From positions 25,823-89,822 of the forward strand of contig JBAZKP010000003.1 in the NCBI GenBank assembly GCA_041650735.1: 64,000 bases of DNA, read 5' to 3'. Shown here piece after piece: positions 1 to 64,000 of the stretch. Made by a program: the position numbers and the translations under genes. The notes under the pieces are model-generated. The model worked only from the letters and a program-made list of their open reading frames with translations, had not been told where the DNA came from and did not search any database. This DNA comes from an archaeon (GTDB lineage Archaea; Iainarchaeota; Iainarchaeia; Iainarchaeales; JAAZKV01). How positions within the stretch are numbered: position 1 is the stretch's first letter; each line of letters opens with the position of its first letter.

Positions 1-134
1 CTATTCATCATTTCCATACTGAAAAAGAAATAAAGGATTTGGAAATACAATTAAAAAAGCCTTTTCAATCCTGGAGCCCTTCAAAAGCAACTAAAAGAAA
101 GAGTTCTTAAAAACAAAACTCTGTTACTTATTTC

Positions 135-962
135 ATGTTTCGTTACATGCTTGCCCCAATGGAGGATTACACTGACAGCGCTTTCCGAACTCTTTGCCAT
201 AATCATGGTGCTGATTTGTGCTTTACAGAGGTTGCTAAAATTGATGGTTTGGCGAGAAGAAACAAAGCTACTTGGAAAAAACTTTCCTGGAAAGACAATG
301 TCCCTACTCAAATACAAATTCTGCCAGGCAAGGATGAAATGCTTGAAAAATTCTTAAAAGAGTTTAAACCAGAGGATGGCTTTAAGGGTTTTAATTTTAA
401 TTTCGGTTGCCCTGCTCCAGAGGTTACAAAAGCTGGTAGGGGTTGTGCAATGGTGAAAAGAGTAACTAAAACAAAAAGGTTAATTGAAATAGTTCGCAAG
501 TACAATTACCCTGTTTCAATTAAGATGCGTTTATCTGAAAATGAATTTGAGAAAAGCGTCAAAGTTTACATGAATCTCATTAATGGCACTAATCCTGATT
601 TTTTTATAATTCATGCGAGAACCGGTACCCAAACCTATAACGATGAACCAGATTACTCTGTTTTTGAGGAATGCGTTTCCAGTGGGAAAGAGATAATTGC
701 TAATGGTAATATTGATTCTAAAGAAAAGGTTGAGGAATTAAAAAAAATTGGGTTAAAAGGAGTAATGATTGGGAGAGGAGCAGTAAGAAATCCCTCAATT
801 TTCAACCTCTTAAAAGGGAAAACCATTCCCCCTATTGAACAATTAAAAAGCGAGTACTCTGTTCTTGCTGAAAAGTATGATTCTGATGCCCGGCATAAAA
901 AAAATGTTTTAATGCGTTTGGATCAAAAGTTTTCCCCAACAGAACTAGGAAATGATGCTTAG
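135..962 (+). CDS. tRNA-dihydrouridine synthase (Dus family, FMN TIM barrel)
   Basis: 275-aa ORF. N-terminal 'MLAPMEDYTDSAFRTLC..GADLCFTE', 'FNFGCP' and 'IIHARTG' follow the Dus-family layout. Confidence 0.8.
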   Translation: MFRYMLAPMEDYTDSAFRTLCHNHGADLCFTEVAKIDGLARRNKATWKKLSWKDNVPTQIQILPGKDEMLEKFLKEFKPEDGFKGFNFNFGCPAPEVTKAGRGCAMVKRVTKTKRLIEIVRKYNYPVSIKMRLSENEFEKSVKVYMNLINGTNPDFFIIHARTGTQTYNDEPDYSVFEECVSSGKEIIANGNIDSKEKVEELKKIGLKGVMIGRGAVRNPSIFNLLKGKTIPPIEQLKSEYSVLAEKYDSDARHKKNVLMRLDQKFSPTELGNDA

Positions 963-1445
963 TTAGTTTAGTATCATTATTGAATAGTTTAAAACTGTTG
1001 CAAAACTTACCCATAAAATATAGGGTATTAACAAGTATGCTGCTTTTTTGTTGACTTTGTAAAAAGAAAGAATTGTAATAATTATTGAAAGCCAAAGGAA
1101 AACTATTCCCACAAAACCCAGGAAAGCGCTTTGCATTCCAAAAAACAAAAAAGACCAAAGGACATTTAGTGCAAATTGGATTGCAAACCAGCTTAATGCA
1201 ATTTTTCTTTCCCGCACAACTTTTTTTCCTTTGCTTTCCCAAATTAGGTATAGCGCTATTCCCATTAATAAAAACAAAATAGTCCAGGCTGGGGCAAATA
1301 ACCAGTTTGGAGGAGAGAAAAATGGTTTTGTTAATGATGCATACCAAACAGGAATATTAGGAATAGTAAAAATGGATCCTAGTGCTCCAATAATTTCACA
1401 GGCAATTACAAAAAAAATAAGAGTAAGCGCTTTTCCTTTGTTCAT
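963..1445 (-). CDS. tspO: TspO/MBR family tryptophan-rich membrane protein
   Basis: 160-aa, five hydrophobic helices, Trp-rich. 'KPFFSPPNWLFAPAWTILFLLMG' is the typical TspO N-terminal signature. Confidence 0.8.
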   Translation of the reverse strand: MNKGKALTLIFFVIACEIIGALGSIFTIPNIPVWYASLTKPFFSPPNWLFAPAWTILFLLMGIALYLIWESKGKKVVRERKIALSWFAIQFALNVLWSFLFFGMQSAFLGFVGIVFLWLSIIITILSFYKVNKKAAYLLIPYILWVSFATVLNYSIMILN

Positions 1446-1515
1446 TACAAAACAAGGTTTTTGTGGTTAATTAAGGTTACTATAAAAAGTATGTCCTAAA
1501 AATAGTGTTATTATT

Positions 1516-1546
1516 AAAAAAAAGAAGTGGGTTCTTTTAGAACCCA
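1516..1546 (-). terminator. Hairpin plus T8 run downstream of the zinc-ribbon gene
   Basis: On the minus strand, a 7-bp stem tgggttc/gaaccca (1528-1534 and 1540-1546) is followed by an 8-T run (1516-1523), 10 nt after the stop at 1556. Confidence 0.45.
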
Positions 1547-1555
1547 GTTAAAAAC

Positions 1556-1714
1556 TTAGTAGTTGTTTCTTGGTTTTTTGTGTTTCTGGTAGCAGTCTCT
1601 GCAGTACACTGGTCTTGATGCATCAGGCTTGAAAGGTACTTCTGTTTCCTTTCCACAATCTGCGCATGTTGCTTTGTGCATTTCTCTTCCAAAATTATCT
1701 TTTCCATCAGCCAT
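1556..1714 (-). CDS. Small CxxC-x17-CxxC zinc-ribbon protein (52 aa)
   Basis: My own translation: MADGKDNFGREMHKATCADCGKETEVPFKPDASRPVYCRDCYQKHKKPRNNY. It matches the widespread CxxC-x17-CxxC domain pattern ('C.DCGKE..VPFKPD..RPVYC..CY'). At under 60 aa it is absent from the ORF track. Confidence 0.75.
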   Translation of the reverse strand: MADGKDNFGREMHKATCADCGKETEVPFKPDASRPVYCRDCYQKHKKPRNNY

Positions 1715-1841
1715 ATTTTATTTCACCATTTTCGTGTCAAACTCACCATTTGACAGTTAATTTATCTTGGAGAAGTATTAAAAACCAAACAAATAAGACT
1801 TTTTCGCATAACTTCCTTTCAAATCCAAAAAATTAATTTAA

Positions 1842-3356
1842 TTAGAAGAATCTGTTTTCTTTATAGTTCGGCGAATCTTTTGTTATTTTAATATTATGTG
1901 GGTGGGATTCCTCTAATCCTGCATTTGTCAATCTGTCAAACTCTGCTTTATCTTTTAGTTCTTTTATTGTTGCTGCTCCTACGTACCCCATTCCTCTTTT
2001 CAGCCCGCCTATATATTGGAATATAACTTCTCTTACTTTTCCCTTGTATGGCACTACCCCTTCAACTCCTTCTGGAACTAATTGTCCTTTGCTTGTTTCT
2101 TCCTGATTGTATCTTTCTCTTGAGCCTTTGTGTACTTCCATTGCTCCTAATGACCCCATTCCTCTGTACCCTTTCCATGGCTGTCCTTGTAAAAAAATCA
2201 TTTCTCCTGGCGCTTCTTCTGTTCCCGCCAGCATGCTTCCCAACATTACTGTGCTTGCTCCCGCAGCTATTGCTATAGTTATGTCTCCTGAATTAGTTAA
2301 TCCTCCATCAGCACATATTGGTACTCCATATTTATCAGCTGTTTTTACACAATCATAAATCGCGGATACTTGTGGGCGCCCTATTCCTGCAATTATTCTT
2401 GTAGTGCAGATTGATCCTGGGCCTTGCCCTACTTTTATTCCATCAGCCCCTGCTTTTGCTAATCTTTCAACAGAATCACTGACTGATACATTTCCCACCA
2501 CCACATCCGTATCAGGAAATTTTTTCTTTATTTCTTTTAGTGTTTCAAAAACAGGTTTTGAATCCCCATGTGCCGTATCAATTACTAGCACATCTACATT
2601 CTCTTCTACTAATTTTGCTGCTCTTTCCAAAGCTTCTTCCCCCGTTCCTATTGCAGCACCCACTCTCAATCTTCCTTTGGAATCAGTGTTATATTTCTCA
2701 GAACTCCCCGTAATTATTCTTTTCACATCAGAAAAAACATATAATCCTGCTAAAATCCCTTTTTCATTTACTAATGGCAAGGATTTTTTCTTTTTGGATT
2801 TCATTGTTTCATAAGCTTTTTTTGCATCAGTTCCTATTGGAACCGTAAGCATTTCAGAAGAAGGAGTCATTATTTGTTTTGCTAAAACATTCTTATCCAC
2901 ACAGAAATCAAAATCATTTCCCGTAATTATTCCTACAAGTTTTTCTTTCCTGTCAAGCACTGGAAAACTGCTAAAGGTATATCCTTTTTCATCCATTCTT
3001 TTTGAGATGAAATCAATTGATTCGTCCTCATAAACACAAATAGGGTTTTCAATTAACCCGTTCAGGTTGTGTTTTACTTTGGCTACTTGGTCTGCTTGTT
3101 CTTCAATTGAAAGGTTCTTGTGTATTACCCCCAATCCTCCTAATTTGGCAAGTGATATAGCCATTTTGCTTTCTGTAACCGTATCCATTGCCGCGCTTAC
3201 AATAGGAATCTTTAGTTTGATGTTTTTAGAAAAAAGTGTTTCCGTGCTCACTGAACTTGGCATTACTTCAGCGTAACCCGTGCGCAGTCTGACATCATTG
3301 AAAGTGAGTGCCAAACCGTCTTTTGCTGCTTGTTCAAGCAAAAACTTTTCCAACAT
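1842..3356 (-). CDS. guaB: Inosine-5'-monophosphate dehydrogenase
   Basis: '[15 protein letters not shown]', '[13 protein letters not shown]', a CBS-pair insert and the catalytic loop '[15 protein letters not shown]'. The track ORF starts at 3416, but the M at 3356 (MLEKFLLEQ...) fits the family N-terminus better. Confidence 0.93.
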
Positions 3357-3455
3357 AAGAAATAACGAAACAAACAGTATAAAATATTTATGTAAGCACA
3401 AAATGAATTTTTCCAATCCTATTCCTATAAATATCTTGATGAGATTTATTCTCTC

Positions 3456-3704
3456 ATGCCTTTTGTTTATCTTCTACAGTGCTCTGACAATTCTTACTAT
3501 TGCGGTTATACTAATAACCTTGAACACAGGGTAAAGGCGCATAACTCCGGAAAAGCAAGTAAATATACTCGTGCTCGCTTACCAGTAAAAATTGTTTATG
3601 CTGAAAAGCTTTCTTCTTTAAGCAAAGCATTGAAGAGAGAATATGCAATTAAACAGCTTTCAAGAAAGGAAAAAATTGGTTTAGTAAAGAATTTCAAGCA
3701 GTGA
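3456..3704 (+). CDS. GIY-YIG nuclease superfamily protein (stand-alone URI domain)
   Basis: 82 aa. 'FVYLLQCSDNSYYCGYTNNLEHRVKAHNSG' carries GIY-YIG-type motifs (the YLL...YYCGYT variant) and the conserved R/E further on. Confidence 0.8.
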   Translation: MPFVYLLQCSDNSYYCGYTNNLEHRVKAHNSGKASKYTRARLPVKIVYAEKLSSLSKALKREYAIKQLSRKEKIGLVKNFKQ

Positions 3705-3744
3705 ATCAATTCCCATTAAATACTCTCCCTAACAATAGTATGTT

Positions 3745-3885
3745 ATGGTTTCAAAAGAAAAAAAGCAAAATGCATTAAATCTTGAACTAATTCAAAAAGA
3801 TAGAGATAGAGCACACGAAGCGCGCTGGTTGAAAAACAAGAGAAGCTCTAATGAACAAAGCATAATGGATGCCTCAAAGAAATAA
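3745..3885 (+). CDS. Possible small ORF (46 aa, K/R/E-rich)
   Basis: ATG-to-TAA ORF found by eye (MVSKEKKQNALNLELIQKDRDRAHEARWLKNKRSSNEQSIMDASKK) in an otherwise empty 270-nt gap. No recognisable family. Confidence 0.25.
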   Translation: MVSKEKKQNALNLELIQKDRDRAHEARWLKNKRSSNEQSIMDASKK

Positions 3886-3974
3886 ATTAATTAAATTTTG
3901 TTTTTTTTAACAGCAGGCACTGTTATGTTGAAGGATATTAATTAACTTTCGCTAATTCTACTTAAATAAAGAAA

Positions 3975-4841
3975 TTAGTAATTTCTTCTTGCTTCCGCTT
4001 CTGCATTGATTATTGCATTATAGGATAAAGTGGTTGATAAAAATAAATCCTGAATAAAAGCAATTGCCGCTTTCCTTCCTTTTTCCTGCCCAAGTTTTTG
4101 GGCTTTGAAGAATACTTCTATTCCACGATTGGTTCCTTCAATGTACTCTTTACCCAAATACTTGTTTGAATAGGGCCTGCTAACCTTTGCAAGTACATGT
4201 AACCTTCTTTTTTGGCTTACCTCTGACTCAATAAAATAACTTATTGCATTGCTCAGTACCTCTACATCAGTTTGCTTTCTTGACACCCCTACTAAATGAT
4301 CTATTAAGTGAATTGTTTCATGGATAAAAGTATTATTAACTCCGCCATGTTTGAGTTGTTTTTCACTAACAAATATATAGTCACCAGAAGCCAATCCAAT
4401 AATTCCTGCCTTTTTTTTATAACCCATGCCCAAGACAAATTTTCCATATTCTTTTTCAGGTAAAATAATTATTCTCTCCGAAAGTCTGTTCCTTAACCGG
4501 TTTATTAAAATTTGGCTCTCCCCTCTATTAGTTTTTTTCATTAATCCTTCCATTAATTGTTTTGGAACAAACTCAAGTGTCTTTTCAATATTTAGTTTCA
4601 TGCTTCTCCAAGCAGTTTTCTTTTTATATTGCACAAACCTTCTTGCAGTCCCTTGTATAAGTTTTAAACGCCTTACACTCCTCCAAACCTCTGCACCCTT
4701 TTTTTTGTTTAAGGATACTCTCGTTCTTCGTGTTGACTGATTTTCTTTTGCCTCTAATGCGCGTTCTAGTTCTTCTCGCATTGGATTCAGGTATCTTGAC
4801 CCAGGAGTACTCCAAATAGTCCTTGCCCCTTGTGGAATCAT
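3975..4841 (-). CDS. Hypothetical protein with an HExxH motif (possible metallopeptidase-like)
   Basis: 288-aa ORF with a basic N-terminal half. 'FIHETIHLIDH' contains HExxH. No family recognised. Confidence 0.6.
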   Translation of the reverse strand: MIPQGARTIWSTPGSRYLNPMREELERALEAKENQSTRRTRVSLNKKKGAEVWRSVRRLKLIQGTARRFVQYKKKTAWRSMKLNIEKTLEFVPKQLMEGLMKKTNRGESQILINRLRNRLSERIIILPEKEYGKFVLGMGYKKKAGIIGLASGDYIFVSEKQLKHGGVNNTFIHETIHLIDHLVGVSRKQTDVEVLSNAISYFIESEVSQKRRLHVLAKVSRPYSNKYLGKEYIEGTNRGIEVFFKAQKLGQEKGRKAAIAFIQDLFLSTTLSYNAIINAEAEARRNY

Positions 4842-4920
4842 AAAAAAACCTTTCTTGACAAAAAATTGGTTAAGTACCTAATAACCTTTGCTTGGCCTTA
4901 TTTTTAAAATAAAAAACTTT

Positions 4921-5031
4921 TTATCTTCTCATCCCATAAACTGATTTGTTTTTTTGTATTTGCCCAAGCTTTCTCTGGAATATAGAATTATTTGAACCCA
5001 CTCTTCTTCCCGATCCTCTTTTTACCGGCAT
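4921..5031 (-). CDS. Possible very small basic protein (36 aa)
   Basis: ATG-to-TAA ORF read by eye: MPVKRGSGRRVGSNNSIFQRKLGQIQKNKSVYGMRR. It lies in a 270-nt gap and is highly basic. Not in the ORF track. Confidence 0.25.
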   Translation of the reverse strand: MPVKRGSGRRVGSNNSIFQRKLGQIQKNKSVYGMRR

Positions 5032-5083
5032 GTAATATCACCTATAAAATAGTTCTTTATTGTAGTATAAAAAAGTTATTATT

Positions 5084-5122
5084 AAAAAAAAAGAATGGCA
5101 AGGAATTTCTTTTATTCCTTGC
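5084..5122 (-). terminator. Hairpin plus T9 run at the 3' end of the DUF333 gene
   Basis: A perfect 9-bp stem gcaaggaat/attccttgc (5098-5106 and 5114-5122) with a 7-nt loop spans the stop codon. On the minus strand, 'cattc' and then nine T (5084-5092) follow it. Confidence 0.5.
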
Positions 5123-5654
5123 ATTCAGCTATTGGGTTGCAGTTAGCATCGCATCCTGAAAATCCCGGTAAATTTCCATCAGAGCATGCGCTTGGAAGAC
5201 CGTCATCAAAAAGCTTTACACAACTCTCATTCTTGCAGCATGTTTTGTCTGTTGTATTCACAATGCATTCTATTCCGCATTCTTTTCTATAGTAAGCCCA
5301 TTCTTCGCATTGTTTTCCATTTGGAAGAGTGCATATTCCTATTTGTCCTTCATTAGTATCAATTATTTCTAATGAACCATTATGGTCAGTGCAATTTACT
5401 GAAGCGGGGTTTGCTAATTGGGTTCCTGCATTGCTGCCAGTGCATGGTTCTTCCCATACTCTTAAGCATTTTTGGGCTAATTCGCACCAGCTGTATCCTG
5501 CTGCAATTAAGCACCCATGTTCATCCTTGTCTCCGCCTATTAACTGAGGTTCATTTCCATCACCAATTTGGATAGGCCCTGTTGTCTGACTTATGCACCC
5601 TGCAAATAGCATTAGTAAAACCAGTGCAGAAACACTTATTATAAAAGTTTTCAT
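5112..5654 (-). CDS. Secreted Cys-rich lipoprotein-like protein with a DUF333 (putative hemolysin) domain
   Basis: Signal peptide with the lipobox-like 'LMLFAGC'. 'ANPASVNCTDHNGSLEIIDTNEGQIGICTLPNGKQCEEWAYYRKEC' matches the DUF333 pattern. The ATG at 5654 is preceded by AGGTGA (5660-5665). Confidence 0.75.
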   Translation of the reverse strand: MKTFIISVSALVLLMLFAGCISQTTGPIQIGDGNEPQLIGGDKDEHGCLIAAGYSWCELAQKCLRVWEEPCTGSNAGTQLANPASVNCTDHNGSLEIIDTNEGQIGICTLPNGKQCEEWAYYRKECGIECIVNTTDKTCCKNESCVKLFDDGLPSACSDGNLPGFSGCDANCNPIAECKE

Positions 5655-5775
5655 TAAAATCACCTAAAAAAAAAGCACTAAACAGGTTTTATTTGTTTGC
5701 TATTTGCCTAGTTGCTGAACAGAGCCATGACCTTAAACAATTTTGTTAATTAAAAAAAAGAAAGCAAGGTTGCCC

Positions 5776-6009
5776 TTACTTTCTTGTTTTCATTATTATT
5801 GCCAATACTAGGATTAATACCGCTAGATTCAAGGCTGGTGCTATTAATTGTCCGGCTAACAATCCATCAAGCACTATTAATATAATGCCTAAACCGTACA
5901 CCATCATGAAGCTTTGCTGGATTTCGTTCTTGTTTTTTCCTTTCTTCGTTAAGTGAACTAATTGTATCGCCCACCCAATTACCAAAAGAGCTAATCCTAC
6001 ATTGAACAT
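5776..6009 (-). CDS. Small membrane protein (2-3 TM)
   Basis: A hydrophobic 77-83 aa ORF. The ATG at 6009 lies inside the TTG-started track ORF. Confidence 0.5.
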   Translation of the reverse strand: MFNVGLALLVIGWAIQLVHLTKKGKNKNEIQQSFMMVYGLGIILIVLDGLLAGQLIAPALNLAVLILVLAIIMKTRK

Positions 6010-6086
6010 GGTTAGTAATAATTCCAACGAATCACCTGCGAAAACAAGGTTTTTCTTTAATTTAATTCTTTTGTTCAGCCTAATTA

Positions 6087-7160
6087 TTATGGTGGGGGGA
6101 GGGCTGCAACGACTTCCATTTCCACAGTCAGATTTGCATTTGTATCAGCAATTACTGCATCGCTAAGAGTTGTATAATATCCTTCTTTAACAAAAGTGCA
6201 TGTGTGAGTGCCGTTAAAAAAATTCCTGTTCATATCCCCATTAACCCCACTATTAGTATCAACTTTAGGCGGCCAGCCTAGTGAATTTAAATCATATTGG
6301 CCAGTGCAATAAGCCTTAACATTACTCAAAGGAGTAACCGTGCCTTTTTCATATATTTGAATAAAAGCCGTGTACCATGGGCGGAACATTGTAACAACAT
6401 AAGGTTTAGCATTTAAATCAGGAACCACTACAGACAAAGTGCTGCTAGTATAGCCACTTTTATAAAAAACACAGGAATAATCTCCAACATTAAAATCAAT
6501 AACAAAATAAGAAACCTGGGTATTCAAATCGTAAGCATTCACATTACAATCCATATTAACATCAATCAAATGAGCTGATGAATTAAAATCAATAACATTA
6601 AAAGTAAGACTTGCTTGGTAAGCCCACAAAAAAGGATCTGATTCGGGCAAAACAACTTCATTAAAATTAACTGAGGTTACTTCTTGGACGCAATCAACTG
6701 ATACAGTAACAGGGAACTGCCTTGGCACCCCTGATTCGGATTTAGCATAAATAATAACCTCACATGATTTTTGTCTACCAATAAATCCTTCACAGGAGCA
6801 CCCGGAACTAACATTGCTTATAGAAAAAATTTTTTCGCTCCCGGGAAGCATTACTGTATCAATATAATTAGTATCCACCCCGTTTACTCTAATTCTGGTA
6901 ATAATCAAATCTTCATTTGAATTATTGCCAAGCCCCACTAATCCATTTCCCTGGTAATCAATAACTGTTCCATCAATACCAATAACTCCTGAAGAGGAAC
7001 TAATTCTTGGGCCTGTAGTATTTACATTAGTGAATAAAAAACCAAATGAAGAAGAAAACAAAACAGTAATTATGAGTGCTATCACTATGATTACACTTAA
7101 AATAATCAAATATTCTATTGTCCCTTGGGCTTTGAAATTCAAAAAATATTTTTTCATCAT
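6087..7160 (-). CDS. Class III signal peptide (archaeal type IV pilin-like) protein with C-terminal beta-sandwich repeats
   Basis: 'FKAQGTIEYLIILSVIIVIALI' fits the class III signal pattern ((K/R)(G/A)|Q.(S/T).E...L). It is followed by a ~110-aa domain shared with the ORFs at 7193, 19592 and 26627 ('GNGLVGL', 'CSCEGF..C', 'SVDC'). Confidence 0.85.
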   Translation of the reverse strand: MMKKYFLNFKAQGTIEYLIILSVIIVIALIITVLFSSSFGFLFTNVNTTGPRISSSSGVIGIDGTVIDYQGNGLVGLGNNSNEDLIITRIRVNGVDTNYIDTVMLPGSEKIFSISNVSSGCSCEGFIGRQKSCEVIIYAKSESGVPRQFPVTVSVDCVQEVTSVNFNEVVLPESDPFLWAYQASLTFNVIDFNSSAHLIDVNMDCNVNAYDLNTQVSYFVIDFNVGDYSCVFYKSGYTSSTLSVVVPDLNAKPYVVTMFRPWYTAFIQIYEKGTVTPLSNVKAYCTGQYDLNSLGWPPKVDTNSGVNGDMNRNFFNGTHTCTFVKEGYYTTLSDAVIADTNANLTVEMEVVAALPPP

Positions 7161-7192
7161 AAATGCAATATTAATATAATCCGAAATATTTT

Positions 7193-9559
7193 TTATGGAT
7201 TATGGCAATCGCTTGGAGTAATTGTACCATCCGCTCCACTTGGCGTTCCTGTTCCGCCTGTTACTGTTACAGCTGGTTTTGGTGTTGGGCAAATATCAAA
7301 AGTAACATTTCCTCCGTTTCCTCCAGCTACAGAAGAATTTCCTCCGACTGCTGTTATTGTTGTAACTAATTGAATATTATTCAAAATTGCTGTTCCTCCG
7401 TTTCCGCCTGCTCCTCCTGCTCCCCCTGAACCGCCGTTTCCTCCGGAGAAAATTATTGTGGTTGCATTTGAATCAGTAAGTGTTAGTGTTCCTCCAGCAT
7501 TTCCATCAGCTCCTAAAAGCCCGCTGACTCCATCTCCTCCTTTTCCGCCATATAATGAGATTGTTGTTGCTGAAGAATCCTCCATATTAATATTTCCACC
7601 TAAGCCCGCTAATCCTCCTGCAGATCCGCCTGACCATTCGCAATACCCTGAAGCTGGTGCTCCCATTCCTCCATAATTAGAAACTGCATTTACAATAGAG
7701 CGTATTATTACAATGTTTCCTCCATCTCCTCCATTTCCATTATGGTTTGTACCAAAACAATATCCTCCTTGGCCTCCGTAAGCACTTATGTCTCCTGTCA
7801 AGGTTGAATCAGTTAAGTATACATTTCCTCCCATTCCACCATCTTTGCTATCAGCGCCTTCTCCTCCGTAATTAATTATGTGTCTTGCACTAGAATTAGT
7901 TAGTTCAACAATTCCTCCGTCCCCATTTTTTCCAAGGCTGTTCCATCCGTTTGCTGCACCATAGCCTCTGCTAGTTATATCTCTTGCAGTTGAATTTGTC
8001 AGGGTAACATGCCCTCCTTTACCCATTGTTTTGGCTCCTCTCGCTTCGGGGTATCCATCCAAATAATGTATGCTTGGAGAAACATCTATGTCATTAATAT
8101 TTGAATTATACACATTCACGTCTCCTCCGTCTCCGCCATAAGTCATTGGTGCGCCATCTCCATCAGCCAGCCCCATATATCCTCCTTTTGAATTAATCGT
8201 CCCTGTAACATTTGAATCAATTATTGTAATGTTTCCGCCATTGCCCCCATTGTTTGGAGAATAAATTCCTACTCCACCCCAAGCAGTAATGTTCACAATA
8301 GTGGAATTAATTACTTGAATATCTCCTCCATCAAACGCATTGCCAACCTCATTATTTCCTCCTTCTGCCAAAATTGATTCAGTTACTGTGCAGTTTCTTA
8401 CAGCGAGATTTGTGTAAGCATTTCCTGTTGAATTAGAAGCATTCACATTCCCTGTTATTGTATATTCGTTTCCGTAAATTGTAACATTATTTGCAGTAAC
8501 CGTTAAGCATTCTCCGCCTGCACCCATATCATTGTCTAAAATATAATTCCCATCAGCAACATCAAGAGTATTACAATCAGAGAGGTGTATGTGGCTAATC
8601 GATGGTTCTAAATAAATATCTAGGGATTTATTGCTGTCAACAATTATTTCGCTTGTATTTGAATCATAATCTGTTTTTGAGAAAACGCATGAATAAGAGC
8701 CTGAATTGAAATCAATTGATACAGGGGAATTCTGGTCAGCTAAATCATAATCATCAACATTACAATCAACACCCACATTGCTTAAATCTTCATAAGAAAA
8801 AGAATCTTTTAAATTCAAAACAACTTTATGAATTTCTGGTATAATCCAAGGATTAAGATAAATATCCATGGATTTGTTGCTGTCAGCAATTATTATAACA
8901 GCATTTGAATCATAACCTGATTTGGAAAAATTACAGTAATAATCCCCTATGCCAAAATTAATGCTGAAAGGAGAATCCTCTCCTGTTGTATCATAATCAT
9001 CTACATTACAATCCACGCTAATATCAGATAAGTGCTCTGCGGAATTAGAATCAAGAACATTAAATGAAATATTCATAATTTCAGCATTGACCTCAGGCTG
9101 GACAGCAACTATACTGCCTGCTAATTGTGCTTCTTCAACACAATCCACTGAAATTGTTGTAACAAATTGTTTTTCTAAACCATATTCTGATTCTGCATAA
9201 AAAACAACTTCACAATCTTTTTTCTCACCAACAAAACCAACACAAGAACATTCTTCATTCAACCCATTTAAAGAAAAATATTTTTCTTCTCCTTGGGACA
9301 TAATAACATCTTCATAATTCATGTCCACTCCGCCGACACTAACCTTTGTAAAAATCAATAATGCCCCTGAATTATTTACTAATCCAACTAACCCGTTTCC
9401 GTCAACATCAACAACAGCTTCTGAAATACTAATCATTCCTGAAGAAGAGCCCAAATTCTTTGAACCTACAGAAACATTTTGGAAAAAAGGTTCTCCTAAT
9501 AAAGAAACCAAACTAACAACAACTAAACCCACTATAACAATAATGGCAACAGTAACCAA
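7193..9559 (-). CDS. Class III signal peptide pilin-like protein with two tandem beta-sandwich repeats and a Gly-rich beta-helix-like C-terminal region
   Basis: The track ORF starts at the TTG at 9559, which lies inside the signal-peptide motif. The frame stays open upstream to 9595 and encodes G V I L R A Q G T I E Y L, so the true start is probably upstream and non-canonical (see finding). It shares the pilin-like domain with 6087-7160 and sits 32 nt upstream of it. Confidence 0.85.
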   Translation of the reverse strand: MVTVAIIVIVGLVVVSLVSLLGEPFFQNVSVGSKNLGSSSGMISISEAVVDVDGNGLVGLVNNSGALLIFTKVSVGGVDMNYEDVIMSQGEEKYFSLNGLNEECSCVGFVGEKKDCEVVFYAESEYGLEKQFVTTISVDCVEEAQLAGSIVAVQPEVNAEIMNISFNVLDSNSAEHLSDISVDCNVDDYDTTGEDSPFSINFGIGDYYCNFSKSGYDSNAVIIIADSNKSMDIYLNPWIIPEIHKVVLNLKDSFSYEDLSNVGVDCNVDDYDLADQNSPVSIDFNSGSYSCVFSKTDYDSNTSEIIVDSNKSLDIYLEPSISHIHLSDCNTLDVADGNYILDNDMGAGGECLTVTANNVTIYGNEYTITGNVNASNSTGNAYTNLAVRNCTVTESILAEGGNNEVGNAFDGGDIQVINSTIVNITAWGGVGIYSPNNGGNGGNITIIDSNVTGTINSKGGYMGLADGDGAPMTYGGDGGDVNVYNSNINDIDVSPSIHYLDGYPEARGAKTMGKGGHVTLTNSTARDITSRGYGAANGWNSLGKNGDGGIVELTNSSARHIINYGGEGADSKDGGMGGNVYLTDSTLTGDISAYGGQGGYCFGTNHNGNGGDGGNIVIIRSIVNAVSNYGGMGAPASGYCEWSGGSAGGLAGLGGNINMEDSSATTISLYGGKGGDGVSGLLGADGNAGGTLTLTDSNATTIIFSGGNGGSGGAGGAGGNGGTAILNNIQLVTTITAVGGNSSVAGGNGGNVTFDICPTPKPAVTVTGGTGTPSGADGTITPSDCHNP
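8600..9090 (-). repeat. Two tandem 246-nt (82-aa) coding repeats inside the 788-aa pilin-like gene
   Basis: The units are offset by 246 nt (compare 'gatttattgctgtcaacaattatt' at 8625 with 'gatttgttgctgtcagcaattatt' at 8871). The protein units are '..VDCNVDDYD....SP.SI.F..G.Y.C.FSK..YDSN......DSNKS.DIYL.P'. Confidence 0.65.
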
Positions 9560-9629
9560 GTATTCAATTGTACCTTGAGCTCTCAGAATAACACCCTAAA
9601 ATAGAATATACAATTTACTCTAACTTAAC

Positions 9630-9636
9630 ATATAAA
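9630..9636 (-). promoter_or_regulatory. TATA-like box upstream of the 788-aa pilin-like gene
   Basis: The minus strand reads 'gaaaggTTTATATg', about 45 nt upstream of the conserved signal-peptide coding sequence. Confidence 0.35.
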
Positions 9637-9662
9637 CCTTTCTTTTTCAAAAGTTGCTTTTT

Positions 9663-10415
9663 TTATAATTGTATTTTTGAGAATGAGTAGCTTCCTATCC
9701 AAAGGAATATTGATGTGACAATTATCAAAATCATTAAATCAAATGGCAATCCGAATTGTGAATTTCCTGTTAGTGCTGCCCTTAACCCATCAACTCCATA
9801 AGTGAGGGGATTGAATTTTGTTATCAACCCTAATGGTTCCGGCAGCCCATCTAACGGGAATAATGCCCCTGATAGGAAAAACATCGGCATCATCAAAAAA
9901 TTCATTATTAATTGGAACCCGTGCATGTCTTCCATCCATGAAGCTATTGCTGTCCCGAATGCTGTGAAGAGGAGCGCGATTAAAAACATTATTAGTATTG
10001 CAACTGGTATCATCCAAATGTTTCCAATGGCAAAACCAAATATCATTGAGATTATTAGCACAAGGAGTCCTTGGAATACTGATACTGTTGCTCCTCCAAG
10101 GGTTCTGCCTATCATTATTTTTATTCTTGGCACTGGTGCAACAAGTGTTTCTTTCAAGAATCCGAATTGTCTGTCCCAAATTACCTCTATTCCGTTAAAC
10201 ATTGCTGTAAACAAAATCGTCATTGCAATTATTCCCGGTATAATGAAATCCAAATAATTTCCGCCCCCCGCTTTAGCAAATATTGGTCCAAAACCAAATC
10301 CGAATGCTAACAAAAATAAGAGGGGCTGTCCTAGTGAACCAATTATTCTTGATTTTGACCGAAAGTATTTCTTTACCTGTCTTAGCCACAAAATGTACAC
10401 TGATTTTATTTCCAT
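9663..10415 (-). CDS. ABC-2 type transporter permease
   Basis: Six-TM protein. 'ILWLRQVKKYFRSKSRIIGSLGQPLLFLLAFGFG' is a typical ABC-2 N-terminus. It is adjacent to the cognate ATPase. The ATG at 10415 lies inside the TTG-started track ORF. Confidence 0.8.
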   Translation of the reverse strand: MEIKSVYILWLRQVKKYFRSKSRIIGSLGQPLLFLLAFGFGFGPIFAKAGGGNYLDFIIPGIIAMTILFTAMFNGIEVIWDRQFGFLKETLVAPVPRIKIMIGRTLGGATVSVFQGLLVLIISMIFGFAIGNIWMIPVAILIMFLIALLFTAFGTAIASWMEDMHGFQLIMNFLMMPMFFLSGALFPLDGLPEPLGLITKFNPLTYGVDGLRAALTGNSQFGLPFDLMILIIVTSIFLWIGSYSFSKIQL

Positions 10416-10518
10416 AACCGCACCATTAACCAAAAAATTATTTTCTTACCCCAAGTTCCTTTTAACCAATTTTATCATTCAAGTTCTTTCTAACCTACAA
10501 TTCAACTAAATTTCCTAA

Positions 10519-11310
10519 TTATCTTCTCATCCTCATTCTCATTTCTTTACTAATCATTTCCGCTTCTTGTGCTCTTATTTGGTGTCCTGTGAGTTTTATG
10601 AATGCATCTTCAAGTGATTTTGATTTAGTTTGTTTTTTGAGTGTGCTTGCTGTTCCTTCTGCAACTATTTTTCCATAATCTATTACCGCAATCCTGTCAG
10701 CCACTCTTTGTGCTTCTTCCATGTAATGTGTGGTAAAGAAAACCGTTATTCCTTCTTTTTTGTTTAGTTCTTTTATGTACCCCCATATGTGGTTTCTTGT
10801 TTGCGGATCAAGCCCTATTGTTGGTTCATCAAGGAAAAGTATTTTTGGGTGATGAAGTAATCCTCTTGCTATTTCTAGTCTTCTTTTCATTCCGCCTGAA
10901 AATGTTTTCACTAAATCATTTTTTCTTTCCCATAATTCTGTTATTTTCATTAATTGTTCAATCCTTTCTTTCCTCAATTCTTTTGGCACCTGATATAATA
11001 TTCCATGAAAATCCATGTTTTCGTATGCTGTCAAATCATCATCCAAACTTGGGTCTTGAAAAATTATTCCAAAGCTTTTCCTTGCATTCTCTGAATTAGT
11101 TGAGGGATTAAACCCATTTAGGATTACTTTTCCTTTTGTTGGGTGAAGCAGTGTTGTAAGTATTTTTATGGTTGTTGATTTGCCAGCCCCATTTGGCCCA
11201 AGGAAAGCAAATATTTCTCCTTTTTTCACTGAAAAAGAAATTCCATCCACTGCTTTTATTTCTCCAAAGTGCTTGGATAAATTCCTTACTGTAATAATAT
11301 TTTCGACCAT
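10519..11310 (-). CDS. ABC transporter ATP-binding protein (DrrA/ABC-2 exporter type)
   Basis: Walker A 'GPNGAGKST', signature 'SGGMKRRLEIA', Walker B 'ILFLDEPT' and the H-loop 'TTHYMEEA'. Confidence 0.92.
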   Translation of the reverse strand: MVENIITVRNLSKHFGEIKAVDGISFSVKKGEIFAFLGPNGAGKSTTIKILTTLLHPTKGKVILNGFNPSTNSENARKSFGIIFQDPSLDDDLTAYENMDFHGILYQVPKELRKERIEQLMKITELWERKNDLVKTFSGGMKRRLEIARGLLHHPKILFLDEPTIGLDPQTRNHIWGYIKELNKKEGITVFFTTHYMEEAQRVADRIAVIDYGKIVAEGTASTLKKQTKSKSLEDAFIKLTGHQIRAQEAEMISKEMRMRMRR

Positions 11311-11458
11311 GAGTTACTCATTTATGAATAGATTAAAAAAGCCACCATTTTTAATTTGATTTTACTTGGTTTTAGCATTTTTGTACCCCTAAATTTGATT
11401 TTGTTTTTTTCCGCAATTCTTTTAACTCTATCTCTTGACAAAATTGTTCCTGGTGAGC

Positions 11459-13996
11459 ATGAATTTTCTTTACAAAGGCCCTGAGCTTAGGGCTTGGCAG
11501 GTTGAAGCTATTGATGCTTGGGAAAAGCATCATATTGGAATTATTCAGGCTGTGCCTGGTGCGGGAAAAACTATTCTTGCGGTAAGAATGCTTACTTCCA
11601 AACTCGAACAGGAAGAGAATCTAAAAGTGCTTATTGTTTGTCCCCGTTTAACTCTTATCCAGCAATGGGTGGATTCTATTACTGAGTATTCAAATATTAA
11701 GAGGAATGAAATTTATGAAGTTTCAAGTAATAATGAATCAAAAGCTTATGTTTGTGCACAGAACAAGTTGCAGCATTACAAGGTTTTTATCTCCACTTTC
11801 CACCAGATAAAACAATTCTTCAATGAATGCAAATGGAAGGACCATAATTGGTTCCTTATTGTGGATGAGATGCATAACACTACTGAAAATTACAAGTTCC
11901 CTAATGCTCCAATAAAGTACAAGCTTGGTTTATCCGCAACTCCTAAAAAGAAAGGAAGGGATGCTGATTTTAATTTAGGGGGAATTGTTTACACTTATGC
12001 TTTTTCCCAAGCTTTGCAGGACAAAATAATTCTTGATCCTGTTATCAAAATTGTTTTTTACTCTGTGAATAAACAATTGTTCAAAAAAATCCAGAATGAA
12101 AGCGATGCTACTAGTGATTTAGTTGAAAGTGCTTATGATGATTTTTTACCTGATGAGGGTATGGATGAAGTTGAAAAAATAATGTTCCATCAGGAAAAGC
12201 CTAAGCTTGTTAAGAGCTCAAAAAATGTTGAGGAAGAGATTCAAGAAGGCTTAGAGGAAGTGCAAAACGAGGAAGCGGATGTCTTTACCTCAAAGAGCAC
12301 TGATTTTGTTGGTATCCAACGTATCCTTGAAGACCAATTCAAGATTGGCAAAAAAAATAGTGTTCAAACTCTTGTGTTCGTTAACAGGATAAAGAAAGCT
12401 GATTTGCTGAACAGGATGCTTGCGGAAAAGTTTTCTGAGAAAGTTTCCCATTCGTACCATTCAAAATCAGAGAAATATAATCAGAAAAACAATTTCAATA
12501 AACTAAAACAACAATTTGCTGAAGGAAACTTTAATGTACTTATTTCGGTTGGCACTCTCGGAGAAGGTATTGATTTTCCTTATGCTTCCCACGGTATTAT
12601 TGCCAGCCCTATATACAATCCCACTTCTTTTGTTCAAAAGGTTGGAAGGCTTTTGCGTTCTTACAAGGATCACAAAAAAGCGGTTATTTACTATTATGTC
12701 CCTTCTGAATTAATTACTCGTCTTCTCACTGATGAAAAAATTGAGCCTAATTATTTCAAATCCATAATAAAAATTGCTGATGAGAATAAGGATTTGTATT
12801 TTGTTGACAGAAAGTCTCTGAAAGAAGAACCTGGTTCTCTTGCTGATTTGCTTATCCAAGGTGCTGCTTATGAGAGAAACGAGGATATTAAGCGAATAAA
12901 GATTCCTTATGACCTTGATTCAATAATGCGTTTCTTTAAGCGCGTTTATCCTGAGAACCTTAAGGATTGGAAAAAATTTTACATTAATCAGATAGAAGAG
13001 AAGGAGAATAAGGAAAAGAAGAAAAAGAAAACTATTGCAGAGGTTGATGAAAAACCTCAAGAGCCAAAAGTGCAGAAAGAAATTGATTTTACTCCTTTGC
13101 GTAATGAGCTTGCAAAGAACCATTTACTGGTTCTTTCTTCCGCAAAATCTTTAAAATCTAATCTCCAGAGTATTGAGATTATTCAGAAAAAGTTTTTGGA
13201 CAGAAAATTCAAGGATTTTGGAAATGTAAAAGCTTTTGTAAAGGAAGGGTTGAAACAGAAAATCATTACAAAAATAAAGTATGGCCATGAGCTTGAAAAA
13301 ATTGCTTCTGATGAAAAATCAATTCTTTCCCTTTCTGAACAAGAAATGCTTGCAAACATGGTGTCTGCGGAGCTCTATGATTTTTGTTCAAAACAAAAGG
13401 ATTTGAAAAAAGTGCTTGTTTCAATTTCTTCCTCTATTTTTCTTCTTGAAAAGCATTCTGAAGAAAAGCATGCCTCTGTAGGGGTAGTTAATGAGCGTAT
13501 TAGTGCTATGAATAGGGTTGCAAAATCTTTTTTTGATCTCCAGTCTCTTTTCCTTGATGAGCTTGATTTATCTGATTTGGCTAAGAGCATTACCAGTGAT
13601 GAAAAAAAGTTTTTCTTAATAATAGGAAAGGATATTTTCCTAACCAAGCAACTTGCACGCAAATTCTCTTATCCCGAGGATTTTGGGTTGAGCAGGTGGA
13701 GGGAAGAAAAAGAAGCCCCTGTTGTTGTAATCACTCTTTCCCCTGTTGAAAAGTTTTGCAAGCGATTAATGTTTCTTATGAATGAGCAGGAACAAGGTAA
13801 AGGGAATTATTCAGGTTTATTGCATAATTGGGGTATTTTGAAGGAAAGTATTTGCTCTGAACTTAAGATTCCTATTCAAAAAGACGAGGAGATTTTGAAG
13901 GAACTTGAGAGGCATAAGTTTGAGAAAGAATTTTCCTTTGAAAAACTCTTTTTTGTATCAGAAACTGTTAAGGCATTTAGAACAAAATCCTTTTGA
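11459..13996 (+). CDS. Superfamily-2 helicase (ResIII/XPB-like core) with a ~400-aa uncharacterised C-terminal extension
   Basis: Motif I 'AVPGAGKT', motif II 'VDEMH', motif III 'SATP' and motif VI 'QKVGRLLR'. The K/E-rich C-terminal half has no recognisable domain. The track start at 11435 is TTG and the first ATG is at 11459. Confidence 0.8.
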   Translation: MNFLYKGPELRAWQVEAIDAWEKHHIGIIQAVPGAGKTILAVRMLTSKLEQEENLKVLIVCPRLTLIQQWVDSITEYSNIKRNEIYEVSSNNESKAYVCAQNKLQHYKVFISTFHQIKQFFNECKWKDHNWFLIVDEMHNTTENYKFPNAPIKYKLGLSATPKKKGRDADFNLGGIVYTYAFSQALQDKIILDPVIKIVFYSVNKQLFKKIQNESDATSDLVESAYDDFLPDEGMDEVEKIMFHQEKPKLVKSSKNVEEEIQEGLEEVQNEEADVFTSKSTDFVGIQRILEDQFKIGKKNSVQTLVFVNRIKKADLLNRMLAEKFSEKVSHSYHSKSEKYNQKNNFNKLKQQFAEGNFNVLISVGTLGEGIDFPYASHGIIASPIYNPTSFVQKVGRLLRSYKDHKKAVIYYYVPSELITRLLTDEKIEPNYFKSIIKIADENKDLYFVDRKSLKEEPGSLADLLIQGAAYERNEDIKRIKIPYDLDSIMRFFKRVYPENLKDWKKFYINQIEEKENKEKKKKKTIAEVDEKPQEPKVQKEIDFTPLRNELAKNHLLVLSSAKSLKSNLQSIEIIQKKFLDRKFKDFGNVKAFVKEGLKQKIITKIKYGHELEKIASDEKSILSLSEQEMLANMVSAELYDFCSKQKDLKKVLVSISSSIFLLEKHSEEKHASVGVVNERISAMNRVAKSFFDLQSLFLDELDLSDLAKSITSDEKKFFLIIGKDIFLTKQLARKFSYPEDFGLSRWREEKEAPVVVITLSPVEKFCKRLMFLMNEQEQGKGNYSGLLHNWGILKESICSELKIPIQKDEEILKELERHKFEKEFSFEKLFFVSETVKAFRTKSF

Positions 13997-14091
13997 GAAT
14001 ACTTGTGATAAAAAAACTTTTGAAGGAATTAATTTCTAAGTGTTCAGCATTACCCTTTTATTCTGTTTCAATTGCTATTGCTTGGGTTGGA

Positions 14092-15543
14092 ATGAAACAT
14101 TTTTGTGGGATTTGTGGGGCAAGTTTTCCTGATTATGGTGCTGAGCTTGCGTTATATCAAATGCTTTTGCAGATGCAGCACAGGGGCCAGCTTTCTGCAG
14201 GAATAACTGTTTTGAAAGAAAATGAACCTTTTCTTTTGCGTACCCATAAGAATCTTGGATTAGTGAATAATGTTTTTCATGCTGAGCATAAGGGAAAGTT
14301 TTCTTCCATTATGCAAAAATTTTCTTCAAGGAAAGGAATTGGACATGTAAGGTATGCTACTTGTGGGGCTGATGATGTTGAATATGCTCAGCCGGTTGAA
14401 CATTTTCATGGTTTGAAAAACAGGTGGTTTTCTCTTGCTTTCAACGGAAACATTGCTAATTATCCTAAAATAAAATCCTCTCTTGAGGAAAAAAATTATC
14501 ATTTTGTTAGAGAAAATGACACTGAAGCAATAATGCTTTTGCTTTCAAAATCACTTAAGGAAAAGGAAACCATTGTTGGGGCTTTTTCTAATTTAGCAGG
14601 AATCCTTGATGGGGCTTATTGTCTTTCTTTTATGAATGCTGAAGGAACTCTTGTTGGGGCGCGTGATCCTCTCGGGTTAAGGCCTTTGTGTTATGCTGAA
14701 AAAGAAGGCAAAGTTGCTTTTGCTTCTGAAAGTATTGCTTTGCAATCCATTGGTTTTGAAGAAATTCATGATATTGAACCTGGAAAAATGCTTATTCAGG
14801 AAAAGGATTCTTTTAGGATTGAGGAATTTGCAAAAAGTGAGAGAAGAGCTCATTGTTTTTTTGAGTGGGTTTATTTTGCACACGCTGCCTCAAAAATTGA
14901 GGGGAAACTTGTGTATGAGGTTCGGTATGCGCTTGGAAAAGAACTTGCTAAACAGGAAAAACAAAATATTGACAAAAATTGTGTTGTTGTTGCTGTACCT
15001 GATTCAAGTACTCCTGCTGGAAATGGTTTTGCTGAAGCACTTGGCATTCCACTAAGAGAAGGATTAATCAGGAACAGGTATGTTGGTAGAACATTTATTG
15101 AAGCAAAGGACAGAGCTGAGAGAGTTAAAAGCAAATTTTCTCTGATTAAGGAAGTTTTTGCAGGAAAAAAAGTTTTTTTAATTGAGGATAGTATTGTGCG
15201 CGGAACCACTTTGAAGAGCCTTGTGAGTTTTATCAAAAAATTTGGTTCGCCAAAAGAAATTCATGTAAGGGTTTCCTGTCCCCCTATTCTTTCGCCTTGT
15301 TTTTATGGAATTGATATGAGCACTAAAAAAGAACTTATTGCTGCTGAATTGGGCGCTGATGAATCTACAATTGCAAAAGAACTTGGGGTTGATTCTCTTT
15401 CTTACCAAACAATTTCTGGCCTGATTAATGCACTCGGATTAAAAGAAAAAAATCTTTGCTTAGCTTGTTTGAATGGAGATTATCCAACCCAAGCCGGAAA
15501 AGAAAATGCTTTAAATGATTCCGGCACTGGAAGGAAATGCTAA
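14092..15543 (+). CDS. purF: Amidophosphoribosyltransferase
   Basis: 'MKHF|CGICG' gives the N-terminal nucleophile Cys after a short propeptide. Also 'GHVRYATCG', the PRPP motif 'VFLIEDSIVRGTT' and the C-terminal Cys cluster 'CLACLNGDYP'. The track ORF start at 13993 (TTG) adds an implausible leader. Confidence 0.9.
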   Translation: MKHFCGICGASFPDYGAELALYQMLLQMQHRGQLSAGITVLKENEPFLLRTHKNLGLVNNVFHAEHKGKFSSIMQKFSSRKGIGHVRYATCGADDVEYAQPVEHFHGLKNRWFSLAFNGNIANYPKIKSSLEEKNYHFVRENDTEAIMLLLSKSLKEKETIVGAFSNLAGILDGAYCLSFMNAEGTLVGARDPLGLRPLCYAEKEGKVAFASESIALQSIGFEEIHDIEPGKMLIQEKDSFRIEEFAKSERRAHCFFEWVYFAHAASKIEGKLVYEVRYALGKELAKQEKQNIDKNCVVVAVPDSSTPAGNGFAEALGIPLREGLIRNRYVGRTFIEAKDRAERVKSKFSLIKEVFAGKKVFLIEDSIVRGTTLKSLVSFIKKFGSPKEIHVRVSCPPILSPCFYGIDMSTKKELIAAELGADESTIAKELGVDSLSYQTISGLINALGLKEKNLCLACLNGDYPTQAGKENALNDSGTGRKC

Positions 15544-15722
15544 TTGTAAATTACTTTTCAAGTTCTCTATTTTTTATAACCGGAAGCGTTGAGTGTTTTG
15601 GGGTATTTCTTCCACTATTTTTTTTTCATTAGAAACTGATTTCTAGTGAACAAAAACCCTTTCTTCCGCTAAGCACAAATTTTAAAAAAATAGAAGAAAA
15701 TCAAGTTAAAAGAAGAAAAATA

Positions 15723-15764
15723 GTCCGCCCAACCCCAAGACTTTTTCTTGGTTGTTAGACGGAC
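15723..15764. other. Imperfect GC-enriched long hairpin in the purF-hxlR spacer
   Basis: gtccgcccaaccccaaga-ctttt-tcttggttgttagacggac. The outer stem is gtccg/cggac and the inner stem is ccaaga/tcttgg. It could be a terminator or a small RNA element. Confidence 0.25.
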
Positions 15765-15817
15765 CTTTGCAATTTCTAAGAATTAGCTGTGTGAGGAGTT
15801 AATTCCCTTAAGGTACT

Positions 15818-15985
15818 CTAATAATGTTCCGTACCGATTTTTTCATTAGTAGCTCTTACCCAGTTAGCTAGAGTATTGTTTTCCAATATCTCTACCATTA
15901 CTTGATCCAGGTAAAAGTTATGACTCCTCTTCTGAGTCACAGCCTCTTCTCCTTTAACGAATCTCATCCAGTTCATACTAACCAT
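15818..15985 (-). CDS. Possible small ORF (55 aa), divergent from the HxlR regulator
   Basis: Read by eye: MVSMNWMRFVKGEEAVTQKRSHNFYLDQVMVEILENNTLANWVRATNEKIGTEHY. It has non-repetitive composition and lies in a 513-nt gap. No family recognised. Confidence 0.3.
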   Translation of the reverse strand: MVSMNWMRFVKGEEAVTQKRSHNFYLDQVMVEILENNTLANWVRATNEKIGTEHY

Positions 15986-16077
15986 TACACTCAAACTATA
16001 TTTAAATAAGTAGCTTTAAAAAGATTACTAGCTATACATTATATAGTTATTTCATTTTGGCAAAGAGATTGATTTTA

Positions 16078-16383
16078 ATGAATAAAAAGAGTGAAAAACC
16101 CAATCCATTGGACAAGGCTCTGCATCTTGTTGGTAAAAAATATGATCTCCTAATTCTTGATTCAATTATGCTTCATAATAAACGTTTAGGATTTAATCAA
16201 ATCCTAAAAGATATTTCGGGGATTAATCCGCGTATCCTTTCAATCCGATTGAAGAATCTTGAAGCTAACAGGCTCATTACTAAGAGCCTTGTTCTGGGCA
16301 CCCCTGTAAAAACCGAGTATGCTTTAACCCCAAAAGCAGAGGAACTCATCGAAATAATTGAAAAGCTCAAAGCATGGGCATAA
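16078..16383 (+). CDS. HxlR-family winged-helix transcriptional regulator
   Basis: 'LHLVGKKYDLLILDSIM...LGFNQILKDISGINPRILSIRLKNLEANRLITK...EYALTPKAEEL' follows the HxlR pattern. The ATG at 16078 lies inside the TTG-started track ORF. Confidence 0.8.
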   Translation: MNKKSEKPNPLDKALHLVGKKYDLLILDSIMLHNKRLGFNQILKDISGINPRILSIRLKNLEANRLITKSLVLGTPVKTEYALTPKAEELIEIIEKLKAWA

Positions 16384-16465
16384 GAATAAACTATTTCCAA
16401 AAGAAAAAGATTTTTCTTAAATTTTTTAGTATGTTTTTTATACCCCCTTGTACTAAATTATAATT

Positions 16466-16711
16466 ATGGCAAGATTTTTTTCCAAAATGAGAACCTTTTT
16501 TTCATTTTCAAGGGCAAAACCCTCAAAAATCCGGAAAGGATCTAATCCCGAACTTAAAGCATTTATGATTTCAAAGGGCTTTCGTAATGGAGAGTTGCCT
16601 AACAACTTTTCCCCAGTAACTTATGAAAAATACAAAGCTGCTTATAACTCTTTTTTGGCAGAACAGGCACTTAAGCAAGTTAAAGAAAGAAATCAACTTC
16701 CCAAACAATAA
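16466..16711 (+). CDS. Hypothetical small basic protein
   Basis: 81-aa ORF with no recognisable motif. Confidence 0.4.
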   Translation: MARFFSKMRTFFSFSRAKPSKIRKGSNPELKAFMISKGFRNGELPNNFSPVTYEKYKAAYNSFLAEQALKQVKERNQLPKQ

Positions 16712-16805
16712 TTCTAAACGAACCTTTTCACAAACAGTTACATTTTGAACTATTACCCCTTTGAGCCAAGATTAAGTTTATTTACCTCTTTGCTGTTATT
16801 AAGTC

Positions 16806-17468
16806 ATGCGCTTTTCAAGGAACTATCCAAAGAACAGAACCTATTTTTCCAAAAGAAAAATATTGTCTGTAAATCAGGCGATTTTTTTTATTTTTGAGGA
16901 AGCAATCCTTCTCCTGCTCATGGTAATACAATTATACAAGATTTTGGGTGTAGAGTTTGTGGATAAAACAATCCTATTTTTTCAATTCCCTTTTGGAGTT
17001 CAAAACATTTTATGGCTTTTCAGTACAATAGCCTTTTTCCTAATTGGTTATGTTGTTATTGCTGTTAGGGATGAAACTGTTTCAAATATTCACCGAAATT
17101 TTTCTAAAGTATTTTTTGGGGCAGCAAAACAAAAGGTTTCCAATTTAAATAAAGAAGTAATAATTTTTGTTTTTGGGGAAATTGTTTTTGCAACAGTTAT
17201 CGCAATAAGCATTTTCCTTTACCTGGACCCTGAAATCAACATTGTCCCTTTTCCAATGAATATCATTAGCTTTGCTTTTTTCCTGGGAATTAGTTTGTTA
17301 TTGTTTTCTCACACAAAACAGTTCCGTGGGCTTGTTTACGGACCGACTCCTTTGCAGAAAAAGATTCATGAAGGAAAGCATGAGGTAAAGCGTTTCACTA
17401 ACCCAAAAACAGGTTCAATTAGAATAGTTCCGAAGAAAAATTATTCAAAAAACAGATTCTTTAAATAA
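16806..17468 (+). CDS. Hypothetical polytopic membrane protein
   Basis: 220-aa ORF with about five hydrophobic helices and a basic C-terminus. Confidence 0.55.
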   Translation: MRFSRNYPKNRTYFSKRKILSVNQAIFFIFEEAILLLLMVIQLYKILGVEFVDKTILFFQFPFGVQNILWLFSTIAFFLIGYVVIAVRDETVSNIHRNFSKVFFGAAKQKVSNLNKEVIIFVFGEIVFATVIAISIFLYLDPEINIVPFPMNIISFAFFLGISLLLFSHTKQFRGLVYGPTPLQKKIHEGKHEVKRFTNPKTGSIRIVPKKNYSKNRFFK

Positions 17469-17491
17469 TAGTGATTTACAAAGGTTTTTCA

Positions 17492-18850
17492 ATGGCTAAT
17501 CAATTAGAAAGAAGTATTTCTTTTTCACAAGCCATTATTTATGGGCTTGGAGTAATTATTGGGGCAGGAATTTACACTCTTATAGGAGTTGGAGCTGGAA
17601 TTGCCGGACCAGCATTATGGATTTCTTTTATTATTGCAGCAGTAATTGCTTATTTTACTGCTCTTTCATATGCCGAGCTTTCATCAAGATTTCCGAAAGA
17701 CGGGGCAGAAAGTGTTTATGTTTTCAAAGCCTTTAATAATAAAGCACTTGCTTTTTTTATTGGTTTTCTTCTAATAATAGTTTGGACTGTTTCTTCAGCA
17801 ACCGTTGCGTGGGGTTTTGCTGCTTATTTCAAAATTTTTTTCCCAATTGCTCCTCTTATCACAGTAATTGCTTTAATTATTATTCTTAGCGCAATTAATT
17901 CTCTTGGAATACAATTAAGCGTTAAAATTAATGCTGTTTTAACTCTCATCACAATTCTTGGTTTATTATTAGTAATTCTTTTTGGTTTAAGGTTTATTGG
18001 CTCAGTTAATCTTTTTGAAGGGATTAATGGAGAAAACTTGTTTGAAAACTCTTTTTCCTTAATCCCAAGTTTGTTTTCTGCAGCTGCTTTGATTTTTTTT
18101 GCTTACCTTGGTTTTGAGGGATTAGCAAACATTTCAGAGGAAACCAAGAATGCGCGAAAAAATATTCCAAAAGCAATTCTTTTTTCCTTAAGTGCAGCAA
18201 CAATTATTTATGTAGCAGTTGCTATTGTTTCTGTTAGTGTTATTGCTCCTGCTCAACTCGCTTTAGCAGCTAACGCAAACATTTCTATCACTCAAGGCCC
18301 TTTAGCGCTTGTTGCAGAAAATGCCATTGCCCCGGGAGCAGGTTTTGTTTTGAGTCTTATTGCTCTTTGTGCTACCGCTAGTACCTTAATTGTTTTACTC
18401 AATGTTTCAAGCAGAATATTATACGGACTTGCTGAACAAAAATTGTTTCCAAAAATTTTTTCCGAAATTAATCCTAAAACAAAAACTCCTCTCTTTGCAG
18501 TCATTCTCTCTGGATTACTTGGGATTGGTTTTACTTTTGTAGGAAACATTGAGTTGCTTGGAAAATTTGCTACCATGGGGACTTTTTTATTGTTTTTTGC
18601 AATTAATTCTTCATTAATAGCAGTCAAGCATAAAGAAATTTCTTTGAAAAATCTGGAGCACCCTTTTGATTTGGAACGCCTTTCTTTACCAGCCTTATTT
18701 GGAGCAATTTTTTGTTTATTTATGTTTCTCACTGAGTACTGGGAACCAATTTATTTCCTTGGCTTCTCAATCCCCCTAATAGGAATAGGGTTAATTTTGT
18801 TTCTTTTTTCAATTCCTTTTTACTATTTATTTACCAAAAAGTATTTTTAA
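17492..18850 (+). CDS. APC-superfamily amino acid permease
   Basis: About 12 TM. 'SFSQAIIYGLGVIIGAGIYTLIG' is the typical APC helix-1 G-rich motif. The ATG at 17492 lies inside the GTG-started track ORF. Confidence 0.85.
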   Translation: MANQLERSISFSQAIIYGLGVIIGAGIYTLIGVGAGIAGPALWISFIIAAVIAYFTALSYAELSSRFPKDGAESVYVFKAFNNKALAFFIGFLLIIVWTVSSATVAWGFAAYFKIFFPIAPLITVIALIIILSAINSLGIQLSVKINAVLTLITILGLLLVILFGLRFIGSVNLFEGINGENLFENSFSLIPSLFSAAALIFFAYLGFEGLANISEETKNARKNIPKAILFSLSAATIIYVAVAIVSVSVIAPAQLALAANANISITQGPLALVAENAIAPGAGFVLSLIALCATASTLIVLLNVSSRILYGLAEQKLFPKIFSEINPKTKTPLFAVILSGLLGIGFTFVGNIELLGKFATMGTFLLFFAINSSLIAVKHKEISLKNLEHPFDLERLSLPALFGAIFCLFMFLTEYWEPIYFLGFSIPLIGIGLILFLFSIPFYYLFTKKYF

Positions 18851-18962
18851 CCTAAAATTAAGAACAAGAAATGTCTCTCTAATTAATGCTTCTGATTTTC
18901 CATAAACAGTGGACTAATACTTGGTTATAACACTTATTCAGCTAATTTGTTGAACCAAAAAA

Positions 18963-19523
18963 TCACGCTTTTTTTGGATATAATACACAGCAAGGAGAAT
19001 TAATATCATCAGGGCATAACTCAGTCGGACTAATATTTGCTTGTTTTCCAATTGAATCAAGAAGCGCTTTTAGTGTTTTCGCATTCTTATCACAAATAAT
19101 ACTGACTTTAATATTCAAATCTGAATTCAAATTTGATTTTAAATAAGAATACTCTTTATTTTCACTAACCCCTGCCTCTATTTCTTCTTCAGCAAACCCT
19201 GCGCATGTGCAAATAGAGAAAACTAATTGATTTGGATTTAATCCTGCAATGCTAAGATCACTGCTCTTAATTATTTCTCCTTTTTTTAATTCAAAAGGTT
19301 GGCTTAGCGTTGCTCCTCCTATTTTTATTTGAGTAACAAAGTACGAAATCAACTCAACATTAGAAGCATTTTCATCCAATTGAGGTTGCTCCAAAGGTTG
19401 GATACCATTACTATCCATTTCTCCATTACCCGGCGTATTGTTATCAATATTTGTTCCCTGCCAAACGCATCCAAAGAGGCAAAAGAATCCAGCTAAAACC
19501 AATATTAAACCAATTACTCTCAT
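18963..19523 (-). CDS. Hypothetical secreted lipoprotein-like protein
   Basis: Signal peptide 'MRVIGLILVLAGFFCLFGC' with a lipobox-like Cys. It lies directly downstream of, and co-directional with, the 1005-aa pilin-like gene. Confidence 0.6.
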   Translation of the reverse strand: MRVIGLILVLAGFFCLFGCVWQGTNIDNNTPGNGEMDSNGIQPLEQPQLDENASNVELISYFVTQIKIGGATLSQPFELKKGEIIKSSDLSIAGLNPNQLVFSICTCAGFAEEEIEAGVSENKEYSYLKSNLNSDLNIKVSIICDKNAKTLKALLDSIGKQANISPTELCPDDINSPCCVLYPKKA

Positions 19524-19591
19524 CAAAAAACCTTCTTTTATCAAATAAACATTAAATCCTTTTTTTTATTTAAATCCACCATAAAACAATT

Positions 19592-22500
19592 TTATTGCGC
19601 ATACCCTATATTAACATCTTTTAGTGTTGGCGAAGCATTTGTTTTTATATCAGCCTCTTGATGAGCAGCAACTCCTTCAGTCCAGGTGCATCCAGGTAAA
19701 GCCGCACATGCTGTTGAACTTGTTTGTGAAGAACATAATAATGTCCCTGTACAAGACCATTCCTCATAGTAAGTGCATATACCCACACTTTGGCACGCAT
19801 TAGGATCATAATAATAAGGAAAACACCAACTCATAGGGTCTTCATAACAAGTCACTCCATCCCACCAACAACCAACATTAGACATACATGTACTTTCATC
19901 AAGAATTGCTTCACAACCATAACCACAACCACCCCAACAATTAGGCGTACACTCCTGCATCGAAAGTTGTAAAGCACAATTACCGCCCCAATAATCATAA
20001 GAAGCACAACAACCAGGATCCCACGGAGCGCACATCCATTCACAATAAGGCCACTCTGAATTTCCACTACATCCAGCAACTACCTCAGGCACATCAATGT
20101 AACCTAAAGTATATAATTCAGGTTTCACTAAAAACTGGAAATACCTATTACTTGCTAAACCAGACAAATCAATATCCACACCAGCAGAATAATTTATATC
20201 ACTCCACGAACCATCAGAACAATCCGCATTAGCACAAGACCTATACCCTATCCCTAATTTCGAAGCGCCTTTATTTAATAATTCCTTTACCTCATTTGCA
20301 TCAAGGACACGATTCCAAACAGCAACCTCATCAATCACACCATTAAAATATTGAACATTACTACCTTCAGAACGCCCAATCGTAATTACAGCATCATTAA
20401 GTTGCGGTATTGCACAAACAAGAGAAGCATCAACAACTCCATCCAAATATAAAACAGAAGTACTCCCATCATAAGTCTCAACATAATGATACCATTTGTT
20501 AGTAACCAAATCAGTAGCCCCCCTTGTATTACAATAACCCCACGCAAACAACCTAGTGTCCCCCTCAGCGGTTTGTATAGAAAAATTATCATAATTCCCC
20601 AAATTATTAGGCCCACCTAACATAACAATCGGTGCCTGATCCCCTGGAAGAGCCGTCATTTTAAACCACGCAGAAACCGAAAACACAGGCGGATTACCAC
20701 GCAACCCCAACTGAGACAAAGTTTTAGATGAAGTCAAATAATCAGTACTACCATCAAAATTCTGCGCGTTCAAATCCCACAAACCAGCAGCAGAATCAGG
20801 ACAACTAGAACAAGAAACATTATTCTCATAATTACTAGAATCAGTAAAACTTGTTCCGCTTGTTTCATTCAAATGCCACAAACCAACCAAACCATCATTC
20901 AAATCTTTTTCAATTGCCGGCTCTAACTGTGAACCATACAAATGCCCATTAACATCAACACCATCATTAGAATTAAATTTAATTAAATTATATGAAGCCG
21001 TTTCTGAAGTAGTATCAATCACAGGAGAAATATAATTAGCATCACTTGCGCAACCGCTTAATGATGCACGGGAATTGTAAAGTGCAAGCATTTCATCCGC
21101 AGTAAGCGCTCTGTTCCAAAAAGTAACTTCATCAACTGCTCCATAAAAGCCACCCCACCCTGTTTTTCCAATAAAAGGACCTGAGGTTGAAGTGTTTGTT
21201 GGAGTAGTTGTAACAGTTGTCTGCCAAACTAGTTGCCCATTATAATATCCTTTTGCTACTTGATCTGTCACACTTAAAGTGAATGCTATAAAAACCCAGT
21301 CTCCGAGCTGAAGTGGAGGGTTATCTGGAGTATAACTTCCTCCTGTAACATTAGGATTTATCCCTATTGCATTATTGTGTATAGCATTGAACCATGAAGC
21401 ATTACAACACTCATACTTTCCAAGAAAAGTACCATTCGTCCAGCTAGGATAAGAATCTTCTCTTGCCCACGAGCTCACAGTAACCTCAGAAAGAGTATCA
21501 AGCGCATGCCCAGGCAAATCAGAAGGCAATGTAATATAGGTTCCTCCGTTGAAGTAAAATGCATTACCCACTACCCCTGTTGTTGTAGTAGCCCCACTAT
21601 TTACCCCATCATAATCATTCCCACTCATATCACTTGCATCTGAATCAAGAGGATAATAAGCAATTAAATCAACCATTATGTTTGATAATGCGCCAGAAGC
21701 ACCACAAGTTATTCCTGAATTATTTCCTTTTAAAGAAGTAAAATTGAATGTTCCGCCTGAAAAGTTTTCATCTAAATTAAAGTAAAGATATGAACCTGTT
21801 GTCAATGTATAAAATATTGCCCTATTTCCATCAACAGCACCAACTGTTGTACCGATATTTCCAGAAACATCCACACATGAAACATCCCAGAAATGATTCA
21901 CATCAGGAGTAACCACTAAAAGATTTTGGTCAATAACCACAACCCCTTTTACTGGACTAGAAATAGTGTTAACATCAACCCCATCAATAATGAGTGTACA
22001 ATCACTCAAATTACTATAATCATTTACATCAAAAGTAAAAGAAACGTTGTCTAAAGAAGTAGAAAACCCTGATGCTGGACTGGATAAAGATATAACTGGA
22101 GCAAAATAATCTTGGTCAATCACATAAAAACCAATAGGAGTTATACTAGAGGTACAACTCAACTCTAATTGCCCAAACTGGATTGATTTATCTAAACCAT
22201 TTTCTGAGTTATAAAATACGCTTACCTCATAAATTTTCTTCAATCCATCACAATTAGGAAGTCCTTTTACAAAAAAACTTTTTTTCTCCCCCGGAAACAA
22301 TGTTTCTGAATAATTGTAATCAAAATCATTTACCCTAATACTAGTTACAGTAATTTTTTCACCTAAATTATTTGAAAAAGAAAACAAACCATTCCCATCA
22401 GCACTCACAACAGCCTCAGAAATACTAATTAAATCAGAACTCTGCAAAATTTTTGAAGAAGTAGAAGCAATATTAGTAGAAGAATCCGTTGTCATTGTAA

Positions 22501-22609
22501 CAAAACCAACAACAACTAAAGATAAAACAATAACAACCGCTATACTGACTAAGTATTCAATCGAACCCTGTGCTTTAGATGAAAAAGAAGAGTGTAGCAA
22601 ATTAAACAT
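19592..22609 (-). CDS. Class III signal peptide pilin-like protein with two LamG/concanavalin-like domains and a Cys/Trp-rich C-terminus
   Basis: 'SSKAQGSIEYLVSIAVVIVLSLVVV' is followed by the shared pilin-like domain. Two LamG-type endings are present: 'VDEVTFWNRALTADEMLALYNS' and 'IDEVAVWNRVLDANEVKELLNKG'. The last ~130 aa carry more than 25 Cys and many Trp. Confidence 0.85.
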   Translation of the reverse strand: MFNLLHSSFSSKAQGSIEYLVSIAVVIVLSLVVVGFVTMTTDSSTNIASTSSKILQSSDLISISEAVVSADGNGLFSFSNNLGEKITVTSIRVNDFDYNYSETLFPGEKKSFFVKGLPNCDGLKKIYEVSVFYNSENGLDKSIQFGQLELSCTSSITPIGFYVIDQDYFAPVISLSSPASGFSTSLDNVSFTFDVNDYSNLSDCTLIIDGVDVNTISSPVKGVVVIDQNLLVVTPDVNHFWDVSCVDVSGNIGTTVGAVDGNRAIFYTLTTGSYLYFNLDENFSGGTFNFTSLKGNNSGITCGASGALSNIMVDLIAYYPLDSDASDMSGNDYDGVNSGATTTTGVVGNAFYFNGGTYITLPSDLPGHALDTLSEVTVSSWAREDSYPSWTNGTFLGKYECCNASWFNAIHNNAIGINPNVTGGSYTPDNPPLQLGDWVFIAFTLSVTDQVAKGYYNGQLVWQTTVTTTPTNTSTSGPFIGKTGWGGFYGAVDEVTFWNRALTADEMLALYNSRASLSGCASDANYISPVIDTTSETASYNLIKFNSNDGVDVNGHLYGSQLEPAIEKDLNDGLVGLWHLNETSGTSFTDSSNYENNVSCSSCPDSAAGLWDLNAQNFDGSTDYLTSSKTLSQLGLRGNPPVFSVSAWFKMTALPGDQAPIVMLGGPNNLGNYDNFSIQTAEGDTRLFAWGYCNTRGATDLVTNKWYHYVETYDGSTSVLYLDGVVDASLVCAIPQLNDAVITIGRSEGSNVQYFNGVIDEVAVWNRVLDANEVKELLNKGASKLGIGYRSCANADCSDGSWSDINYSAGVDIDLSGLASNRYFQFLVKPELYTLGYIDVPEVVAGCSGNSEWPYCEWMCAPWDPGCCASYDYWGGNCALQLSMQECTPNCWGGCGYGCEAILDESTCMSNVGCWWDGVTCYEDPMSWCFPYYYDPNACQSVGICTYYEEWSCTGTLLCSSQTSSTACAALPGCTWTEGVAAHQEADIKTNASPTLKDVNIGYAQ

Positions 22610-22676
22610 AATACCTGTAAATATATGTTGATTAGAGGTATAAAAAGCTAATTTATGAGTTATATATACTCAATTA

Positions 22677-22750
22677 AGCCTGTGTCGGGGTTCGCACCCG
22701 AGACCTCGTCATTACCAATGACGTGCAATAACTGGCTATGCTACACAGGC
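22677..22750 (-). tRNA. tRNA-Thr (anticodon GGU)
   Basis: Manual cloverleaf: acceptor gcctgtg/cacaggc, anticodon stem cgtca/tgacg, loop ttGGTaa, T stem tcggg/cccga. The T loop is the unusual tgcgaac. No CCA is encoded. Confidence 0.75.
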
Positions 22751-22801
22751 ATTAAGGGAAATAAAACTAGGCAAGTATTTTATTGCTAATCTTTTAAAAA
22801 A

Positions 22802-23476
22802 TCAGGAGAAATCTAATACATCGCCGTGTTTTATCTTGGCTGCATTTCCTCTTACAAATATTGTTCCTTGTTCCCCTGAATTAAGCTCTGGTACTGTCAT
22901 TGATCCTTTTTTTATGTCGCTTATTCTTACAGTACCTTTTTCTAAGCTAGAAGACATGTTTTTTATTATTTTTCCTGAAAGTATCGTTCCGGATATCATT
23001 GTTTCTGAACCTAAGTATACTCCTTTAACTTCCATTGCTGCCAAGTTTTTCTTAGGAACCTCTTTTTTTGTTTCGTATCCTAATTTTTGTCTTGCTGTTG
23101 AAGAGAATCTTGGGACATAACCATCCTCTATTTTTTCTAGTGCTTTATCTATTTCATCTTTTTTTTCTTCACTTTCTTCTTTTCCTAAAGCAACGCTTTC
23201 AACCCCTAGTTCTGGAGCAAAATCGTAGGGTTCTTCTGGTTCTTGTTCAAGTATTTCTTTTACTTCTCTCCCAATTTCTTTTTCATGTTGTGCTCTTAAT
23301 TTATCAAATGGGTTTATCTCTTTTTTTGACATTTTTTTTCTTTCCGCAGGGCTTTTCGCGTGATTAGGTACACATACCCCCAAATCTTTTTTCTTAAGAG
23401 TTTCAGAAACAGCTTTTTCTTTCTCTTTTGCCCACTTGTTTTCCTTTTTTGCTTTTAAAAAATCAAATAAACCCAT
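22802..23476 (-). CDS. Hypothetical protein with a C-terminal EF-Tu domain-2-like beta-barrel
   Basis: 224 aa. A K/E-rich linker follows 'MGLFDFLKAKK'. The C-terminus 'ISGTILSGKIIKNM...GTVRISDIKKGSMTVPELNSGEQGTIFVRGNAAKIKHGDVL' resembles the translation-factor domain II pattern. Confidence 0.55.
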   Translation of the reverse strand: MGLFDFLKAKKENKWAKEKEKAVSETLKKKDLGVCVPNHAKSPAERKKMSKKEINPFDKLRAQHEKEIGREVKEILEQEPEEPYDFAPELGVESVALGKEESEEKKDEIDKALEKIEDGYVPRFSSTARQKLGYETKKEVPKKNLAAMEVKGVYLGSETMISGTILSGKIIKNMSSSLEKGTVRISDIKKGSMTVPELNSGEQGTIFVRGNAAKIKHGDVLDFS

Positions 23477-23548
23477 TTTCTTACCCTCTTAGTGCCTATA
23501 AATCTGGAAATAAGATGAGAAGAAAGGAATAAAAAGAGAAATTTTGGA

Positions 23549-24181
23549 TCAAAAATCGGCGACTTTTCGCTTATCTTTTCTCTTTTCTTCATCTCTTTTT
23601 CCATTTTCTTTCTCTATTTCTTCAATGCTTATTCCTTCTTTCACCATTATTACCAGCAAAAAGTAAATCAAATCAGAGCATTCCCATATTAGTTCTTCCC
23701 TGTTTTTTGCAGTAATTACTTCTGCTGCTTCTTCAATTAATTTTCTTTTTAAAAGCATTTCGTTTTCAAAAAGTTTTTTTGTGTATGATTCAGGAGGAGA
23801 ATTATTTTTTCTATTGGCAATTTTGTTATAAAGTGCTTGCAAATCAAATTTTTTTTCCTCTCCAAAACAACTGTATTTCCCTGTATGACAGGCAGCATTC
23901 CCTATTTGTTTTACTTTGAAAAATAGTGCATCGGAATCACAATCACCCCTTATTTCAATTATTTCCTGTATATTTCCTGATGTAGCTCCTTTCATGCAAA
24001 TTTTTTTCCTTTGCCTACTATATTTCCAAACCTTTCCTGTTTGAATTGTTTTTTCTAAACTCTCTTTGCTTGAATAAACAAGCGAAAGCACTGTTCCGTT
24101 TTGTTCTTGAATAATTGTTGGAACTAAATTATTCATTTTTTTAAAATTAATTTCTTTAATGTTTATTTGTGCTGTACTCAT
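23549..24181 (-). CDS. hisIE: Bifunctional phosphoribosyl-AMP cyclohydrolase / phosphoribosyl-ATP pyrophosphatase
   Basis: The HisI part is 'LVPTIIQE..G.VL.LVYSSKESL..T...GKVWKYSR...KGATSGN.Q.I.EI..DCD.DAL...V.Q.G.ACHTG..SCF'. The HisE part is 'LIEEAAEV...ELIWECSDLIYFLLV'. The start overlaps the hisG stop by 4 nt. Confidence 0.9.
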   Translation of the reverse strand: MSTAQINIKEINFKKMNNLVPTIIQEQNGTVLSLVYSSKESLEKTIQTGKVWKYSRQRKKICMKGATSGNIQEIIEIRGDCDSDALFFKVKQIGNAACHTGKYSCFGEEKKFDLQALYNKIANRKNNSPPESYTKKLFENEMLLKRKLIEEAAEVITAKNREELIWECSDLIYFLLVIMVKEGISIEEIEKENGKRDEEKRKDKRKVADF

Positions 24182-24813
24182 TTTTTCACCCCTATAAGTA
24201 TTGCATCTGATTCCATTATTCTTTCATAAACCCTTAGTCCTGCTTCGCGCGCTGATGACCCTGAACACACAATATCAACTACCAAATCTGCTATTCCTGC
24301 ACTTGCAGCCATTTCTGTTGCCCCCGAAAGAAATACTTTTTCAAATAAGAATCCTTTTTGAGCAAGTTTTCCCAAATAATTTTTTGCAATTGATTTGTAT
24401 TTTGAATTTATTGCGATTTTTGGCCTAACCCCAAAACTGTCCAGGTTTTTGAGTCCTTTTCCAATAGGGCCAAGCAGACAAAGAGTTGGTTTTCCAAACA
24501 AGGATTCTTTTTCTTTCCACCCAAGGTTTTTTATTTCAGAAATTGAGCTTAAAGAATTTTTTAATTTGTATTCTCTGAAAAGATCCTGCCCGGTAAGACC
24601 TATGCAGTTAATTCCTTTTGCCCCCATTTTGTCCACAAACAAGGGGACATCTTCTCCCCGAACAATTACTTTGTCATTAGGGAGTGTTTCAAGCACCCTG
24701 CGGTATTCTTCAAGCCCGGAGTTCTTAGGAAGAATTATTATTTTGTCTTCAAGAAGCGCCAGTGTTTCTGCATTAATAAAATTGGTTTCTATGTTGATGG
24801 GCTTGCTGTTCAC
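24178..24813 (-). CDS. hisG: ATP phosphoribosyltransferase, short form
   Basis: 211 aa. 'IIILPKNSGL', 'VRGEDVPLFVDKMGAKGINCIGLTGQDLFRE' and 'GIADLVVDIVCSGSSAREAGL' are present. The C-terminal regulatory domain is absent. Confidence 0.85.
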   Translation of the reverse strand: MNSKPINIETNFINAETLALLEDKIIILPKNSGLEEYRRVLETLPNDKVIVRGEDVPLFVDKMGAKGINCIGLTGQDLFREYKLKNSLSSISEIKNLGWKEKESLFGKPTLCLLGPIGKGLKNLDSFGVRPKIAINSKYKSIAKNYLGKLAQKGFLFEKVFLSGATEMAASAGIADLVVDIVCSGSSAREAGLRVYERIMESDAILIGVKK

Positions 24814-24878
24814 TTCTTTGCATTACTGTTTCGATTTCCATTGTTTTTCCATTCATTTCCATCAACCTCCAATAAAAA

Positions 24879-26120
24879 TTATTTTTTCTGCACAAGAGCC
24901 AATAATTTGTCCAGGTTTTTGAGTGATACTTCTTCTTGTTTTCCTGTTGCAAGATTTTTCACAGAAATTTTATTTTCCTTTAACTCATTTTCCCCAACTA
25001 TCCCAACAAAAGCATATCCTTTTTTCTCAGCATACTCTATTCCTCTGGAAACATTTTTTTCCATTAAATCAGTTTCAGCAAAAACCCCTTTTTCTCTTAA
25101 AACTCCTGCAACTCTGATTAGTTCTTTCTGTTTTATCCCTATCCCAATAAGGAATAATCCATCCAATGAAACCCGAAATCCGGTTTCTTTCAAATAATCA
25201 AATATCCTGCTTACTCCTAACCCTACTCCAATTGCAGGTGTCTCTTGTCCACCATATAATCCAATTAATTTGTCAAATCTTCCCCCTCCGCCAACACTTG
25301 GCCCATTATCCAATTTTATTTCAAAAACAATTCCCGTGTAATATTCAAATCCCCTTGCCAGTCTTGCATCAAATTCAACAAAATCAAGAGAATTTTCTTT
25401 GCATAATTGCAAAAATTCTTTTACTTCTTTTATCCCGGCTGTTTCTGAGCCAATTATTTTTTCTGTTTGCACTAATGAATTTGTTTTTATTAATTCAACT
25501 ACTTTTGGATTAATTCCTTTTTCTTCAAGCATTTCCTTTATCCCTTTTTCTTCCAATTTATCCATTTTGTCAAGTATTCTCATTGCCTCTATTTCTTTTC
25601 CTTTTGCATATTTTCCTAAGATTTCTTCCAATAATTTTCTTGAATTAAATATTATTTTTGGTTTTAATCCTAATCCTGCAAAACAATCCCTGATTACAAG
25701 CATTATTTCCGTTTCCGCGCTTAATCCTCTTACTCCTAGAATATCTATATCCGCCTGGTAGAATGCTCTGTATCTTTTTGCTTGTGGCCTGTCATATCTA
25801 TAAACTTCTCCTATTTGGTAGCGCTTGAAAGGCATCTTGAGTTGTTGGGTTGCAGCAACCCTTGCTAGTGATGCTGTGAACTCAAATCTTAATGCGAGTT
25901 CCCTTTCCCCTTTATCTTTAAAGTAATAAATTTCTTCTTTTATTGCTTCTCCTGCCGCTCCTTTTATTTTGAATAAATCAAAGCTTTCAACAGCAGGCGT
26001 ATACAAAGGCAAGTAACCATAAGAGGCAAAAACTTTCTTGAATACCTCTTCAATTGTTTCTTGGATTAAAGCATTCTGCCCGACAAGGTCCCGCATTCCT
26101 CTAACAGTTTGTAATTCCAT
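24879..26120 (-). CDS. hisS: Histidyl-tRNA synthetase (class II)
   Basis: 'VRGMRD', motif 2 'YRYDRPQAKRYRAFYQADIDILG' and motif 3 'GGGGRFDKL', plus a C-terminal anticodon-binding domain. Confidence 0.9.
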   Translation of the reverse strand: MELQTVRGMRDLVGQNALIQETIEEVFKKVFASYGYLPLYTPAVESFDLFKIKGAAGEAIKEEIYYFKDKGERELALRFEFTASLARVAATQQLKMPFKRYQIGEVYRYDRPQAKRYRAFYQADIDILGVRGLSAETEIMLVIRDCFAGLGLKPKIIFNSRKLLEEILGKYAKGKEIEAMRILDKMDKLEEKGIKEMLEEKGINPKVVELIKTNSLVQTEKIIGSETAGIKEVKEFLQLCKENSLDFVEFDARLARGFEYYTGIVFEIKLDNGPSVGGGGRFDKLIGLYGGQETPAIGVGLGVSRIFDYLKETGFRVSLDGLFLIGIGIKQKELIRVAGVLREKGVFAETDLMEKNVSRGIEYAEKKGYAFVGIVGENELKENKISVKNLATGKQEEVSLKNLDKLLALVQKK

Positions 26121-26145
26121 TAAAATGCACTTTCCATAATTAAAA

Positions 26146-26218
26146 GGTCGGGATCGAGATTTGCACTCGAGTCAGAAGCTCCACAGGCTCCTATGCTAAC
26201 TGCTGCACCACCCCAACC
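26146..26218 (-). tRNA. tRNA-His (anticodon GUG) with genome-encoded G-1 and C73
   Basis: Manual cloverleaf: G-1 + gttgggg/tcccgac, anticodon stem ggagc/gcttc, loop ctGTGga, T stem tcgag/ctcga with the unusual loop tgcaaat, and discriminator C opposite G-1. It lies 26 nt upstream of hisS on the same strand. Confidence 0.8.
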
Positions 26219-26246
26219 AGGTACTAAATTTAGTCCTTCGGCAAGC

Positions 26247-26255
26247 TTAAAAAAA
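26247..26255 (-). promoter_or_regulatory. TATA-like box upstream of tRNA-His
   Basis: The minus strand reads 'aaTTTTTTTAAgc', centred about 33 nt upstream of the tRNA 5' end. Confidence 0.3.
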
Positions 26256-26432
26256 TTGCTTTCTTGCCTAATGCTATCGCTAAAAGATTCAGAACTAAAG
26301 CAGATGAATATACTCACTTTTAGCATTCATAACAAATTACTCTCTCCCTTTGTTTTTAAGCCTAACGTTTGTCCAACAAAAAGAGAACTTTTTTAGAATT
26401 TGCAGGAACAGGAAAATATGCCTTTTGCTTGA

Positions 26433-26440
26433 TTTTAAAA
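26433..26440 (+). promoter_or_regulatory. TATA-like box upstream of tRNA-Arg
   Basis: 'TTTTAAAA', centred about 30 nt upstream of the tRNA 5' end at 26466. Confidence 0.35.
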
Positions 26441-26465
26441 GTGTTTCCAAAAACAAATAGCTTAT

Positions 26466-26610
26466 GCCCTCATAGTATAGTGGATTAGTATACAAGCTTG
26501 CGGGAGCCGTCGCGCCGGTTCGCGGGCGGTGCTGCATTGCAGCATGCTTCGCATTGATGCGACCAAACTGCAATTAGCTTGAGACTAGGGTTCGATTCCC
26601 TGTGAGGGCA
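26466..26610 (+). tRNA. tRNA-Arg (anticodon GCG) interrupted by a 72-nt intron at the canonical 37/38 position
   Basis: Acceptor gccctca/tgagggc, D loop agtggatta, anticodon stem caagc/gcttg, loop ttGCGg|...|a, T arm taggg-ttcgatt-ccctg. The splice sites sit in a bulge-helix-bulge: bulge ggg, 4-bp helix ttgc/gcaa, bulge tta. The mature length is 73 nt. Confidence 0.85.
26504..26575 (+). other. Archaeal BHB-type tRNA intron (72 nt, GC-rich, internally structured)
   Basis: The boundaries are inferred from the bulge-helix-bulge geometry. The intron contains hairpins tgctgc-att-gcagca and atgc-ttc-gcat and is far more GC-rich than the flanking DNA. Confidence 0.75.
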
Positions 26611-26626
26611 TTTTCTTTAAGTTTTT

Positions 26627-27604
26627 TTATCCGCTACGAACGCAACGAACAAACTTACTGGATAATTTATCAGTGTAACTTGTATAATCAACACCCATAT
26701 GTACCCACCATGCCCAGTACTGACCATTTGGAATATTGTTGTTTTCAGTAGACGACCAGTAATAATCGCTCAGATAATTAACCCATTGCGATGCATAATC
26801 TGCTTTAGTTACGCTATTGCGTTGAACAAACATAGTGTATAATTGAAATTGCGCGGGCAAATACCAGTCATCATAACCCCCATAAACTAAATCAGAACAA
26901 GTTTTAGCTGCATAAGTTCCTGCCCCATAATAATTCACTACTGCAATTGTATCTCCAGAACCATTATTGAGATCCTGCGCTGTGACCCCTATAAATCCCC
27001 ACGCAAGTCCCCATTGTAAAGCTGTAGCAGCATTATCCACTGGAGAAATATAAAGTTTTGAACCATTAAACATTATGTATGGAAGTTCTGGTCGAACAAC
27101 AGAACTACCTGATTTGGCTATTGCACTTGAAACACAATTTACGGAAACACTTGTTGTAAATTGTTTTTCCAAACCATATTCTGAAGTAGTATAAATAACT
27201 ATTGGGCAAGTTCTAGTTTTGCCTTCAAAACCAGCACAACTGCAACCCGCACCAAGTCCGTTTAAAAAAAAAGTTTTTGTATTTTCCTGAACCAACGACA
27301 CAGCAGGAAAAGTTTTGTTATTATCACCAATAGCAATCTTTGTAAGAACAAGCGTCGAACCAGAACTATTAGTTAACGTAATCAACCCATTTCCAGTAAC
27401 ATCTACAACAGTTTCAGAAACACTAATCCCTCCTGAAGAAGAACCAATTTTACTAACAGAAGCAGAAACATTGTCGGCTGAACTAGTTTGGTTAACCAGC
27501 AAACCAACAACAACGAGAGAAATAACCACAACTACCGCAATAATAACCAAGTATTCTATTGTGCCTTGCGCCTTGTTAATCATAGATGAAATAACAACTT
27601 TCAA
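26627..27604 (-). CDS. Class III signal peptide pilin-like protein with a C-terminal DUF1566 (Lcl C-terminal-like) domain
   Basis: 'MINKAQGTIEYLVIIAVVVVISLVVV' is followed by the shared pilin-like domain. The C-terminus 'WYLPAQFQL...YWSSTE...AWWVHMG.......K....VRCVR' matches the DUF1566 pattern. The track start is TTG (27604) and an ATG follows at 27583. Confidence 0.85.
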   Translation of the reverse strand: MKVVISSMINKAQGTIEYLVIIAVVVVISLVVVGLLVNQTSSADNVSASVSKIGSSSGGISVSETVVDVTGNGLITLTNSSGSTLVLTKIAIGDNNKTFPAVSLVQENTKTFFLNGLGAGCSCAGFEGKTRTCPIVIYTTSEYGLEKQFTTSVSVNCVSSAIAKSGSSVVRPELPYIMFNGSKLYISPVDNAATALQWGLAWGFIGVTAQDLNNGSGDTIAVVNYYGAGTYAAKTCSDLVYGGYDDWYLPAQFQLYTMFVQRNSVTKADYASQWVNYLSDYYWSSTENNNIPNGQYWAWWVHMGVDYTSYTDKLSSKFVRCVRSG

Positions 27605-27654
27605 CTATAAAAAAACTGCTTTTAACAAAAATGAGTTCTGAATGGCTTCACAAA

Positions 27655-28557
27655 TCATTCGCCAAGTACAATTACTTTATCTTCAAGCACTAGAATACTT
27701 TTTTCTACTTGTGTTACAATAACCCCTTTCGTTTCTTTTAACCCGTGGTAGGTGTGAAGACAGCTTGTTTTCATTAATTCTTTTAACCCTATTGTTGCTT
27801 GGAATTCCTCTATTCCTTTTTCTTGTGCTTTTTCCCTTAACCATCTTTCAGCAAAGGGTAATTCTCCAAAGTCTTTTGCAATATCAAGTAATTTTCTTGC
27901 GTAAGGATTTCTTACCCCAAAGGTTTTTTTCAATGCAAATATTTCAACATTTGAAGATTCTGTGACATTTCCTTTTCCTGTTGAAGCAAAGGGTTCTATT
28001 GCCATTGCTCCTTCTTCTAATTTTTCTCTTGACCCTTCTCTATGGTTTGGAATGCTTGGATGTGCGTGAATATCATTTTTTCCCAGTCCGTGCCCTCCAA
28101 GATTGTATATTGGATTGAATCCTTTTTCTTTCAGTGTTTTCTCAATTTCTGCGCCCATTAGTTCCACTGGTTTTCCATATCCTGCAACACTTATTGCATT
28201 TTCTAATGCCAAAGCATTTGCCTCTATTTGTTTTGCGTGTACATTATCAAGATTAATTGTTATTGCTCCATCACAAATATATCCTTCTACTGCCGCCCCA
28301 ATATCTATTTTCAATACATCGCTTTTTTTTAAAATTGTTTCATCTTTCCATTTTGGGGTAAAATGCGCTGCTTCTTCATTAATACTTAAATTTGTTGGAA
28401 AAGCGACCGTTGCTTCTTCTTTTCTAATAAAATCTTCAATGCTTTCTGCCAGTTCAATTAGTTTTATTTCTTCTTTAGCTTTTTTTTCAGCAAACTTAAT
28501 TGCTTTAGCCCACACCGCACCAGCTTTTTTGTAATTATTGAGTATTTCTGTTTCCAT
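27655..28557 (-). CDS. map: Methionine aminopeptidase, type 2 (archaeal)
   Basis: 'FPTNLSINEEAAHFTP', 'DVLKIDIGAAVEGYICDGAITI', 'GHGLG...IHAHPSIPN' and 'AIEPFAS.GKG' are present, along with the type-2 helical insert. Confidence 0.9.
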   Translation of the reverse strand: METEILNNYKKAGAVWAKAIKFAEKKAKEEIKLIELAESIEDFIRKEEATVAFPTNLSINEEAAHFTPKWKDETILKKSDVLKIDIGAAVEGYICDGAITINLDNVHAKQIEANALALENAISVAGYGKPVELMGAEIEKTLKEKGFNPIYNLGGHGLGKNDIHAHPSIPNHREGSREKLEEGAMAIEPFASTGKGNVTESSNVEIFALKKTFGVRNPYARKLLDIAKDFGELPFAERWLREKAQEKGIEEFQATIGLKELMKTSCLHTYHGLKETKGVIVTQVEKSILVLEDKVIVLGE

Positions 28558-28625
28558 AAATATTTCCTTCAAAGTTAATTATTAAAAAGCCCCTTTATTC
28601 TAAAAATTTTAACCTTTTTCCAAGA

Positions 28626-31190
28626 TTAGTTCCATGCCCCTAACCCTGTTTGTTTTCCGCCGTGCAGTAAATCTTCTTTTGAATAACCTAATTCAGCCAT
28701 TATTTTTATTACTGCCGGGAGCACTTGATTTTCAATGTAATACCCTGCATCATAATTTCCTTCTTCAACGAATTCTTCTAACTCAGCTTTATCTGATATG
28801 CTTGCTTTTTCATTTCCTTTTGTTATTATGAATGAAAGCATGCTTCCCACCCCTAGCTTGTTTCCTCTTTTAATTGCTTTTTCTGCCGCTGCAACATGCG
28901 GACCTATTGCAGTGTAATCTTTTGGATTTCTCTGCAGTAAAGTCATTATGATTAATTCTTTTTTAGGGGCTTTCCCTGCTTTTAATTCTAATAATATATT
29001 TCTCACGTATTTTGCCGCTTCTTCCGGATTTCCTTGGCTCAAAACCAATTCAATTACTTTTTTCTGCGTCTCTTTCGCTATATTGCACCAATCCCTTCTC
29101 ACATACTCAAAGCCCACTATTTTCAAATTTCCTTTTTCATCTATCAGTGCATATTTTTTCTTCGCAGCCCCCCCTTCTTTTTTTGTTACAAATAACCCTC
29201 TTTTATAATGCCCATCAAATTCAAGTTCCATTCCTTCAGGCAGATTAGTATTTACTTTTTCAACAAAGTTTTTTACATCCTGCAGAGTATTTTTTCCCAT
29301 TAACAGGAAATTTGAATCCGTATCAGCATACAAAACTTTAAAATTTGCTTTTTCCGCCTTATCTATTGTGTCATGAATATATCCTCTTGCAAGTGCCGTT
29401 ACTGCCGAAGCACATTCCCTTGAATACCATCTTGCCCTTGCATATCCAAGGTAGCCATAAACCGAGTTCAGCACTATTTTTAACGCCCATTGTTTTGCAA
29501 ACAGAACTTTGTCATCAATTCCTTCTTTTTTCTTTTTCTTGTACTCTGCTTTTAATTTCAATCTTTCCCGTAGCATGCGTTCCAGTATTTCAGGAAATAA
29601 TCCTCTTTCTTTTGTACAAAAATATGTTCCATCAGGAGAAACATTTTTTTTGCATCCCTCATGCCCACAATTTAAAGTTTCAGGGCTTATGTTATGCGAA
29701 ATTATTATGCTTGGGTAAAGGGAGGCAAAATCAAGTACCGCAATATTTTCATGCAACCCTGCTAATGGCTCTTTTACGAATGCCCCTTTTATAGGGTTGG
29801 CTGTTCTTTCCTGTACCTGGTTTTCTTTTGGCTTGTTCGGTGCAATTATTTTTCTTGAATGCGCTTCTTTCATTAACAAATCTTCAACCATTTGTGAGGT
29901 AGAGTTTCTTGTAGTTTCATATAATGTCTGGGAAGTTAGCTTTGATATTTCCACAAACATTGGAAGAAACTCTTTTGCTATCCTAAAAGCCGTTCTTGAA
30001 TCTTTTAAGTTATAATCTACAACTCTTTCCAGTTTTTGCTTATCCTTTCCTTCCCATGCTTCATTTATTTCGTGAGGAAAAACTTTTTCCTTGTATTCCG
30101 AGAAAACTTTTTCTGAAACGCTTTCAATATCCATTTTTACTACATTTATTGCCCCTGTTCTCTGGAGGAGTCTAATTATTTGGAAGGAATCAATATGCTG
30201 TATTCCCTGGAGCTTCATTGCATTGTCCAGTCCGTGGCGCATTGTTTTTGGCTCAAAACCATTTATTTTGAATTCAATCCCGAATTTCTTCGCCCTTTCT
30301 CTAGTATATGCAAAATCAAAGTTATCCCCGTTATAAGTTATAATGAAATTGTTTTCGGGATTGTTAAGCTCTTTTATTAGTTTTTCAATTAATTCTTTTT
30401 CCGATTCAAGTATTTCCAGTTTTTCAACTTTTTTTGTTCCATATGACATTACTCTTTCATAATTCGGTTTTTTTTCTTCCCCAAGTTCATTTGCAACAAC
30501 TGATGCCATTACTATTGGCTCCAGCCCTATTCCAAATTTTTTCCCGGAATATGTTTCAAGGTCAAATGAAAGTCCTCTTCCGCAAAAAGGGCCTTGGGTA
30601 ACTTTTATGTCTTCAACAACTTTTATTCCTCCTTGTATTTCCCCGGAATACACACTTGCTTCTTCCTCTTCTTCGCTTATTTTTATTAAAGTTTTTTCCT
30701 TCTCTATTGAATTAATTTTTTTCTTTTCGGAAAATTTTTCCTCATCAATAACATCATATTTAACCCAGTTTCCCGGCTCAAGCCTCTTATCCAACAAGTA
30801 CCTTTTCGCATATGGCACATCATATTCATACCTTTCAAATCCAAGTTCTGATAAAATTTTTCTTGCCTGTACTACCTGTGCAACCCTGCTGAACTCAAGT
30901 TTTAATGCATTCTTCCCGTTGAACTCCTGCCCGGTATCCTTGACAGATAAAACCGCAAACCTTTCTTCTGAACCAAAAATAAAATCTTTTAATTCTTTGA
31001 TTGTTTTCTCTTTTTCCCCTTTTCCTGAAAGGACATAAAAGTATGGCTTGAAATTCTTGTCCTTAATCCAGAATGTTCCTTTTTTATTTGACATAAAAAG
31101 AGTTATTACAGATTCATTATTTTCATCAAAATAAGTCACATCTAAAAGCAGGGCTTTTTCAGTTATTTTACTTTTTTCTTTCTTTTCCAT
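28626..31190 (-). CDS. polB: Family B DNA polymerase
   Basis: Exo II 'YNGDNFDFAY', motif A 'LDFASLYPSII', motif B 'KIVLNSVYGYLG' and motif C 'YADTDS'. The protein is 854 aa and the motifs are contiguous, so no intein. Confidence 0.95.
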   Translation of the reverse strand: MEKKEKSKITEKALLLDVTYFDENNESVITLFMSNKKGTFWIKDKNFKPYFYVLSGKGEKEKTIKELKDFIFGSEERFAVLSVKDTGQEFNGKNALKLEFSRVAQVVQARKILSELGFERYEYDVPYAKRYLLDKRLEPGNWVKYDVIDEEKFSEKKKINSIEKEKTLIKISEEEEEASVYSGEIQGGIKVVEDIKVTQGPFCGRGLSFDLETYSGKKFGIGLEPIVMASVVANELGEEKKPNYERVMSYGTKKVEKLEILESEKELIEKLIKELNNPENNFIITYNGDNFDFAYTRERAKKFGIEFKINGFEPKTMRHGLDNAMKLQGIQHIDSFQIIRLLQRTGAINVVKMDIESVSEKVFSEYKEKVFPHEINEAWEGKDKQKLERVVDYNLKDSRTAFRIAKEFLPMFVEISKLTSQTLYETTRNSTSQMVEDLLMKEAHSRKIIAPNKPKENQVQERTANPIKGAFVKEPLAGLHENIAVLDFASLYPSIIISHNISPETLNCGHEGCKKNVSPDGTYFCTKERGLFPEILERMLRERLKLKAEYKKKKKEGIDDKVLFAKQWALKIVLNSVYGYLGYARARWYSRECASAVTALARGYIHDTIDKAEKANFKVLYADTDSNFLLMGKNTLQDVKNFVEKVNTNLPEGMELEFDGHYKRGLFVTKKEGGAAKKKYALIDEKGNLKIVGFEYVRRDWCNIAKETQKKVIELVLSQGNPEEAAKYVRNILLELKAGKAPKKELIIMTLLQRNPKDYTAIGPHVAAAEKAIKRGNKLGVGSMLSFIITKGNEKASISDKAELEEFVEEGNYDAGYYIENQVLPAVIKIMAELGYSKEDLLHGGKQTGLGAWN

Positions 31191-31270
31191 ACAATAACTT
31201 TTTAAGTATCAAAACCTATTTAATATGAAGACAGAACACTGGTTTTGTCTTTCAATAAAAAGGTGTTTTT

Positions 31271-31744
31271 GTGCCAAGGCCTGATAGATCTAATCAACAA
31301 CAAGGCTCTTCTTCAAACGTTTCTATGCCGCAGCAAAGCCCTATACAGGGTGTGCCTGTGCAGGGAGGAATAAGAGAGGATATTCGTGCGCTTAACTCAA
31401 GCATTCTGCTTATTACCCAAAAAATAAAGTATCTTGTTAGGAATGAAAAAATTTTGGGCCGTAATCTTGTTGTTTTAAATAAAAAGATTCGTTCTATTGA
31501 GGAAAAATTTGTTAATTCCCCTCAGGTATCCCAATCAGGAGGAGCAAATCTTGAGGAAGTTGAGGCACTGAAACAAAAAGTTGCTTTACTTGAAGCCCAG
31601 CTTGAAGATATGCGTTCCCGTACTGCTTCAAATGAATCATTGAAGGAATTAAAATATGTTATTGATTCGATTAATCCGCTGGAATTTGCTACTCTTTCGC
31701 AAGTAAGGGATTTGATTGACAAGAGAATGAAGGAAAAAAAATAA
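31271..31744 (+). CDS. Hypothetical coiled-coil protein with a Q/S-rich N-terminus
   Basis: 157-aa ORF (GTG start in the track) with a heptad-like central region. No family recognised. Confidence 0.5.
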   Translation: MPRPDRSNQQQGSSSNVSMPQQSPIQGVPVQGGIREDIRALNSSILLITQKIKYLVRNEKILGRNLVVLNKKIRSIEEKFVNSPQVSQSGGANLEEVEALKQKVALLEAQLEDMRSRTASNESLKELKYVIDSINPLEFATLSQVRDLIDKRMKEKK

Positions 31745-31769
31745 GCTTTAATTCTTATTTAGCAGTAAA

Positions 31770-33251
31770 TTATATTTTTGGTGCACCACTAAGGCTTGGC
31801 CTTAGCATTACTCTGTAATTTCTTTTTCCTCTTATTGAAACAGCAACATCTTTCCCTGATACAATATTCATTTTTGCTGTCATTGTATTTACCAATACTT
31901 CAGGAATTTCTTTTTCTGCACCCATTACAATGCCTAATCCCCTGTTCTCGAGGCGCATTATTGTTGTTGAAGCTTTTTCACTGCTCTGCTCAAACAGTAA
32001 TCCTGCTTCAGGCATGAGCATTACACAATTTATTGCTTTTGTTTGTGAAATACTTTTTGTCAGTTGCCTCATTATTGTGTGCATAAATAAAATTTTTTCT
32101 TCATTTGACAATCTTTTTGTATCAAGCACTGTTGCTCTCCCAACTTTTCCAGGAATTTCTTTGATTAATTCTTCAGCAGGTGTCTCTGCTCCAAATAACC
32201 CTTTAAAGGATTTGTCAACTATGCGTAGAATTCTTTCTGCACGCATTTTTTCATAATCACTTAGTTCTTTTGTTTCCATTACTTTTTGTATTAGTTCTTC
32301 AGGTGTTCCTGCCCTTACAGTAAAGCAGAATAAGGAAAGATTTTTTTGGAACTCGGGGTCCTGTAATCCTATTAACTCGAGCGCAAAAAATAAATCTGTG
32401 TCTTTTAATGAAATTTTTATTGATTCTTTTGCAGAAAGTTTCCTGACTGAAAATCCTAATGGTTCAAATTCAACTAATTCATCTTTTAGCAAGGTTGAAT
32501 CGTTTGAAGAAACCCCTAGCCCTGAATAATAATCATTTGAATCAAAAACAATTATTGGAATATTTTCAAGCAAAAAGTTTTCTGCTAGTATATAGATTCC
32601 GTAGTTCAAAGCATTGCCTTGCCCAATAATCTGGGTTCTCAAAAGGTTTTCTGAAGGCTCTTTTATTATTCCCCTTGCTTTGCTCAAACCAAGCTGTATT
32701 AATGGAAAATTTTCTTCCTGTATTGGGGTTTTTTGGCTAATATCAAGTTTTGAAATGCCTGCTGAATTTTGCCCTGAAATAAGTGCTTTCATAGTAAAGG
32801 GGTCTCCAAGTATAGGTGCATATTCTGCTTTTGGCACGGTTGATAATTCCCTTAAATCCACTGAAGATGCTCTTGCAAGATCAATTATCGTTGAAGCATT
32901 TTCCTCTGTTTTTCTTATTATTGAATCAATTTTTCTTGTATAATCTTCTTGTCTGAAATCAACGTAAAATGGGTCAAAGGAGAGGAAAAATATTTTACTT
33001 GTTTTTTCCCCATTAGTTTTTTCTATTCCAAAAGATGGTTTTGGCAGAGTTTGTAGGAATGATTCCATTAATCCTTTTGCATAATAAGCCTTGTACCCTT
33101 CTATTATTGCCCCTAAGTTTCTTCCTTCTTTTTTATCATAAATTATAATTAAAAAAAAGCTTTCAGGGTTTGATACTATCTCAACTTCATGGCCATATGT
33201 TTGTCCTGAAAAAATTGTTTCCCATGGCCCAAAATCAACTTTAAAATCCAT
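31770..33251 (-). CDS. HerA/DUF87-like P-loop ATPase homologue with degenerate Walker A
   Basis: The layout resembles HerA. 'IIGQGNALNYG' sits where G.TGSGKS is expected. It is followed by 'IPIIVFDSNDYY' (compare 'vvifDphgEY'), 'CVMLMPEAGLLF' at the Walker B position, and 'RLENRGLGIVMGAEKEIPEVLVNTMTAKMNIV' (compare 'EGRK.G.gl.l.sQrP..l...vlsq.nt.i'). Confidence 0.45.
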   Translation of the reverse strand: MDFKVDFGPWETIFSGQTYGHEVEIVSNPESFFLIIIYDKKEGRNLGAIIEGYKAYYAKGLMESFLQTLPKPSFGIEKTNGEKTSKIFFLSFDPFYVDFRQEDYTRKIDSIIRKTEENASTIIDLARASSVDLRELSTVPKAEYAPILGDPFTMKALISGQNSAGISKLDISQKTPIQEENFPLIQLGLSKARGIIKEPSENLLRTQIIGQGNALNYGIYILAENFLLENIPIIVFDSNDYYSGLGVSSNDSTLLKDELVEFEPLGFSVRKLSAKESIKISLKDTDLFFALELIGLQDPEFQKNLSLFCFTVRAGTPEELIQKVMETKELSDYEKMRAERILRIVDKSFKGLFGAETPAEELIKEIPGKVGRATVLDTKRLSNEEKILFMHTIMRQLTKSISQTKAINCVMLMPEAGLLFEQSSEKASTTIMRLENRGLGIVMGAEKEIPEVLVNTMTAKMNIVSGKDVAVSIRGKRNYRVMLRPSLSGAPKI

Positions 33252-33380
33252 AAATAGTACCCTTTTCTTCCATTCATAATAAGCATTTTTCCATATTTAT
33301 GCCTTTCTGAAACAATTCTTTACTATTCGACAAAAAGGTTAAATACCTAAAATACCTTAGTTATTGGTTTAAGTTGTTGT

Positions 33381-33887
33381 GTGAGCAGGATGATTAACGA
33401 GCAAGTAATGATGGATACTGTTGCAAGAATGCTTGAAGCGGGTATTGATGAACCGACTATTCTTTCTACCCTTGTTGATGCGGGTTTAGCTCAGGAAGAA
33501 GCTACTCAAATAGTTCAAAGAGTAAAGGTTCCTCAACCACAATCTTCCCAACCACAAGCACAACAATCTTCCCAAGATATTCAGATAATGAAGAACCAGA
33601 TTGAGACTCAGGCTCAAACACAAGAACTTTCTGACACGAGCGTTCACAATAAGCTTGATATGCATGAACAAAAGATTGATGATGTTTCAAAAAAGATTGA
33701 TGAAATGAAACAAGTTGTTTCTACTACTCCTGTTCCTCAAGATTCTGCTCTTTCATTCAGGGTATCTGAATTAGAATCAAAGCTTGAAGAAGTTAGTTCT
33801 ATTTCAAAAGCAAATCTTGATTTGCTTAAAAATATTCTCGAAACTGATAGGAAAATTCTTACTGAGCTCGAAGCAAAGAAAGAATAA
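33381..33887 (+). CDS. Hypothetical Q-rich coiled-coil protein
   Basis: 168-aa ORF (GTG at 33381, ATG at 33390). 'PQPQSSQPQAQQSSQ' is followed by a coiled-coil-like region. Confidence 0.5.
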   Translation: MSRMINEQVMMDTVARMLEAGIDEPTILSTLVDAGLAQEEATQIVQRVKVPQPQSSQPQAQQSSQDIQIMKNQIETQAQTQELSDTSVHNKLDMHEQKIDDVSKKIDEMKQVVSTTPVPQDSALSFRVSELESKLEEVSSISKANLDLLKNILETDRKILTELEAKKE

Positions 33888-33928
33888 TTTTAAACTGATT
33901 TTTTTCAAGATTATACAAAAAAAATTGA

Positions 33929-34273
33929 CTATTTAATTCCTAGAATTTCTTTTAGTTCTGAGAAAAAATTTTTTGCCATTTGGGGTGTCTTATGTATTGC
34001 TCCTTTAGTATTGTATTCTGTATTATCAGGCGGGATTAATCCTTCAGCAAATTGCTTTGAAAAGCCTTTTACATATGAATCATATTTCGCTTCAGGATGG
34101 GTTGTCTCTGCTTTTTTCAAATCTTCCCACGCTTGTTTTGTTTGTTTTTTTGCAGGATTGTAAAGTAGAACAATTATTGCTATTATGAGGAAAACAAATC
34201 CCAGCCATTCAACTTTGAAGTATAGAAATAGTAGTGCAATAATGAGTGCTGTTATGAATGAATAAAAGTTCAT
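33929..34273 (-). CDS. Small membrane protein (2 TM plus soluble tail)
   Basis: 114 aa. It is the last gene of the minus-strand block. Confidence 0.6.
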   Translation of the reverse strand: MNFYSFITALIIALLFLYFKVEWLGFVFLIIAIIVLLYNPAKKQTKQAWEDLKKAETTHPEAKYDSYVKGFSKQFAEGLIPPDNTEYNTKGAIHKTPQMAKNFFSELKEILGIK

Positions 34274-34302
34274 ACAATCCCTTTTTTTTTAATTAATATA
34301 AA

Positions 34303-34620
34303 TTATTCCATTCCGGGCATTCCGCCCCCCATTCCGCCTAGTAATCCTGCGTATGGATCAGCAGGGGCTTCTTCTTTTCCTAAGCCAAGTAGATAAGCTA
34401 TTCCTAGTAAAAGAAATATTGCAAATATCCAGTATTCTTTCATCCCCATTCCGTTTACAACATATAAAACAAAAACCGATAGTATAAGTAAGAGGCTTGC
34501 TTTGATATCTTTTGAAGCGAGTACTAATATTAGGGTTGCGCCAATTACTATCCAGAATTCTCCTAGTTGAACCGCAAATCCCAGTAGAGTTACTGATATT
34601 AGGAATGTTAGTAAATCCAT
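34303..34620 (-). CDS. Small polytopic membrane protein with a Gly/Met-rich tail
   Basis: 105 aa, 3 TM, with the C-terminus 'GLLGGMGGGMPGME'. It is preferred over the overlapping out-of-frame ORF 34358-34678. Confidence 0.6.
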   Translation of the reverse strand: MDLLTFLISVTLLGFAVQLGEFWIVIGATLILVLASKDIKASLLLILSVFVLYVVNGMGMKEYWIFAIFLLLGIAYLLGLGKEEAPADPYAGLLGGMGGGMPGME

Positions 34621-34637
34621 TTGTTACACCAAACTTG

Positions 34638-34922
34638 TTACTTTGATTTAGGCACTTTTTCAAGTAAATCTTTTCCAAAGATTGACCACAAGAATAATAT
34701 GAATGGCACCCAAATTAATTCGGGAAACTGGTAAAAAAGCAGGTATGTGATTAGTATTGTTAGTAATATCCCTAGTTTTGCCCCTACTTGTTTTTTTGCC
34801 CAAGCATATATCCAGAGAAAATAAATAATGAATAGGATTAGTGTTAGGGTGAGGAAAAAATCTCCTCCTTCAAGTGCTCCAATGAAATCTATTTCCATTA
34901 TAGGTATTTCCATGGTATTCAT
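34638..34922 (-). CDS. Small polytopic membrane protein
   Basis: 94 aa, 2-3 TM. Confidence 0.6.
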   Translation of the reverse strand: MNTMEIPIMEIDFIGALEGGDFFLTLTLILFIIYFLWIYAWAKKQVGAKLGILLTILITYLLFYQFPELIWVPFILFLWSIFGKDLLEKVPKSK

Positions 34923-34972
34923 CCTTCCTTTTCTAAATATTATTGTTTTCGGTGATTTATTAATCTACCTTA

Positions 34973-35305
34973 TTATGGTCTTGGCTTGGTTAGGTCCATT
35001 ACTGTTTTTGACCCCCATGTTAGTATACTAAATATTCCAAAGGTTGCAAGGGTTATCGCAAACCACCCTGTAGCGCCTATCCACCACCATTTTATTACTA
35101 AAAAATAAATTAGTATTCCTGAAATAATGAGTGTTAGCACCCCATTTCCAAGATAGCCTTTTACTGTACTAAATATCACAAATATTAGCATTATTTTTAC
35201 TATAATATCTATTGGCGGAAAAATATACATTAGTGCGGGTAACATGAAAACTAGTACCACCATTAGAACTATTGCTATTAATATGAAGTTTCCTTTTTCA
35301 TTCAT
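34973..35305 (-). CDS. Small polytopic membrane protein (paralogue of 35367-35804)
   Basis: 110 aa. 'FSTVKGYLGNGVLTLIISGILIYFLVI' aligns with 'ISYVTQHLGKGPLSLMIIAVLSYFIIF' of the neighbouring gene. Confidence 0.65.
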   Translation of the reverse strand: MNEKGNFILIAIVLMVVLVFMLPALMYIFPPIDIIVKIMLIFVIFSTVKGYLGNGVLTLIISGILIYFLVIKWWWIGATGWFAITLATFGIFSILTWGSKTVMDLTKPRP

Positions 35306-35366
35306 TTTTTCACCAATTTCTCGCTTTTTTCATTAATTATTATTCTTTTATTTTAAGCACAAATAT

Positions 35367-35804
35367 TTACACCATTCTTGTTCTTCTTCTCATATCCATT
35401 AATCTTTTCTGTCTTTCCTTCATATCTTGCCCATTTGGCTGATTCTCTACATCTCCCCCAGCCATATTTTGTTCCATAGCTGCTTGGGGGGCAAGGATAA
35501 AGAAATCCATTAATAATTGTGTTACTCCAAACAGTACAAGCATATACAATACATATATCCCGCCAAATATCATAAAGTAATCGAATATTATGAAATATGA
35601 TAGCACTGCTATTATCATTAATGATAAAGGTCCTTTTCCTAAGTGTTGGGTTACGTAAGATATTATTGTTAATAGTACAAATATTTTGAGTACTAATGTC
35701 ATGTCTGAGAATAGTTCATCAATCAGAAGCATGAAGGGCAGGATATTTGTCATCGCCATCATAGGAAAAGCAAGAATTGCCATACTAGTAATAGGTTTTT
35801 CCAC
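35367..35804 (-). CDS. Small polytopic membrane protein with a basic C-terminal tail
   Basis: 145 aa, 4 TM. The tail is 'KERQKRLMDMRRRTRMV'. Confidence 0.65.
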   Translation of the reverse strand: MEKPITSMAILAFPMMAMTNILPFMLLIDELFSDMTLVLKIFVLLTIISYVTQHLGKGPLSLMIIAVLSYFIIFDYFMIFGGIYVLYMLVLFGVTQLLMDFFILAPQAAMEQNMAGGDVENQPNGQDMKERQKRLMDMRRRTRMV

Positions 35805-35860
35805 TATAAAAAGATTGCTCGCCTAATTATTTAAGCAACATGCTTTTTCAGGCCTTTGCC

Positions 35861-38800
35861 TTAGTTTGCTCCAACTAATTCTAGTTCTTTGTTTGCCAGA
35901 CTATTTGTTGAACCTGTAGTGTTTTCTATCACTGCTGGATTCCACCAGAAGCTTGTTGATGAACCATCACTTGATACGCATACTTTTCCTTCTTGTACTG
36001 CATCAAACAAATCTTGCAGTGATTTCATGTATGAATTGTTTTGTAAGCTATTGTATTTCATTCCAGGTATTCCTAAGAGTTCTGCCGTTGAATTAAATTC
36101 ATTGCTTGTTGTCCAGAAGCTTGTGCCCACATCATTGGATATTAATCCATATCTTGATTCATCGTGTGGAATGAAGAATATTGATTTTAAGTACATGTTT
36201 CCTGCTCTTGTTGCATCATTGAACTCAAACCCGTAAACATTTTCCCCTAATTTGCTTAATCTATAATCAGGTGAATTGCTGTACACTTCCACCGCATTGC
36301 TTCCATAAAAGTCCTTGCTTTTTGCTGCCCCTGTCCAGTAACTTAAATTGCCTCCTGTGCTTACCGCTTTCTTTGTATTTTCTACACTGAATGCCATGTT
36401 GCCTGATGTTCCTTGTAATGTTTGTTTTGCAATTACTGGTGTAGCATAATTTGGAGTTAAAACTAATTCAGCTGTGCTCCCAGTAACAGTTGCTGATGCT
36501 AGCTGTCCTCTTGAGGCAACTGATGAATTAAGTGCTTCGAAATTTGTTTTTGTTTTTGTTGTAATACTTGTTACTCCATTGCTTGCAGCATTATTAAAAG
36601 TCAAAACCCTATTGTCGAAATTGCTTATTGTTATTTCTTCTTCATCATTATTCATATATACGCTTCCATACCCTTGTCTTCCTCCTTTTTCCCCAAGCAC
36701 TCCATCAAATGGCATACTGTAGAATGGGCTGTCCACACTTGGTTTTTTTACTAAAAGCAATGTTACCTCAATATTAGTATTATTTCCATCTATTACCCTG
36801 AAATTATCTTTTGCATTAAGATTCACGTACACATCATACAATCCTGGTTCTATTGTATTATCTCCAGAGAATTTTTTCTTTATCTTAAAATTACCTGAAG
36901 TTAAATAATCAACTATGTCTTTTTGTTTTGAATTAACATTTAATCCTTGCAATAATGTTTCTCTGTAATGTTGTTTGAAATCATTAAAGAAATCTTCAGT
37001 GAATGCATCTTTTGTTAAATAAACTCCGAAATTAATTGTATTATATAAATCCGTTTCATCCTGCACTGCATCAGTGTAAGTTATGCTATCAATATTTGCA
37101 ACGTAATACATTAGTCCTGGCAAACCAGCTATTGATTTTGTTGTTTGCGGCATCCAGCAATTATTATCCATTTCTCTGTTTATGAATGCTCTTGAAATAG
37201 TTTTCTTATCCGTGCTTCCAGGACCGTTTACTACTGCTGTAAAGAAATATAATCCTTCATATTCCGGTGTCTCTGCTTCAAAGGTTGTTTCACTTTCTCC
37301 CGAAGGCACTGTCCATTGTTTTACATCCGTTGCTGGCTCACCTTCTCCTTTCCATGCAACTGACATGTATGTTGTTACATCTGCCCCAGTATTGTTTTTT
37401 ACTTTTACTGTTGCGATAGTAATATCTGTATCCAAATTAGTGCTTATTGTAATATCTTCTATTCCCACAAATCCTTCTGCAACAGTTAATTTTTGTGAAT
37501 TTATTTCATCAATCGTATCAGTTACTTGTTGTTGTATTATGTCAGGCGGACAAGAAAACTTGCTTCCATTATTTGCCATGAATTCATCAAGGTTAGCCAG
37601 TTTTTTTGTTAATGCTATTAGGAATTGTGTTGCATCACAATAAACATATTCTGGGTTCATGTAATCGCATTGATCTGCAGAAATAGCATCCCATGACCAA
37701 TCTAATTTTATTCTTGGTAGTGCTTCTTTTCCTGTTGCTCCTGTTAGTGCCCCAAAGTAACATGAATTAGCTTTCTTTATGTATGCTTCTTCTCCACTTG
37801 GTTCTCCTGATATTACTCTTAAATGGTATTTTTGTGAGTAAGTTGATTCGCTTACTCCGTTGCATAAACCTGCATCCTCTTCTGCCCCTACCCAATAATT
37901 TCCAAATGTTGGCTTAAAGCATTGTACATCATAATCAAATTCTGTTCCCGCGCTTGTGGAAGTATTTTCTCCATCCACTGAATGTATTTGTTTTCCATGG
38001 TTGTGTACTGTTGCTCCTATTGTTAGTGTTCCATATCTTGGCTGTGGATCATTTAACCCATCATTAGTGAATTTTAGTGCAACTGTTTCTTCTGAACTGT
38101 ATTGTGCATCAGTGAAATCCCATTCAGAGCCAATTCCTTCTAAAGTAAATGTTAATTCTCCTGCATCTGGTGGAACTACTTTTTGTGCTGACCCATTCTC
38201 ATCCTCGCTTCCTGATGGAGGAGTTACTCCAACAGTTGTTCCTTGTAACAAAATAACAAAATCATCATAAGGCACTGTCTGGAAATGCTCATCACATTTA
38301 TATAAATCCGCATTTCCCATTAAGTAACCGCCAATAACCGCACCAATAATTGTTGTTGACGCTTGGAACCAGTTAAAAGAACCTGAAGTTGTGGTTGTGC
38401 TACCAAAATGAGCTACAGGAACTTTTTGATTAATAAAATCTGATGCTGATGCCCCTGGCTCTTTACTAGTATCCTTCCAGGTATCATAGGTAGTGTCTCG
38501 TACAATTGGAGGAATATTAGTAGTACTTGTACCCCCAATGTCATCCCATGTTGTTGAAGTTGATTTCACTGGTTTAGCTGCACCCCAAGTATGTCTTCCA
38601 ATCCAATTATGGATTTTACCAGTAAAACTATTGTTATAAGCTGAAATCGCCGAAGTTGCTTTTGATGAAAATCCACTTATCGAATCAGATTCTATAGTTG
38701 TTCCATTAACTGTCCCTCTATATCCATATGTGCCATTACCTGCATCATATCTTTGAACATCTATTGTTCCAAGAGTTCCATCACCTTTTGAATAATTTAC

Positions 38801-41800
38801 AGTAGTTGTTTCATTAATTTGACTTTCAGTCGGTGGATTCCAAGTACGACTTCCATCCGATAACTGGTTTTCAATTCCTTTTGATGTCGCCGACCCATCG
38901 GCGTTTTTTGTCGCATCGGTTTCTGCTGGTTTATCAGAAGTATTGGTTGCTGAACTATCAGGATTATCAGTTGTTGTTTCTGAGTGTCCCGGGTTCCATG
39001 TTGAGCCTATCATGTTTCCTAGTGCTGCTCCCATCATTGCACCTGCTACTGCTTGTGTCCAATCAAAGTCTGCGTCTTCTTTTCCCCATATGCATTCGTC
39101 TGCTTTAACATTTACTGTTTCTGTGAGCATTCTGTTTGTGAGTATTATTGAGTCTTCTGAGCCTGAACCTATTAAATTTAATTCAAATTTATTCAGATTA
39201 AAGTATTTTCCTTCTGGTTCCAAAAATGTTACTGGTGCTTCTCCGATGAATGTGAATCCTGCTGTTCCTCTTGCTCTCGCGTGTACTGTTACACCATAGC
39301 TCCCTGGCAGGGATGGTCCGTATGCTTCTATCTCTTGTGATTTTCCTTGGATTGTAAATGCTTTTTTGCTTAGAGAGATTTTTCCTTCTACTCCTCCTGA
39401 GCATCCTGAATCATTTTTGCATAATATTACATCTATTGTTTGTCCTAAGCATGAGGATGCATCTATTGTTATTTTTGCTTTTTCTTTGAATTCTACTGGT
39501 GCTGCATCCCCTGTTATGCTCATGCATTCTTTCAGGTTAACTACATTTACTGTATAAGTTACTGTTCCTGGATTGCTTTTTACTGTTTGTCCTTGGAATT
39601 TAGCTTCAAAGCTTAGTTGTATTGAAACTGCTTTTCCTAGTGCTTCTGTTCCTGGCGCAAATGTTAATGTGCCGAATAATTTTTCTCCTGCCCCTATTTT
39701 GTCAAGTACTTTTCTTTTTCCTCCATCTAGTGCTGTTCTTCCTACGCTTGAGCCTGTTGAGTTCCTGATTGAGATTTCTGCTATTCCTGGTATTTCTGTT
39801 GGGGAGGTTACAGATAGTGCCTCTAATGGGATATTCACATTGTCTGATGCGCATGCATTAATCATTTCAAAATCAAATCTTGCTTGTGCTTTTTCTGTTA
39901 CCGCGGTTGTCTTGCCTGGTTTTAGTATTATGCAGTCTTCCCCTGGGTTTGCTTCAGAGGACACTGTTACTGTTAGTGGAATATTTACATCATAGGTTAA
40001 ATGTAATTCAGGTTGTTCGAATATTACTTTTATTGAGCCTTGTACTGTTATTGGTTCAATGAAATTATCCTGTGTTATGCTGTTTGCCAATCTTATCCTC
40101 AATAATTCAATGTCCAAAGTATCCTCTGCTTTTACTGTTCTGTCTTCGTTTGCAATTTCTTCAAAGTAACCGTTCATTGCATCTTCATTTATTGTGTCTT
40201 TGAATTTTGCATCAAACTGTAACGATTTTATTATTAGGTTTTGTTTTGAGAGGTTAGCAAATGTTACTTGTTTTATTTCTTCTCTTTTTGAAAAAGTATT
40301 TAATGTTACAAGTATTTCTTCAGGAGTAAAAGCTATTATTTGGTCTGATACTAAGAGAGAGTACATTTGTCTTGAGTATCCTTCTTTTGTTATTTCAACT
40401 AGTACTCTTGTTTTCTGGAATAATGCACCTGAATCAACTATTGCTCTTCCTAACCTGTCTGTTTCTTTTGAATCCACCATGTATTGTTCAAATCCTGGTT
40501 CTTTTGCATAGCTTTTTACTATTGCTCCCGGCAGGTAATCTCCTTTTTCATCTGTAACATCCACCTCTATTTGAGTGTTCATGAGTGCGGGTATGAATTG
40601 CGGGCTTATTGAAACCACAAAGTCTTTTTCTTTCACTATTTCAAAGCTTGTTTCTTTTGTGTAAATTATTCTTCCCTCTGATTTTAATTCAAATCTTATT
40701 ATTTCTGCCCCTTCTTTCATTCCTTCTATTGTCATTTCAATATCAATGGTAGTATTTTTTTCAAAACTATTGAGTTCAATGTTTTCTGCCTTATATATTT
40801 CTCTGTCATTTGTTGTTGTTCCTACTGAATCTTTTATTTTGTAGTTCTTTATTTTCACTCTTTTTTCTTCTTGTTCATCTCCAACAACTGTAATATTCAA
40901 ATAAACTGGTTTACTGTTTTTGCCGTAATCAATCTCTGAATTATTTAAAAAAGTAACATGGTAAGTATGATCAGTTATTTGTTTCATTGTGTAAGGAGAA
41001 TCAATATACAAATCATCTTTTTTTGAATAAAGCCATTCTGAATTAGAGCAGAATCCTTCTTCGCATATTGCTTCTGTTCCAACATAATAAACATTTGACT
41101 GGTATGTGTCAGCATAGAAATCCTGTTGTGCATTGCTTGGAGGGAGTCTTGTGTTGTCAAAATTTCCTCTGTAAAAGAATTGTAGTTCTTTGTTTGGAGG
41201 CGCTGTTTTGCTTATTCTAAACCATACTTTTACTTCTCTTGTTCCTTGCCCGAAATTTCTCCACAAAGTATTGCTCCATTTTGCTAATCCATCTGTTGTA
41301 TTTTCTGAATCATAAGAGTATCCTTTTTCTGGGTCATATGTTGTTCCTCTTGTTTCGGAGGAAATGTTTGCCCCTTCAACTGAATCAATTGCCATTACAT
41401 CATTTTCCAGCATTGTTTGTTTTCCTGCCCTGAAATGGAATAGTACCTCATTGTATTCTTTGTCTGAATTAATATTGAATTTTGCGTAATATTTTTTTCC
41501 TGCAGCCATTGTTTGTATTAAAGCATCATTTTCATTGTAGATTCCTATTAATTTTATTTCGGGCTCGGATATTTGTTTTAACATTGTTACGTTGAAGGTG
41601 TATGTTTTGTCCGGCCATAGCACTGTTGGAACTGTGTAATAATCTTCATATGTTTCTGCTTCTAATTTTACATATATTGTTTGCCCTGCTTTTATGCTTC
41701 TTGTTGCTTTTCCTTTTTCCACTGAAACTATTCCTGCTAATCCGTGTTCATCAATCATTTTTCCATCAATAGTCATTATTTCTGCAGTGCCATCAACCAA

Positions 41801-43396
41801 ATCTCCTGCTTCGTTAAGCACATTGAGTTTTATTGTTGCTGAGCCTACTTGCATTGTAATGTTGAAAACATTTTCCCTATCAATTGCCACTAATTTTTCT
41901 GCCGAGGCTCCTATGAATGGTCCTTTTATTGCATAGGCATATACAATTCCTTCAACTTTTCCTGCAATGAATTCTGCTTCTCCATTCAAATCAGTAAGAG
42001 AATAATTTTTTGCCTGATATAATTCAACTATCCCCTCATTTTCTTTGTATTTGAGCATTACTTTTGCATTTATTACTTGTAATCCGTCCTGGTCAACTAC
42101 TTTTATTTTTACTTTTCCTGCATTCAGGCTTGTTATTCTCCCAAGCTCCATTGTTACATTCATATCTCCCGTTAATTCTTGTTCTATTTCTTTTGGAAAA
42201 TATCCTCCGTTCAAATCCCCTAGTTTTTTTGCTGCAAATTTGTAAGTTCCAAGGTCCATGAAAGTAAATACTGCTCTTCCATCTGAACCTGTTTTTGTGC
42301 TTGCAATTTCTCTCCCATAAGAATCTTTCGCATTTACTATCGCATCAACTATTAACGCACCCGATAATTCATCAACCGTTGTTATAGTTACTCTTGATTT
42401 TATTGTTTTTGATACCTCTACCACTATTTCTGTTGAATTATCCACCTCAATTGTTTTTGTTACGATTCCATAATTATTTCTTGAATCAGAGATTGAAAGG
42501 AAATATGTTCCTTCCTGCACTGGTATCGTAAGCTCGGATGCTGACCCTGTTTGTAAACTCCCATCATCCCCATAAGTATTAGCCCCTGTTAATTTTATTT
42601 TGAAACTCGTATCATTAACAGGGTAACCGTTTGACCTTATTTTTATTTTCAAGCTTCCAAGAGTTTGCTCATTTGGTTCGAGGTATAAATCATAAAGCGT
42701 TGAATTAACTAGGTATGTTTTTTGTTTGTATTTTGGATTTGAAACTGTTGCCTGTAATCTGCAGTTAATCGGCTCTGTTACTTCAATAGGTCCTGTTGCA
42801 TCAAAGGTTGCTGTTTGGGGTTGTGGTATTATTGATGAATTTTCACATGAAAAATTTAACTGGATTTCTTCAGAAGGGTTGAATCCTGAAGAAGTTTTTA
42901 CAAATATTTTTTTTAATACTTCTTTGAAAACTACTGAAGGTGCTTTTAATTTTATTATTTCATTTAGATTTTCATTTACTGGAAAGGATTGTGAAAATAC
43001 TCCTTTGCTTATGTTTATGTCAAATACAAGCTCCTGTCCTTGTTTTATTCCTATAAAAGTTATTGCTCCTTCAGCATCTGTTCTTGCATTAAGGTCCTGA
43101 ATTTTTGTATTCCCCTGCATTAATTTTGCAAAGATTAGTGTGTCATAAACCGGTTTGTTGTCATTGGTTTTTATTGTGAAAGTTGCACTGTATTCTTGGT
43201 TAGCGCTTATTAGAACAAAAGCACCAAAAATAATTAATAAGAAAATTATTAATAAGAATAAAAGAAAGCTTGGAATTACTGTATCAACTGCATCTATTAC
43301 CCCGTAGACAGGGATTTTTTTGTCAACAGCATCCCAGAAGGAGTACCATTTCTCTTCAAGAGAGTAGTAAAAATCCTTTATTGCCTCAAGTACCAT
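35861..43396 (-). CDS. Giant membrane-anchored surface protein, paralogue 1 (~2511 aa)
   Basis: An uninterrupted 7.5-kb ORF in AT-rich DNA. It has a conserved N-terminus 'KDFYYSLEEKWYSFWD...IPSF', one TM segment, many carboxypeptidase-regulatory/Ig-like beta-sandwich repeats, a central S/T/N-rich module flanked by Gly-zipper-like segments, and a conserved Cys-containing C-terminal region. The ATG at 43396 aligns with the paralogues (the track GTG is at 43405). Confidence 0.9.
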   Translation of the reverse strand: MVLEAIKDFYYSLEEKWYSFWDAVDKKIPVYGVIDAVDTVIPSFLLFLLIIFLLIIFGAFVLISANQEYSATFTIKTNDNKPVYDTLIFAKLMQGNTKIQDLNARTDAEGAITFIGIKQGQELVFDINISKGVFSQSFPVNENLNEIIKLKAPSVVFKEVLKKIFVKTSSGFNPSEEIQLNFSCENSSIIPQPQTATFDATGPIEVTEPINCRLQATVSNPKYKQKTYLVNSTLYDLYLEPNEQTLGSLKIKIRSNGYPVNDTSFKIKLTGANTYGDDGSLQTGSASELTIPVQEGTYFLSISDSRNNYGIVTKTIEVDNSTEIVVEVSKTIKSRVTITTVDELSGALIVDAIVNAKDSYGREIASTKTGSDGRAVFTFMDLGTYKFAAKKLGDLNGGYFPKEIEQELTGDMNVTMELGRITSLNAGKVKIKVVDQDGLQVINAKVMLKYKENEGIVELYQAKNYSLTDLNGEAEFIAGKVEGIVYAYAIKGPFIGASAEKLVAIDRENVFNITMQVGSATIKLNVLNEAGDLVDGTAEIMTIDGKMIDEHGLAGIVSVEKGKATRSIKAGQTIYVKLEAETYEDYYTVPTVLWPDKTYTFNVTMLKQISEPEIKLIGIYNENDALIQTMAAGKKYYAKFNINSDKEYNEVLFHFRAGKQTMLENDVMAIDSVEGANISSETRGTTYDPEKGYSYDSENTTDGLAKWSNTLWRNFGQGTREVKVWFRISKTAPPNKELQFFYRGNFDNTRLPPSNAQQDFYADTYQSNVYYVGTEAICEEGFCSNSEWLYSKKDDLYIDSPYTMKQITDHTYHVTFLNNSEIDYGKNSKPVYLNITVVGDEQEEKRVKIKNYKIKDSVGTTTNDREIYKAENIELNSFEKNTTIDIEMTIEGMKEGAEIIRFELKSEGRIIYTKETSFEIVKEKDFVVSISPQFIPALMNTQIEVDVTDEKGDYLPGAIVKSYAKEPGFEQYMVDSKETDRLGRAIVDSGALFQKTRVLVEITKEGYSRQMYSLLVSDQIIAFTPEEILVTLNTFSKREEIKQVTFANLSKQNLIIKSLQFDAKFKDTINEDAMNGYFEEIANEDRTVKAEDTLDIELLRIRLANSITQDNFIEPITVQGSIKVIFEQPELHLTYDVNIPLTVTVSSEANPGEDCIILKPGKTTAVTEKAQARFDFEMINACASDNVNIPLEALSVTSPTEIPGIAEISIRNSTGSSVGRTALDGGKRKVLDKIGAGEKLFGTLTFAPGTEALGKAVSIQLSFEAKFQGQTVKSNPGTVTYTVNVVNLKECMSITGDAAPVEFKEKAKITIDASSCLGQTIDVILCKNDSGCSGGVEGKISLSKKAFTIQGKSQEIEAYGPSLPGSYGVTVHARARGTAGFTFIGEAPVTFLEPEGKYFNLNKFELNLIGSGSEDSIILTNRMLTETVNVKADECIWGKEDADFDWTQAVAGAMMGAALGNMIGSTWNPGHSETTTDNPDSSATNTSDKPAETDATKNADGSATSKGIENQLSDGSRTWNPPTESQINETTTVNYSKGDGTLGTIDVQRYDAGNGTYGYRGTVNGTTIESDSISGFSSKATSAISAYNNSFTGKIHNWIGRHTWGAAKPVKSTSTTWDDIGGTSTTNIPPIVRDTTYDTWKDTSKEPGASASDFINQKVPVAHFGSTTTTSGSFNWFQASTTIIGAVIGGYLMGNADLYKCDEHFQTVPYDDFVILLQGTTVGVTPPSGSEDENGSAQKVVPPDAGELTFTLEGIGSEWDFTDAQYSSEETVALKFTNDGLNDPQPRYGTLTIGATVHNHGKQIHSVDGENTSTSAGTEFDYDVQCFKPTFGNYWVGAEEDAGLCNGVSESTYSQKYHLRVISGEPSGEEAYIKKANSCYFGALTGATGKEALPRIKLDWSWDAISADQCDYMNPEYVYCDATQFLIALTKKLANLDEFMANNGSKFSCPPDIIQQQVTDTIDEINSQKLTVAEGFVGIEDITISTNLDTDITIATVKVKNNTGADVTTYMSVAWKGEGEPATDVKQWTVPSGESETTFEAETPEYEGLYFFTAVVNGPGSTDKKTISRAFINREMDNNCWMPQTTKSIAGLPGLMYYVANIDSITYTDAVQDETDLYNTINFGVYLTKDAFTEDFFNDFKQHYRETLLQGLNVNSKQKDIVDYLTSGNFKIKKKFSGDNTIEPGLYDVYVNLNAKDNFRVIDGNNTNIEVTLLLVKKPSVDSPFYSMPFDGVLGEKGGRQGYGSVYMNNDEEEITISNFDNRVLTFNNAASNGVTSITTKTKTNFEALNSSVASRGQLASATVTGSTAELVLTPNYATPVIAKQTLQGTSGNMAFSVENTKKAVSTGGNLSYWTGAAKSKDFYGSNAVEVYSNSPDYRLSKLGENVYGFEFNDATRAGNMYLKSIFFIPHDESRYGLISNDVGTSFWTTSNEFNSTAELLGIPGMKYNSLQNNSYMKSLQDLFDAVQEGKVCVSSDGSSTSFWWNPAVIENTTGSTNSLANKELELVGAN

Positions 43397-43475
43397 AGTA
43401 AACACTTACACGTGCAAAAACGATTGTTCCTATAAGAAAAACTGCTTCAAAGTATTTAAATATATACTCGGCAAA

Positions 43476-43895
43476 TCACGTCAAATCAGCCAATTCAAGC
43501 ATTTGCTTGGTATTTAGGACTTTTACAACTTTTTGTTTTTTTAACTCGCTGTCATTTGACCAAAGCACAGCGTTTTTGTATTGTAAACAGCATGCAATGA
43601 ATGGAGCATCATCAATATCCAGTCCCTTCAATATCTCTTTTGCAGTCAAGTAATGCTCACTTATTTCTAAAGAGGGTACTATTTGTACTTTTTGCATTAA
43701 AAGGAATAAAACTTTGTTAAGATTTTCTTCCGAGAGTCCTGATTTTTTTAACACTAATTCCTTATGCTCTTCTAGTTCATCAAGTACTGCTGAAGGCAGT
43801 AAGAACTCAAGTTCACTTACAAGAATAATTTTTCTTGTAAGCGAGTCTTTTATGATTGCAGAGAACAAAATATTAGAATCAATGATGAACTTCAT
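43476..43895 (-). CDS. vapC: PIN-domain ribonuclease (VapC-like toxin)
   Basis: 139 aa. 'MKFIIDSNILFSAI' carries the first acidic residue, with 'DDAPFIACCL' and 'WSNDSEL' near the C-terminus. It overlaps the upstream antitoxin-like gene. Confidence 0.75.
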   Translation of the reverse strand: MKFIIDSNILFSAIIKDSLTRKIILVSELEFLLPSAVLDELEEHKELVLKKSGLSEENLNKVLFLLMQKVQIVPSLEISEHYLTAKEILKGLDIDDAPFIACCLQYKNAVLWSNDSELKKQKVVKVLNTKQMLELADLT

Positions 43896-44112
43896 TCAAA
43901 AACCTTTTCGCAGCAAGCGAATTGATTTTTTTTCCAAGTTCCAAAGCATCTTTTTCGGTGAGTTTGCTGTTTTTCAGCAATTCATCTGCCATTCGCAGGG
44001 TTTCAATTTTTTTGATTACTGCTTGTCTTGCAACTTCACTCCATTTTACTTCAGGGAATTTCTTCATTTCTTCTTGAATTTCCTTCGGCATGGACAAAGT
44101 CATATTACCCAT
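43879..44112 (-). CDS. Putative VapB-like antitoxin
   Basis: About 77 aa, 'MGNMTLSMPKEIQEEMKKFPEVKWSEVARQAVIKKIE...'. It overlaps the PIN gene start by 17 nt, which is the typical type II TA arrangement. Confidence 0.65.
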   Translation of the reverse strand: MGNMTLSMPKEIQEEMKKFPEVKWSEVARQAVIKKIETLRMADELLKNSKLTEKDALELGKKINSLAAKRFLNEVHH

Positions 44113-44317
44113 AAAATCACAAATATATATGTGCAAACACATATTTAATTGTTTTGGAATAAAACCAATTCACCAAAAATAATTTTCCAAAATCAATATT
44201 TATACTTTTGCGGAGTTGTATGCCGGCTAATAAAATTATTTTAAATTTCGTTAATTCAAAAACATGTCCAGGAAAATGGGTTTAATAGAAATAGTTTCTA
44301 GTTTTAACAGAATTAAT

Positions 44318-47300
44318 TTATCTGCTTGCTATGCAAGTACTTTCTTTTGCATCTATTGTCCCTTTCATTTCTTGTCTTAATCCAGTATTATTCCAGTAAT
44401 AATCTCCGCCTATTACACATACTTTTTCTTCTCTTACCAAATCAAGTACATTCTTCAATGTCTTTATTCCTGCTCCTGTTGTGCTTACTTGTATTAGGCT
44501 TCCGTTTCCGTAAGTGCTTTCAAAGCTTGCTGTGTCTTTTGCCCCTGTTACTTTCACAATTGTTGATGTGTCTTGTGGTGCGAAGAATGAACCGTAGAAT
44601 GATGCTGTTCCTGACACTGTAGCCATTGACCAACCTAATCCGTATCCATCATATCCTGTCATTATTCCGCTTGCTTTTGAATCAGGTGTATTATAGTAAG
44701 CGCTCATTGGTGATCCATCAAAGGTTACGCATCCTTGTCCTATTCCTGTCCATGAAATAAATGAGCTTCCTGTTTCCTGTGGCTGTCCATTTACCTCTGC
44801 TGAATAGAATACAAATGCATCCGTGCTTGTATCCCTTGTAATATTTAGTATCAATGGCACCGCTACGCTTGGTGTTATAACGAAATCAACATCGTCTCCT
44901 ACTCTTGATATGCTTAATACATTTCCTCTTGTTGGGGAGCTGTTCAGCTGGTTGAATGCTTGTGTTCCTTTTATCACTGAAACACTTACATTTGTTACTG
45001 CATTGCTTCTTGCATTCGGCTGTGCTATTACATTTGAGTGCCCATCAACAGCTATTACGAACAAATCCTCTGTTTTTTGTATATAACCAGCACCATAACC
45101 GTTTCTTCCATCCTCAGAACTCATTCCAACTACCCCATCAAATGCAACATTATATATAGGGTAGAATGGATCCGGTTCTCCTTGTGGAGCCAAATCAACT
45201 ATAATGCTTTCAATATTATTATTGTCCCACTGCCATGAGCTGTTTGCGAACTTAATTGTTATTGTTGCATCATACTTGCCTGGTTCCCAAGCAGTTGGTT
45301 TTGTTGGCCAAGTAACCTTGAACTTGTCACTCAAGAACAAATCCTCTATTCCTTGTTGTTTGTATTCTACTGGTGCTGCTGCTATTTCGCCCAGGAATGC
45401 ATCAAAATCATTCTTGAAATCTGCACTGAAACCGTCTCTCACTAAATTTGTTTTGAATGAAATTGCTTCTAATGCAGCTTTTCCTTCTTCAGTGTCAAGT
45501 AAATTGTTTGCTGCTAAAACTTTTTCGAAGTAATCTCTATTAGTTTTGTATTCTCTGCAAGCTGCTGCTCCGCTTGAGCCAAGCACTAGAGCTGTTTTTA
45601 TTGTGTCATTAATTGTCAAATTGTTTTCGCATCCTTTGCATAGAGTTGGTTCCATTGTAATATCAACATTAAATGTTCCTGTGCCTACTTTATTAGTATC
45701 AACATTACATGTGTACTTTGTCCCGCTTGTAAATGATTTTGTTTCAGGTGCGCACACATTCACTACCTCAGTGCCATCCTGTCTAGTGAACTTGTAAGTT
45801 AGTTTAGCGCTCATTTCAATGTTATTATTTGTTTCAACTGTTGTTTCCAGTGATGCTCCGTTTGTAGCTGGTTTTGCTACAATACTTGTTATTCCTACAT
45901 CAAGTGAATTCTCACTCAATTTCTGTGTTTTTGTTCCAACTATATCTATTGCTGTTGGGCAAGTAGACAAGTTATGTGTTTTGAAGAATTCCTGCAAGTA
46001 CATTACTTTCTTCAGTGTTGAGATTGAGAATTGTGTTGAATCACAATAAATATAGTTCGCATTATTCTCTGAATCACATTCTTGTATATCTATTTCATCC
46101 CAGTTCCAAGCTAGTTTTATTTTTGGTACAGCCTCTGTTCCTGTTACTCCTTTCTTCCCATCCACATCACAATTGCTTATTTCTTTTACTTGGCAAGGGT
46201 AAGTGTTTGGCCCACAGTCAACGTATTCGTATGCATCAAACAATAAGTGGAATTTCTTTACATAAGCCCTTAGCTCTTTTACCACTAAATCATTGCTGTC
46301 AATAGCTGCTATTTCTTCATTGCTTGCTCCTGGTGGGGAGAACAAATCTTTTATTGAACCCCATATTCCGCCTTCGCTTTCTTTCTCTAATTCTTCTCCT
46401 CTTTCAATTGCTTTTTGTTTTACGTATTCATAATTGTAGTCTGTTTCGTAAACTTTTTCTTCCCCAGTTACTGTTAATAATCCTACAAATGGCTGGTATA
46501 TTGTTTTGTTCTTTACTTGTCCAGGGTTAGAGAATTCTAATTCTCTTACCTCTACTTGTCCCATTGTTGCACTTAAAGCCTGTGGATTGTATAATACATT
46601 TCCTGTATATTGTGAATTATTTGTTGTATTCGTGTTATCATTATTAGCTGTGTTGTCAGTAGCTGTATTATCAGTTGTATTACTTGTTCCTGTTGATTGC
46701 ATTCCATAATAATTATCATAATCGTAACTTACTTCTCCTACCACCATTTGTACTCCATCAGGACTCTCTAATGCAACATCCTTTATTTCTACTAAAGGCA
46801 CTGCGAATGTATCAGAGTAATCTATTTCAGTGTTCTGTGCATTCAGCCACTCCCAAAAGAAAGTAGTTGCTGCTCCTGCTAATGCTCCTCCCCACCAAGA
46901 ATTAGCCATCATTCCAGCACCAAAGCCCATACCGCCCTGCATTAATGCATTCATAGCAGTACTATAATTATCTGAACCCCTATTCTTGTTAATCGTGCTA
47001 GTACTTGAAGCTAGGATGAAACTAGCAGTGCCCGCACTATTTTCTGAAGAAGTCATGTAATAAGACAATGGCTTGTTCGTGTTTGAATTTGTCCATACTC
47101 CTCCTGAACTAGTAAAGGGCATTACACCACTTGGGGTCTCGATTATAGCCATTTGATTATTAGATTTTGGAGATAATCCTACAGCAAATAAATCTGGATT
47201 ATTATCTATTGAAGTAGAGAACAATCTCCAAGGATCAAATTTCCCACAATTAGGATCATATTTTGCACAATTATACTCTCCTGTTTTTAGATCCTTATCA

Positions 47301-50300
47301 AATTTTAAACTGCCAAGAGTCAAAACACCATTCGCATTAGTGGCTTGAGTATCCATCTCTTGTAATTTTGTAGTCGCTGCATCTTTTGTCAAACCTTGAG
47401 GAGCAGATTTTGTCCCAATACCAGCAGATGCTAAATCCCCATCCCTGCCATCAATAGCAGCATTAATCAACAAAGGTCGAACTGATGCCATTACTTGCTG
47501 ATTAGTAACAGCTTCTTGTTTTATTTCTTGTTTAGAACTATCCGCAGTAGATTTAATTTCTGCTTTTGCAACTTCAATCTCTTTAGGAGTAGCTTTTTCT
47601 TGAGCTGCAACAACATCTACTTGCTTTAAAGCATCTTGTTCGGCAGCATCAATAGAATCCATATCGCTGGTTTCATCATATTCTTCATCAAATTCATCAG
47701 AAGAGTCAATAGCAGCTTGTTTTGACTTATCTTGTTCATCTGCCGGAGCAGCAACTGCATCTTTCACTTTCGCATCAACTTCGTCTTTTTTTGATTTAAA
47801 TAAAGACTTAATTTTATCAACTGCCTTGTCCTTAACATCAACAATATCAGATTTTTTTGAGTCCACATATCTCTTCAAAGCAGCTGTATACCCACCGCAA
47901 TCAGGAGCTTTAATTACAGAAAGTTTGCTCTCATCAAAAGCAGCAGTTATCTTACCAGATAATTCATTAACGAGGGCTGCTGATTTATTTCCCGTACCTA
48001 TCTTTTTAGCAGTTAAATCAGAATTAAGCTTATCAGCCTTAGCATAATGTTCTTTTTCAAGCTGTTCAGCACCCATTTCCCCTGCAGCTAATTTAGTCTT
48101 AATGTCATCAAATTCTTTGTCAAGATCAGCATTAATTTTATCACATTCGGATTTTAACTCAGTTTTCAAATTATCAAATTTGCTAGAGTACTCAGTAATT
48201 AACTTGCCAAGACTATCAATTGATGCAGTCAAATCTGTTTTTCTTTTCTGAAGCTCAGCTATATACTTATTATATTTGCCAACACAACCCGGATCATCTT
48301 TAACATTCTTACTGGTTAATTTTTCTTGCGCGGTACTAATGTTTTTTTCATTTTCTTTTAAAAGCGATTCCACCCTATCTTTCTGAACATTTATTTTATT
48401 TATTGCCTCTGTTTTTAACTTGTCCACAGTAATCATTCCAGTTCCACAATCAGTAGAAACATTTCTTTTTGCATTTAATTTTACCTTTTCATTTTGTTTG
48501 TCAAGATTTTTTTCGCCATTGTTCTTTGTCCACCCATATTTGCTATCGCTTGCCGGTTGTTTTATGTACCCCCCTATTCCGCCTGTGATTGCGCCCATTA
48601 GTGCCATTTTCCATAGTCTTGAGTTGTCATATGGTATTTCTCCTGTTACTTGGGCGCTTGTTGTTTTTTGTACGCAATTATTTTTTAAGTATCCTCTGTC
48701 TGTTCCATCGAATTCATTGAATTGTGAGTCATATACATCATATTCATATCTTGAGAGAGTAAAGCAGCTTGACGCATCCTCTATTATTACTTTTACATTT
48801 CCAATTAGTTCAAGTGTGGTTCCTTTTTGTCTTCCGTATACTAGTAAGTTGTATGCTCCTGGTGTTTGTCCTTCTGATGCTGTTACTGTTACATCTTTGT
48901 TTTCTCCTGCATTTAGTGAGAATGTTTTGTTTGATATTGCTCCTTGCAAATCCCCTGTATCTATTTGGAAGTCTGCTTTTGTTTTGCATGAATTTGTTAT
49001 TGAGAAACTCCCTGTTCCTGGTGCTGATATTGTAATTAAATCAGCTCCTAGTACTATGCAGTCTTGTAAGTTTTCGTAAATTATATTGTATTTCATTTCT
49101 GCTGTGAGGGTTTGGCTTTTTGAATCTGTTTGGTTTTGTGCTTCAAATATTATTGAGCCGGTTGCTGTTCCGCTTGAGCCTGCTGCCGGAGCGAATTTTA
49201 TTGTTACTGGTACTTTTTCGCCTGGGTTTAGGATTGTTTTGAATACTCTTGCATATGCTGTCCCTAATTCTACTTGCACTGTTTTTGATTGTGCATTAAA
49301 TGTTCCGCCTATTGTTCCTGTTGAGCTTATTGTTGCTCCCAGGTTCTTCAAGGATACTGGTTTTCCTTCTACTATACAATTATTTTTTATTTCAAAGCTT
49401 GTTTCTATTTGGTTTCCTCTTGTTACTGCTTCCCAGTTTGTTTGTGTTATTTCTAAGCACGATGGATTGTCAACATCTTTTCCTAATCCTACTCTGATTT
49501 TTGCTTCTATTTCTTTTGTCCATTCTTTTCCTTCTGCCCCAACAGTTATTTCGAATTTCCCTTCAAGGTCTTCTGCTGTTGGCACTATTGTTGCTGATAT
49601 TACTTTGAAATCAAATTCTTCGTAATCCTGTGATTTTATTTTTGTTCCTATGTAATTGTTGAACCAGGACTCTATTTGTGCTTCATTGAGCACTCCTTTT
49701 AGTTTCCCTGTCAATTTGATTGATATTATTGCTAAATCTAATCCTGTTTTGTTTTCTATTTTAACTGTTTTTATGTCCTGTAATTTTGTCTGTGGATTAA
49801 CTGTGAATGCTAATGATTCAGGGGTAACATCTATTACATCTTCAGCAATATTGAATTCTTTTACAAGTGTTTCGTATTCAGGTTTTTCTATTTGTAACTT
49901 TAATTTCTCTCCTGGGAATGATGCTGGTATGCTTAGTGTTGCTAATCCTAATTTGTTTGTTGTTTTTTCAAGTAGTTTTGTTCCGAATCTGTCATAGATT
50001 TTTACTATTGCTCCTTCTACCTCTATTCCTGTTGCTGTGTTGAATACTTTTACTGTGAGTGATTCTGGTTTTCCTGAAACGATTTTTGGCATATCATCAG
50101 TGAACTCAGTTCCTTTCATGAATTTTACATTCATTTTCTTGTCTGAACCAACATTTACTGTGAATGATTTTTCAAATACAAGTGAATTGTCTTCCCTTAT
50201 TCTTAGTTTTATTGTCCCTGTTCCTGTTTTTTGCGGAGTTACATCTACTGAAACGATATCTATTGAGGAATTTTTAACAAATCCTGGTGTATCTATCCAT

Positions 50301-52939
50301 TCTGTTTTGTAAGCATTTACTGTTCCTTGTACTGGAGCATATTTTGGAGTTAGGATTGAGTATGTTCCTAAGTAAAGGTTTTCTTCAGGGTTTTCCAATA
50401 GTGTTTTTGCCCTGTCAAATCCTATCATAGAGTTATTCATTACTTTTATTGATACTCCGTATTTTGAATTATTTTTTGCTTCAAATGAATCAACAAATGT
50501 TTGAGTAAAATTCTCAGGGTCAGTGTAGGTTGAGGTTATGCAAAAGGATTTTTCTTCTGTAGGGCTCTCGCATAGTGTTTCTGTTCCCACTGACACGTAT
50601 GCTTCTTTTGTTGAAGCATATAGTTCCTGTTTTACGCTTGAGCTCTGGTTTGTGCCTAGCTCATTATCAACTAAATCTCTTTCGTATTCTCCGTCAATTG
50701 CCCCCCATGCCCTGTATCCTATATCAATTCTTTCTTCTGTTTGTGCTGTCGGCCTAATCTTTACTTTTACTCCCACAATTATTTTTCCAGGCACATAAGA
50801 TTCACTTAGCCATCTTACTTCTGCCCATTTGCTTTCTTCAAGATTAAGGTATTTTTCATCAGTAGAATATCCTTTTGGCTTGTTATATGTTGCTCCTGTT
50901 GTAACCATTTTTTTTGCTGGAGCAATTACATCTTTGATAAATATTTTGTCTAGTTCTGTTTTTATGACATTATCTTTTCCCATTCTTACAAAGAATCCTA
51001 ATTCATCATAGCTTTTTGGGGAAATTACTTCAAATAATGCATCATATTCTTGTCCTGATTCTACTTTTAGTGCTCTTGCTTCATTTTTGTACAATCCGAG
51101 GAAATTAATTTTTAATTCATCTGCCGGAGGTTTTGACAAATTTATTTCAAAGTTTATTGTTCCTGCTCCGATTGTTTGTTTTGGTATTGTGGTGTAGCTT
51201 TCATATCCTTCTTTTTTTATTACTGCATAAACTTTTTTATCAGACTTGATGTTGAATTCGATTGTTCCGTCAAGGTTTTCAACCATTTTTTTTCCGCTTG
51301 CAGGATTACTTACTTTTCCTTGAGGAATGTATTCATCAAATAATTGTACTTCAGCGAATTGTATTGGCAGGTTATCAATGTCTTTTACTGTTACCTTTAC
51401 TGTTCCTAATGGTATTTCTAATGACACAATGAATGGCTCTACCGCTGTTTTTGCATTGAATTCTTTTGCTTCACTCCATCCTGAGTAAGTTGCTTTGAAT
51501 GCAAATACTTTGTATGTTTCCCCTGTTTTCGAGTTGCTTATTGGGTTCCATTCAACGTATCCGTTAAAATCAGTTAATTTTTCCTGGTAAGCTAATTTGT
51601 ATTCATCTTCATCCTTGCTTCCGAATAATGCTACTTTTGCGTATGCAACTGGTTTTCCATCCTGGTCCATTACTCTTGCTTTTAATTTGTTTCCGCATTG
51701 CCCAATATCTCTTACCATATTTAGTATTACTGAATCCCCTATGTTTGCATCTTTGCTTGCGTCACAATAACCTTCTTTTGTTGCCATTACTAAGTATGAG
51801 CCTTCTTCTGCTATCTCAAATAATACTTCTCCTGTTCCGTTTGTATCGCGGTTTATTACTTCAACGTAGGTATCCCCCACTTTTTTGCTTAGTGTTACAT
51901 ATGCATCTTCTGCTTCAGCCGATCCTTGGTATACTTGTGCTTTAATGTATCCTATAAAATTTTTCTCCATTGCTATGTCAATTGTTTTTTGCCCTTCTGC
52001 TTTTGTGATTGAAGTTATTACTGTTTCTTTTTGTTTGTATCCTTGTTCTTGCCTTACTCTGAATTTGTAATCTCCTTCAGCTAAATCAAATGTTGCTTGC
52101 CCATTGCTTGCTTGTTTTGTATCAGTAGGAATGTAAGTATTTTCTGAGGTAAATGCTTGTACTGTTACCGGTTCTGTTATTAGTATTCCGTTTAGTTTCA
52201 AATTTATTGTTACTTTAACAATTTCTTTTGGTTCTTTTGAAGATAATGTAAATGTGCTTGCTGGCGCTGTTAGTGTGAATGATTTTGTTTCATATTTTGG
52301 TGAGCTTACTGTTACTGTGAGTGTTCCGCATTCTTCTGTGTAGGAAACATTTGTTGTTCCGTTGTATATTGTTTCTTCTTGTGGTGCTTCTGAACCTGAA
52401 GAGCATCTATAGGACAGAGTCATTTCTCCTGTTGCTGTTTCTCCGGTTCCTGTTTCAAATCTAATTGATTTTTGGGAAATAAAGTGCGCTGAAATAGGGA
52501 GGATTATTTCTTCTACTTTTGAAAATTCATCAATGAACACTGGTACTGTTGTTTGTTTGTCTCCTTTTTGTGCGGTCACTTCAATAGTTGTATTGAAGGG
52601 CACTGTTACTGCTTCAACTAAACCAAATTCGTTTGAAATTAATTCTCTGTCAATTCCTTGTACTATTACTTTTGCTTCGCTTACTGCTCCGCCCTCCGAA
52701 TCAACTATGCTTAGTTTTAGTGTTGCTTGTGATTGTGTAACAATTCCAAAGAGCCCTGTTATTGTGAGTAAAAGGATAAGAAAAATTATTATTAAAAATA
52801 GCGCAAAACTTGGTATTACATTATCAATTGGGTCAATTATTTTATATACTGGAAGGTGTTCATCTGCTTTATCCAAGAAAGAGTACCATTTCTCTTCCCC
52901 TAGGTAGTAAATATCCTTCAGCTTTTCCCCAATACCCAT
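44318..52939 (-). CDS. Giant membrane-anchored surface protein, paralogue 2 (2873 aa)
   Basis: An 8.6-kb ORF with the same N-terminal motif ('KDIYYLGEEKWYSFLD...IPSF'), TM segment, beta-sandwich repeats and conserved C-terminal modules as paralogue 1. The central ~535-aa module carries a long coiled-coil and acidic region. Confidence 0.9.
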   Translation of the reverse strand: MGIGEKLKDIYYLGEEKWYSFLDKADEHLPVYKIIDPIDNVIPSFALFLIIIFLILLLTITGLFGIVTQSQATLKLSIVDSEGGAVSEAKVIVQGIDRELISNEFGLVEAVTVPFNTTIEVTAQKGDKQTTVPVFIDEFSKVEEIILPISAHFISQKSIRFETGTGETATGEMTLSYRCSSGSEAPQEETIYNGTTNVSYTEECGTLTVTVSSPKYETKSFTLTAPASTFTLSSKEPKEIVKVTINLKLNGILITEPVTVQAFTSENTYIPTDTKQASNGQATFDLAEGDYKFRVRQEQGYKQKETVITSITKAEGQKTIDIAMEKNFIGYIKAQVYQGSAEAEDAYVTLSKKVGDTYVEVINRDTNGTGEVLFEIAEEGSYLVMATKEGYCDASKDANIGDSVILNMVRDIGQCGNKLKARVMDQDGKPVAYAKVALFGSKDEDEYKLAYQEKLTDFNGYVEWNPISNSKTGETYKVFAFKATYSGWSEAKEFNAKTAVEPFIVSLEIPLGTVKVTVKDIDNLPIQFAEVQLFDEYIPQGKVSNPASGKKMVENLDGTIEFNIKSDKKVYAVIKKEGYESYTTIPKQTIGAGTINFEINLSKPPADELKINFLGLYKNEARALKVESGQEYDALFEVISPKSYDELGFFVRMGKDNVIKTELDKIFIKDVIAPAKKMVTTGATYNKPKGYSTDEKYLNLEESKWAEVRWLSESYVPGKIIVGVKVKIRPTAQTEERIDIGYRAWGAIDGEYERDLVDNELGTNQSSSVKQELYASTKEAYVSVGTETLCESPTEEKSFCITSTYTDPENFTQTFVDSFEAKNNSKYGVSIKVMNNSMIGFDRAKTLLENPEENLYLGTYSILTPKYAPVQGTVNAYKTEWIDTPGFVKNSSIDIVSVDVTPQKTGTGTIKLRIREDNSLVFEKSFTVNVGSDKKMNVKFMKGTEFTDDMPKIVSGKPESLTVKVFNTATGIEVEGAIVKIYDRFGTKLLEKTTNKLGLATLSIPASFPGEKLKLQIEKPEYETLVKEFNIAEDVIDVTPESLAFTVNPQTKLQDIKTVKIENKTGLDLAIISIKLTGKLKGVLNEAQIESWFNNYIGTKIKSQDYEEFDFKVISATIVPTAEDLEGKFEITVGAEGKEWTKEIEAKIRVGLGKDVDNPSCLEITQTNWEAVTRGNQIETSFEIKNNCIVEGKPVSLKNLGATISSTGTIGGTFNAQSKTVQVELGTAYARVFKTILNPGEKVPVTIKFAPAAGSSGTATGSIIFEAQNQTDSKSQTLTAEMKYNIIYENLQDCIVLGADLITISAPGTGSFSITNSCKTKADFQIDTGDLQGAISNKTFSLNAGENKDVTVTASEGQTPGAYNLLVYGRQKGTTLELIGNVKVIIEDASSCFTLSRYEYDVYDSQFNEFDGTDRGYLKNNCVQKTTSAQVTGEIPYDNSRLWKMALMGAITGGIGGYIKQPASDSKYGWTKNNGEKNLDKQNEKVKLNAKRNVSTDCGTGMITVDKLKTEAINKINVQKDRVESLLKENEKNISTAQEKLTSKNVKDDPGCVGKYNKYIAELQKRKTDLTASIDSLGKLITEYSSKFDNLKTELKSECDKINADLDKEFDDIKTKLAAGEMGAEQLEKEHYAKADKLNSDLTAKKIGTGNKSAALVNELSGKITAAFDESKLSVIKAPDCGGYTAALKRYVDSKKSDIVDVKDKAVDKIKSLFKSKKDEVDAKVKDAVAAPADEQDKSKQAAIDSSDEFDEEYDETSDMDSIDAAEQDALKQVDVVAAQEKATPKEIEVAKAEIKSTADSSKQEIKQEAVTNQQVMASVRPLLINAAIDGRDGDLASAGIGTKSAPQGLTKDAATTKLQEMDTQATNANGVLTLGSLKFDKDLKTGEYNCAKYDPNCGKFDPWRLFSTSIDNNPDLFAVGLSPKSNNQMAIIETPSGVMPFTSSGGVWTNSNTNKPLSYYMTSSENSAGTASFILASSTSTINKNRGSDNYSTAMNALMQGGMGFGAGMMANSWWGGALAGAATTFFWEWLNAQNTEIDYSDTFAVPLVEIKDVALESPDGVQMVVGEVSYDYDNYYGMQSTGTSNTTDNTATDNTANNDNTNTTNNSQYTGNVLYNPQALSATMGQVEVRELEFSNPGQVKNKTIYQPFVGLLTVTGEEKVYETDYNYEYVKQKAIERGEELEKESEGGIWGSIKDLFSPPGASNEEIAAIDSNDLVVKELRAYVKKFHLLFDAYEYVDCGPNTYPCQVKEISNCDVDGKKGVTGTEAVPKIKLAWNWDEIDIQECDSENNANYIYCDSTQFSISTLKKVMYLQEFFKTHNLSTCPTAIDIVGTKTQKLSENSLDVGITSIVAKPATNGASLETTVETNNNIEMSAKLTYKFTRQDGTEVVNVCAPETKSFTSGTKYTCNVDTNKVGTGTFNVDITMEPTLCKGCENNLTINDTIKTALVLGSSGAAACREYKTNRDYFEKVLAANNLLDTEEGKAALEAISFKTNLVRDGFSADFKNDFDAFLGEIAAAPVEYKQQGIEDLFLSDKFKVTWPTKPTAWEPGKYDATITIKFANSSWQWDNNNIESIIVDLAPQGEPDPFYPIYNVAFDGVVGMSSEDGRNGYGAGYIQKTEDLFVIAVDGHSNVIAQPNARSNAVTNVSVSVIKGTQAFNQLNSSPTRGNVLSISRVGDDVDFVITPSVAVPLILNITRDTSTDAFVFYSAEVNGQPQETGSSFISWTGIGQGCVTFDGSPMSAYYNTPDSKASGIMTGYDGYGLGWSMATVSGTASFYGSFFAPQDTSTIVKVTGAKDTASFESTYGNGSLIQVSTTGAGIKTLKNVLDLVREEKVCVIGGDYYWNNTGLRQEMKGTIDAKESTCIASR

Positions 52940-53029
52940 AAAATCACTGAATTAACTTTTCCACATCACTAAGTGACTATAAAATTAATGCTTTCAACTA
53001 TATAAATACTTTTCCCCTATCCTTTCTGT

Positions 53030-53533
53030 TTATCTTCTCATTACCTTAGAGAAATCATCCAGCATATTGGCAGCATTATTCCCTTGTATTAATTTAAGCC
53101 CCATAAAGTCTTCTTTAGGCCATAACTCAATTATTACCGGCAAAGCATTTTCTATGATAAATGCTATGATAATTGCGATTATAAAAAGGATTAGGATTTG
53201 TTTTAATTCCTTTAAAAAGCTCTTTTTTTTCACAAAATCTTCAAGCAATAAGAAACCTAGTTTTGTTCCGGCATAAGTTGAGATTATTGAAGGAATTATG
53301 TACAGGAATATTGCCGCATTTTTTTCTGCCCCTAATTGTAACCCGAAGAATATGCTTGGAATAAAAGCAAAGTACCCAAAGAAGAGGATTCCCGCAAGGA
53401 AATACCCTATTGTTGTTACAGTGAAAGGTATTTCAGAAAAAAAAGTTGAGGTGGGTATGAAAAAAGAGTATGCAAAGCTGGCAAGCAATACAATTGTACT
53501 CATGAGCACTAGTGCTAATGCTTTTTTATCCAA
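53030..53533 (-). CDS. Polytopic membrane protein (about 5 TM)
   Basis: 167-aa hydrophobic ORF between giant paralogues 3 and 2. No family assigned with confidence. Confidence 0.6.
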   Translation of the reverse strand: MDKKALALVLMSTIVLLASFAYSFFIPTSTFFSEIPFTVTTIGYFLAGILFFGYFAFIPSIFFGLQLGAEKNAAIFLYIIPSIISTYAGTKLGFLLLEDFVKKKSFLKELKQILILFIIAIIIAFIIENALPVIIELWPKEDFMGLKLIQGNNAANMLDDFSKVMRR

Positions 53534-53728
53534 CTAAACACCTTGTTGCTTTTCAGCAAAAATAAAAGAATTATTAATTTTTATGCAGGCCAAAACTTGT
53601 CCAAGCAAAACCTTAGGTTCGTAGCAAAAGCATTGGCTTTTGCGTCGCCCTGCAAACTTTGTTTGCATGGTTGCGGGACCCGTAAAACGTCGCTACATTT
53701 TACTTGGTCCAGGTTTTTGCGTTCAAAT

Positions 53729-56700
53729 TTAGTTTCCTTGTAGTAATTTTTTCTCATTCCAGATTATTCCGTCTTGTACAGCGCATGCTCTTTCTTCTTT
53801 TACTTCATTAATCAATTTTTCTAAAGTCAAATCACCAGAATTAAATGCCTCTATTTCTATTGGAGTGCTTGTTTGTGTTGATAATGCACTTGTTCTTGTT
53901 TTTGGTTCTGGACTAACTGCCAGCACTTGCATTGTTATTGTTCCTCCAACTTTCGCGCTATTGAATGCAATACTGATTTTTTGCGGAGCATATAATATTC
54001 CTTTTAATTCCTGTGGAGTTTGTGATGGTGCTATTGGAATAACATATGAGCCTCCTGATAACATATCCGCTCCTTTCAGTACTCCTGCAACATACCAGTT
54101 AACTAATTCAGTTGGTACTTTGATTGTGTCTGATATAACCTTGTACGATGCTCTTGTTTCATTACCATATAAGTTTAGTTTTAATAGTACAGGTACTCTT
54201 TGGTAGGATACAATTTTTCCTTCTTTTGTTTTTTCAACTGCAATTGCTTTTGTTGCATTGTCAAGTATTTTTGCTGAATCCACAGAATCTGTTTTGAATC
54301 CTGCTTGTAATAAAATATTGCTTGTTGCTTTTGTTGCACCCGTAACAGCACTCTTTTCGCCGAATGTTGCTGTCACTTCTTTGTCCGTTCCAAGAACATA
54401 ATCGAGTTCTACAGGGTAATTTCCTATTTCTTTGCTTGTATCAACAAACTTGATTGTGTATTCTTTAATTATATTTGAAAGGTTTCCTGTAATTGTTAAA
54501 GAGAGTTTTTCAAATGAATTAATCTTCGTGAGCAACACCTTTGCAGTTGCATTTTTGTGGATACTGTTTAAGCTTGAATTTTGTGCATAAATTACTTCAA
54601 TGTCTTCCTTGCTCATCTCTGTTTTTTCAATTACTCCTTTCTTTATTCTTGCATGCTCGCTCATCCATTTGAATGTATCAAGCTTTAATTCAACCGCTGA
54701 CCCGCACAAGACTATATTGCAGCTCTTGTCATCAAGTTTGCATTCTGCAACTGCATTTGCTGCTTTGAGAAGTTCTACGTACCTTTTTACTGACATATAC
54801 CATTTTGCACCCACTTTAGCCATGCCTAAATTTGTCAAATCGCTTGCCAATTCTGTTTTATCATCTATCTCAAGCAATAATTTGTCTTTGTCTTTTTGGT
54901 CATTAAGAACATTTACCATTACATCTAGTGCTAAATCATTGTTCTTTGAAATTATTGTGTTCTTTACATCAGTATTGCTGATTTCTAATTTGTAAGAATT
55001 GTCCATAGCTAGTCCAATATCTCCTTTATAGAAACTCAAATCGCTTTCAGTGCATGATTTTACCGTTTGTTTCTGTACTTGTTTATATAATTCGCTTAGT
55101 TTTACTCCGCTGTATGCGCTTGACAAATCCTTTATTGTTTGTATTCTGTTGTATAAGAATAATTGTAATTGTTCTGAATTACAGAAATTGTTTGTGCAGT
55201 AAGTACTTATTTCGGTTGAAGGAATTTCAAGTCCTGTGTATTTTATTTTGTCAAATCCGTATTCCTTATAGTCTCCTGATTCGCATGTTCCTTTTGCTTC
55301 TGCTTCAATCAGTAATCTGTCAACTGTTCCTATGTTTATGAATGATACGCATGCAGGATTTGCTTTGAGCACTATATCCACTGCAGCTTGTTTTTCAACA
55401 TTAGTTGATTTTAAAGTTAATTTTCTTGTTGCTATTTCAGCTTTCAGTTTGTCTTCGCAATCATTTCCTGCCACTGGTATTACTTTTGTGCATTCCTCTA
55501 TAGTTGTTGGCTTGTAATTTTGCTTTGTTATTAGTACTTTTAATGTCCATACGAGTTCTGTTGAGTCAAAGTTTACTGCTCTTGTTACTTTTCCTGATAC
55601 AGGCATTTCAACATACACACAGTTAGCAATTAATCCTGATCTGTCTACTTCAACCATTAGGTTTGAGCCTCTTGTGTTATTGAATAAGCTTCCTGTTCCT
55701 GTTTCAAGTATTCTTATTATTGCTCCGCCTGCTTTTTCTGCTGGCACTATTGGTGTTTTTACTGTTATGCTGTCAAATAATCCGCAGTTCTTTGATGCTT
55801 CTCCACTGCTCTTGTCTGAAGTGTTTTCCATTTGTTTGCTTCTGTAATAATATAAATCATATGATGGGTATGCTGAGCTTGCTGTGCTTGGTGCTGCACC
55901 TATTCTTAGTGCTGGTGGCTCCGCTATGTACTTGTAGCTTGAACCATTGTATTGTTCATCAGGTATTGCTCCAAGAGTTACTCCTTTTGATGCCCAGTAA
56001 TCCTGGATATCAAGTGCGTTTTTGTTCTGACAGTCTTTTGCTTTTGCATTTGGATCTCCCCAGTTGATTGCTGAATCAATGCTTTCTCCTAATCTCCATA
56101 TATCTGATAATGTTATTGGGAATTCCATGCATTCTGCTGAATTGTACTGGTTTGTGTAACTAATATTCAAGTTTCCATATACATTTGTTCTTGCATCTGT
56201 TTCTGTTGCCCATTGTCTTATATCTCCAAGGTTCTGGAATAATCCGTATGAGCCGTTGCTTGAGTTAAATAATTTTCTTTGCGGGATGTATTGTGCACTC
56301 GGCATTACTTCGAAATCAACTCTTTCAATTGAACCGTTGTTTCCTTGTTGTACTGTTCTGTTTCTTACTCTTGTTCCTGTGATTAGTGAACAATTACTTG
56401 CTGCGCATCCGTTTGGCTGTATATAATTTTGGTAAGAACCATATTGTCCTCCTAATGGGTAACTTGAGGAATATGCTGATTCAGCTCCTTGCTGGAAGTA
56501 TTGTGCTGACACACCATATTGTGATTGTGGTGCCGAGCATTCTATTGTTGCTACATTGCTTCTTGATAATTGTACTCCTTGATCGTAACAGTAATTGTAT
56601 ACTGAGTATTTTTGTGGTTTGTAGATGAATGAATTCAAACTTATTTTTGTTACATTTGTTTTTATGCAGTCAGTATCAATGTCCCCTAATTTGCGTACTG

Positions 56701-59700
56701 TTACTTTTACTTCACCGATTTTTTTCTTTGTTTCTTGTGTTCCTGCTGGTTTTGCATTCACAACTATTTTATATTTTCCCAGTACATATCCTGGATCAAC
56801 TATTACTGTTGAATCAGAGTCTTTTCCTATTGTGAATTTTTCTTCTGAAACATTTATTCTTGCATCAGGATCCAAATCTATGTCTACATCAACTGCACAG
56901 GTATTCTTTATTGTGAATGCGTTTTGTTGGTAACTCATTGTTCTTTGTGTTCCTTGTTGCCCTGAATAATTATTAAAATTATTTGCATATCCTGTTCCGT
57001 ATCCTTGGGCTCCATATCCTGTCATGCCCATTCCTGCCATTGTTGTTCCCTGCATTCCGTATGGTGAGCTTTGTCTTGAGAATCCTCCATAGCTTTGTCC
57101 ATAAGCTGACATTGATGAAGCATAATCTGATGCCATTAGTGCTCCGTATCCCATGTTCCATGGTGCAACATCAAGGAGTATTCCTCCTTCTGGTTGTTCT
57201 ATTTCAATGCATTTTGATAAGCTGCTCATAGTTACTTTTGTTTTTATTTGTGCTTCAGTTTTTTCTTCTGTCTTATCCTCTAAAATATTTTTTCCTATTA
57301 TTGATATTGTGAATTCTTGTGTTCCTGAAGCTATTGCAGTGTTTGGTGCAAATCTTACTGTTAGTGTTTCTTCTCCTTCTCTATCAAAGTAATCAGCTAT
57401 TTTTGTGTAAGTGTTTCCTAGTGAAGCATTAGTGAATCCTTTTCCACTTATTGATATTGTTCCGAATTTTGATTCTTCGCTTAGTTTTGCCTCTAAATTA
57501 TGCAATGGTATTTCTATTCCTTCTGCTGTACAGGAATTTGTTATTGTTACTGTTAGGCTTTGTTCTGAATCTGATGTAATGAATTCAAGTGAGGCTGGTG
57601 TTACTTTCAAGCATTTAGCACTATCCATATATCCTGGCATTGTTAATCTTATTTCTACAGGTATTTCGTTACTGAATGATTGTGTTGTACCCGTTATTTC
57701 AGTATTTACCAGAATTGTTCCTGTAACATCTTTTGGTTCTTGTAATCTTAGCGCATTGCTTGTTAATTTCATTGATAACGTATAGTTTCTGTCTTTTCCC
57801 TGTTCGATTACTGTTCCTGCAATGTTTCCGCTAAATTTTGTTTCCAAGTAATTCTTTAATTCCCCATTAATTTCAGTGCTTGTAATTTTAATGTCTTTTG
57901 CTGTATTGTTTTGCATTAATATTGTTTCCTCAATTGCTGTTACTTCTCCGATTTTTATTGTTTCGCTTATTTCAGGAGGAGTTATTGTTAGCAATGCTTT
58001 ATCCACTTTTTTTGTTATTTCAACCTCATCATATCCTTCTTTTTTTGCGGTAATCGTTAATTCGTCCCCTATTTTTGGTGAAGCTAATTCATATTTTGCT
58101 AATCCTTCTCCTGTTGTTTCTACTGACCCAAGGATATCTTTTCCTGATTTTATTGTTATTAGCACTCCATCAATGCTTTCATTGCCGTCTTTTGCTTCAA
58201 AGAATAATGTGTTGTTTATGTAAGGGATTATCATTTTTGGGAGCATATCTAAAGTGAATTTTTTGTTTGCTTTTACATTAACAGTTATTGTGTCTTCCAA
58301 CTCTGTTTTTGATACAGAGCTTATAGTGAGTTTTATTCCTGATGTTCCTGAAGAGGTTGTGCTGAAAAGTACTTGTACTCTTAGTGGTGCATCTATTCCT
58401 AATGTGCCTAAATTAATTGTTTTATCTGTTTGTTCTGAACCATTTACACTTATTGCGTTAACATCAAGGCTTTTCCCTTCTACTACTAGTACTGCTCCTG
58501 TCATTGCTCTTCCGCTATAATTAGTCAAATCAGCTGTAAGCAAATATTGAGTATCTTTTTTTGCTTCTACTGTGCCTGTTACATATTTCTTTTTTCCTGC
58601 TTCTGAGCCTTCAGTTGCTTCTATTGTGTATGATTTGCAGAAGCTTCCTGAGCATAAATTTCCTGCTCCCGCTAATAGTACCCTGTTTTTTGCTGCTGAG
58701 TATAATTCGTTTGATGCTGGTGTTGTCATTGCTGGGTCGCGTATTACTGTTGCTCCTTTTGCCCAGCCTCTGTAAAATAAATTTAGTGGTGCGTTTGGAT
58801 TTGCTTCAATAACAGTTATTTCTGCCTCTACTTCGTATGTTCCTTCTTGAGGGTTTTTCCATACTGAATTAGCCCATTTTGAGTTTCCTTGCACCAAGTT
58901 CTTTGAGTCTTTTTCATATCCTGTTGGTGGAGAATAAGTTGTTCCTTGTGTTGTTCTTCCTGAGCTTTCAACTTTGCTTAAGTATAATCCATCTTCTTCC
59001 ATTAGGTTTGTTACTCCTTGTTCTTGTTTTCCTGTTCTCAAGTGTATTCCTGCTTCTGAGTAAGATCCTTTTGGAACTTGCAGGATTGCTTTTACTGTAT
59101 AAACTCCTTGGCTTACCGTGCCTGCTGTTTCTGAATCATCTTTTGTTTCAGATACTACTGCAGTTCCGCTGTATACTCCTACAAGGCTTGCTGTTAATTG
59201 TGCAACTGGTTTTACGAGTATTACTTCTTTATCTGTGGTAGCATTAGCAATTGGGTAAAATGCAGAGGTAAAATATTTTGAGTAACCCGAGCTTTCAATT
59301 ACAAAATATATTTTCTTGTCCGCTCTTATTGTAAATGATGCTGTGCCTTCTGTTGTTGTTAGAATTGATGCTCCTTCTTGTGTTGAAGTGTAATAATTAA
59401 TTGCTTTTACGCTTACCCCGCTTAAAGGATTCTTTTCATTATCCATTGCCTTAACTTTTATTGTTCCTTCCCCTATATCGAAAACAACTTCAAGTGTTTT
59501 TTGTGTTCTTGGCACTATTTGAATATTTGTTGAGTTAACGCTTCCAAATCCTTCTTTTGAAACAGTTGCCATGTATGATTTGCCTAATTCCAAATTAAAG
59601 AATTCTGCTTCTCCTGTTGCCCCAGTTGTTTTTTCTCCCACCACAGGCTCTTGTGGATCAATTTTTTTCAGTATTACTCTCGCATTATCAACAGGATTTT

Positions 59701-60991
59701 TTTTGCCATCAATTACTCTAACAAGAATTGAGTTATTGTTTGTTTCATTTACTTTAGTTAACAGTACCTCAATTACTTCTCCCGAGGTTGCTCCTTTTGT
59801 TTCCCCTATAAGGTAATCTGGGTGATCAACTGTTAATATGTAATTTGAGCTGTCTGCCACATCGAATTTTGCTTGCCCTGTTGCCCCTGTTATTTTTGTT
59901 TTTACTTCATTGCTGTTCGTTGCTAGAGTTAATTTTACCTCTGCTCCTGAAACAGGATTGCTTGTCAATGAATCTTTTACATTAATTATTATTGTTGATT
60001 TCTGTACTTTTCTCAAGCTTACATTAAATTCTGTCAAAGTATCTTTTGTTACTTCTTTTACTTCCCCTAATTTGCTTCCATCATAATCAGAATAATTTCC
60101 GTCAGAGGAACTTATCAAAACATAATATTTTTTTACTGGAACACTGTCAAATGTTACTATTGCTGTTCCTGTTGAAATATTTTCTAATGGATAAGTATTG
60201 TCTAGTGCAACTAATTTTACTCTTAGCCCTGCAGGAACGCTCGTTGATCCTTCAACTGAAATATTTACATTTACTTTTCCTACTACTTGTACTTCTTGTT
60301 CTACTGTTACCGCGCTGCTTCCTGAGAATGATGCTGTTGCATTCACAACCCTATAGTTCTGCATGCTCATTACTTCTATTTCTTGACAAGATGCGCTTAC
60401 TTTTGCATCAAAAGATCCATTAGTATAAGTTGCAACTGATTCATCTGCTGAGCCTTTGCATTTGTAAATTAGTGTTCCTGTTCCGCTTATCAGTGACCCA
60501 TCAGCTGTTTTCAAATAAACTGCTTTGGATATTGTTGCGTCTTCTAAACTTAAAACAAATTCTTCCTCATCATTACTGCTAAGGATTACCTCTCTTGTCT
60601 GGCTTGCGTGATTATCTTTATCTATTTTTATTGAGTAAGTCCCATTAGCCAAAAACATTATTGCTTTTCCATCTGCTCCTGTTTGAATATTCGCTTTTTC
60701 TACCCCATCCGCAAGTGCTATTACTGTTGCCCCTTCTAACGGGTTGCTATCTCCATCAGTCACAAGTATTGTCAGGGATGAATTATTTCCTGATGTAATG
60801 AAGAATATTACTAGTAAAAGTAGAACTAAAACAAGTACAATTGCTAAAGGAAATGTAGGGATATTTTTATCTTCAAGTGAATCAATTAAATTCCCAAAAG
60901 GGGGTACTTTTTCTGAAATCCCATCAACAAAGTCATACCATTTATCCTCAAGAGAATAGTATGTTTCTTTCAGTGATTCAATTACAGCCAT
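53729..60991 (-). CDS. Giant membrane-anchored surface protein, paralogue 3 (~2420 aa)
   Basis: A 7.3-kb ORF. The N-terminus 'KETYYSLEDKWYDFVD...IPTF' is followed by a TM segment and beta-sandwich repeats. It has a central G/Y/Q/M-rich low-complexity segment and the C-terminal ending 'LINEVKEERACAV..GIIWN', homologous to paralogues 1 and 2. The ATG at 60991 aligns with the paralogues (the track GTG is at 61000). Confidence 0.9.
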   Translation of the reverse strand: MAVIESLKETYYSLEDKWYDFVDGISEKVPPFGNLIDSLEDKNIPTFPLAIVLVLVLLLLVIFFITSGNNSSLTILVTDGDSNPLEGATVIALADGVEKANIQTGADGKAIMFLANGTYSIKIDKDNHASQTREVILSSNDEEEFVLSLEDATISKAVYLKTADGSLISGTGTLIYKCKGSADESVATYTNGSFDAKVSASCQEIEVMSMQNYRVVNATASFSGSSAVTVEQEVQVVGKVNVNISVEGSTSVPAGLRVKLVALDNTYPLENISTGTAIVTFDSVPVKKYYVLISSSDGNYSDYDGSKLGEVKEVTKDTLTEFNVSLRKVQKSTIIINVKDSLTSNPVSGAEVKLTLATNSNEVKTKITGATGQAKFDVADSSNYILTVDHPDYLIGETKGATSGEVIEVLLTKVNETNNNSILVRVIDGKKNPVDNARVILKKIDPQEPVVGEKTTGATGEAEFFNLELGKSYMATVSKEGFGSVNSTNIQIVPRTQKTLEVVFDIGEGTIKVKAMDNEKNPLSGVSVKAINYYTSTQEGASILTTTEGTASFTIRADKKIYFVIESSGYSKYFTSAFYPIANATTDKEVILVKPVAQLTASLVGVYSGTAVVSETKDDSETAGTVSQGVYTVKAILQVPKGSYSEAGIHLRTGKQEQGVTNLMEEDGLYLSKVESSGRTTQGTTYSPPTGYEKDSKNLVQGNSKWANSVWKNPQEGTYEVEAEITVIEANPNAPLNLFYRGWAKGATVIRDPAMTTPASNELYSAAKNRVLLAGAGNLCSGSFCKSYTIEATEGSEAGKKKYVTGTVEAKKDTQYLLTADLTNYSGRAMTGAVLVVEGKSLDVNAISVNGSEQTDKTINLGTLGIDAPLRVQVLFSTTSSGTSGIKLTISSVSKTELEDTITVNVKANKKFTLDMLPKMIIPYINNTLFFEAKDGNESIDGVLITIKSGKDILGSVETTGEGLAKYELASPKIGDELTITAKKEGYDEVEITKKVDKALLTITPPEISETIKIGEVTAIEETILMQNNTAKDIKITSTEINGELKNYLETKFSGNIAGTVIEQGKDRNYTLSMKLTSNALRLQEPKDVTGTILVNTEITGTTQSFSNEIPVEIRLTMPGYMDSAKCLKVTPASLEFITSDSEQSLTVTITNSCTAEGIEIPLHNLEAKLSEESKFGTISISGKGFTNASLGNTYTKIADYFDREGEETLTVRFAPNTAIASGTQEFTISIIGKNILEDKTEEKTEAQIKTKVTMSSLSKCIEIEQPEGGILLDVAPWNMGYGALMASDYASSMSAYGQSYGGFSRQSSPYGMQGTTMAGMGMTGYGAQGYGTGYANNFNNYSGQQGTQRTMSYQQNAFTIKNTCAVDVDIDLDPDARINVSEEKFTIGKDSDSTVIVDPGYVLGKYKIVVNAKPAGTQETKKKIGEVKVTVRKLGDIDTDCIKTNVTKISLNSFIYKPQKYSVYNYCYDQGVQLSRSNVATIECSAPQSQYGVSAQYFQQGAESAYSSSYPLGGQYGSYQNYIQPNGCAASNCSLITGTRVRNRTVQQGNNGSIERVDFEVMPSAQYIPQRKLFNSSNGSYGLFQNLGDIRQWATETDARTNVYGNLNISYTNQYNSAECMEFPITLSDIWRLGESIDSAINWGDPNAKAKDCQNKNALDIQDYWASKGVTLGAIPDEQYNGSSYKYIAEPPALRIGAAPSTASSAYPSYDLYYYRSKQMENTSDKSSGEASKNCGLFDSITVKTPIVPAEKAGGAIIRILETGTGSLFNNTRGSNLMVEVDRSGLIANCVYVEMPVSGKVTRAVNFDSTELVWTLKVLITKQNYKPTTIEECTKVIPVAGNDCEDKLKAEIATRKLTLKSTNVEKQAAVDIVLKANPACVSFINIGTVDRLLIEAEAKGTCESGDYKEYGFDKIKYTGLEIPSTEISTYCTNNFCNSEQLQLFLYNRIQTIKDLSSAYSGVKLSELYKQVQKQTVKSCTESDLSFYKGDIGLAMDNSYKLEISNTDVKNTIISKNNDLALDVMVNVLNDQKDKDKLLLEIDDKTELASDLTNLGMAKVGAKWYMSVKRYVELLKAANAVAECKLDDKSCNIVLCGSAVELKLDTFKWMSEHARIKKGVIEKTEMSKEDIEVIYAQNSSLNSIHKNATAKVLLTKINSFEKLSLTITGNLSNIIKEYTIKFVDTSKEIGNYPVELDYVLGTDKEVTATFGEKSAVTGATKATSNILLQAGFKTDSVDSAKILDNATKAIAVEKTKEGKIVSYQRVPVLLKLNLYGNETRASYKVISDTIKVPTELVNWYVAGVLKGADMLSGGSYVIPIAPSQTPQELKGILYAPQKISIAFNSAKVGGTITMQVLAVSPEPKTRTSALSTQTSTPIEIEAFNSGDLTLEKLINEVKEERACAVQDGIIWNEKKLLQGN

Positions 60992-61098
60992 TCCAACCAC
61001 TTAATATCCGTCCCCAATACCACTTATTCACTATAATACTATAATATTCAAGCCTTTATTAATTTAACTTTGCTCTATTTGCCGGAGTTCTTCAATAA

Positions 61099-62541
61099 TT
61101 ATGCCTCTTCGCATTTACCAGAGCCTGAAGAGCATTTTGGCATCGGATTAGGGTATTCACTTTGATTCATAATTCTTTCAAAACTTGAATCCTCTATCCT
61201 TATTTTGTATAAATCGCTTCCATCACTGTATGTTCCTTTTACTATGTACAAAGGGTTTGTTTCTTTGTATACTATATCCGCACGAACCAAGGTTATTCTT
61301 CCACAGTATAATTTTGTCCCCGAATTTGGTCCTGAAAAAATTTCTCTTGTTGGTTCTGTCCCTGTACCAATAATTAATTCGTTGAATCCACAACGATCTA
61401 TGTCGGCTTCCCTTTGGTCGTCTATTTCCAGAACGGTGTCAAGAATTGTAAATTTTCCGCCATCATTATCCACTGAAAAAGCTCCTTGTTCATTTGCTCT
61501 TCCGCAAACATTTACTGCCGCATATGCCTTAACCCCTTTTTCTCCTGCAGAGGGTCCTCCTGAAAGATAAGAAGTTACTCCCGCCATTGTATCCGCTAAT
61601 GGGACATCTGACCCAGTGCCTGATCCCGGGCAATCTTTGCCCAAATCAACCGTGCTTCCTTTGTCCCTCGGATCATTGTTTGGGTGACAGGCATCACAAA
61701 AACCTAGTTTATATTCTTTCAAATCACTATGCGCAATTGATATTGCTTCAGCACTTTTTTTTGCCTCGTATAAAACTTTAAAAAATCTTAATGGGATATA
61801 AACCTTCAAATTTGTTCTTGGCAATATAGCCATTTTTATTTCTTCTTGTGTCACTAAATCTTTTACTATTATTCTTGGCAATGATTCATATTCTTCATCA
61901 TTTAATTTGTTTAAAGGAATATTGAAATAAAATGTTCCCACGGGACAAGAGGTATCATCGCATCCTACTACTTCCAAAAAATTATCCGGCATGGTGTTTA
62001 CTGAATCTGTTATTGCTTTTCCCAAAACTTCTTTTGCCTTATAACTCTTATCGCTTAAGTAAACACTGAATCTTCCGTAAGTGCCTTCATTGAACTGGTC
62101 TATTGTTCTATCTGCAACAAAGGTTGTTGCTGAACCAAAACCACTGTCTCCGCTTGCTTCATCTTTCAAGAGGATTACATCTTCAAAAGTTTTTTTCAAA
62201 TCATCAAAAGTTATTGTTTCCCCTTCCCTTCTTATACTGAACAAAGTTAATCCGCTTTCATTATCCCTCATTTGGCCGCTATCATGTGTCAAATATTCTT
62301 CTAGTTTTTCCCTAAATGCAAAATTAAATGTCTGTAATGCATCTGCTCTTGCAATATTCGCTGCATCCGCTAACTGGTAATTATTTAGCATTGAATAAAT
62401 CTGTCTGTTTGTTTTTTCTTCAGTGGTTATGAGCGTGCTTGTCATCACCACTCCAACCATTATTAGGATTATGGCAACAATTGCCGAAAACATATTGAAT
62501 CCGTGTTCAGAAAAAGCTTTTACTTTAACAAATTTTTTCAT
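61099..62541 (-). CDS. Hypothetical secreted or membrane-anchored protein with a pilin-like hydrophobic N-terminus
   Basis: 480 aa. 'MKKFVKVKAFSEHGFNMFSAIVAIILIMVGVVMTSTLITTEE' has a short basic leader, a Gly, and then a ~22-aa hydrophobic helix. The remainder contains several Cys pairs and matches no recognised domain. Confidence 0.7.
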   Translation of the reverse strand: MKKFVKVKAFSEHGFNMFSAIVAIILIMVGVVMTSTLITTEEKTNRQIYSMLNNYQLADAANIARADALQTFNFAFREKLEEYLTHDSGQMRDNESGLTLFSIRREGETITFDDLKKTFEDVILLKDEASGDSGFGSATTFVADRTIDQFNEGTYGRFSVYLSDKSYKAKEVLGKAITDSVNTMPDNFLEVVGCDDTSCPVGTFYFNIPLNKLNDEEYESLPRIIVKDLVTQEEIKMAILPRTNLKVYIPLRFFKVLYEAKKSAEAISIAHSDLKEYKLGFCDACHPNNDPRDKGSTVDLGKDCPGSGTGSDVPLADTMAGVTSYLSGGPSAGEKGVKAYAAVNVCGRANEQGAFSVDNDGGKFTILDTVLEIDDQREADIDRCGFNELIIGTGTEPTREIFSGPNSGTKLYCGRITLVRADIVYKETNPLYIVKGTYSDGSDLYKIRIEDSSFERIMNQSEYPNPMPKCSSGSGKCEEA

Positions 62542-62659
62542 TCAAATCAGGATACAAAGAGTTAAACTGGTTAAAATAGTTAATCTTTTTACTGGCGTTG
62601 TAGATTAATGCTCTTTTAGGTGTTTTCACCCCAATTTGTTTTTTGAGGGCATTCCTCGT

Positions 62660-64000
62660 TTAAGATGCTGGTTGTATGTTTGGTGATTTGTCTTCGCTTA
62701 CCATTTGCCAGAATGCAAGTACTTTCAGGAATTTATCAGCTTCTTTTTCCCCTACTTTGAATACTTTTTTCACTGATTCTTTTGTTAGTTTCCCGCTTGA
62801 GGAGTTTCTTTCCGCCACTAATTTTGTAACTTTGTCTTTTAATGCTCCGTTGTATTCTTTTGCTTCTTTTTCCAGTCCTGGTCTTATCTCATCCCAATCA
62901 TACAGCATTGTTGCTATTACTAGTCCTTCTTCTGCTCCACCAATTTTGCTTCCATCAACAATTGTGTAATTGTAAATTAATTCTTCAATTTTGCTGTCCT
63001 TTAGTGTTGAAATTTGTTTTTGATATTCTTTTTCTTCGTAAGGATACTTGTAATCAAGCATACTGTTTTTTGCAGCAGCCATATCTGTTTTTAGTTTCCA
63101 TAAGCTTAGTGGTCTTTCTGATGGATCTTTTTCTTTAGGATTAATTGCTTGCCATGTAATTACTTTGCCGTTGTTAGCGCTAATTTTTGTGCTCATTTCT
63201 TTTGCATCTTTAACAGGATCTTTTTCATTTAATACTATGCTCCATTCTCCAAGGGTTTTAGTAATCTTTAATTCGTATTGCTTGTTTTTTGTTAAAGCCA
63301 TGTCTTGGTTAAGGAGTTTGAATGATTTTTTCTTCAAAGCATCCATTTCTCCGTTTAATTCTTTCTCATAAGCCCATTCGCCGGCAGCGTTTGCTAAGAA
63401 TGCACAGCCAATTCCTTTAGCGAGATTCACTCCTGCTGAGCGCAGCCTGTTGTTCATGCTGATTTTTTGTGCTTCTGCCTCTAAAGCTTTTATTTTGCCC
63501 TTAACTGTTTTATTAGAATTCTCTTTCACAATCTTCGCCATCCCATCCAAATTTGCTGAGCTTACTTCAACACCAAATATGTCGTCAACCAATCCACTGA
63601 CATCAAATTTGGCTGTTGCTTTTGCATCCTCTCCAAGTACATATTTTCTTTCTTTTATCCTATCCCACGCTGAGCTAGTCATATCTTTCCCGGTTGCTCT
63701 TTTATACAAGGATTTAACTTGTGCCTCAATTTTTGATACTTGGGTTGTATTATTTTTTCCTGTTGCACTGTCCCTAATCAGATTAGTCAAGTCATTCTGG
63801 AATGAAGTTCTTTCTTTTAATATTACCATGTTAGTTATAGCTGTTTTCAAAGCTTTTGATTGGGTGCTGCTCCCATTAACTTTTAGCAAGAGATCATCCA
63901 TCGAATCTGTGGGGTCTGCGCCAATTAATTTGTGCAACCATGTTGAGCCACTCGAGTCAGCTTCAAGCAGGATTTTTACAAATTCTTCGTCCGCTGCTTT
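62660..64000 (-). CDS. Hypothetical large protein, 5'-truncated by the window edge
   Basis: The track ORF starts at a TTG (63937). The frame remains open to position 64000 (KAADEEFVKILLEADSSGSTW... precedes it), so the gene continues beyond the window. It is mostly K/E-rich and helical with one short hydrophobic patch 'GIGCAFLANAAG'. Confidence 0.7.
   Translation of the reverse strand, partial: KAADEEFVKILLEADSSGSTWLHKLIGADPTDSMDDLLLKVNGSSTQSKALKTAITNMVILKERTSFQNDLTNLIRDSATGKNNTTQVSKIEAQVKSLYKRATGKDMTSSAWDRIKERKYVLGEDAKATAKFDVSGLVDDIFGVEVSSANLDGMAKIVKENSNKTVKGKIKALEAEAQKISMNNRLRSAGVNLAKGIGCAFLANAAGEWAYEKELNGEMDALKKKSFKLLNQDMALTKNKQYELKITKTLGEWSIVLNEKDPVKDAKEMSTKISANNGKVITWQAINPKEKDPSERPLSLWKLKTDMAAAKNSMLDYKYPYEEKEYQKQISTLKDSKIEELIYNYTIVDGSKIGGAEEGLVIATMLYDWDEIRPGLEKEAKEYNGALKDKVTKLVAERNSSSGKLTKESVKKVFKVGEKEADKFLKVLAFWQMVSEDKSPNIQPAS

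Follow-up and report, generated by a model that had tools for sequence, protein, structure and literature searches.

Four genes in the 64,000-nucleotide stretch of archaeal DNA analysed here (the window) encode proteins, P1-P4, that we lean towards regarding as modular, minor-type, adhesin-bearing type IV pilins of an Epd/Tad-like filament in an Iainarchaeota-like DPANN archaeon. Their family, large and undescribed, probably equips a type IV filament with binding heads that can be exchanged for one another. We report their N-terminal sequence signature, the fold of their common module, the shuffling of cargos across the family and the link to assembly machinery in relatives. From these we infer how the proteins would be cleaved and co-assembled, where they would sit in a filament and what they may bind.

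A common N-terminal module

The first-pass annotation described four open reading frames that begin with (K/R)AQG(T/S)IEYL. A six-frame scan of the window (pattern Q[GAS][TSA]xE[YF..], coding context required) recovers this motif at all four starts and nowhere else. All four genes lie on the minus strand (Table 1), including the one that had been listed as 7193-9559 with a plus sign. As had also been proposed, the four proteins carry a homologous N-terminal domain: they align over about 150-160 residues with 31-43% identity, and 27 columns do not vary, among them AQG-IEYL, GNGL and two Cys. Judged from these alignments, the likeness is far beyond chance. The P3 module is the most divergent of the four and lacks the CSC motif.

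Automatic calls of P2 begin at TTG 9559 and lose 'QGTIEY' because no ATG, GTG or TTG lies upstream of the motif. An in-frame TAG at 9596-9598 sets the upstream limit, and the only start candidates after it are ATT 9589 and CTG 9586. P4 most likely begins at MINKAQG, so its gene starts at 27583 on the minus strand rather than at 27604 as annotated earlier; read from this start, it matches a database entry (P0001, 'DUF1566 domain-containing protein [archaeon]') without any difference.

Table 1. Coordinates of P1-P4 and their parts within the window
Feature	Residues	Position	Strand	Basis or comment
P1	357 aa	6087..7160	-	Translation, alignment with P2-P4
P1 leader	MMKKYFLNFKA	7128-7160	-	Translation
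P1 pilin module	12-158	6687-7127	-	Alignment; PF04021 17.5 bits
P1 cargo, two beta-sandwich repeats	159-357	6090-6686	-	Homologous to P2 residues 165-328
P2	~798 aa	7193..9589 (end approximate)	-	Start from ATT 9589 or CTG 9586
P2 leader	(M)LRA or (M)RA, very short	from ATT 9589 or CTG 9586	-	Related genes: MRA↓QG, MRRA↓QG, MRG↓QG
P2 pilin module	5-152	9134-9577	-	Helix 7-39, sandwich 53-150, pLDDT above 90
P2 cargo	153-798	7196-9133	-	Translation
P2 cargo part 1, two ~85-aa beta-sandwich repeats	165-335	8585..9097	-	BLASTP against P1
P2 cargo part 2, Gly-rich, beta-solenoid-like	345-798	7196..8557	-	~11 turns of ~30-35 residues each (AlphaFold)
P3	1005 aa	19592..22609	-	Translation, alignment
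P3 leader	MFNLLHSSFSSKA	22571-22609	-	Translation
P3 pilin module	14-153	22151-22570	-	Alignment
P3 cargo	154-1005		-	Translation
P3 Ig-like spacer	about 169-262	21824..22105	-	BLASTP to family members
P3 two LamG/concanavalin-like domains	about 315-516 and 574-782	20264..21667	-	Pfam Laminin_G_3
P3 C-terminal Cys/Trp-rich region	about 843-979	19673..20083	-	Sequence
P4	318 aa	26627..27583	-	Translation, Pfam, database identity
P4 leader	MINKA	27569-27583	-	Translation
P4 pilin module	6-150	27134-27568	-	PF04021 23.7 bits; AlphaFold helix 8-49, sandwich 53-151
P4 cargo, Lcl_C/DUF1566	206-316	26636-26968	-	Pfam

N-glycosylation sequons occur at 1.5-2.5 per 100 residues in P1-P4, compared to 0.24-0.47 in cytoplasmic proteins of the window, and this density may be counted as support for a surface location.

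Class III signal and pilin fold

In P1-P4, a short leader ending in A is followed by Q at +1, E at +5 and Y at +6, and by a hydrophobic stretch of 24 residues. Across 238 family members (median leader 9 aa), the residue at -1 is A in 198 and G in 40, with no other residue found. The leader before this invariant A/G is short, variable and often basic, whereas residues +1 to +24 are nearly invariant, with Q1, G2, E5 and Y6 conserved in every sequence. Placement of the conserved block right after the A/G and ahead of the hydrophobic stretch agrees with the earlier claim of a class III signal rather than a signal peptidase I site.

The Pfam class III signal model (PF04021, Class_IIIsignal) scores P4 exactly at its cut-off and P1 below it. 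It has no match in P2 or P3 in the Pfam scan, and matches 26 of 90 family members at E ≤ 0.001. Pfam scans of P1-P4 also give no match to the bacterial N-terminal methylation motif (IPR012902/N_methyl). The G↓xxxxEY motif of Flp/Tad pilins appears in the family as (A/G)↓QGTIEY, and the EppA substrates of M. maripaludis carry Q+1 and E+5 as the modular family does (PMC3875500). On sequence grounds, the N-terminus is supported as a class III (prepilin) signal of the DUF361/Epd type.

AlphaFold predicts, in two independent models (P4 and P2), a helix of 33-42 residues followed by a seven-stranded beta-sandwich, with pLDDT above 90. The top Foldseek matches of these models in the PDB (9eq7, 8q30, 8fk7, 6nav, 6w8u and 6w8x; E 1e-4 to 2e-3) are the H. 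salinarum archaellin, the S. acidocaldarius Aap pilin, and pilins of S. islandicus, P. arsenaticum, S. solfataricus and P. calidifontis. The two best PDB sequence-profile matches are archaeal pilins as well (8q30, E 0.0098; 6w8u, E 0.41). These Foldseek E-values are modest and the beta-sandwich alone also matches unrelated Ig-like folds, but all top structural matches that span helix and sandwich together are archaeal filament subunits. Prediction, structural search and profile match concur with the pilin domain proposed at first: the module common to P1-P4 is an archaeal type IV pilin.

Interchangeable cargos

Behind the pilin module, divergence had been described as complete. This does not hold for P1 and P2, whose cargos have two beta-sandwich repeats in common (32% identity over 180 aa, BLASTP E 4e-22). 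Such repeats are all that the P1 cargo contains, as first described, and they recur in other family members (P0223, P0199, P0172, L021, L013 and L084). In P2, the repeats precede the Gly-rich region that had been called beta-helix-like, for which AlphaFold gives a periodic two-strand, solenoid pattern (strand pLDDT 80-92). This region has no Pfam match and no PDB sequence match, and has homologues in other family members.

For P3, the two proposed LamG domains are recovered (Laminin_G_3, E 2.3e-41, in two stretches, best at residues 620-775), as is the Cys-rich tail, but an Ig-like spacer before the first LamG domain had been overlooked. This spacer gives BLASTP matches at positions of about 160-270 in more than 25 family members, and an Ig-like domain directly after the pilin module is found in many members, as in P3. 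The Cys/Trp-rich region matches no known family; it is kept in a 1095-aa homologue (L035) that aligns over cargo residues 11-843. P3 contains 34 Cys in all; in the family search it stands as the representative of its cluster (P0148). The P4 cargo is the DUF1566 domain named in the first-pass annotation (Pfam Lcl_C, formerly DUF1566; E 5.6e-11). Each of the four proteins thus fuses an N-terminal pilin module to a domain that is not pilus-specific, which is the architecture of modular pilins.

A profile search finds the shared module in 2,013 cluster representatives (50%-identity clusters), almost wholly from Iainarchaeota-like DPANN genomes, in which several copies per genome are detected. The module stands at the N-terminus in all of these representatives, which are from 161 to more than 1000 aa long. 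Up to about ten loci are detected per genome, and the window studied here has at least four copies. Cargo families among 90 members include Glug (28), Lcl_C (16), LamG (11), Gly_rich_2 (6) and Flg_new (5), together with propellers and a beta-helix. Cargo blocks recombine between family members, and this shuffling across a large family bears out the proposal of interchangeable adhesin- or lectin-type modules.

Assembly machinery in related genomes

As stated at the outset, the window holds no peptidase, ATPase or platform gene in any open reading frame scanned. None of these genes lies within 10 kb beyond either window end on the same contig; this search covers the window and 20 kb of flanks, on a contig that runs on for about 15 kb more and within a genome that is incomplete. 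No EppA homologue was found in the window, flanks or related loci, and a crude filter applied to 1.13 Mb of related loci returned no candidate for an A24-type (GxGD) peptidase.

The host of P1-P4 is a tiny, symbiont-type DPANN archaeon, Iainarchaeota-like. The PolB encoded in the window has 69% identity with its counterpart in Ca. Iainarchaeum GCA_050950745.1, where the region is syntenic. In this relative, the gene order is T2SSE (844 aa)-T2SSF-T2SSF, one unrelated NeuB/DAHP-synthase-like gene, and two 149-aa pilins that read MNNKA↓QGTIEYLVIIAIVVVIALVVVGLL. Minor-pilin-like genes follow, with a 1631-aa LamG protein that carries a class III signal (locus L086). A second locus (L067) has the same layout, with two modular members 4 kb from the ATPase, one of which carries Lcl_C like P4; at the P0109 locus the ATPase-platform-short pilin layout appears again. 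In three genomes, the close relative and two others, an ATPase and two platform genes therefore stand beside short paralogues of 149-154 aa whose helix is nearly identical. To the question raised in the first-pass annotation, whether type IV filament machinery is encoded, these related genomes return a positive answer. The assembly ATPase comes closest to afGspE, FlaI and CpaF. Alignment of the short pilin with the shared module by hhalign gives a probability of 98.6% over 132 columns. The modular members are mostly scattered, with only a few close to assembly genes. At L084, what lies near the modular member is a single ATPase with no platform gene beside it, a link that may be coincidental.

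Proposed mechanism and alternatives

P1-P4 would be made as prepilins with leaders of 3-13 residues. An EppA/PibD-type class III signal peptidase would cut after the invariant A and expose Gln+1, with Glu+5 and Tyr+6 behind it. The near-invariant hydrophobic helix (QGTIEYLVIIAVVVVISLVVVGLL) would keep the protein in the membrane and could then let an Epd/Tad-like machine, consisting of one FlaI/CpaF-like ATPase and two TadB/TadC-like platform proteins, load it into the helical core of a filament built mostly of short (~150 aa) paralogues with the same helix. The beta-sandwich would act as an ordinary globular pilin domain. The C-terminal extension (Ig-like or beta-sandwich spacers, then LamG, Lcl_C/DUF1566 or a beta-solenoid) would point outward, at the tip or sparsely along the shaft, and bind ligands, likely glycans or proteins exposed on host cells or particles. 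With shuffled heads on several paralogues, one filament system could have a repertoire of specificities. The place of P1-P4 in the filament is conjectural, because cargos of ~170-850 aa preclude normal pilin packing along it.

This poor fit of cargos of up to ~850 aa in a filament shaft would be accommodated by pilin-like anchoring without a long filament. In such a bindosome-like arrangement, as modelled for sugar-binding proteins of Sulfolobus, signal and helix only process the adhesins and tether or cluster them at the surface, perhaps with a short pseudopilus; strictly speaking, P1-P4 would then be no pilus subunits. The genes of P1-P4 are dispersed among housekeeping genes, away from assembly genes, and archaeal binding proteins that carry class III signals occur widely and usually lie outside filament loci (preprint 10.64898/2026.04.22.720090). 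We nevertheless consider anchoring unlikely, if the most serious competitor. P1-P4 keep a complete pilin beta-sandwich that is homologous to the short pilins beside ATPase and platform genes, and the near-invariance of 24 helix residues in ~2,000 clusters points to constraints from packing, and not from membrane anchoring alone. Pfam detects no solute-binding-protein domain in P1-P4, and the ABC genes adjoining P2 are of the ABC-2 exporter type (Pfam) rather than importers.

A decidedly improbable alternative is that the long paralogues each form, as major subunit, a distinct thick, domain-decorated pilus, all built by one machine. The conserved helix common to the paralogues does resemble the situation of Haloferax PilA1-6, which have a conserved hydrophobic domain in common (preprint 10.64898/2026.04.22.720090), and large major pilins are present in bacteria, for example M. 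xanthus. However, mature sizes of ~310-990 aa are well above any known major pilin, the classical major-pilin position beside the machinery is held by the 149-154-aa paralogues, and spacer domains link the cargo as in tip adhesins such as PilC.

That P1-P4 are not pilins at all, but Sec-secreted or membrane-anchored surface proteins whose lineage-specific signal-anchor and Ig-like domain only superficially resemble a pilin, is very hard to credit: Ig-like sandwiches are ubiquitous, PmoB, SoxY and chaperone-usher proteins turn up in Foldseek with comparable E-values and the PF04021 matches are weak, but a conserved block ahead of the hydrophobic stretch and after the A/G of a short basic leader is the reverse of a signal peptidase I site, the pilin hallmarks Q+1, E+5 and Y+6 are present, filament subunits lead the structural matches over helix and sandwich, and short paralogues adjoin ATPase and platform genes in three genomes.

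Comparison with known systems

Minor, adhesin-bearing pilins, as we take P1-P4 to be, may by analogy be seen as an archaeal variant of the bacterial modular pilins, of which S. sanguinis PilB (vWA) and PilC (Ig-like and ConA-like lectin) are examples (PMC8179133, PMC9934059). In both groups a class III signal leads into a small pilin module, which is followed, with or without an Ig-like spacer in between, by a domain that is not pilus-specific; both also have several paralogues with different heads per genome. P3 (pilin, Ig-like, LamG) corresponds to PilC domain for domain. This likeness is functional and architectural, not homology: the archaeal module is a beta-sandwich whereas the bacterial one is an alpha-beta roll, and homology is limited to the N-terminal helix. 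The leader of P1-P4 is of the Q+1 Epd/Flp type, unlike the bacterial one, and copies are more numerous here. More than 1,200 IPR012902 proteins are counted among the modular type IV pilins of bacteria (Raynaud et al. 2021, PMC8179133; Shahin et al. 2023, PMC9934059), and the published survey is confined to bacteria. Since the N-terminus of P1-P4 is of the PF04021 type and lacks N_methyl, these proteins are modular-pilin-like but fall outside that bacterial set.

The Epd pilins of M. maripaludis (DUF361, PF04021, UPF0333; EppA-processed) resemble P1-P4 in their short leader, Q+1, E+5 and hydrophobic helix, and in having genes scattered around the chromosome. The loci of the relatives, with one ATPase and two T2SSF genes, match 'system 1' of this methanogen, an arrangement typical of methanogens and DPANN archaea (preprint 10.64898/2026.04.22.720090). 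In contrast, -1 is mostly A in the present family and not G, and the M. maripaludis pilins lack the Y+6 that is invariant here (PMC3875500). The Epd major pilin also has no globular domain, whereas a beta-sandwich is present throughout this family and most members add a large cargo to it.

Flp pilins of the bacterial Tad (type IVc) pilus share the (G/A)↓xxxxEY motif with E+5 and Y+6, and Q+1 is common in Gram-positive Flp. The TadB/TadC-like pair of platform proteins and CpaF-like ATPase at the loci of the relatives are a further parallel. Mature Flp pilins, however, are helical peptides of ~50-80 aa with no globular domain or cargo, while mature P1-P4 have 313-992 aa with a beta-sandwich. The Sulfolobales bindosome proteins (GlcS, AraS and others) likewise join a prepilin-type N-terminus to a binding domain and are encoded away from assembly genes. 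They differ in having solute-binding domains beside ABC importers and no pilin globular domain, whereas P1-P4 carry a full pilin domain with adhesin- or lectin-type modules.

Large, secreted archaeal 'adhesins' with class III signals (DUF2341/PilY-like) are predicted in archaeal type IV pilus loci; they have concanavalin-like domains and are associated with Epd-type systems (Makarova et al. 2016, PMC4858521). That census is without DPANN genomes, the terms 'DPANN' and 'Diapherotrites' each occurring 0 times in its text. The 1631-aa LamG protein of L086 is an 'adhesin' of this kind. Those 'adhesins' are single, locus-encoded components, unlike the P1-P4 family, which is multi-copy and dispersed, with a common pilin module and shuffled heads.

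Four proteins built on an archaeal pilin module

The window is archaeal chromosome of about 35% G+C that encodes PolB, HisRS, HisG, IMPDH and Dus, and the genes for P1-P4, four proteins that join one N-terminal pilin-like module to C-terminal cargos, are scattered among housekeeping genes. A six-frame scan finds the pattern Q-[GAS]-[TSA]-x-E exactly four times in a coding context, always on the minus strand, in agreement with the four motif-bearing ORFs listed in the first-pass annotation. The N-terminal domain that it described as common to these ORFs can be aligned over about 160 residues, with 31-43% identity to P1 and 27 invariant columns that include AQG-IEYL, GNGL and two cysteines. The module of P3 is the most divergent and has no CSC motif.

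Coordinates of the pilin-like genes and of features around them and in related loci
Feature	Location	Coordinates	Strand	Description
P1	window	6087-7160	minus	357 aa
P2	window	7193 to about 9589	minus	about 798 aa
P2 start region	window	9559-9640	minus	two in-frame TAG codons just upstream of the start candidates
ABC ATPase and ABC-2 permease	window	9663-11310	minus	73 bp upstream of P2-P1, same strand
P3	window	19592-22609	minus	1005 aa
P4	window	26627-27583	minus	318 aa if start is MINKAQG
Surface-protein cluster	window	31770-61000, past 64000		giants, small membrane ORFs, 493-aa protein
493-aa protein	window	31770-33251	minus	matches no family; followed by PolB
Five small polytopic membrane ORFs	window	33929-35804	minus	after giants
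Giant ORF 1	window	35861-43405	minus	starts '..EKWYSF.D..IP.F' plus membrane helix
ORFs of 139 and 87 aa	window	43476-44142	minus	small, overlapping, between giant genes
Giant ORF 2	window	44318-52939	minus	start as giant ORF 1
Giant ORF 3	window	53729-61000	minus	start as giant ORF 1
480-aa ORF	window	61099-62541	minus	between two giants
Giant ORF 4	window	runs off window end, past 64000	minus	2948 aa; start as giant ORF 1
ABC/ABC-2 pair	L035, related MAG	4832-6469		arranged as in window
802-aa polytopic protein	L008	5009-7417
802-aa polytopic protein	L017	2390-4720
802-aa polytopic protein	L081	12780-15152
1631-aa LamG protein	L086	13658-18553		own class III signal
Other class III-signal families	L086	11310-13582
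Other class III-signal families	L067	15291-18905

Judged from its sequence, the N-terminus of P1-P4 is a predicted class III (prepilin) signal of the DUF361/Epd type. P4 scores 23.7 bits against PF04021, which is exactly the cut-off, and P1 scores 17.5 bits. Among 238 members of the QGTIEYL family, the proteins that share this module, the leader is short and variable (median 9 aa), and the residue before Q is A in 198 and G in 40, with no others. The 24 residues after the predicted cleavage position are nearly invariant, QGTIEYLVIIAVVVVISLVVVGLL, and Q1, G2, E5 and Y6 are conserved in 100%. The conserved block precedes the hydrophobic stretch and directly follows the small residue ending a short, often basic leader. 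A signal peptidase I site would look the other way round, and the pattern upholds the class III signal proposed earlier. EppA substrates of M. maripaludis likewise have Q+1 and E+5, whereas the invariant Y+6, which gives the family the Flp-type 'xxxxEY' signature, is absent from M. maripaludis pilins (PMC3875500).

AlphaFold models of P4 and P2 consist of a helix of 33-42 residues and then a seven-strand beta-sandwich, with pLDDT >90. In Foldseek searches of the PDB, P4 is matched best by the H. salinarum archaellin (E 1.4e-4), with S. acidocaldarius Aap and P. calidifontis pilins close behind, and the top four matches of P2 are pilins of S. islandicus, P. arsenaticum, S. solfataricus and P. 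calidifontis (E 1.6e-4 to 1.8e-3); these E-values are modest, generic Ig-like folds score similarly, and helix and sandwich are matched together by filament subunits only. Archaeal pilins are again the two best hits when the family profile is run against the entire PDB (8q30, E 0.0098; 6w8u, E 0.41). The top structural and profile matches of the domain, which had been taken for a pilin from its sequence, are archaeal filament subunits and not a non-pilin family. Each of P1-P4 has a prepilin signal as well as an entire pilin domain, and by descent the shared module belongs with archaeal PF04021/Epd-type pilins.

Members are currently annotated as 'hypothetical' or 'DUF1566 domain-containing', and at least P2 is mis-started. 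Public and automatic gene calls begin P2 at TTG 9559, inside the motif, so that 'QGTIEY' is dropped and the database copy lacks its signal. No ATG, GTG or TTG lies between an in-frame TAG (9596-9598) and the prepilin motif; the only start candidates are ATT (9589) and CTG (9586), the latter with GGTG 5 nt upstream. Since leaders in related genes are as short as MRA/QG, MRRA/QG and MRG/QG (the slash marks the predicted cleavage position), a leader of three or four residues from a non-canonical start appears plausible. TAG recoding was set aside as the cause of the absent start: TAG is a rare stop, terminating two of 41 likely genes, which gives no sign of reassignment. Given the short leaders in relatives, an ATT or CTG start is the simpler reading.

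Cargo domains and their shuffling

Pfam searches recover the two LamG domains noted earlier in P3 (two Laminin_G_3 stretches, E 2e-41) and the DUF1566 domain of P4, now Lcl_C (E 6e-11). NCBIfam gives LamG- and DUF1566-type matches far below threshold only (Lsa25, and TafC with 36.6 bits where 410 are required). The claim that the cargos diverge completely fails for P1 and P2, whose cargos both open with ~180 residues of beta-sandwich repeats, homologous between the two proteins (32% identity, E 4e-22). For the rest of the P2 cargo, the model shows a Gly-rich beta-solenoid with some 11 turns, in which pLDDT is 80-92 for the strands and the loops are poor; by sequence, this region matches nothing in Pfam or the PDB. 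Searches of the PDB with the P2 and P3 cargo sequences return nothing significant. An Ig-like domain immediately follows the shared module in P3, as it does in more than 25 family members; the C-terminal Cys/Trp-rich region of P3 matches no family. We make no structural statement on the DUF1566 head of P4, because its cargo model is of low confidence (pLDDT <50).

At a cut-off of E 0.001, a profile of the module matches 2,013 cluster representatives (50% identity), and 546 of them still match at E 1e-30. In these proteins, of 161 to >1000 aa, the module is invariably N-terminal. There are 147 confirmed loci in species-representative genomes, with up to ~10 detected per genome, and mature lengths there are mostly 400-1400 aa. 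Cargo families identified by Pfam in 90 members are Glug (28), Lcl_C (16), Laminin_G_3 (11), Gly_rich_2 (6) and Flg_new (5), together with NHL and other propellers and beta-helix. Because cargo families vary in this way and cargo blocks have been recombined between members, the description 'one module, many heads' holds at the scale of the family.

Carriers are nearly all MAGs labeled 'archaeon', Ca. (I)ainarchaeum or Ca. Forterrea. The family also occurs on contigs filed as bacterial (L083, Ca. Shapirobacteria; L054, Planctomycetales; and that of family member P0028), which most likely reflect binning contamination and not transfer to bacteria.

Assembly genes in related genomes

Assembly ATPase and platform genes are present in relatives, beside short pilins, but not close to P1-P4: as reported earlier for the window, no ATPase, platform protein or prepilin peptidase is encoded there, nor in the 10 kb beyond each end. 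On a near-complete contig of the relative Ca. Iainarchaeum sp. GCA_050950745.1, the gene for an 844-aa T2SSE ATPase is followed, in order, by a pair of T2SSF platform genes, a single unrelated NeuB/DAHP-synthase-like gene, a pair of 149-aa pilins that begin 'MNNKA/QGTIEYLVIIAIVVVIALVVVGLL...', four small pilin-like genes and a LamG protein of 1631 aa that has a class III signal as well, 'KA/QSTIES'. The locus of family member P0109 and L067 are laid out in this way too. In L067, a distance of ~4 kb separates the ATPase from two modular members, of which one has Lcl_C as P4 does. The ATPase most resembles afGspE, FlaI and CpaF. A preprint on archaeal filament systems gives this arrangement, one ATPase with two platform genes, for the Epd-like 'system 1' of methanogens and DPANN and for some DPANN 4A loci (10.64898/2026.04.22.720090).

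By eye, the first 25 mature residues of the 149-aa pilins differ from those of P4 at three positions. Profile alignment of the short pilin with the P1-P4 module extends into the sandwich (hhalign probability 98.6%, 132 columns). Most modular members are dispersed, and therefore their link to the machinery runs mainly through these short paralogues and the shared helix. A crude filter for A24-type peptidases, polytopic ORFs with GxGD, finds none in 1.13 Mb of related loci, and the motif is absent from the 220-aa and 167-aa membrane ORFs of the window.

Other class III-signal families occur in the filament loci of relatives, among them a 1204-aa protein ('KA/QTAVELLLLL') and small minor-pilin-like ORFs, for example 'MDRKG/QISMEFMV'. 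A second type of T2SSE ATPase (765 aa) is found with an 802-aa polytopic protein directly beside family members in L008, L079, L081 and L017. The 802-aa protein is conserved, has only a weak DUF2207_C match in Pfam, and might serve a second filament system as a divergent or fused platform protein. An ATPase near the members in L084 was dismissed as a link to machinery, having no platform gene with it.

Probable mode of action and comparison with known systems

In the favored reading, a class III peptidase would cut P1-P4 after the A of the predicted A/Q site. The helix would first hold the protein in the membrane and then, through an Epd/Tad-like ATPase and platform, pack into a filament core; most of that filament would consist of ~150-aa paralogues. 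C-terminal spacers and heads would stick out at the tip, or at low density along the shaft, to bind glycans or proteins. N-glycosylation sequons reach 1.5-2.5 per 100 aa in P1-P4, against 0.24-0.47 in cytoplasmic proteins from the same window, a density that fits exposed glycoproteins.

Bacterial modular pilins are the closest case in architecture and proposed function. S. sanguinis PilC combines pilin, Ig-like and ConA-like lectin domains, and P3 combines pilin, Ig-like, LamG and LamG. A published survey of modular pilins covers the bacterial IPR012902 motif only and does not mention archaea, and the searchable literature yielded no account of a DPANN QGTIEYL family or of archaeal 'modular pilins'. 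Archaeal precedents for a class III signal joined to a functional domain are the binding proteins of bindosomes (10.64898/2026.04.22.720090) and the large predicted adhesins of archaeal pilus loci (Makarova et al. 2016). The first of these suggests the main alternative: as the bindosome model has it, the pilin-like N-terminus would only anchor the protein, and no true filament would form. That the proteins keep a pilin sandwich and that the helix is so extremely conserved both speak against anchoring only, which we regard as less likely than a filament.

A bolder form of the filament reading is put forward tentatively, as possible and somewhat doubtful. Each cell might build one Epd/Tad-like filament with several interchangeable pilin-adhesin fusions, at the tip or as studs, and the family might supply Iainarchaeota-type DPANN with their main repertoire for host or substrate recognition, with shuffled heads setting partner specificity. 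With the same reserve, the LamG, DUF1566, Glug, beta-solenoid and propeller heads might be swapped between lineages much as phage receptor-binding proteins are. According to a groundwater study, DPANN genomes lack type IV pilus components (10.1101/2020.05.14.094862); if the repertoire proposal were true, type IV filaments would, contrary to that study, be a central attachment device in a DPANN lineage.

How DPANN archaea recognize and hold partners or surfaces is largely obscure, and few can be cultivated. The family can be recognized by sequence from its invariant QGTIEYL helix and pilin sandwich, in about 2,000 clusters and with several copies detected in genomes of ~1 Mb. It extends to archaea the bacterial strategy of grafting a binding module on a pilin, here with an unrelated globular pilin module, and its LamG, DUF1566 and beta-solenoid heads are concrete candidates for binding assays.

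Gene neighborhood

The window PolB and its counterpart in Ca. Iainarchaeum sp. GCA_050950745.1 share 69% identity, and the gene order giants, five small membrane proteins, 493-aa protein and PolB is common to both, which places the source of the window among Iainarchaeota-like DPANN archaea. The ABC/ABC-2 pair upstream of P2-P1 has a counterpart in a related MAG (69-74% identity), and both this exporter and an M24 peptidase beside P4 are kept in relatives. A functional link of either to the pilin genes was rejected in favor of plain synteny among close genomes. Synteny is probably the explanation for the ABC/ABC-2 pair, and its co-transcription with P2-P1 is possible.

The giants, small membrane ORFs and 493-aa protein form a conserved surface-protein cluster. 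In the Ca. Iainarchaeum locus L005, the order is as in the window, the 493-aa protein is 55% identical, and a pilin-family member (P0035) lies between the giants and the small membrane genes. The 480-aa ORF between two giants has a pilin-like N-terminus, 'MKKFVKVKA/FSEHGFNMFSAIVAIILIMVGVV'; this ORF matches nothing in Pfam or NCBIfam and does not resemble the QGTIEYL family. The 139-aa ORF between giant genes starts 'MKFIIDSNILFSAII' and resembles a PIN-domain toxin, and together with its 87-aa neighbor it may form a toxin-antitoxin system.

What the first reader, a model, noticed from the sequence alone, without database searches (positions are those of the whole stretch)
33929..64000. A 30-kb single-strand block built around three paralogous giant surface proteins: candidate undescribed archaeal cell-surface or host-interaction system
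Seen in the sequence:
- Thirteen consecutive minus-strand genes lie here with no plus-strand interruption.
- Three of them (35861-43396, 44318-52939, 53729-60991) encode about 2511, 2873 and 2420 aa. Together they occupy 23.4 kb, which is 37% of the window.
- The three are clear paralogues. They share the same N-terminal motif plus a single TM segment, and the internal blocks 'G(T/A)TY..P.GY.......KW(S/A)N..W' and 'YR(G/A)'. They also share many ~90-aa beta-sandwich repeats of the carboxypeptidase-regulatory/Ig-like kind, dense N-x-S/T sequons, and a common C-terminal ending.
- Each giant gene is preceded by its own AT-rich spacer with a TATA-like element.
- Around them sit five small polytopic membrane proteins, a 167-aa membrane protein, a 480-aa protein with a pilin-like N-terminus, and a protein of at least 447 aa that runs off the window.
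- I could recognise no enzyme, transporter, secretion ATPase or S-layer family inside the block.

Inference: an apparently small-genome, AT-rich archaeon that spends this much coding capacity on anchored giant ectodomains plus conserved small membrane partners suggests a dedicated surface apparatus. Its role could be attachment to, or membrane contact with, a partner cell or substrate. I know of no described system with this composition.
Basis: partly seen in the sequence, partly recalled or inferred. Interest (0 to 1): 0.85.

Follow-up and report, generated by a model that had tools for sequence, protein, structure and literature searches.

The report
Conserved giant surface-protein gene cluster, Iainarchaeota
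This is a real gene cluster of about 38 kb, found in the same order in dozens of tiny Iainarchaeota (DPANN) archaea, that encodes four huge membrane-anchored surface proteins plus small membrane partners; no paper I could find describes it.

Summary
The block is real and is not a chance juxtaposition.

- **Extent.** All 13 minus-strand genes are present. The gene that runs off the window is a fourth paralogous giant (G0, 2948 aa).
- **Synteny.** The order G0, 480-aa protein, G3, 167-aa membrane protein, G2 recurs in every Iainarchaeota contig that reaches far enough (37 loci from genome assemblies, several more from metagenomes). G1 and the five small membrane genes follow in all five contigs that reach that far.
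- **Neighbours outside the window.** Most relatives carry an exosortase/archaeosortase-family gene directly upstream of G0. A FlaI/GspE/CpaF-type ATPase lies divergently beside it.
- **Shared leader.** All giants share a new 45-residue N-terminal leader plus one TM helix. The leader heads 903 cluster representatives, all examined ones built of β-sandwich domains.
- **The 480-aa protein.** It has a prepilin-like [KR]G|F N-terminus, a predicted 72-residue helix, and no fold match.
- **Strain variation.** The giant scaffolds are under purifying selection (pN/pS about 0.1). About 0.5-kb to 1.5-kb cassettes are replaced outright between strains 92-95% identical.
- **Corrections.** Sequons are not enriched. 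Few repeats are detectable by sequence. A PIN/VapB toxin-antitoxin pair was missed.

Function is inferred: a dedicated surface-fibril or coat apparatus. I found no description of it.

The parts
33929..34273 (-). g114: last gene of the cluster. A small membrane protein with an N-terminal hydrophobic region and a soluble C-terminal tail.
   Evidence: Translation and hydropathy. Orthologues sit at the same position in L001, L002 and L004 (36-50% identity to L002 and L004). No Pfam or NCBIfam family.
34303..34620 (-). g105: small polytopic membrane protein with about 3 hydrophobic segments.
   Evidence: Orthologues are 40-86% identical at the same position in L001, L002, L004 and L006. No family hit.
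34638..34922 (-). g94: small polytopic membrane protein.
   Evidence: Orthologues are 47-82% identical in L001, L002, L004 and L006.
34973..35305 (-). g110: small polytopic membrane protein, a paralogue of g145.
   Evidence: It is 28.6% identical to g145 (E = 5e-6). Orthologues are 35-83% identical in five loci. No Pfam or PDB relative.
35367..35804 (-). g145: polytopic membrane protein with about 4 hydrophobic segments and a basic C-terminal tail. It is the first of the five small membrane genes after G1.
   Evidence: Orthologues are 36-75% identical in five loci.
35861..43396 (-). G1: giant protein of 2511 aa. It has the N-terminal leader plus one TM helix, the conserved scaffold, and the C-terminal module shared with G2.
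43202..43396 (-). G1 N-terminal leader (about 44 aa, acidic, '...YYSLEEKWYSFWD...VIPSF') plus the hydrophobic helix.
   Evidence: Alignment A7. A profile of this region finds 903 cluster representatives, always at their N-terminus.
38297..39049 (-). G1 fast-evolving middle region, about aa 1450-1700. The boundaries are approximate.
   Evidence: Sliding identity against the L001 and L004 orthologues falls from 50-79% to 12-45% here.
43476..43895 (-). PIN_2-domain toxin (VapC-like). It is a passenger insertion between G2 and G1, not a core part of the cluster.
   Evidence: Pfam PIN_2 E = 2.4e-27. It is absent at this site in L001 and L004. L002 carries a different toxin (PemK) at the same site.
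43879..44142 (-). VapB/RHH-type antitoxin. It overlaps the toxin gene by 17 nt.
   Evidence: NCBIfam VapB E = 4.7e-6. It is 43% identical to the RHH_12 antitoxin at the same site in L002.
44318..52939 (-). G2: giant protein of 2873 aa.
   Evidence: 38 homologues, all about 2000-3000 aa except one of 1674 aa, from Diapherotrites/Iainarchaeum MAGs. Domain hits are CarboxypepD_reg and Ig-like only.
52745..52939 (-). G2 N-terminal leader plus TM helix.
47005..48554 (-). G2 hypervariable cassette, aa about 1461-1978. It is rich in K, D, E and A and is probably helical.
   Evidence: There is no nucleotide similarity to a strain whose flanks are 94-95% identical, and the boundaries are sharp. Amino-acid identity is about 20% here against 96-100% in the flanks. 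GC matches the flanks.
44321..46642 (-). G2 C-terminal module, aa 2100-2873, with conserved Cys, Trp and Tyr residues. It is shared with G1.
   Evidence: AF2 model with pLDDT 81.3. Foldseek against the PDB gives only local beta-sandwich matches of about 120-140 aa, such as CARDB and transglutaminase barrels. A profile search of PDB sequences finds nothing.
50360..51322 (-). Conserved central domain of G2 ('G.TY.P.GY...KW...W...YRAW...C...FC'). It is shared by all four paralogue classes.
   Evidence: Alignment A1 of 18 sequences has invariant K and W and near-invariant Cys pairs. It has no PDB sequence relative. G0 and G2 are 28.8% identical here, E = 2e-15.
53030..53533 (-). g167: polytopic membrane protein between G3 and G2, with a TTG start.
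   Evidence: Present in 14 of the 21 genome-derived loci that span the G3-G2 junction; a more diverged copy may be missed in the rest. Only 2 of 13 members give a weak SpoIIM hit, E = 0.033. No PDB relative.
53729..60991 (-). G3: giant protein of 2420 aa. Its C-terminal 650-700 aa evolve faster than the rest.
   Evidence: pN/pS is 0.12 against strain L045.
60791..60991 (-). G3 N-terminal leader plus TM helix ('...EDKNIPTFPLAIV'). Many G3 orthologues have [KR]G before IPSF.
61099..62541 (-). g480: 480-aa protein with a prepilin-like N-terminus ('..ERG|FNMFSAIVAIIL') and about 12 conserved Cys.
   Evidence: 81 homologues, nearly all 430-590 aa apart from two shorter entries, no Pfam domain. Alignment A4. 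AF2 pLDDT 87.2 with helix 13-84. No match in the PDB or BFVD.
62660..64000 (-). C-terminal 446 aa of G0, the fourth giant. The full gene is 2948 aa and runs to about coordinate 71506 beyond the window.
   Evidence: The window's own contig was recovered as L003. G0 has the same leader plus TM and the shared central domain.
63419..64000 (-). In-window part of a replaced cassette in the G0 C-terminal region. It covers G0 aa about 2375-2696 and continues to about 64381.
   Evidence: There is no nucleotide similarity to a strain that is 90-92% identical on both sides.

Best explanation
The block is most of a phylum-wide, vertically inherited gene cluster of Iainarchaeota (formerly Diapherotrites, DPANN). 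It probably builds a dedicated cell-surface structure from four paralogous giant proteins.

**Shown**
- The core order is (archaeosortase-family gene, outside the window), G0, prepilin-like 480-aa protein, G3, 167-aa membrane protein, G2, G1, then five small membrane proteins.
- In most relatives a FlaI/GspE/CpaF-type ATPase is transcribed divergently from the 5' end.
- Every giant starts with the same acidic leader of about 45 residues ('YYxLE(E/D)KWYxxxD...(I/V)P(S/T)F') followed by one hydrophobic helix of 20-23 residues.
- After the helix come 2350-2900 residues in which only beta-sandwich-type domains can be recognised.
- The scaffolds are under purifying selection, while middle or distal cassettes are swapped between near-identical strains.

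**Inferred**
1. The leader stays in the cytoplasm, the helix anchors the protein, and the rest projects outward as a long fibril or coat element.
2. The shared leader is the handle by which one common membrane base recognises all four giants. The best candidates for that base are the six well-conserved small membrane proteins.
3. The prepilin-like protein may join the base through its long N-terminal helix. The neighbouring ATPase may power insertion or assembly, as in type IV filament systems.
4. The archaeosortase-family enzyme would process or lipid-anchor a component that is not yet identified.
5. The swapped cassettes are the exposed parts. They would be under diversifying pressure from viruses, partner cells or surfaces.
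For: **Synteny**
- Five further contigs were reached through G2-type and related giant homologues.
- 37 loci from GTDB species genomes were found with the g480 profile. Every locus that reaches far enough shows G0-g480-G3 and then G2, with g167 detected between G3 and G2 in 14 of the 21 that span that junction.
- Each window gene has a positional orthologue.

**Fourth giant**
-.

**Archaeosortase-family gene**
- It lies directly upstream of G0 in 11 of about 16 genome loci.
- Starting from that gene instead, about 25 of 33 metagenome loci with enough DNA have G0 downstream.
- It scores 42.1 bits on the TIGR04178 signature against a cutoff of 23. Cys, Arg and His are invariant.

**ATPase**
- Pfam T2SSE. 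Nearest PDB sequences are 2oap, CpaF and FlaI.
- It lies divergent and adjacent in about 36 of 41 loci.
- A strain 92% identical to the window's contig continues ATPase | Art-like | UP | G0. The window's contig stops about 170 nt short of the Art-like gene.

**Leader**
- The profile finds 903 cluster representatives, always at residues about 1-70 apart from one at 148-209.
- The seven members scanned hold only CarboxypepD_reg and Ig-like domains.
- Ten members were looked up; five carry a source name, of which three are Diapherotrites/Iainarchaeum, one is an unclassified archaeon whose cluster also holds a Micrarchaeota-labelled sequence, and one is named only at cluster level as Diapherotrites.

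**g480**
- The [KR]G|F(N/T)(M/L)F(S/T)A motif is conserved in 44 aligned sequences. The model has a 72-residue N-terminal helix.

**Conservation and selection**
- Against the same genome (L001), four of the five small membrane proteins are 75-86% identical. The giants are 57-72% identical.
- pN/pS is 0.07-0.12 for the G2 and G3 scaffolds and g167.
- Cassette replacement is seen in G2 and G0. Faster regions occur in G1 and G3.
Against: - No expression, localisation or structural data exist. Everything about function is inference.
- Topology is not settled. The flanks of the TM helix carry no clear positive-inside signal, and the leader is acidic (read).
- The helix could be the core of a long cleaved signal peptide. 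Small residues follow it, for example ISA|N and SQA|T.
- No PilC/FlaJ-type platform protein and no prepilin peptidase were seen in any DNA held.
- g480 did not hit the Pfam Class_IIIsignal model. The canonical pilin-like proteins of this genome use a different signal, 'KAQG|(T/S)IEYL'. The ATPase may serve those proteins and sit beside the cluster only by conserved gene order.
- No cluster protein has the C-terminal motif-TM-basic signal that archaeosortases are known to use.
- The archaeosortase-family gene and the ATPase are missing next to G0 in a minority of loci, and neither lies in the window itself.
Confidence: 0.55

Rival explanations
1. The four giants are themselves the cell wall. 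They would form an S-layer-like lattice or canopy-on-stalk envelope, as tetrabrachion or SlaA/SlaB do, rather than accessory fibrils. The small membrane proteins would be the lattice anchors.
For: - The cluster is present in all Iainarchaeota lineages sampled.
- The four orthologous classes are kept distinct over deep divergence.
- The scaffolds are under strong purifying selection.
- S-layer proteins of many archaea are built from Ig-like domains (bioRxiv 10.1101/2024.05.28.596244, read).
Against: - There is no match to any S-layer family.
- Roughly 10,750 residues per set of subunits would be very costly for a lattice in a genome of about 1 Mb.
- The same preprint assigns S-layer proteins to other DPANN phyla through a different fold, the MSTP-like fold.
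- N-terminal anchoring of every subunit is unusual for S-layers (my own knowledge).
Confidence: 0.2
2. The leader plus helix is an extended, cleaved signal peptide. It would be analogous to the extended signal peptides of very large bacterial autotransporters or to the KxYKxGKxW signal. The giants would then be released or attached by other means, and the small membrane genes would be an export aid or unrelated.
For: - Small residues lie at -3/-1 after the hydrophobic stretch in G1 (ISA|N), G2 (SQA|T) and G3 (TSG|N).
- The leader is confined to very large proteins.
Against: - The hydrophobic stretch is 20-23 residues long, more typical of a membrane anchor than of a signal-peptide core.
- The residues after it are not conserved.
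- No cleavage predictor was available.
Confidence: 0.15
3. The genes are functionally independent surface-protein genes. Their shared order would reflect only common descent in slowly rearranging small genomes, and the ATPase and archaeosortase-family gene would be bystanders.
For: - All evidence for coupling is positional.
- The cluster tolerates unrelated insertions: toxin-antitoxin pairs and small ORFs.
Against: - The order is kept between lineages whose giants are only 22-30% identical.
- All genes lie on one strand with short spacers.
- The four giants share one specific leader.
- The adjacency holds when searched from g480 and also from the archaeosortase-family gene.
Confidence: 0.07
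4. Inside-out topology. The short acidic leader would be outside, and the giant beta-sandwich part would be cytoplasmic, for example as a cytoskeletal or scaffolding protein.
For: - The leader is net acidic.
- Neither flank of the helix is clearly positive (read).
Against: - CarboxypepD_reg, Big_1, SpaA, MG and CARDB-type domains are typical of extracytoplasmic proteins (domain biology from my own knowledge).
- So are conserved cysteine pairs.
Confidence: 0.03

Closest known systems
Archaeosortase/exosortase protein-sorting systems (for example ArtA with PGF-CTERM substrates)
   Same: - A small exosortase/archaeosortase-family membrane protein with invariant Cys, Arg and His is encoded at the head of the cluster in most relatives, next to very large surface proteins.
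- The giants carry a Pro-(Ser/Thr)-Phe motif directly before their hydrophobic helix. It looks superficially like PGF or PEF.
   Different: - No cluster protein has the defining C-terminal signal of motif, TM helix and basic tail.
- The conserved motif plus helix is at the N-terminus, so the known cleavage-and-lipidation chemistry cannot be transferred directly.
- The enzyme matches only the family signature. No named subfamily reaches its cutoff.
Archaeal type IV filament systems (adhesive pili, archaellum, bindosome) and bacterial Tad/T2SS
   Same: - A FlaI/GspE2/CpaF-like ATPase sits beside the cluster.
- g480 has a [KR]G|F-hydrophobic N-terminus and a long N-terminal helix, like a pilin.
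- The giants share the leader, hydrophobic helix and ectodomain layout of prepilins.
   Different: - No PilC/FlaJ/TadBC platform and no prepilin peptidase were seen.
- The giants' leader is about 45 residues long. G0 and many G3 orthologues have [KR]G before IPSF, while G1 and G2 lack it.
- The subunits are 5 to 100 times larger than pilins.
- The ATPase scores far below the FlaI equivalog cutoff (150 against 550 bits).
Giant repeat adhesins of bacteria (RTX/BIg adhesins such as LapA, SiiE and MpIBP)
   Same: - The overall logic is the same: a cell-proximal anchor, a long extender of beta-sandwich domains, and a distinct distal region.
- Some regions evolve fast.
   Different: - There is no sequence relation.
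- The host is an archaeon with no outer membrane and no type I secretion genes.
- There are four distinct conserved paralogues rather than one repeat-expanded gene.
- The domains are not near-identical tandem repeats.
SPEARE proteins of Nanohaloarchaeota (PMC6642349) and other giant DPANN or CPR surface proteins
   Same: - They are very large surface-associated proteins in an ultrasmall, small-genome DPANN archaeon.
- They take a large share of coding capacity.
- They are proposed to act in cell-cell contact.
   Different: - SPEARE proteins are defined by serine-protease, adhesion and restriction-endonuclease domains. None of these was found here.
- The present genes form a multi-gene cluster with a private N-terminal leader and conserved membrane partners.
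S-layer stalk/canopy proteins (tetrabrachion, SlaA/SlaB)
   Same: They are long, membrane-anchored, beta-rich envelope proteins in archaea.
   Different: - There is no sequence match at all, and Foldseek gives only local beta-sandwich matches for the one giant module modelled.
- The anchor is N-terminal.
- There are four giant paralogues.

Membership tests
Archaeosortase/exosortase sorting system | An exosortase/archaeosortase-family enzyme with conserved Cys and Arg (and His) | tested here: met
   The gene is not in the window. In relatives, TIGR04178 scores 42.1 bits against a cutoff of 23. Cys128, Arg170 and His190 are invariant in 11 sequences. It lies directly upstream of G0. A strain 92% identical shows it about 170 nt beyond the end of the window's contig.
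Archaeosortase/exosortase sorting system | Substrates with a C-terminal tripartite signal: short motif, TM helix, basic tail | tested here: not met
   A scan of all ORFs of 150 aa or more in the window and loci L001-L047 found none in any core cluster protein. G0 C-termini were checked in about 30 loci. The only two hits were neighbours in outlier loci L038 and L044.
Type IV filament system (archaeal pilus, archaellum, Tad) | A T2SSE-family hexameric ATPase | tested here: met
   It lies outside the window. Pfam T2SSE E = 1.3e-19. PDB 2oap E = 1e-30, followed by CpaF and FlaI. A Walker A motif 'GSRGSGKTS' is visible. It is adjacent in about 36 of 41 loci.
Type IV filament system (archaeal pilus, archaellum, Tad) | A polytopic platform protein of the T2SSF (PilC/FlaJ/TadBC) family | tested here: not met
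   None of the six small membrane proteins, their orthologues or the genes flanking the ATPase hit T2SSF in Pfam. Profiles of the small proteins found nothing in PDB sequences. Remote homology below HMMER sensitivity is not excluded.
Type IV filament system (archaeal pilus, archaellum, Tad) | Subunits with a class III (prepilin) signal cleaved by a prepilin peptidase | tested here: inconclusive
   g480 has a conserved [KR]G|F(N/T)(M/L)FSA(I/L)VA followed by a hydrophobic helix and a 72-residue N-terminal helix. It does not hit Pfam Class_IIIsignal. G0 and many G3 orthologues have [KR]G before IPSF, while G1 and G2 do not. No peptidase gene was seen. Cleavage cannot be tested here.
Characterised S-layer or adhesin protein families | A full-length or domain match to a described S-layer or adhesin family | tested here: not met
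   Pfam gives only generic CarboxypepD_reg and Ig-like hits. PDB sequence searches gave nothing for G2, the central domain or the C-terminal module. Foldseek gave only local beta-sandwich matches with query TM-score of about 0.1.
SPEARE giant proteins (Nanohaloarchaeota) | Serine-protease, adhesion and restriction-endonuclease domains in one giant protein (PMC6642349) | tested here: not met
   No protease or nuclease domain was found in G1-G3 or in the precomputed hits for G0.
Type II toxin-antitoxin (VapBC-like), for 43476-44142 only | A PIN-domain toxin with an overlapping upstream small antitoxin gene | tested here: met
   PIN_2 E = 2.4e-27. VapB E = 4.7e-6, below the curated cutoff of 60 bits. 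The genes overlap by 17 nt.

The most novel reading that the evidence does not exclude
This would be a previously unrecognised archaeal surface-assembly pathway with four working parts:
- A private N-terminal leader-plus-helix signal, found on about 900 clusters of large beta-sandwich proteins, would mark cargo.
- A type IV-filament-type ATPase would power assembly.
- An archaeosortase-family enzyme would act on a non-canonical, N-terminal substrate.
- A set of novel small membrane proteins would replace the usual PilC-type platform.

Together they would mount four giant proteins and a pilin-like protein of novel fold into one surface organelle. The exposed cassettes of that organelle are exchanged between strains.
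Probability: 0.25. Interest if true: 0.88.

Novelty: new variant of a known kind. Interest (0 to 1): 0.7.

Why it matters
- **Scale.** Iainarchaeota have genomes of about 1 Mb, judged from contigs of 0.98 and 1.03 Mb in relatives. This cluster takes close to 4% of such a genome and is kept across all sampled lineages of the phylum.
- **Biological role.** The cluster is probably central to how these cells meet their surroundings. Whether DPANN members such as Iainarchaeota live free or attach to hosts is an open question, and this cluster is a concrete candidate for the contact apparatus.
- **Cell-biology puzzles.**
  1. It has an unrecognised N-terminal signal shared by hundreds of large proteins.
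  2. It has an archaeosortase-family enzyme with no canonical substrate in sight.
  3. It has a type IV filament ATPase without a recognisable platform.
  4. It has a confidently predicted 480-aa protein with no fold match.
- **Strain variation.** The sharp cassette replacement between strains gives a ready marker for strain-level selection by viruses or partners in metagenomes.

Tried and rejected
1. A homologue search with the 446-aa C-terminal fragment of the run-off gene found nothing. The region is fast-evolving and rich in K and E. The gene was identified instead by recovering the window's own contig.
2. PDB sequence searches with G2, g480, the central-domain profile, the C-terminal-module profile and the small-membrane-protein profiles were all empty or noise.
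3. Foldseek of the G2 C-terminal model gave only generic beta-sandwich hits. Foldseek of g480 against the PDB and BFVD gave nothing. A viral origin was not supported.
4. Pfam and NCBIfam scans of the small membrane proteins gave nothing. The one exception was a weak SpoIIM hit in 2 of 13 g167 orthologues (E = 0.033), which I do not accept.
5. I considered that the giants carry archaeosortase C-terminal signals and rejected it.
6. I considered that sequon density indicates heavy glycosylation. I rejected it as a signal above chance.
7. The strongly folded hairpin-rich spacer between G3 and g167 (z = -3.9) is not conserved in relatives. I do not treat it as part of the system.
8. Literature searches for Iainarchaeota or Diapherotrites surface proteins, DPANN giant proteins and DPANN archaeosortases found no description of this cluster. 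The library covers open-access papers and bioRxiv only.
9. I rejected a mobile-element or chance reading because of the synteny and the purifying selection.

Full report
**1. Checking the observation**

The region 33929-64000 holds 13 consecutive minus-strand ORFs. Plus-strand ORFs there occur only as shadows inside the giant genes. GC content is about 35% across the whole window.

The organism is an archaeon. The rest of the window encodes a family B DNA polymerase, HisRS, HisIE, IMPDH and PurF. It also encodes three proteins with the canonical archaeal class III signal 'KAQG(T/S)IEYL'; a fourth (7193-9559) shares their N-terminal domain, but its listed ORF lacks the signal.

They are true paralogues:
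- BLASTP gives 22-25% identity over 1300-1550 N-terminal residues, with E-values of 1e-47 to 1e-69.
- G1 and G2 also share 27% identity over a C-terminal module of about 670 residues.
- Each giant has one strong hydrophobic segment at residues about 45-65.

Several details need correcting:
- Sequon counts (27-37 per protein) match composition-preserving shuffles (25-27 +/- 4.6). Only G3 is mildly high.
- Sequence methods detect only 1-4 CarboxypepD_reg-type repeats per giant.
- TATA-like hexamers in AT-rich spacers carry little weight.
- Two of the 13 genes are a PIN_2 toxin and a VapB-like antitoxin.

**2. The block continues beyond the window**

An exact look-up of the 480-aa protein recovered the window's own contig as L003, 97.7 kb long. 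The gene that runs off the window is a fourth giant, G0 (2948 aa). G0 has the same N-terminal leader and TM helix. It shares the central domain with G2 at 28.8% identity, E = 2e-15. Upstream of G0 lies a K/E-rich coiled-coil-like ORF ('UP'), which the contig end cuts.

**3. Synteny**

G2 has 38 homologues. All but one (1674 aa) are about 2000-3000 aa, all are unannotated, and they come from 'Candidatus Diapherotrites' or 'Ca. Iainarchaeum' MAGs. This is the phylum Iainarchaeota, placed by the NCBI taxonomy in the kingdom Nanobdellati.

Five contigs reached through those homologues show the same gene order. Every window gene has a positional orthologue there.

A profile of the 480-aa family was scanned against one genome per GTDB species and returned 37 loci. 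All are archaeal or Iainarchaeum MAGs, apart from a few contigs labelled as bacteria or Thaumarchaeota, which are probably mis-binned. Every locus that reaches far enough shows G0-g480-G3 and then G2, and g167 is detected between G3 and G2 in 14 of the 21 that span that junction.

The cluster spans about 37.6 kb in this strain. That is close to 4% of a genome of about 1 Mb, a size judged from the 0.98-Mb and 1.03-Mb contigs of relatives.

**4. Recognisable machinery at the 5' end, outside the window**

In 11 of about 16 genome loci with enough upstream DNA, the gene directly before G0 on the same strand is a membrane protein of 190-226 aa. It passes the NCBIfam exosortase/archaeosortase signature at 42.1 bits against a cutoff of 23, with weaker hits to XrtX, XrtH and ArtD. 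Cys, Arg and His are invariant.

I then started from this gene and scanned metagenome contigs, which gave 63 loci. About 25 of the 33 loci with at least 1.5 kb downstream have a G0-type giant with the leader on the same strand.

On the other side, transcribed divergently, about 36 of 41 loci carry a 771-aa ATPase:
- Pfam assigns it to T2SSE.
- The nearest solved sequences are Archaeoglobus GspE (2oap), CpaF and FlaI.
- It scores far below the NCBIfam FlaI cutoff.

A strain 92% identical at the nucleotide level to the window's contig reads ATPase | archaeosortase-like | UP | G0. The alignment shows that the window's contig stops about 170 nt short of the archaeosortase-like gene.

I saw no PilC/FlaJ-type platform and no prepilin peptidase anywhere.

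**5. The shared leader**

All four paralogue classes across the phylum begin with an acidic leader of about 45 residues, 'L(K/R)xxYYxLE(E/D)KWYxxxD...P.Y..ID..(D/E)..(I/V)P(S/T)F'. A helix of 20-23 hydrophobic residues follows.

A 64-position profile of this region was searched against 1.84 billion cluster representatives. It found 903 proteins at E <= 1e-3 and 454 at E <= 1e-10. Among the 150 best listed, the match lies at the very N-terminus in all but one (residues 148-209 in P0191). Lengths group at about 2200-3250, 1600-1830 and 1150-1360 aa, plus fragments. The seven members scanned contain only CarboxypepD_reg, Ig-like and macroglobulin-type domains. Of the ten looked up, five carry a source name: three are Diapherotrites/Iainarchaeum, one is an unclassified archaeon whose cluster also holds a Micrarchaeota-labelled sequence, and one is named only at cluster level as Diapherotrites.

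The leader is therefore a family-wide N-terminal signal or anchor for large beta-sandwich proteins. I found no described equivalent.

G0 and many G3 orthologues have [KR]G immediately before (I/V)P(S/T)F, which resembles a prepilin cleavage site. G1 and G2 lack it.

**6. The non-giant proteins**

The 480-aa family has 81 members. Nearly all are 430-590 aa (two shorter entries), none has a Pfam domain, and all are annotated as hypothetical. Its N-terminus is conserved as [KR]G|F(N/T)(M/L)F(S/T)A(I/L)VA followed by a hydrophobic helix, and about 12 cysteines are conserved.

AlphaFold2 run with a 44-sequence alignment gives pLDDT 87 and pTM 0.78. The model has a 72-residue N-terminal helix and an alpha/beta body. 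Foldseek finds nothing in the PDB (best E = 0.7) or in BFVD.

The six small membrane proteins have no family or PDB relative. g145 and g110 are paralogues. Against the same genome (L001), four of the five small proteins are 75-86% identical, more conserved than the giants at 57-72%.

**7. The giants' structure**

The G2 C-terminal module (774 aa) was modelled with 27 sequences at pLDDT 81. The model shows several strand-rich segments with interspersed helices. Foldseek gives only local matches of 120-140 residues to CARDB, transglutaminase-barrel, GH2 Ig-like and RbmA domains, with a query TM-score of about 0.1. No enzymatic domain was found in any giant.

**8. Strain-level cassette replacement**

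I compared the window with a strain 92-95% identical in DNA (L045, L046, L053):
- G2 is 96-100% identical in protein over residues 1-1440 and 2000-2873. It is only about 20% identical over residues 1461-1978.
- At the DNA level, similarity stops and restarts sharply at window 48554 and 47005.
- The cassette is rich in K, D, E and A and has the same GC content as its flanks. It has no close relative among 204 large proteins in hand; the only hit is 27% identity over 192 residues to P0005.
- G0 has a similar replaced stretch of about 960 nt.
- Against more distant orthologues, G1 has a variable region at about residues 1450-1700. G3 and G0 have fast-evolving C-terminal parts.
- The scaffolds are under purifying selection, with pN/pS of 0.07-0.12.

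Neutral drift cannot erase 1.5 kb while the flanks stay 94% identical. This is replacement by recombination or extreme diversification, and it points to exposed, selected surfaces.

**9. Interpretation**

What is shown is a conserved, co-oriented cluster of four paralogous giants with one private N-terminal signal, a pilin-like protein of unknown fold, six conserved small membrane proteins, and in most genomes an archaeosortase-family enzyme with a type IV filament-type ATPase next door.

What is inferred is that the giants are anchored N-in/C-out and project as long fibrils or a coat. The small membrane proteins, possibly with g480 and the ATPase, would form the base that recognises the shared leader. 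The swapped cassettes would be the exposed faces.

I put about 0.55 on this general reading and much less on the ATPase-driven mechanism. The rivals are an S-layer proper, cleaved and secreted giants, mere inherited gene order, and inverted topology. Each is listed in the report sections with its evidence.

**10. Comparison with known systems, and novelty**

The cluster fails the defining substrate test for archaeosortase systems, because no protein has a C-terminal tripartite signal. It lacks the platform protein that defines type IV filament systems. It has no relation to the domain set of SPEARE proteins (PMC6642349) or to S-layer families.

It works most like giant beta-sandwich adhesins on a membrane base, but with components borrowed from two known sorting and assembly families in a combination I could not find described. 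I file it as a new variant of a known kind, namely giant surface-protein systems of ultrasmall prokaryotes. There is a real chance, about 0.25, that it is a new assembly pathway.

Noticed in passing
window 43476-44142; L002 18270-18804; L005 24423-25122; L046 8280-9879: The cluster is a hotspot for small insertions.
- The window has a PIN_2/VapB-like pair between G2 and G1.
- L002 has a homologous RHH antitoxin at the same site, but paired with a PemK toxin.
- L005 has a DUF5678 gene plus an Asp_protease_2-like gene after G1.
- A strain 92% identical to the window has four small ORFs inserted between G0 and g480.
   Followed up: partly
window 53534-53728 (minus strand): The 195-nt spacer between G3 and g167 has 40% GC, unusually high for this genome. 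It folds into three or more consecutive hairpins (MFE -59.6 kcal/mol, z = -3.9). Related loci have unrelated AT-rich or very short spacers here, so it is strain-specific. It could be a small inserted element or a terminator array.
   Followed up: partly
window 6087-7160, 7193-9559, 19592-22609, 26627-27604 (all minus strand): Three large secreted proteins carry the canonical archaeal class III signal 'KAQG(T/S)IEYL', and a fourth shares their N-terminal domain of about 150 aa ('...SISEAVVD..GNGL...CSC.GF.G...C').
- One of 1005 aa has two LamG domains and a Cys/Trp-rich tail.
- One has an Lcl_C domain.
- One of 357 aa (6087-7160) has no other recognised domain.
- The 788-aa protein (7193-9559) has a Gly/Asn-rich repeat region; its listed ORF lacks the signal.

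They are the likely ordinary clients of a type IV pilus machinery.
   Followed up: no
L038 2-931 and L044 12166-13827: Two neighbours of leader-bearing or g480-type genes in outlier contigs end in a classic sorting-type signal.
- One ends '...QPSF-ELIGFAFLATAIVFSLIVLM-AKRRKKAD'.
- The other ends '...KIPF-ILWIAILLLLFGIIILV-NSVKKLGGNK'.

These could be genuine substrates of the archaeosortase-family enzyme in those lineages.
   Followed up: no
L030, L034, L038, L040 (record titles): Contigs that carry this Iainarchaeota-specific cluster are deposited in bins named Thaumarchaeota, Falkowbacteria, Chloroflexi and Chloroflexota. This probably reflects mis-binning.
   Followed up: no
window 61099-62541 compared with L045 468-1919: g480 is markedly more diverged from the near-identical strain (pS 0.37, pN 0.107, 84% aa identity) than its neighbours G3 and G2 (pS about 0.19, pN 0.013-0.022). 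This suggests either faster evolution or an allele exchanged by recombination.
   Followed up: no
window 31770-33251 (minus), 33381-33887 (plus), 31271-31744 (plus): The genes just downstream of the cluster have no family match: a 493-aa soluble protein and two Q/E/K-rich proteins that look like coiled coils. L002 and L004 also have an opposite-strand gene of about 165 aa right after the last small membrane gene, so this neighbour may be conserved too.
   Followed up: no
L053 1398-2720: A full-length serpin (Pfam E = 2.5e-115) lies about 7 kb upstream of the cluster in the closely related strain. It sits near a proteasome subunit and the aCPSF1/FttA termination factor.
   Followed up: no

Follow-up and report, generated by a model that had tools for sequence, protein, structure and literature searches.

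The window analysed here, a stretch of 64,000 nucleotides, encodes two giant surface proteins, G1 and G2, of an uncultured DPANN-type archaeon, and it raises the question of what is done by the two glycine-rich hydrophobic segments that bracket the variable centre of each. A sequence-only reading had offered extra transmembrane (TM) helices, which would return the centre to the cytoplasm, or latent elements aimed at another membrane. Both proteins are N-terminally anchored and share one plan, an Ig-domain N-module of about 1400 aa, a junction and a C-module of about 800 aa. The TM anchor was present in every homologue examined and is preceded in G2 by a conserved head of about 45 aa. The last Ig-like domain of the G2 N-module was matched by Foldseek to Caf1M, MSP, ASH and Cep192 domains and weakly by Pfam to Cep192_D4, while the PDB sequence search with the G2 C-module gave no match. 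The four segments were confirmed within 14 nt of the positions first proposed, and they are separated by 214 aa in G1 (AVAGAMMGAALGNMIGS to STTIIGAVIGGYLMG) and by 538 aa in G2 (LWKMALMGAITGGIGGYI to 'ALMQGG...FFWEW'). Coordinates are given in Table 1.

Table 1. Features of G1 and G2, with positions in the window.
Feature	Residues (aa)	Window position	Strand	Evidence or remark
G1 gene		35861..43405	-	Encodes 2514 aa
G1 N-terminal TM anchor	48-66	43208..43264	-	KD19 3.47, summed Hessa -7.6 kcal/mol
G1 Cys1438 in 'VKAxxCxWG', 13 aa upstream of segment 1	1438	39092..39094	-	Kept in 24/25 G1-clade sequences
G1 segment 1, canonical GxxxGxxxGxxxG helix A	1449-1469	38999..39061	-	AF2 helix, pLDDT 53-63
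AVAGAMMGAALGNMIGS within G1 segment 1	1452-1468	39002-39052		
G1 variable insert, S/T/N-rich	1470-1678	38372..38998	-	37.5% S+T+N
Small folded beta+helix unit in G1 insert	1533-1598			AF2 pLDDT 57-84
G1 segment 2, helix B WFQASTTIIGAVIGGYLMGN	1679-1698	38312..38371	-	AF2 helix, pLDDT 40-54
STTIIGAVIGGYLMG within G1 segment 2	1683-1697	38315-38359		
G1 Cys1704 in 'YxCxD', 6 aa past segment 2	1704	38294..38296	-	Covaries with Cys1438
G1 C-module	1699-2514	35864..38311	-	Query of family search
G2 gene		44318..52939	-	Encodes 2873 aa
G2 N-terminal TM anchor	46-64	52748..52804	-	KD19 3.03, summed Hessa -5.9 kcal/mol
Last Ig-like (PapD/MSP/ASH-like) beta-sandwich domain of G2 N-module	1290-1436	48632..49072	-	AF2 pLDDT 84-94
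G2 segment 1, Gly-zipper helix A NSRLWKMALMGAITGGIGGYI	1439-1459	48563..48625	-	AF2 helix, pLDDT 45-73
LWKMALMGAITGGIGGYI within G2 segment 1	1442-1459	48563-48616		
G2 variable insert	1460-1997	46949..48562	-	23% identity to P0032
G2 cassette without nucleotide similarity to near-identical strain L001	1462-1979	47004..48555	-	blastn
Start of G2 insert, four long helices (coiled-coil or helical-bundle stalk)	1479-1728	47756..48505	-	AF2; helices 190-252, 261-329, 335-380 and 394-439 in AF2 fragment numbering
Motif 'G-x-F-[IL]-L-A-[ST]' closing G2-clade insert	1973-1979	47003..47023	-	Conserved column block, G2-clade alignment
G2 segment 2, Gly/Ala/Met/aromatic helical region B	1993-2032	46844..46963	-	Three short AF2 helices, pLDDT 38-64
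'ALMQGG...FFWEW' in G2 segment 2	1998-2031	46847-46948		
G2 C-module, beta-rich, Cys-containing	2033-2873	44321..46843	-	27% identity to G1 C-module

Chance alone should give about one chain of three glycines at four-residue spacing in each protein, and the four-glycine chain of G1 segment 1 (GAMMGAALGNMIG) had a P of about 0.07 in shuffles. The motif alone, in a single sequence, is only marginally unusual, and the reality of the feature comes from its conservation among aligned sequences. Comparison of orthologues had been named as a check, and the bracket was found to be kept while the insert is swapped: both segments were in register in all of the approximately 64 homologues inspected, at flank identities down to 23-30%. 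Segment 1 of G2 was conserved in 30/30 G2-clade sequences, and in this clade a 4-aa deletion in segment 1 was seen only in sequences that also carry a 4-aa deletion in segment 2. Segment 2 keeps the pattern 'GW.T..GAV.GG.LAY' in G1 and a core 'GGxALxGA' in G2. Both Cys residues, before helix A and after helix B, occur in 24 of 25 G1-clade sequences, and P0021 has neither. Structure prediction of the bracketed regions gave helices for both segments, with low to moderate confidence (pLDDT 38-73).

The flanks had been described as homologous between G1 and G2. On the N side this held up to segment 1, where the BLASTP alignment stops (aa 7-1473 of G1 with 5-1463 of G2); on the C side homology was detectable by BLAST only from 160-195 aa past segment 2 (aa 1856-2489 with 2226-2850). 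The two family profiles gave a collinear alignment of 2293 columns that covers both proteins from end to end, its printed part ending ahead of the junction, and local profile alignments placed segments 1 and 2 of both families in register (P about 3-4e-4). The inserts of G1 and G2 are unrelated, as proposed, with no BLAST match to each other.

The family search recovered 518 cluster representatives. Of 89 full-length relatives, about half have, at the site of the bracket, one unbroken hydrophobic element with 40-70 uncharged residues (42/89 by a crude filter accepting either 38 or more uncharged residues in a single stretch, or stretches at most 25 aa apart). This element consists of two helices of TM grade and a short turn, with conserved Cys flanking its base; the relatives that carry it have flank motifs in common with G1, a counterpart of Cys1438, and a 'DPC' after helix B to which Cys1704 corresponds. 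In P0023 and P0025, both near insert-less, the helices are joined across a gap of 7-11 aa, and G1 aa 1441-1682 is represented by only 33 aa in P0091. Because relatives hold the uninterrupted element at the same site, the hairpin of G1 and G2 is this element split at its turn, and their junction descends from a two-helix glycine-zipper hairpin. The uninterrupted hairpin of many relatives was shown by its predicted hydrophobicity to suit the cell's own membrane. Contiguous forms had median KD19 values of 1.74 and 2.24 for the two helices, split forms 1.16 and 1.35, and no split form had both helices at 1.6 or above, a comparison biased by a contiguous class partly chosen on hydrophobicity and by the phylogenetic relatedness of the sequences. 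In the G1 and G2 lineages the turn was opened, a module was inserted and both helices became much less hydrophobic than the uninterrupted forms.

Across the homologues the inserts vary in length (from 83 to 412 aa in most of the G1 clade and from 295 to 687 aa in that of G2) and are mostly unrelated; several G2-clade inserts weakly resemble one another over their first 200 aa or so. The G1 insert, S/T/N-rich as had been claimed, contains 3 N-x-S/T sequons per 100 aa and is 18-29% identical to those of orthologues, while the flanks are 54-69% identical. Between G2 and P0032 the identity was 23% in the insert, 97% in the N-module and 96% in the C-module. By blastn of the window against strain L001, DNA identity was 92-95% on either side of the G2 cassette with nothing between, the only break in about 18 kb; the borders lie 3 aa past segment 1 and at the end of 'SFILASS', ahead of segment 2. 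No silent donor copies of the insert were found within the window. The G2 insert gave no match in Pfam or PDB sequence searches; AF2 predicted much of both inserts as disordered, and modelled that of G2 as a K/E-rich coiled coil whose stalk helices lie mostly at pLDDT 62-90, with about 45-61 in the last. Inserts of relatives scored above the Pfam cut-off for LysM (three G2-clade inserts), Big_7 (P0064) and fn3 (P0198), and several contain Cys-rich repeats with 8-26 Cys. Sequon and S/T/N content of the inserts matches that of extracellular modules; no extracellular domain was recognisable in those of G1 and G2 themselves.

We favour, with the topology inferred, an exported neck of zipped helices on which a recombining surface module, specific to the strain, is displayed, and the whole proposal is given a probability of roughly 0.5. 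The translocon would no longer hold the weakened helices, which would be exported with the insert and the remaining protein. Once outside, both helices would pair antiparallel through their small-residue faces, a contact suggested by the AF2 helices and by covariation, and those of G1 would probably be stapled by a Cys1438-Cys1704 disulfide. The pair would form a neck near the membrane, perhaps lying on it, which in G2 would be extended by a helical stalk of some 60 residues. Recombination would exchange the cassette, bordered by the conserved sequences that encode the helices, and the most plausible role of the module would be recognising a partner cell or surface, or evading viruses or competitors. 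A module inserted at the turn of a membrane hairpin begins cytoplasmic, so the exported state would require a topology change during evolution.

The proposed link of the segments to the membrane stands for the family, whose relatives have the TM-grade hairpin, and probably does not extend to TM helices in G1 and G2. On hydrophobicity scales applied as simple sums, their segments reached KD19 0.72-1.07 (0.83 for G2 segment 1, with only 15 uncharged residues, and 0.72 for G2 segment 2) against 3.0-3.5 for the N-terminal anchors, and summed Hessa values of +5.3 to +7.7 against -5.9 to -7.6 kcal/mol. In the G2 clade, segment 1 contains just 11-21 uncharged residues and is edged by D, R or K. These values, together with the LysM, Big_7, fn3 and Cys-rich inserts of relatives, disfavour a true three-TM protein, in which segment 1 would be a stop-transfer and segment 2 a re-initiating anchor, with the N- and C-modules outside and the variable insert as a cytoplasmic loop. 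Helices 200-700 aa apart would have to integrate singly, yet both are weaker than in contiguous forms, and hypervariability of a whole cassette beside modules 96-97% identical is typical of exposed rather than cytoplasmic regions. The three-TM arrangement, which we consider unlikely, draws on the TM-grade hairpin at exactly the same site in relatives, where insertion into the turn starts in the cytoplasm, and on KD19 values near 1.5-1.8 in some G1-clade segments. The predicted K/E-rich coiled coil of G2 would fit the cytoplasm as well, which counts against export. Hairpins of the SlyB/YfgH type, for all their glycine, have been described as membrane-inserted GxxxG helices (bioRxiv 10.64898/2025.12.22.696046), so low scale values alone are compatible with membrane embedding. 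Flank charges gave no clear topology signal.

The exported neck was also weighed against a latent device for another cell, whose soluble or shielded helices would zip on contact and insert in a host or partner membrane, with the module setting target specificity; we regard this as quite improbable. Segment 2 is the most interface-seeking 19-aa window outside the anchor in both proteins (Wimley-White interfacial, -4.7 kcal/mol in G1 and -7.6 kcal/mol in G2), its G/A/M/F/W composition resembles fusion peptides (a likeness taken as a lead only), and in G2 long AF2 helices adjoin it, an arrangement similar to that of viral class I fusion proteins, which have a Gly/Ala/aromatic interfacial segment beside long helices. 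Related MAGs whose contigs measure about 1 Mb, as is typical for DPANN archaea that depend on a host, and LysM in some inserts, which suggests wall binding on another cell, would also be consistent with it. Composition is nevertheless the sole basis of this idea. A Foldseek search of BFVD and the PDB with the G2 model returned no fusion-protein match, and the contiguous hairpins of relatives would, on export, lodge in the membrane of the cell itself. Unlike class I fusion proteins, G1 and G2 give no sign of trimerisation or of a cleavage site, and their segment lies inside the chain and has its homologue in a resident hairpin of the membrane.

Least probable are ordinary flexible Gly-rich linkers or hinges delimiting a disordered or variable region, with no helix pairing or membrane role, which would fit the AF2 confidence, the chance frequency of the three-glycine chain and the predicted disorder of both inserts, but flexible linkers keep no register, whereas here glycine register and hydrophobic positions are kept despite divergent flanks, AF2 gives helices of about 20 residues for both segments, the Cys pair covaries, and the segments take the homologous position of a two-helix element that is strongly hydrophobic in relatives.

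Among known systems, the glycine-zipper 2TM hairpins (PF05433 Rick_17kDa_Anti, PF13488 Gly-zipper_Omp; SlyB/YfgH/OsmB-type lipoproteins) likewise have two short, tightly packing GxxxG helices, adjacent and joined by a short turn as in the relatives of G1 and G2, and the domain has been described as membrane-embedded helices in oligomeric assemblies (bioRxiv 10.64898/2025.12.22.696046). The four-glycine zipper of G1 matched both of these Pfam models below threshold (14.7 vs 25 bits and 12.0 vs 24.2 bits, score vs gathering cut-off). G1 and G2 differ in the wide separation of their helices, in the conserved Cys pair at the base and in being archaeal proteins of 2500-2900 aa with an N-terminal TM anchor, whereas the SlyB type is a small bacterial lipoprotein. 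Variable-cassette surface adhesins and antigenic-variation proteins share the conserved flanks, an unrelated centre in near-identical strains and sharp DNA borders; here the borders are a helical hairpin instead of repeats, donor copies are lacking in the window, and exchange in this uncultured archaeon is deduced from sequence comparison.

By title and abstract, the giant-protein papers retrieved contain no description of the G1/G2 architecture of conserved head and TM, central hairpin and C-module. Giant multi-Ig surface proteins, as outlined there, occur in nanohaloarchaea, Omnitrophota and CPR bacteria, and Apilactobacillus kunkeei has tandem 'Giant1-5' genes. Such proteins of reduced-genome symbionts or predators have no detectable sequence relationship to G1 and G2, but they too are described as encoded by tandem genes, extracellular over 2400-2900 aa and occupying much of a small genome, and they have Ig-like and CarboxypepD_reg repeats in common with G1 and G2.

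Three giant open reading frames, G1, G2 and G3, lie in tandem in the window (table). Each protein starts with a conserved head of about 45 residues and one strongly hydrophobic helix, after which CarboxypepD_reg and other Ig-like Pfam domains follow. The scores for CarboxypepD_reg (cut-off 32.3 bits) were above the cut-off for G2 (48.3) and G3 (90.2) and just below it for G1 (29.5); the combination of a domain above the gathering threshold with an N-terminal anchor, which defines Ig-like/CarboxypepD_reg surface proteins, was found. G1 and G2 carry an insert bracketed by two Gly-rich hydrophobic segments, seg1 and seg2, with an Ig-domain part of ~1400 aa before seg1 (N-module) and a part of ~800 aa after seg2 (C-module).

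The four Gly-rich motifs recognised in the sequence-only reading were all present, at most 14 nt from where they had been placed, and the spacings, estimated there as about 535 aa in G2 and 212 aa in G1, were measured as 538 and 214 aa. The G1 insert, described as S/T/N-rich, contains 37.5% of these residues. In BLASTP the alignment of G1 with G2 ran from residue ~5 to seg1 and resumed over the last ~630 residues, as proposed for homologous flanks, and the two inserts, held to be unrelated, gave no match to each other. The full-length family profiles of G1 and G2 were collinear over 2293 columns, spanning the whole proteins, and local profile alignments placed seg1 and seg2 of both families in register. 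The comparison of orthologues recommended in the same reading showed both segments in register in all ~30 G1-type and ~34 G2-type homologues, with differing inserts. The consensus sequences were 'W...L.GAM.GA..GNMIG' (seg1) and 'GW.T..GAV.GG.LAY..(C)' (seg2) in the G1 clade, and 'W..AL.GA..GG..GY.KSGK' and 'G.G...GS(..)ALGGA', respectively, in the G2 clade, whose family was aligned with MAFFT FFT-NS-2. Seg1 of G1 has Gly at i, i+4, i+8 and i+12; the small-xxx-small register is kept throughout the G1 clade, and G2-clade members share a related pattern. This conservation is the strong evidence for the bracket. Significance of the motif within a single sequence was rejected, since shuffles showed a Gly spacing only marginally beyond chance.

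A search with G1 aa 1640-2514 (end of the insert, seg2 and C-module) against 1.84 billion cluster representatives defined a large family of 518 representatives at E ≤ 1e-3 (428 at E ≤ 1e-10), most of them of 2200-3250 aa; literature searches found no description of this giant-protein family. Its members combine an N-terminal anchor with Ig-type domains over ~1400 aa, followed by a glycine-zipper hairpin flanked by Cys and by the ~800-aa C-module. The 89 full-length representatives were classed by a crude filter, in which 'contiguous' means either one run of 38 or more uncharged residues or stretches at most 25 aa apart: 42 were assigned a contiguous hydrophobic element, rich in Gly/Ala, at aa ~1440-1630, 20 a split bracket whose insert is 44-916 aa long, 17 a single segment and 10 none. 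Contiguous elements consist of two helices and a short turn, as in P0091 ('AGIGLGGAVAGAGIGYAAVLLGASTGIGAVVGLVVFMIIMFMTLFG'), P0023, P0025 and P0150. They are accompanied by the flank motifs of G1: 'AnlCeWg' precedes helix A and 'eDPC..th.L.DYvINLaG' follows helix B; by BLAST, only 33 residues of P0091 correspond to G1 aa 1441-1682, and the nearly insert-less P0023 and P0025 have the same arrangement of adjacent helices. Judged by these common motifs, by the 33-residue correspondence and by P0023 and P0025, the bracket of G1 and G2 is the hairpin of the contiguous relatives, split at its turn. In many contiguous relatives a CPPC, CPVC or CPAC motif, e.g. 'LWWCPPCIAAG', is located at or near the inter-helix turn; it might be a site of redox chemistry or metal binding, or might lock the turn through a disulfide.

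Pairing of the two helices is supported at sequence level by their adjacency in the contiguous relatives, by a Cys pair and by coupled deletions. Within the G1 clade, 24 of 25 sequences have both a Cys 13 residues before seg1 and another ~6 residues past seg2, and P0021 lacks the two together; because the pair is present and lost together, and the same two positions also flank the contiguous hairpins, a disulfide at the outer base of the hairpin is suggested. As for the G2 clade, seg1 has a 4-residue deletion in 11 sequences and seg2 one of equal length in 18, which include all 11; the support that these joint deletions may give to pairing is suggestive only, since the events may be phylogenetically nested.

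The possibility that the segments are extra transmembrane helices had been raised from the sequence. A conventional transmembrane segment was taken as at least ~19 uncharged residues with a KD19 (hydropathy over a 19-aa window) of at least ~1.6 and an apparent insertion free energy near or below 0. Using simple sums on hydrophobicity scales, not a trained predictor, the segments of G1 and G2 fell short of these values (table); for G2, KD19 and Hessa values are not always from the same window, the independent Hessa minima being +7.6 (seg1) and +5.9 kcal/mol (seg2). Uncharged residues in seg1 of the G2 clade number only 11-21 (G2 itself: 15); D, R or K stand at its edges, and in some members it is shorter by one more helical turn. 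With regard to a positive-inside charge bias on the loop side, the mean number of K+R in the 15 aa before and after was 2.2 and 2.4 for seg1 and 1.1 and 0.8 for seg2, the flanks of the N-terminal anchors being acidic. The contiguous hairpins showed median KD19 values of 1.74 (helix A) and 2.24 (helix B), with both at least 1.6 in 59%, against 1.16 and 1.35, and both at least 1.6 in none, for the split forms, in a comparison of related sequences whose contiguous class was partly selected on hydrophobicity; moreover, the longer the insert, the less hydrophobic seg1 (Spearman -0.57). Contiguous hairpins of many relatives are of transmembrane grade, and simple scales speak against transmembrane segments in G1 and G2. 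A closely spaced helical hairpin can insert cooperatively into a membrane. Helices hundreds of residues apart would integrate singly, and so a three-TM topology with a cytoplasmic insert predicts equal or higher hydrophobicity in the split forms; the opposite was seen, and this topology is considered unlikely.

With respect to the insert, LysM was found above the Pfam cut-off in those of three orthologues of the G2 clade, a Big_7 Ig domain in that of P0064, fn3 in that of P0198 (914 aa), and repeated Cys-rich modules with 8-26 Cys in several inserts. The sequon density, 1.45 per 100 aa, and the S/T/N content match those of the N- and C-modules. These domains and modules, the sequons and the S/T/N content are extracytoplasmic features. 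No domain was recognised in the G1 and G2 inserts themselves; Pfam on 16 further inserts added only the fn3 of P0198, most insert domains being unannotated, and a sequence search of the PDB gave no match for the G2 insert and one, at E=0.14, for the C-module.

AF2 models were built on alignments of 30 (G2) and 25 (G1) sequences. The prediction of the bracket recommended in the earlier reading returned helices, not loops, at low-to-moderate confidence (pLDDT 38-73): in G2 seg1 is a helix with pLDDT 45-73 and seg2 three short helices (38-64), and in G1 both are helices of ~20 residues (40-63). That the segments are ordinary Gly-rich linkers is considered very improbable. The G2 model also contains four long helices (aa 1479-1728, pLDDT 62-90 along most of their length), followed by a disordered acidic, S/T-rich stretch. 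Since the confidence of the segment helices is below that of the flanking beta domains (84-96), the models suggest that seg1 and seg2 are without a fixed partner inside the monomer. The otherwise disordered G1 insert contains a small beta-meander and helix (aa 1533-1598, pLDDT 57-84), and some orthologues have a similar sequence, e.g. 'SS.A.S.Y.NS.TG....W' in P0004.

Insert lengths among these homologues ranged from 7 to ~690 aa. Inserts resembled one another only within small subgroups, chiefly over the initial ~200 residues of those in the G2 clade. Between G2 and the protein P0032 of a near-identical strain (contig L001), identity was 97% in the N-module, 23% (background level) in the insert and 96% in the C-module. 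At the nucleotide level (blastn), the window was 92-95% identical to L001 over 62617-48555 and 47004-44300, with no similarity over 48555-47004. One cassette border lies 3 codons past seg1, the other where the conserved 'SFILASS' motif before seg2 ends, and no comparable break was found in G3 or in the intergenic regions against L001. Conserved flanks, a replaced centre and sharp borders between close strains, the marks of a cassette, were all observed. This behaviour is like that of variable cassette surface proteins; however, a search for silent donor copies of the G2 insert DNA, or of any homologue's insert, gave no second match within the 64-kb window. Diversification by a diversity-generating retroelement was rejected, since the segment is replaced as a whole, leaving no residual similarity, and has no second copy in the window; targets of these elements show a template/variable repeat pair and A-specific point variation, together with a reverse transcriptase.

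We consider, with a probability of about 0.5, that G1 and G2 contain a split hairpin of lowered hydrophobicity, exported as a zipped neck that presents a recombining, strain-specific surface module. The bracket would derive from a resident membrane hairpin flanked by Cys, most of whose hydrophobicity it has lost; helices and insert would be exported, the helices would zip together as a neck on or close to the membrane surface, and the inserted module would be a recombining surface element specific to the strain. The most interface-seeking window of each protein is seg2, which fits either a neck lying at the surface or a latent device inserting into the membrane of another cell, the second option of the sequence-only reading. 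Foldseek searches of the G2 model against BFVD and PDB returned only Ig-like domains and generic long-helix proteins, without the helical core of viral class I fusion proteins, at moderate model confidence in this region, and such a device appears quite improbable. Equally doubtful is that the split, weakened hairpin acts as a conditional membrane-insertion element, exported soluble and zipping into a host or partner membrane once the strain-specific module binds that cell; if true, DPANN-type archaea would be able to anchor to a membrane or perturb it in a way coupled to recognition, by means of an element that arose from a resident membrane hairpin. For both AF2 models Foldseek yielded only Ig-like adhesin or PapD-like folds and generic long-helix proteins, with no viral fusion protein and no match for hairpin or insert.

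To our knowledge, little has been established on how reduced-genome DPANN-type archaea find and bind their partners, and hardly any of their giant surface proteins carry an annotation. The one precise site of module insertion and exchange between near-identical strains makes a concrete candidate for what determines specificity in these cells, and the family offers a natural series, from contiguous transmembrane-grade to split, weakly hydrophobic hairpins, for studying domain insertion at a turn.

Among described elements, the closest is the glycine-zipper 2TM hairpin of SlyB/YfgH-type lipoproteins, whose repeated GxxxG register on the helix also occurs in the G1 and G2 segments. G1 aa 1452-1468 scored 14.7 bits against PF13488 (Gly-zipper_Omp, cut-off 25) and 12.0 bits against PF05433 (Rick_17kDa_Anti, cut-off 24.2), both below threshold, and the Pfam scan of G2 gave no match to either; the zipper helices are adjacent through a short turn, whereas those of G1 and G2 are far apart. 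Because of the sub-threshold scores, the different context and the split arrangement, G1 and G2 are, on sequence grounds, not members of that family.

The region has a GC content of ~35%. A family B DNA polymerase is encoded in it, and a Pfam scan of ten ORFs nearby detected only PolB and one sub-threshold match to XhlA (18.6 against 34.7 bits). All of the closest relatives come from MAGs of uncultured archaea, some of them labelled Diapherotrites or 'ainarchaeum' and some on contigs of about 1 Mb, so that a DPANN-type archaeon is the most likely source. The acidic head before the anchor, common to G1-G3 and to the G1- and G2-family consensus, reads 'KD.YY..EEKWY.F.DK.D...P.Y..ID.ID.V.PSF'; net charge is negative on either side of the anchor, and such a head is atypical for a simple signal anchor. 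G3 has only the N-module in common with G1 and G2, its C-terminal half being unrelated; where the homology ends, a G/Y/M/S/Q-rich low-complexity stretch ('WNMGYGALMASDYASSMSAYGQSYGG...GYGAQGYGTGYANNF') stands in place of the bracket.

Features of the window and of related loci (L001, contig of the near-identical strain; L002, related MAG locus; Hessa, summed per-residue insertion energies)
Feature	Coordinates	Strand	Details
G1	35861..43405	minus	2514 aa, tandem giant ORF
G2	44318..52939	minus	2873 aa, tandem giant ORF
G3	53729..61000	minus	2423 aa, tandem giant ORF
Conserved acidic heads	G2 52805-52939, G1 43265-43405, G3 60800-61000	minus	N-termini of giants
N-terminal anchors			KD19 3.0-3.5; Hessa -5.9 to -7.6 kcal/mol
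G1 seg1			KD19 1.04; Hessa +5.5 kcal/mol
G1 seg2			KD19 1.07; Hessa +5.3 kcal/mol
G2 seg1			KD19 0.83; Hessa +7.7 kcal/mol
G2 seg2			KD19 0.72; Hessa +7.7 kcal/mol
G1 small beta and helix unit	38612-38809	minus	AF2
G3 low-complexity stretch	56951-57169 (aa 1278-1350)	minus	end of N-module homology
PIN-like ORF	43476..43895	minus	G2-G1 gap; 139 aa
ORF overlapping PIN-like ORF	43879..44142	minus	G2-G1 gap; 87 aa
Five small ORFs after G1	33929-35804	minus	94-145 aa
Five small ORFs, equivalent position	L002 26740-28679		similar size
Small G3-G2 intergenic ORF	window 53030-53533; L001 9437-9910; L002 9307-9771	minus (window)	154-167 aa; no Pfam match
ORFs upstream of G3	window 61099-63937; L002 counterpart 1-1577	minus (window)
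Window-edge ORF	62660..63937		425 aa
Relatives with CPPC, CPVC or CPAC	aa ~1430-1540		P0111, P0114, P0115, P0155, P0167, P0199

Between G2 and G1, one ORF resembles, by eye, a PIN-domain (VapC-like) toxin, and the ORF overlapping it may be its antitoxin; the pair looks like a strain-specific insertion, since in L002 a gap of only 77 nt separates the G2-like gene from the G1-like one. The five small ORFs directly after G1 are very hydrophobic, with multiple TM segments and no Pfam match, and could be membrane partners of the giants. Upstream of G3, a 480-aa ORF is syntenic with a 487-aa ORF of L002, the latter without Pfam annotation and preceded there by a further giant of 2980 aa; the window-edge ORF, at the position of this giant, may belong to a fourth one. 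All three loci have a small ORF between their G3-like and G2-like genes.
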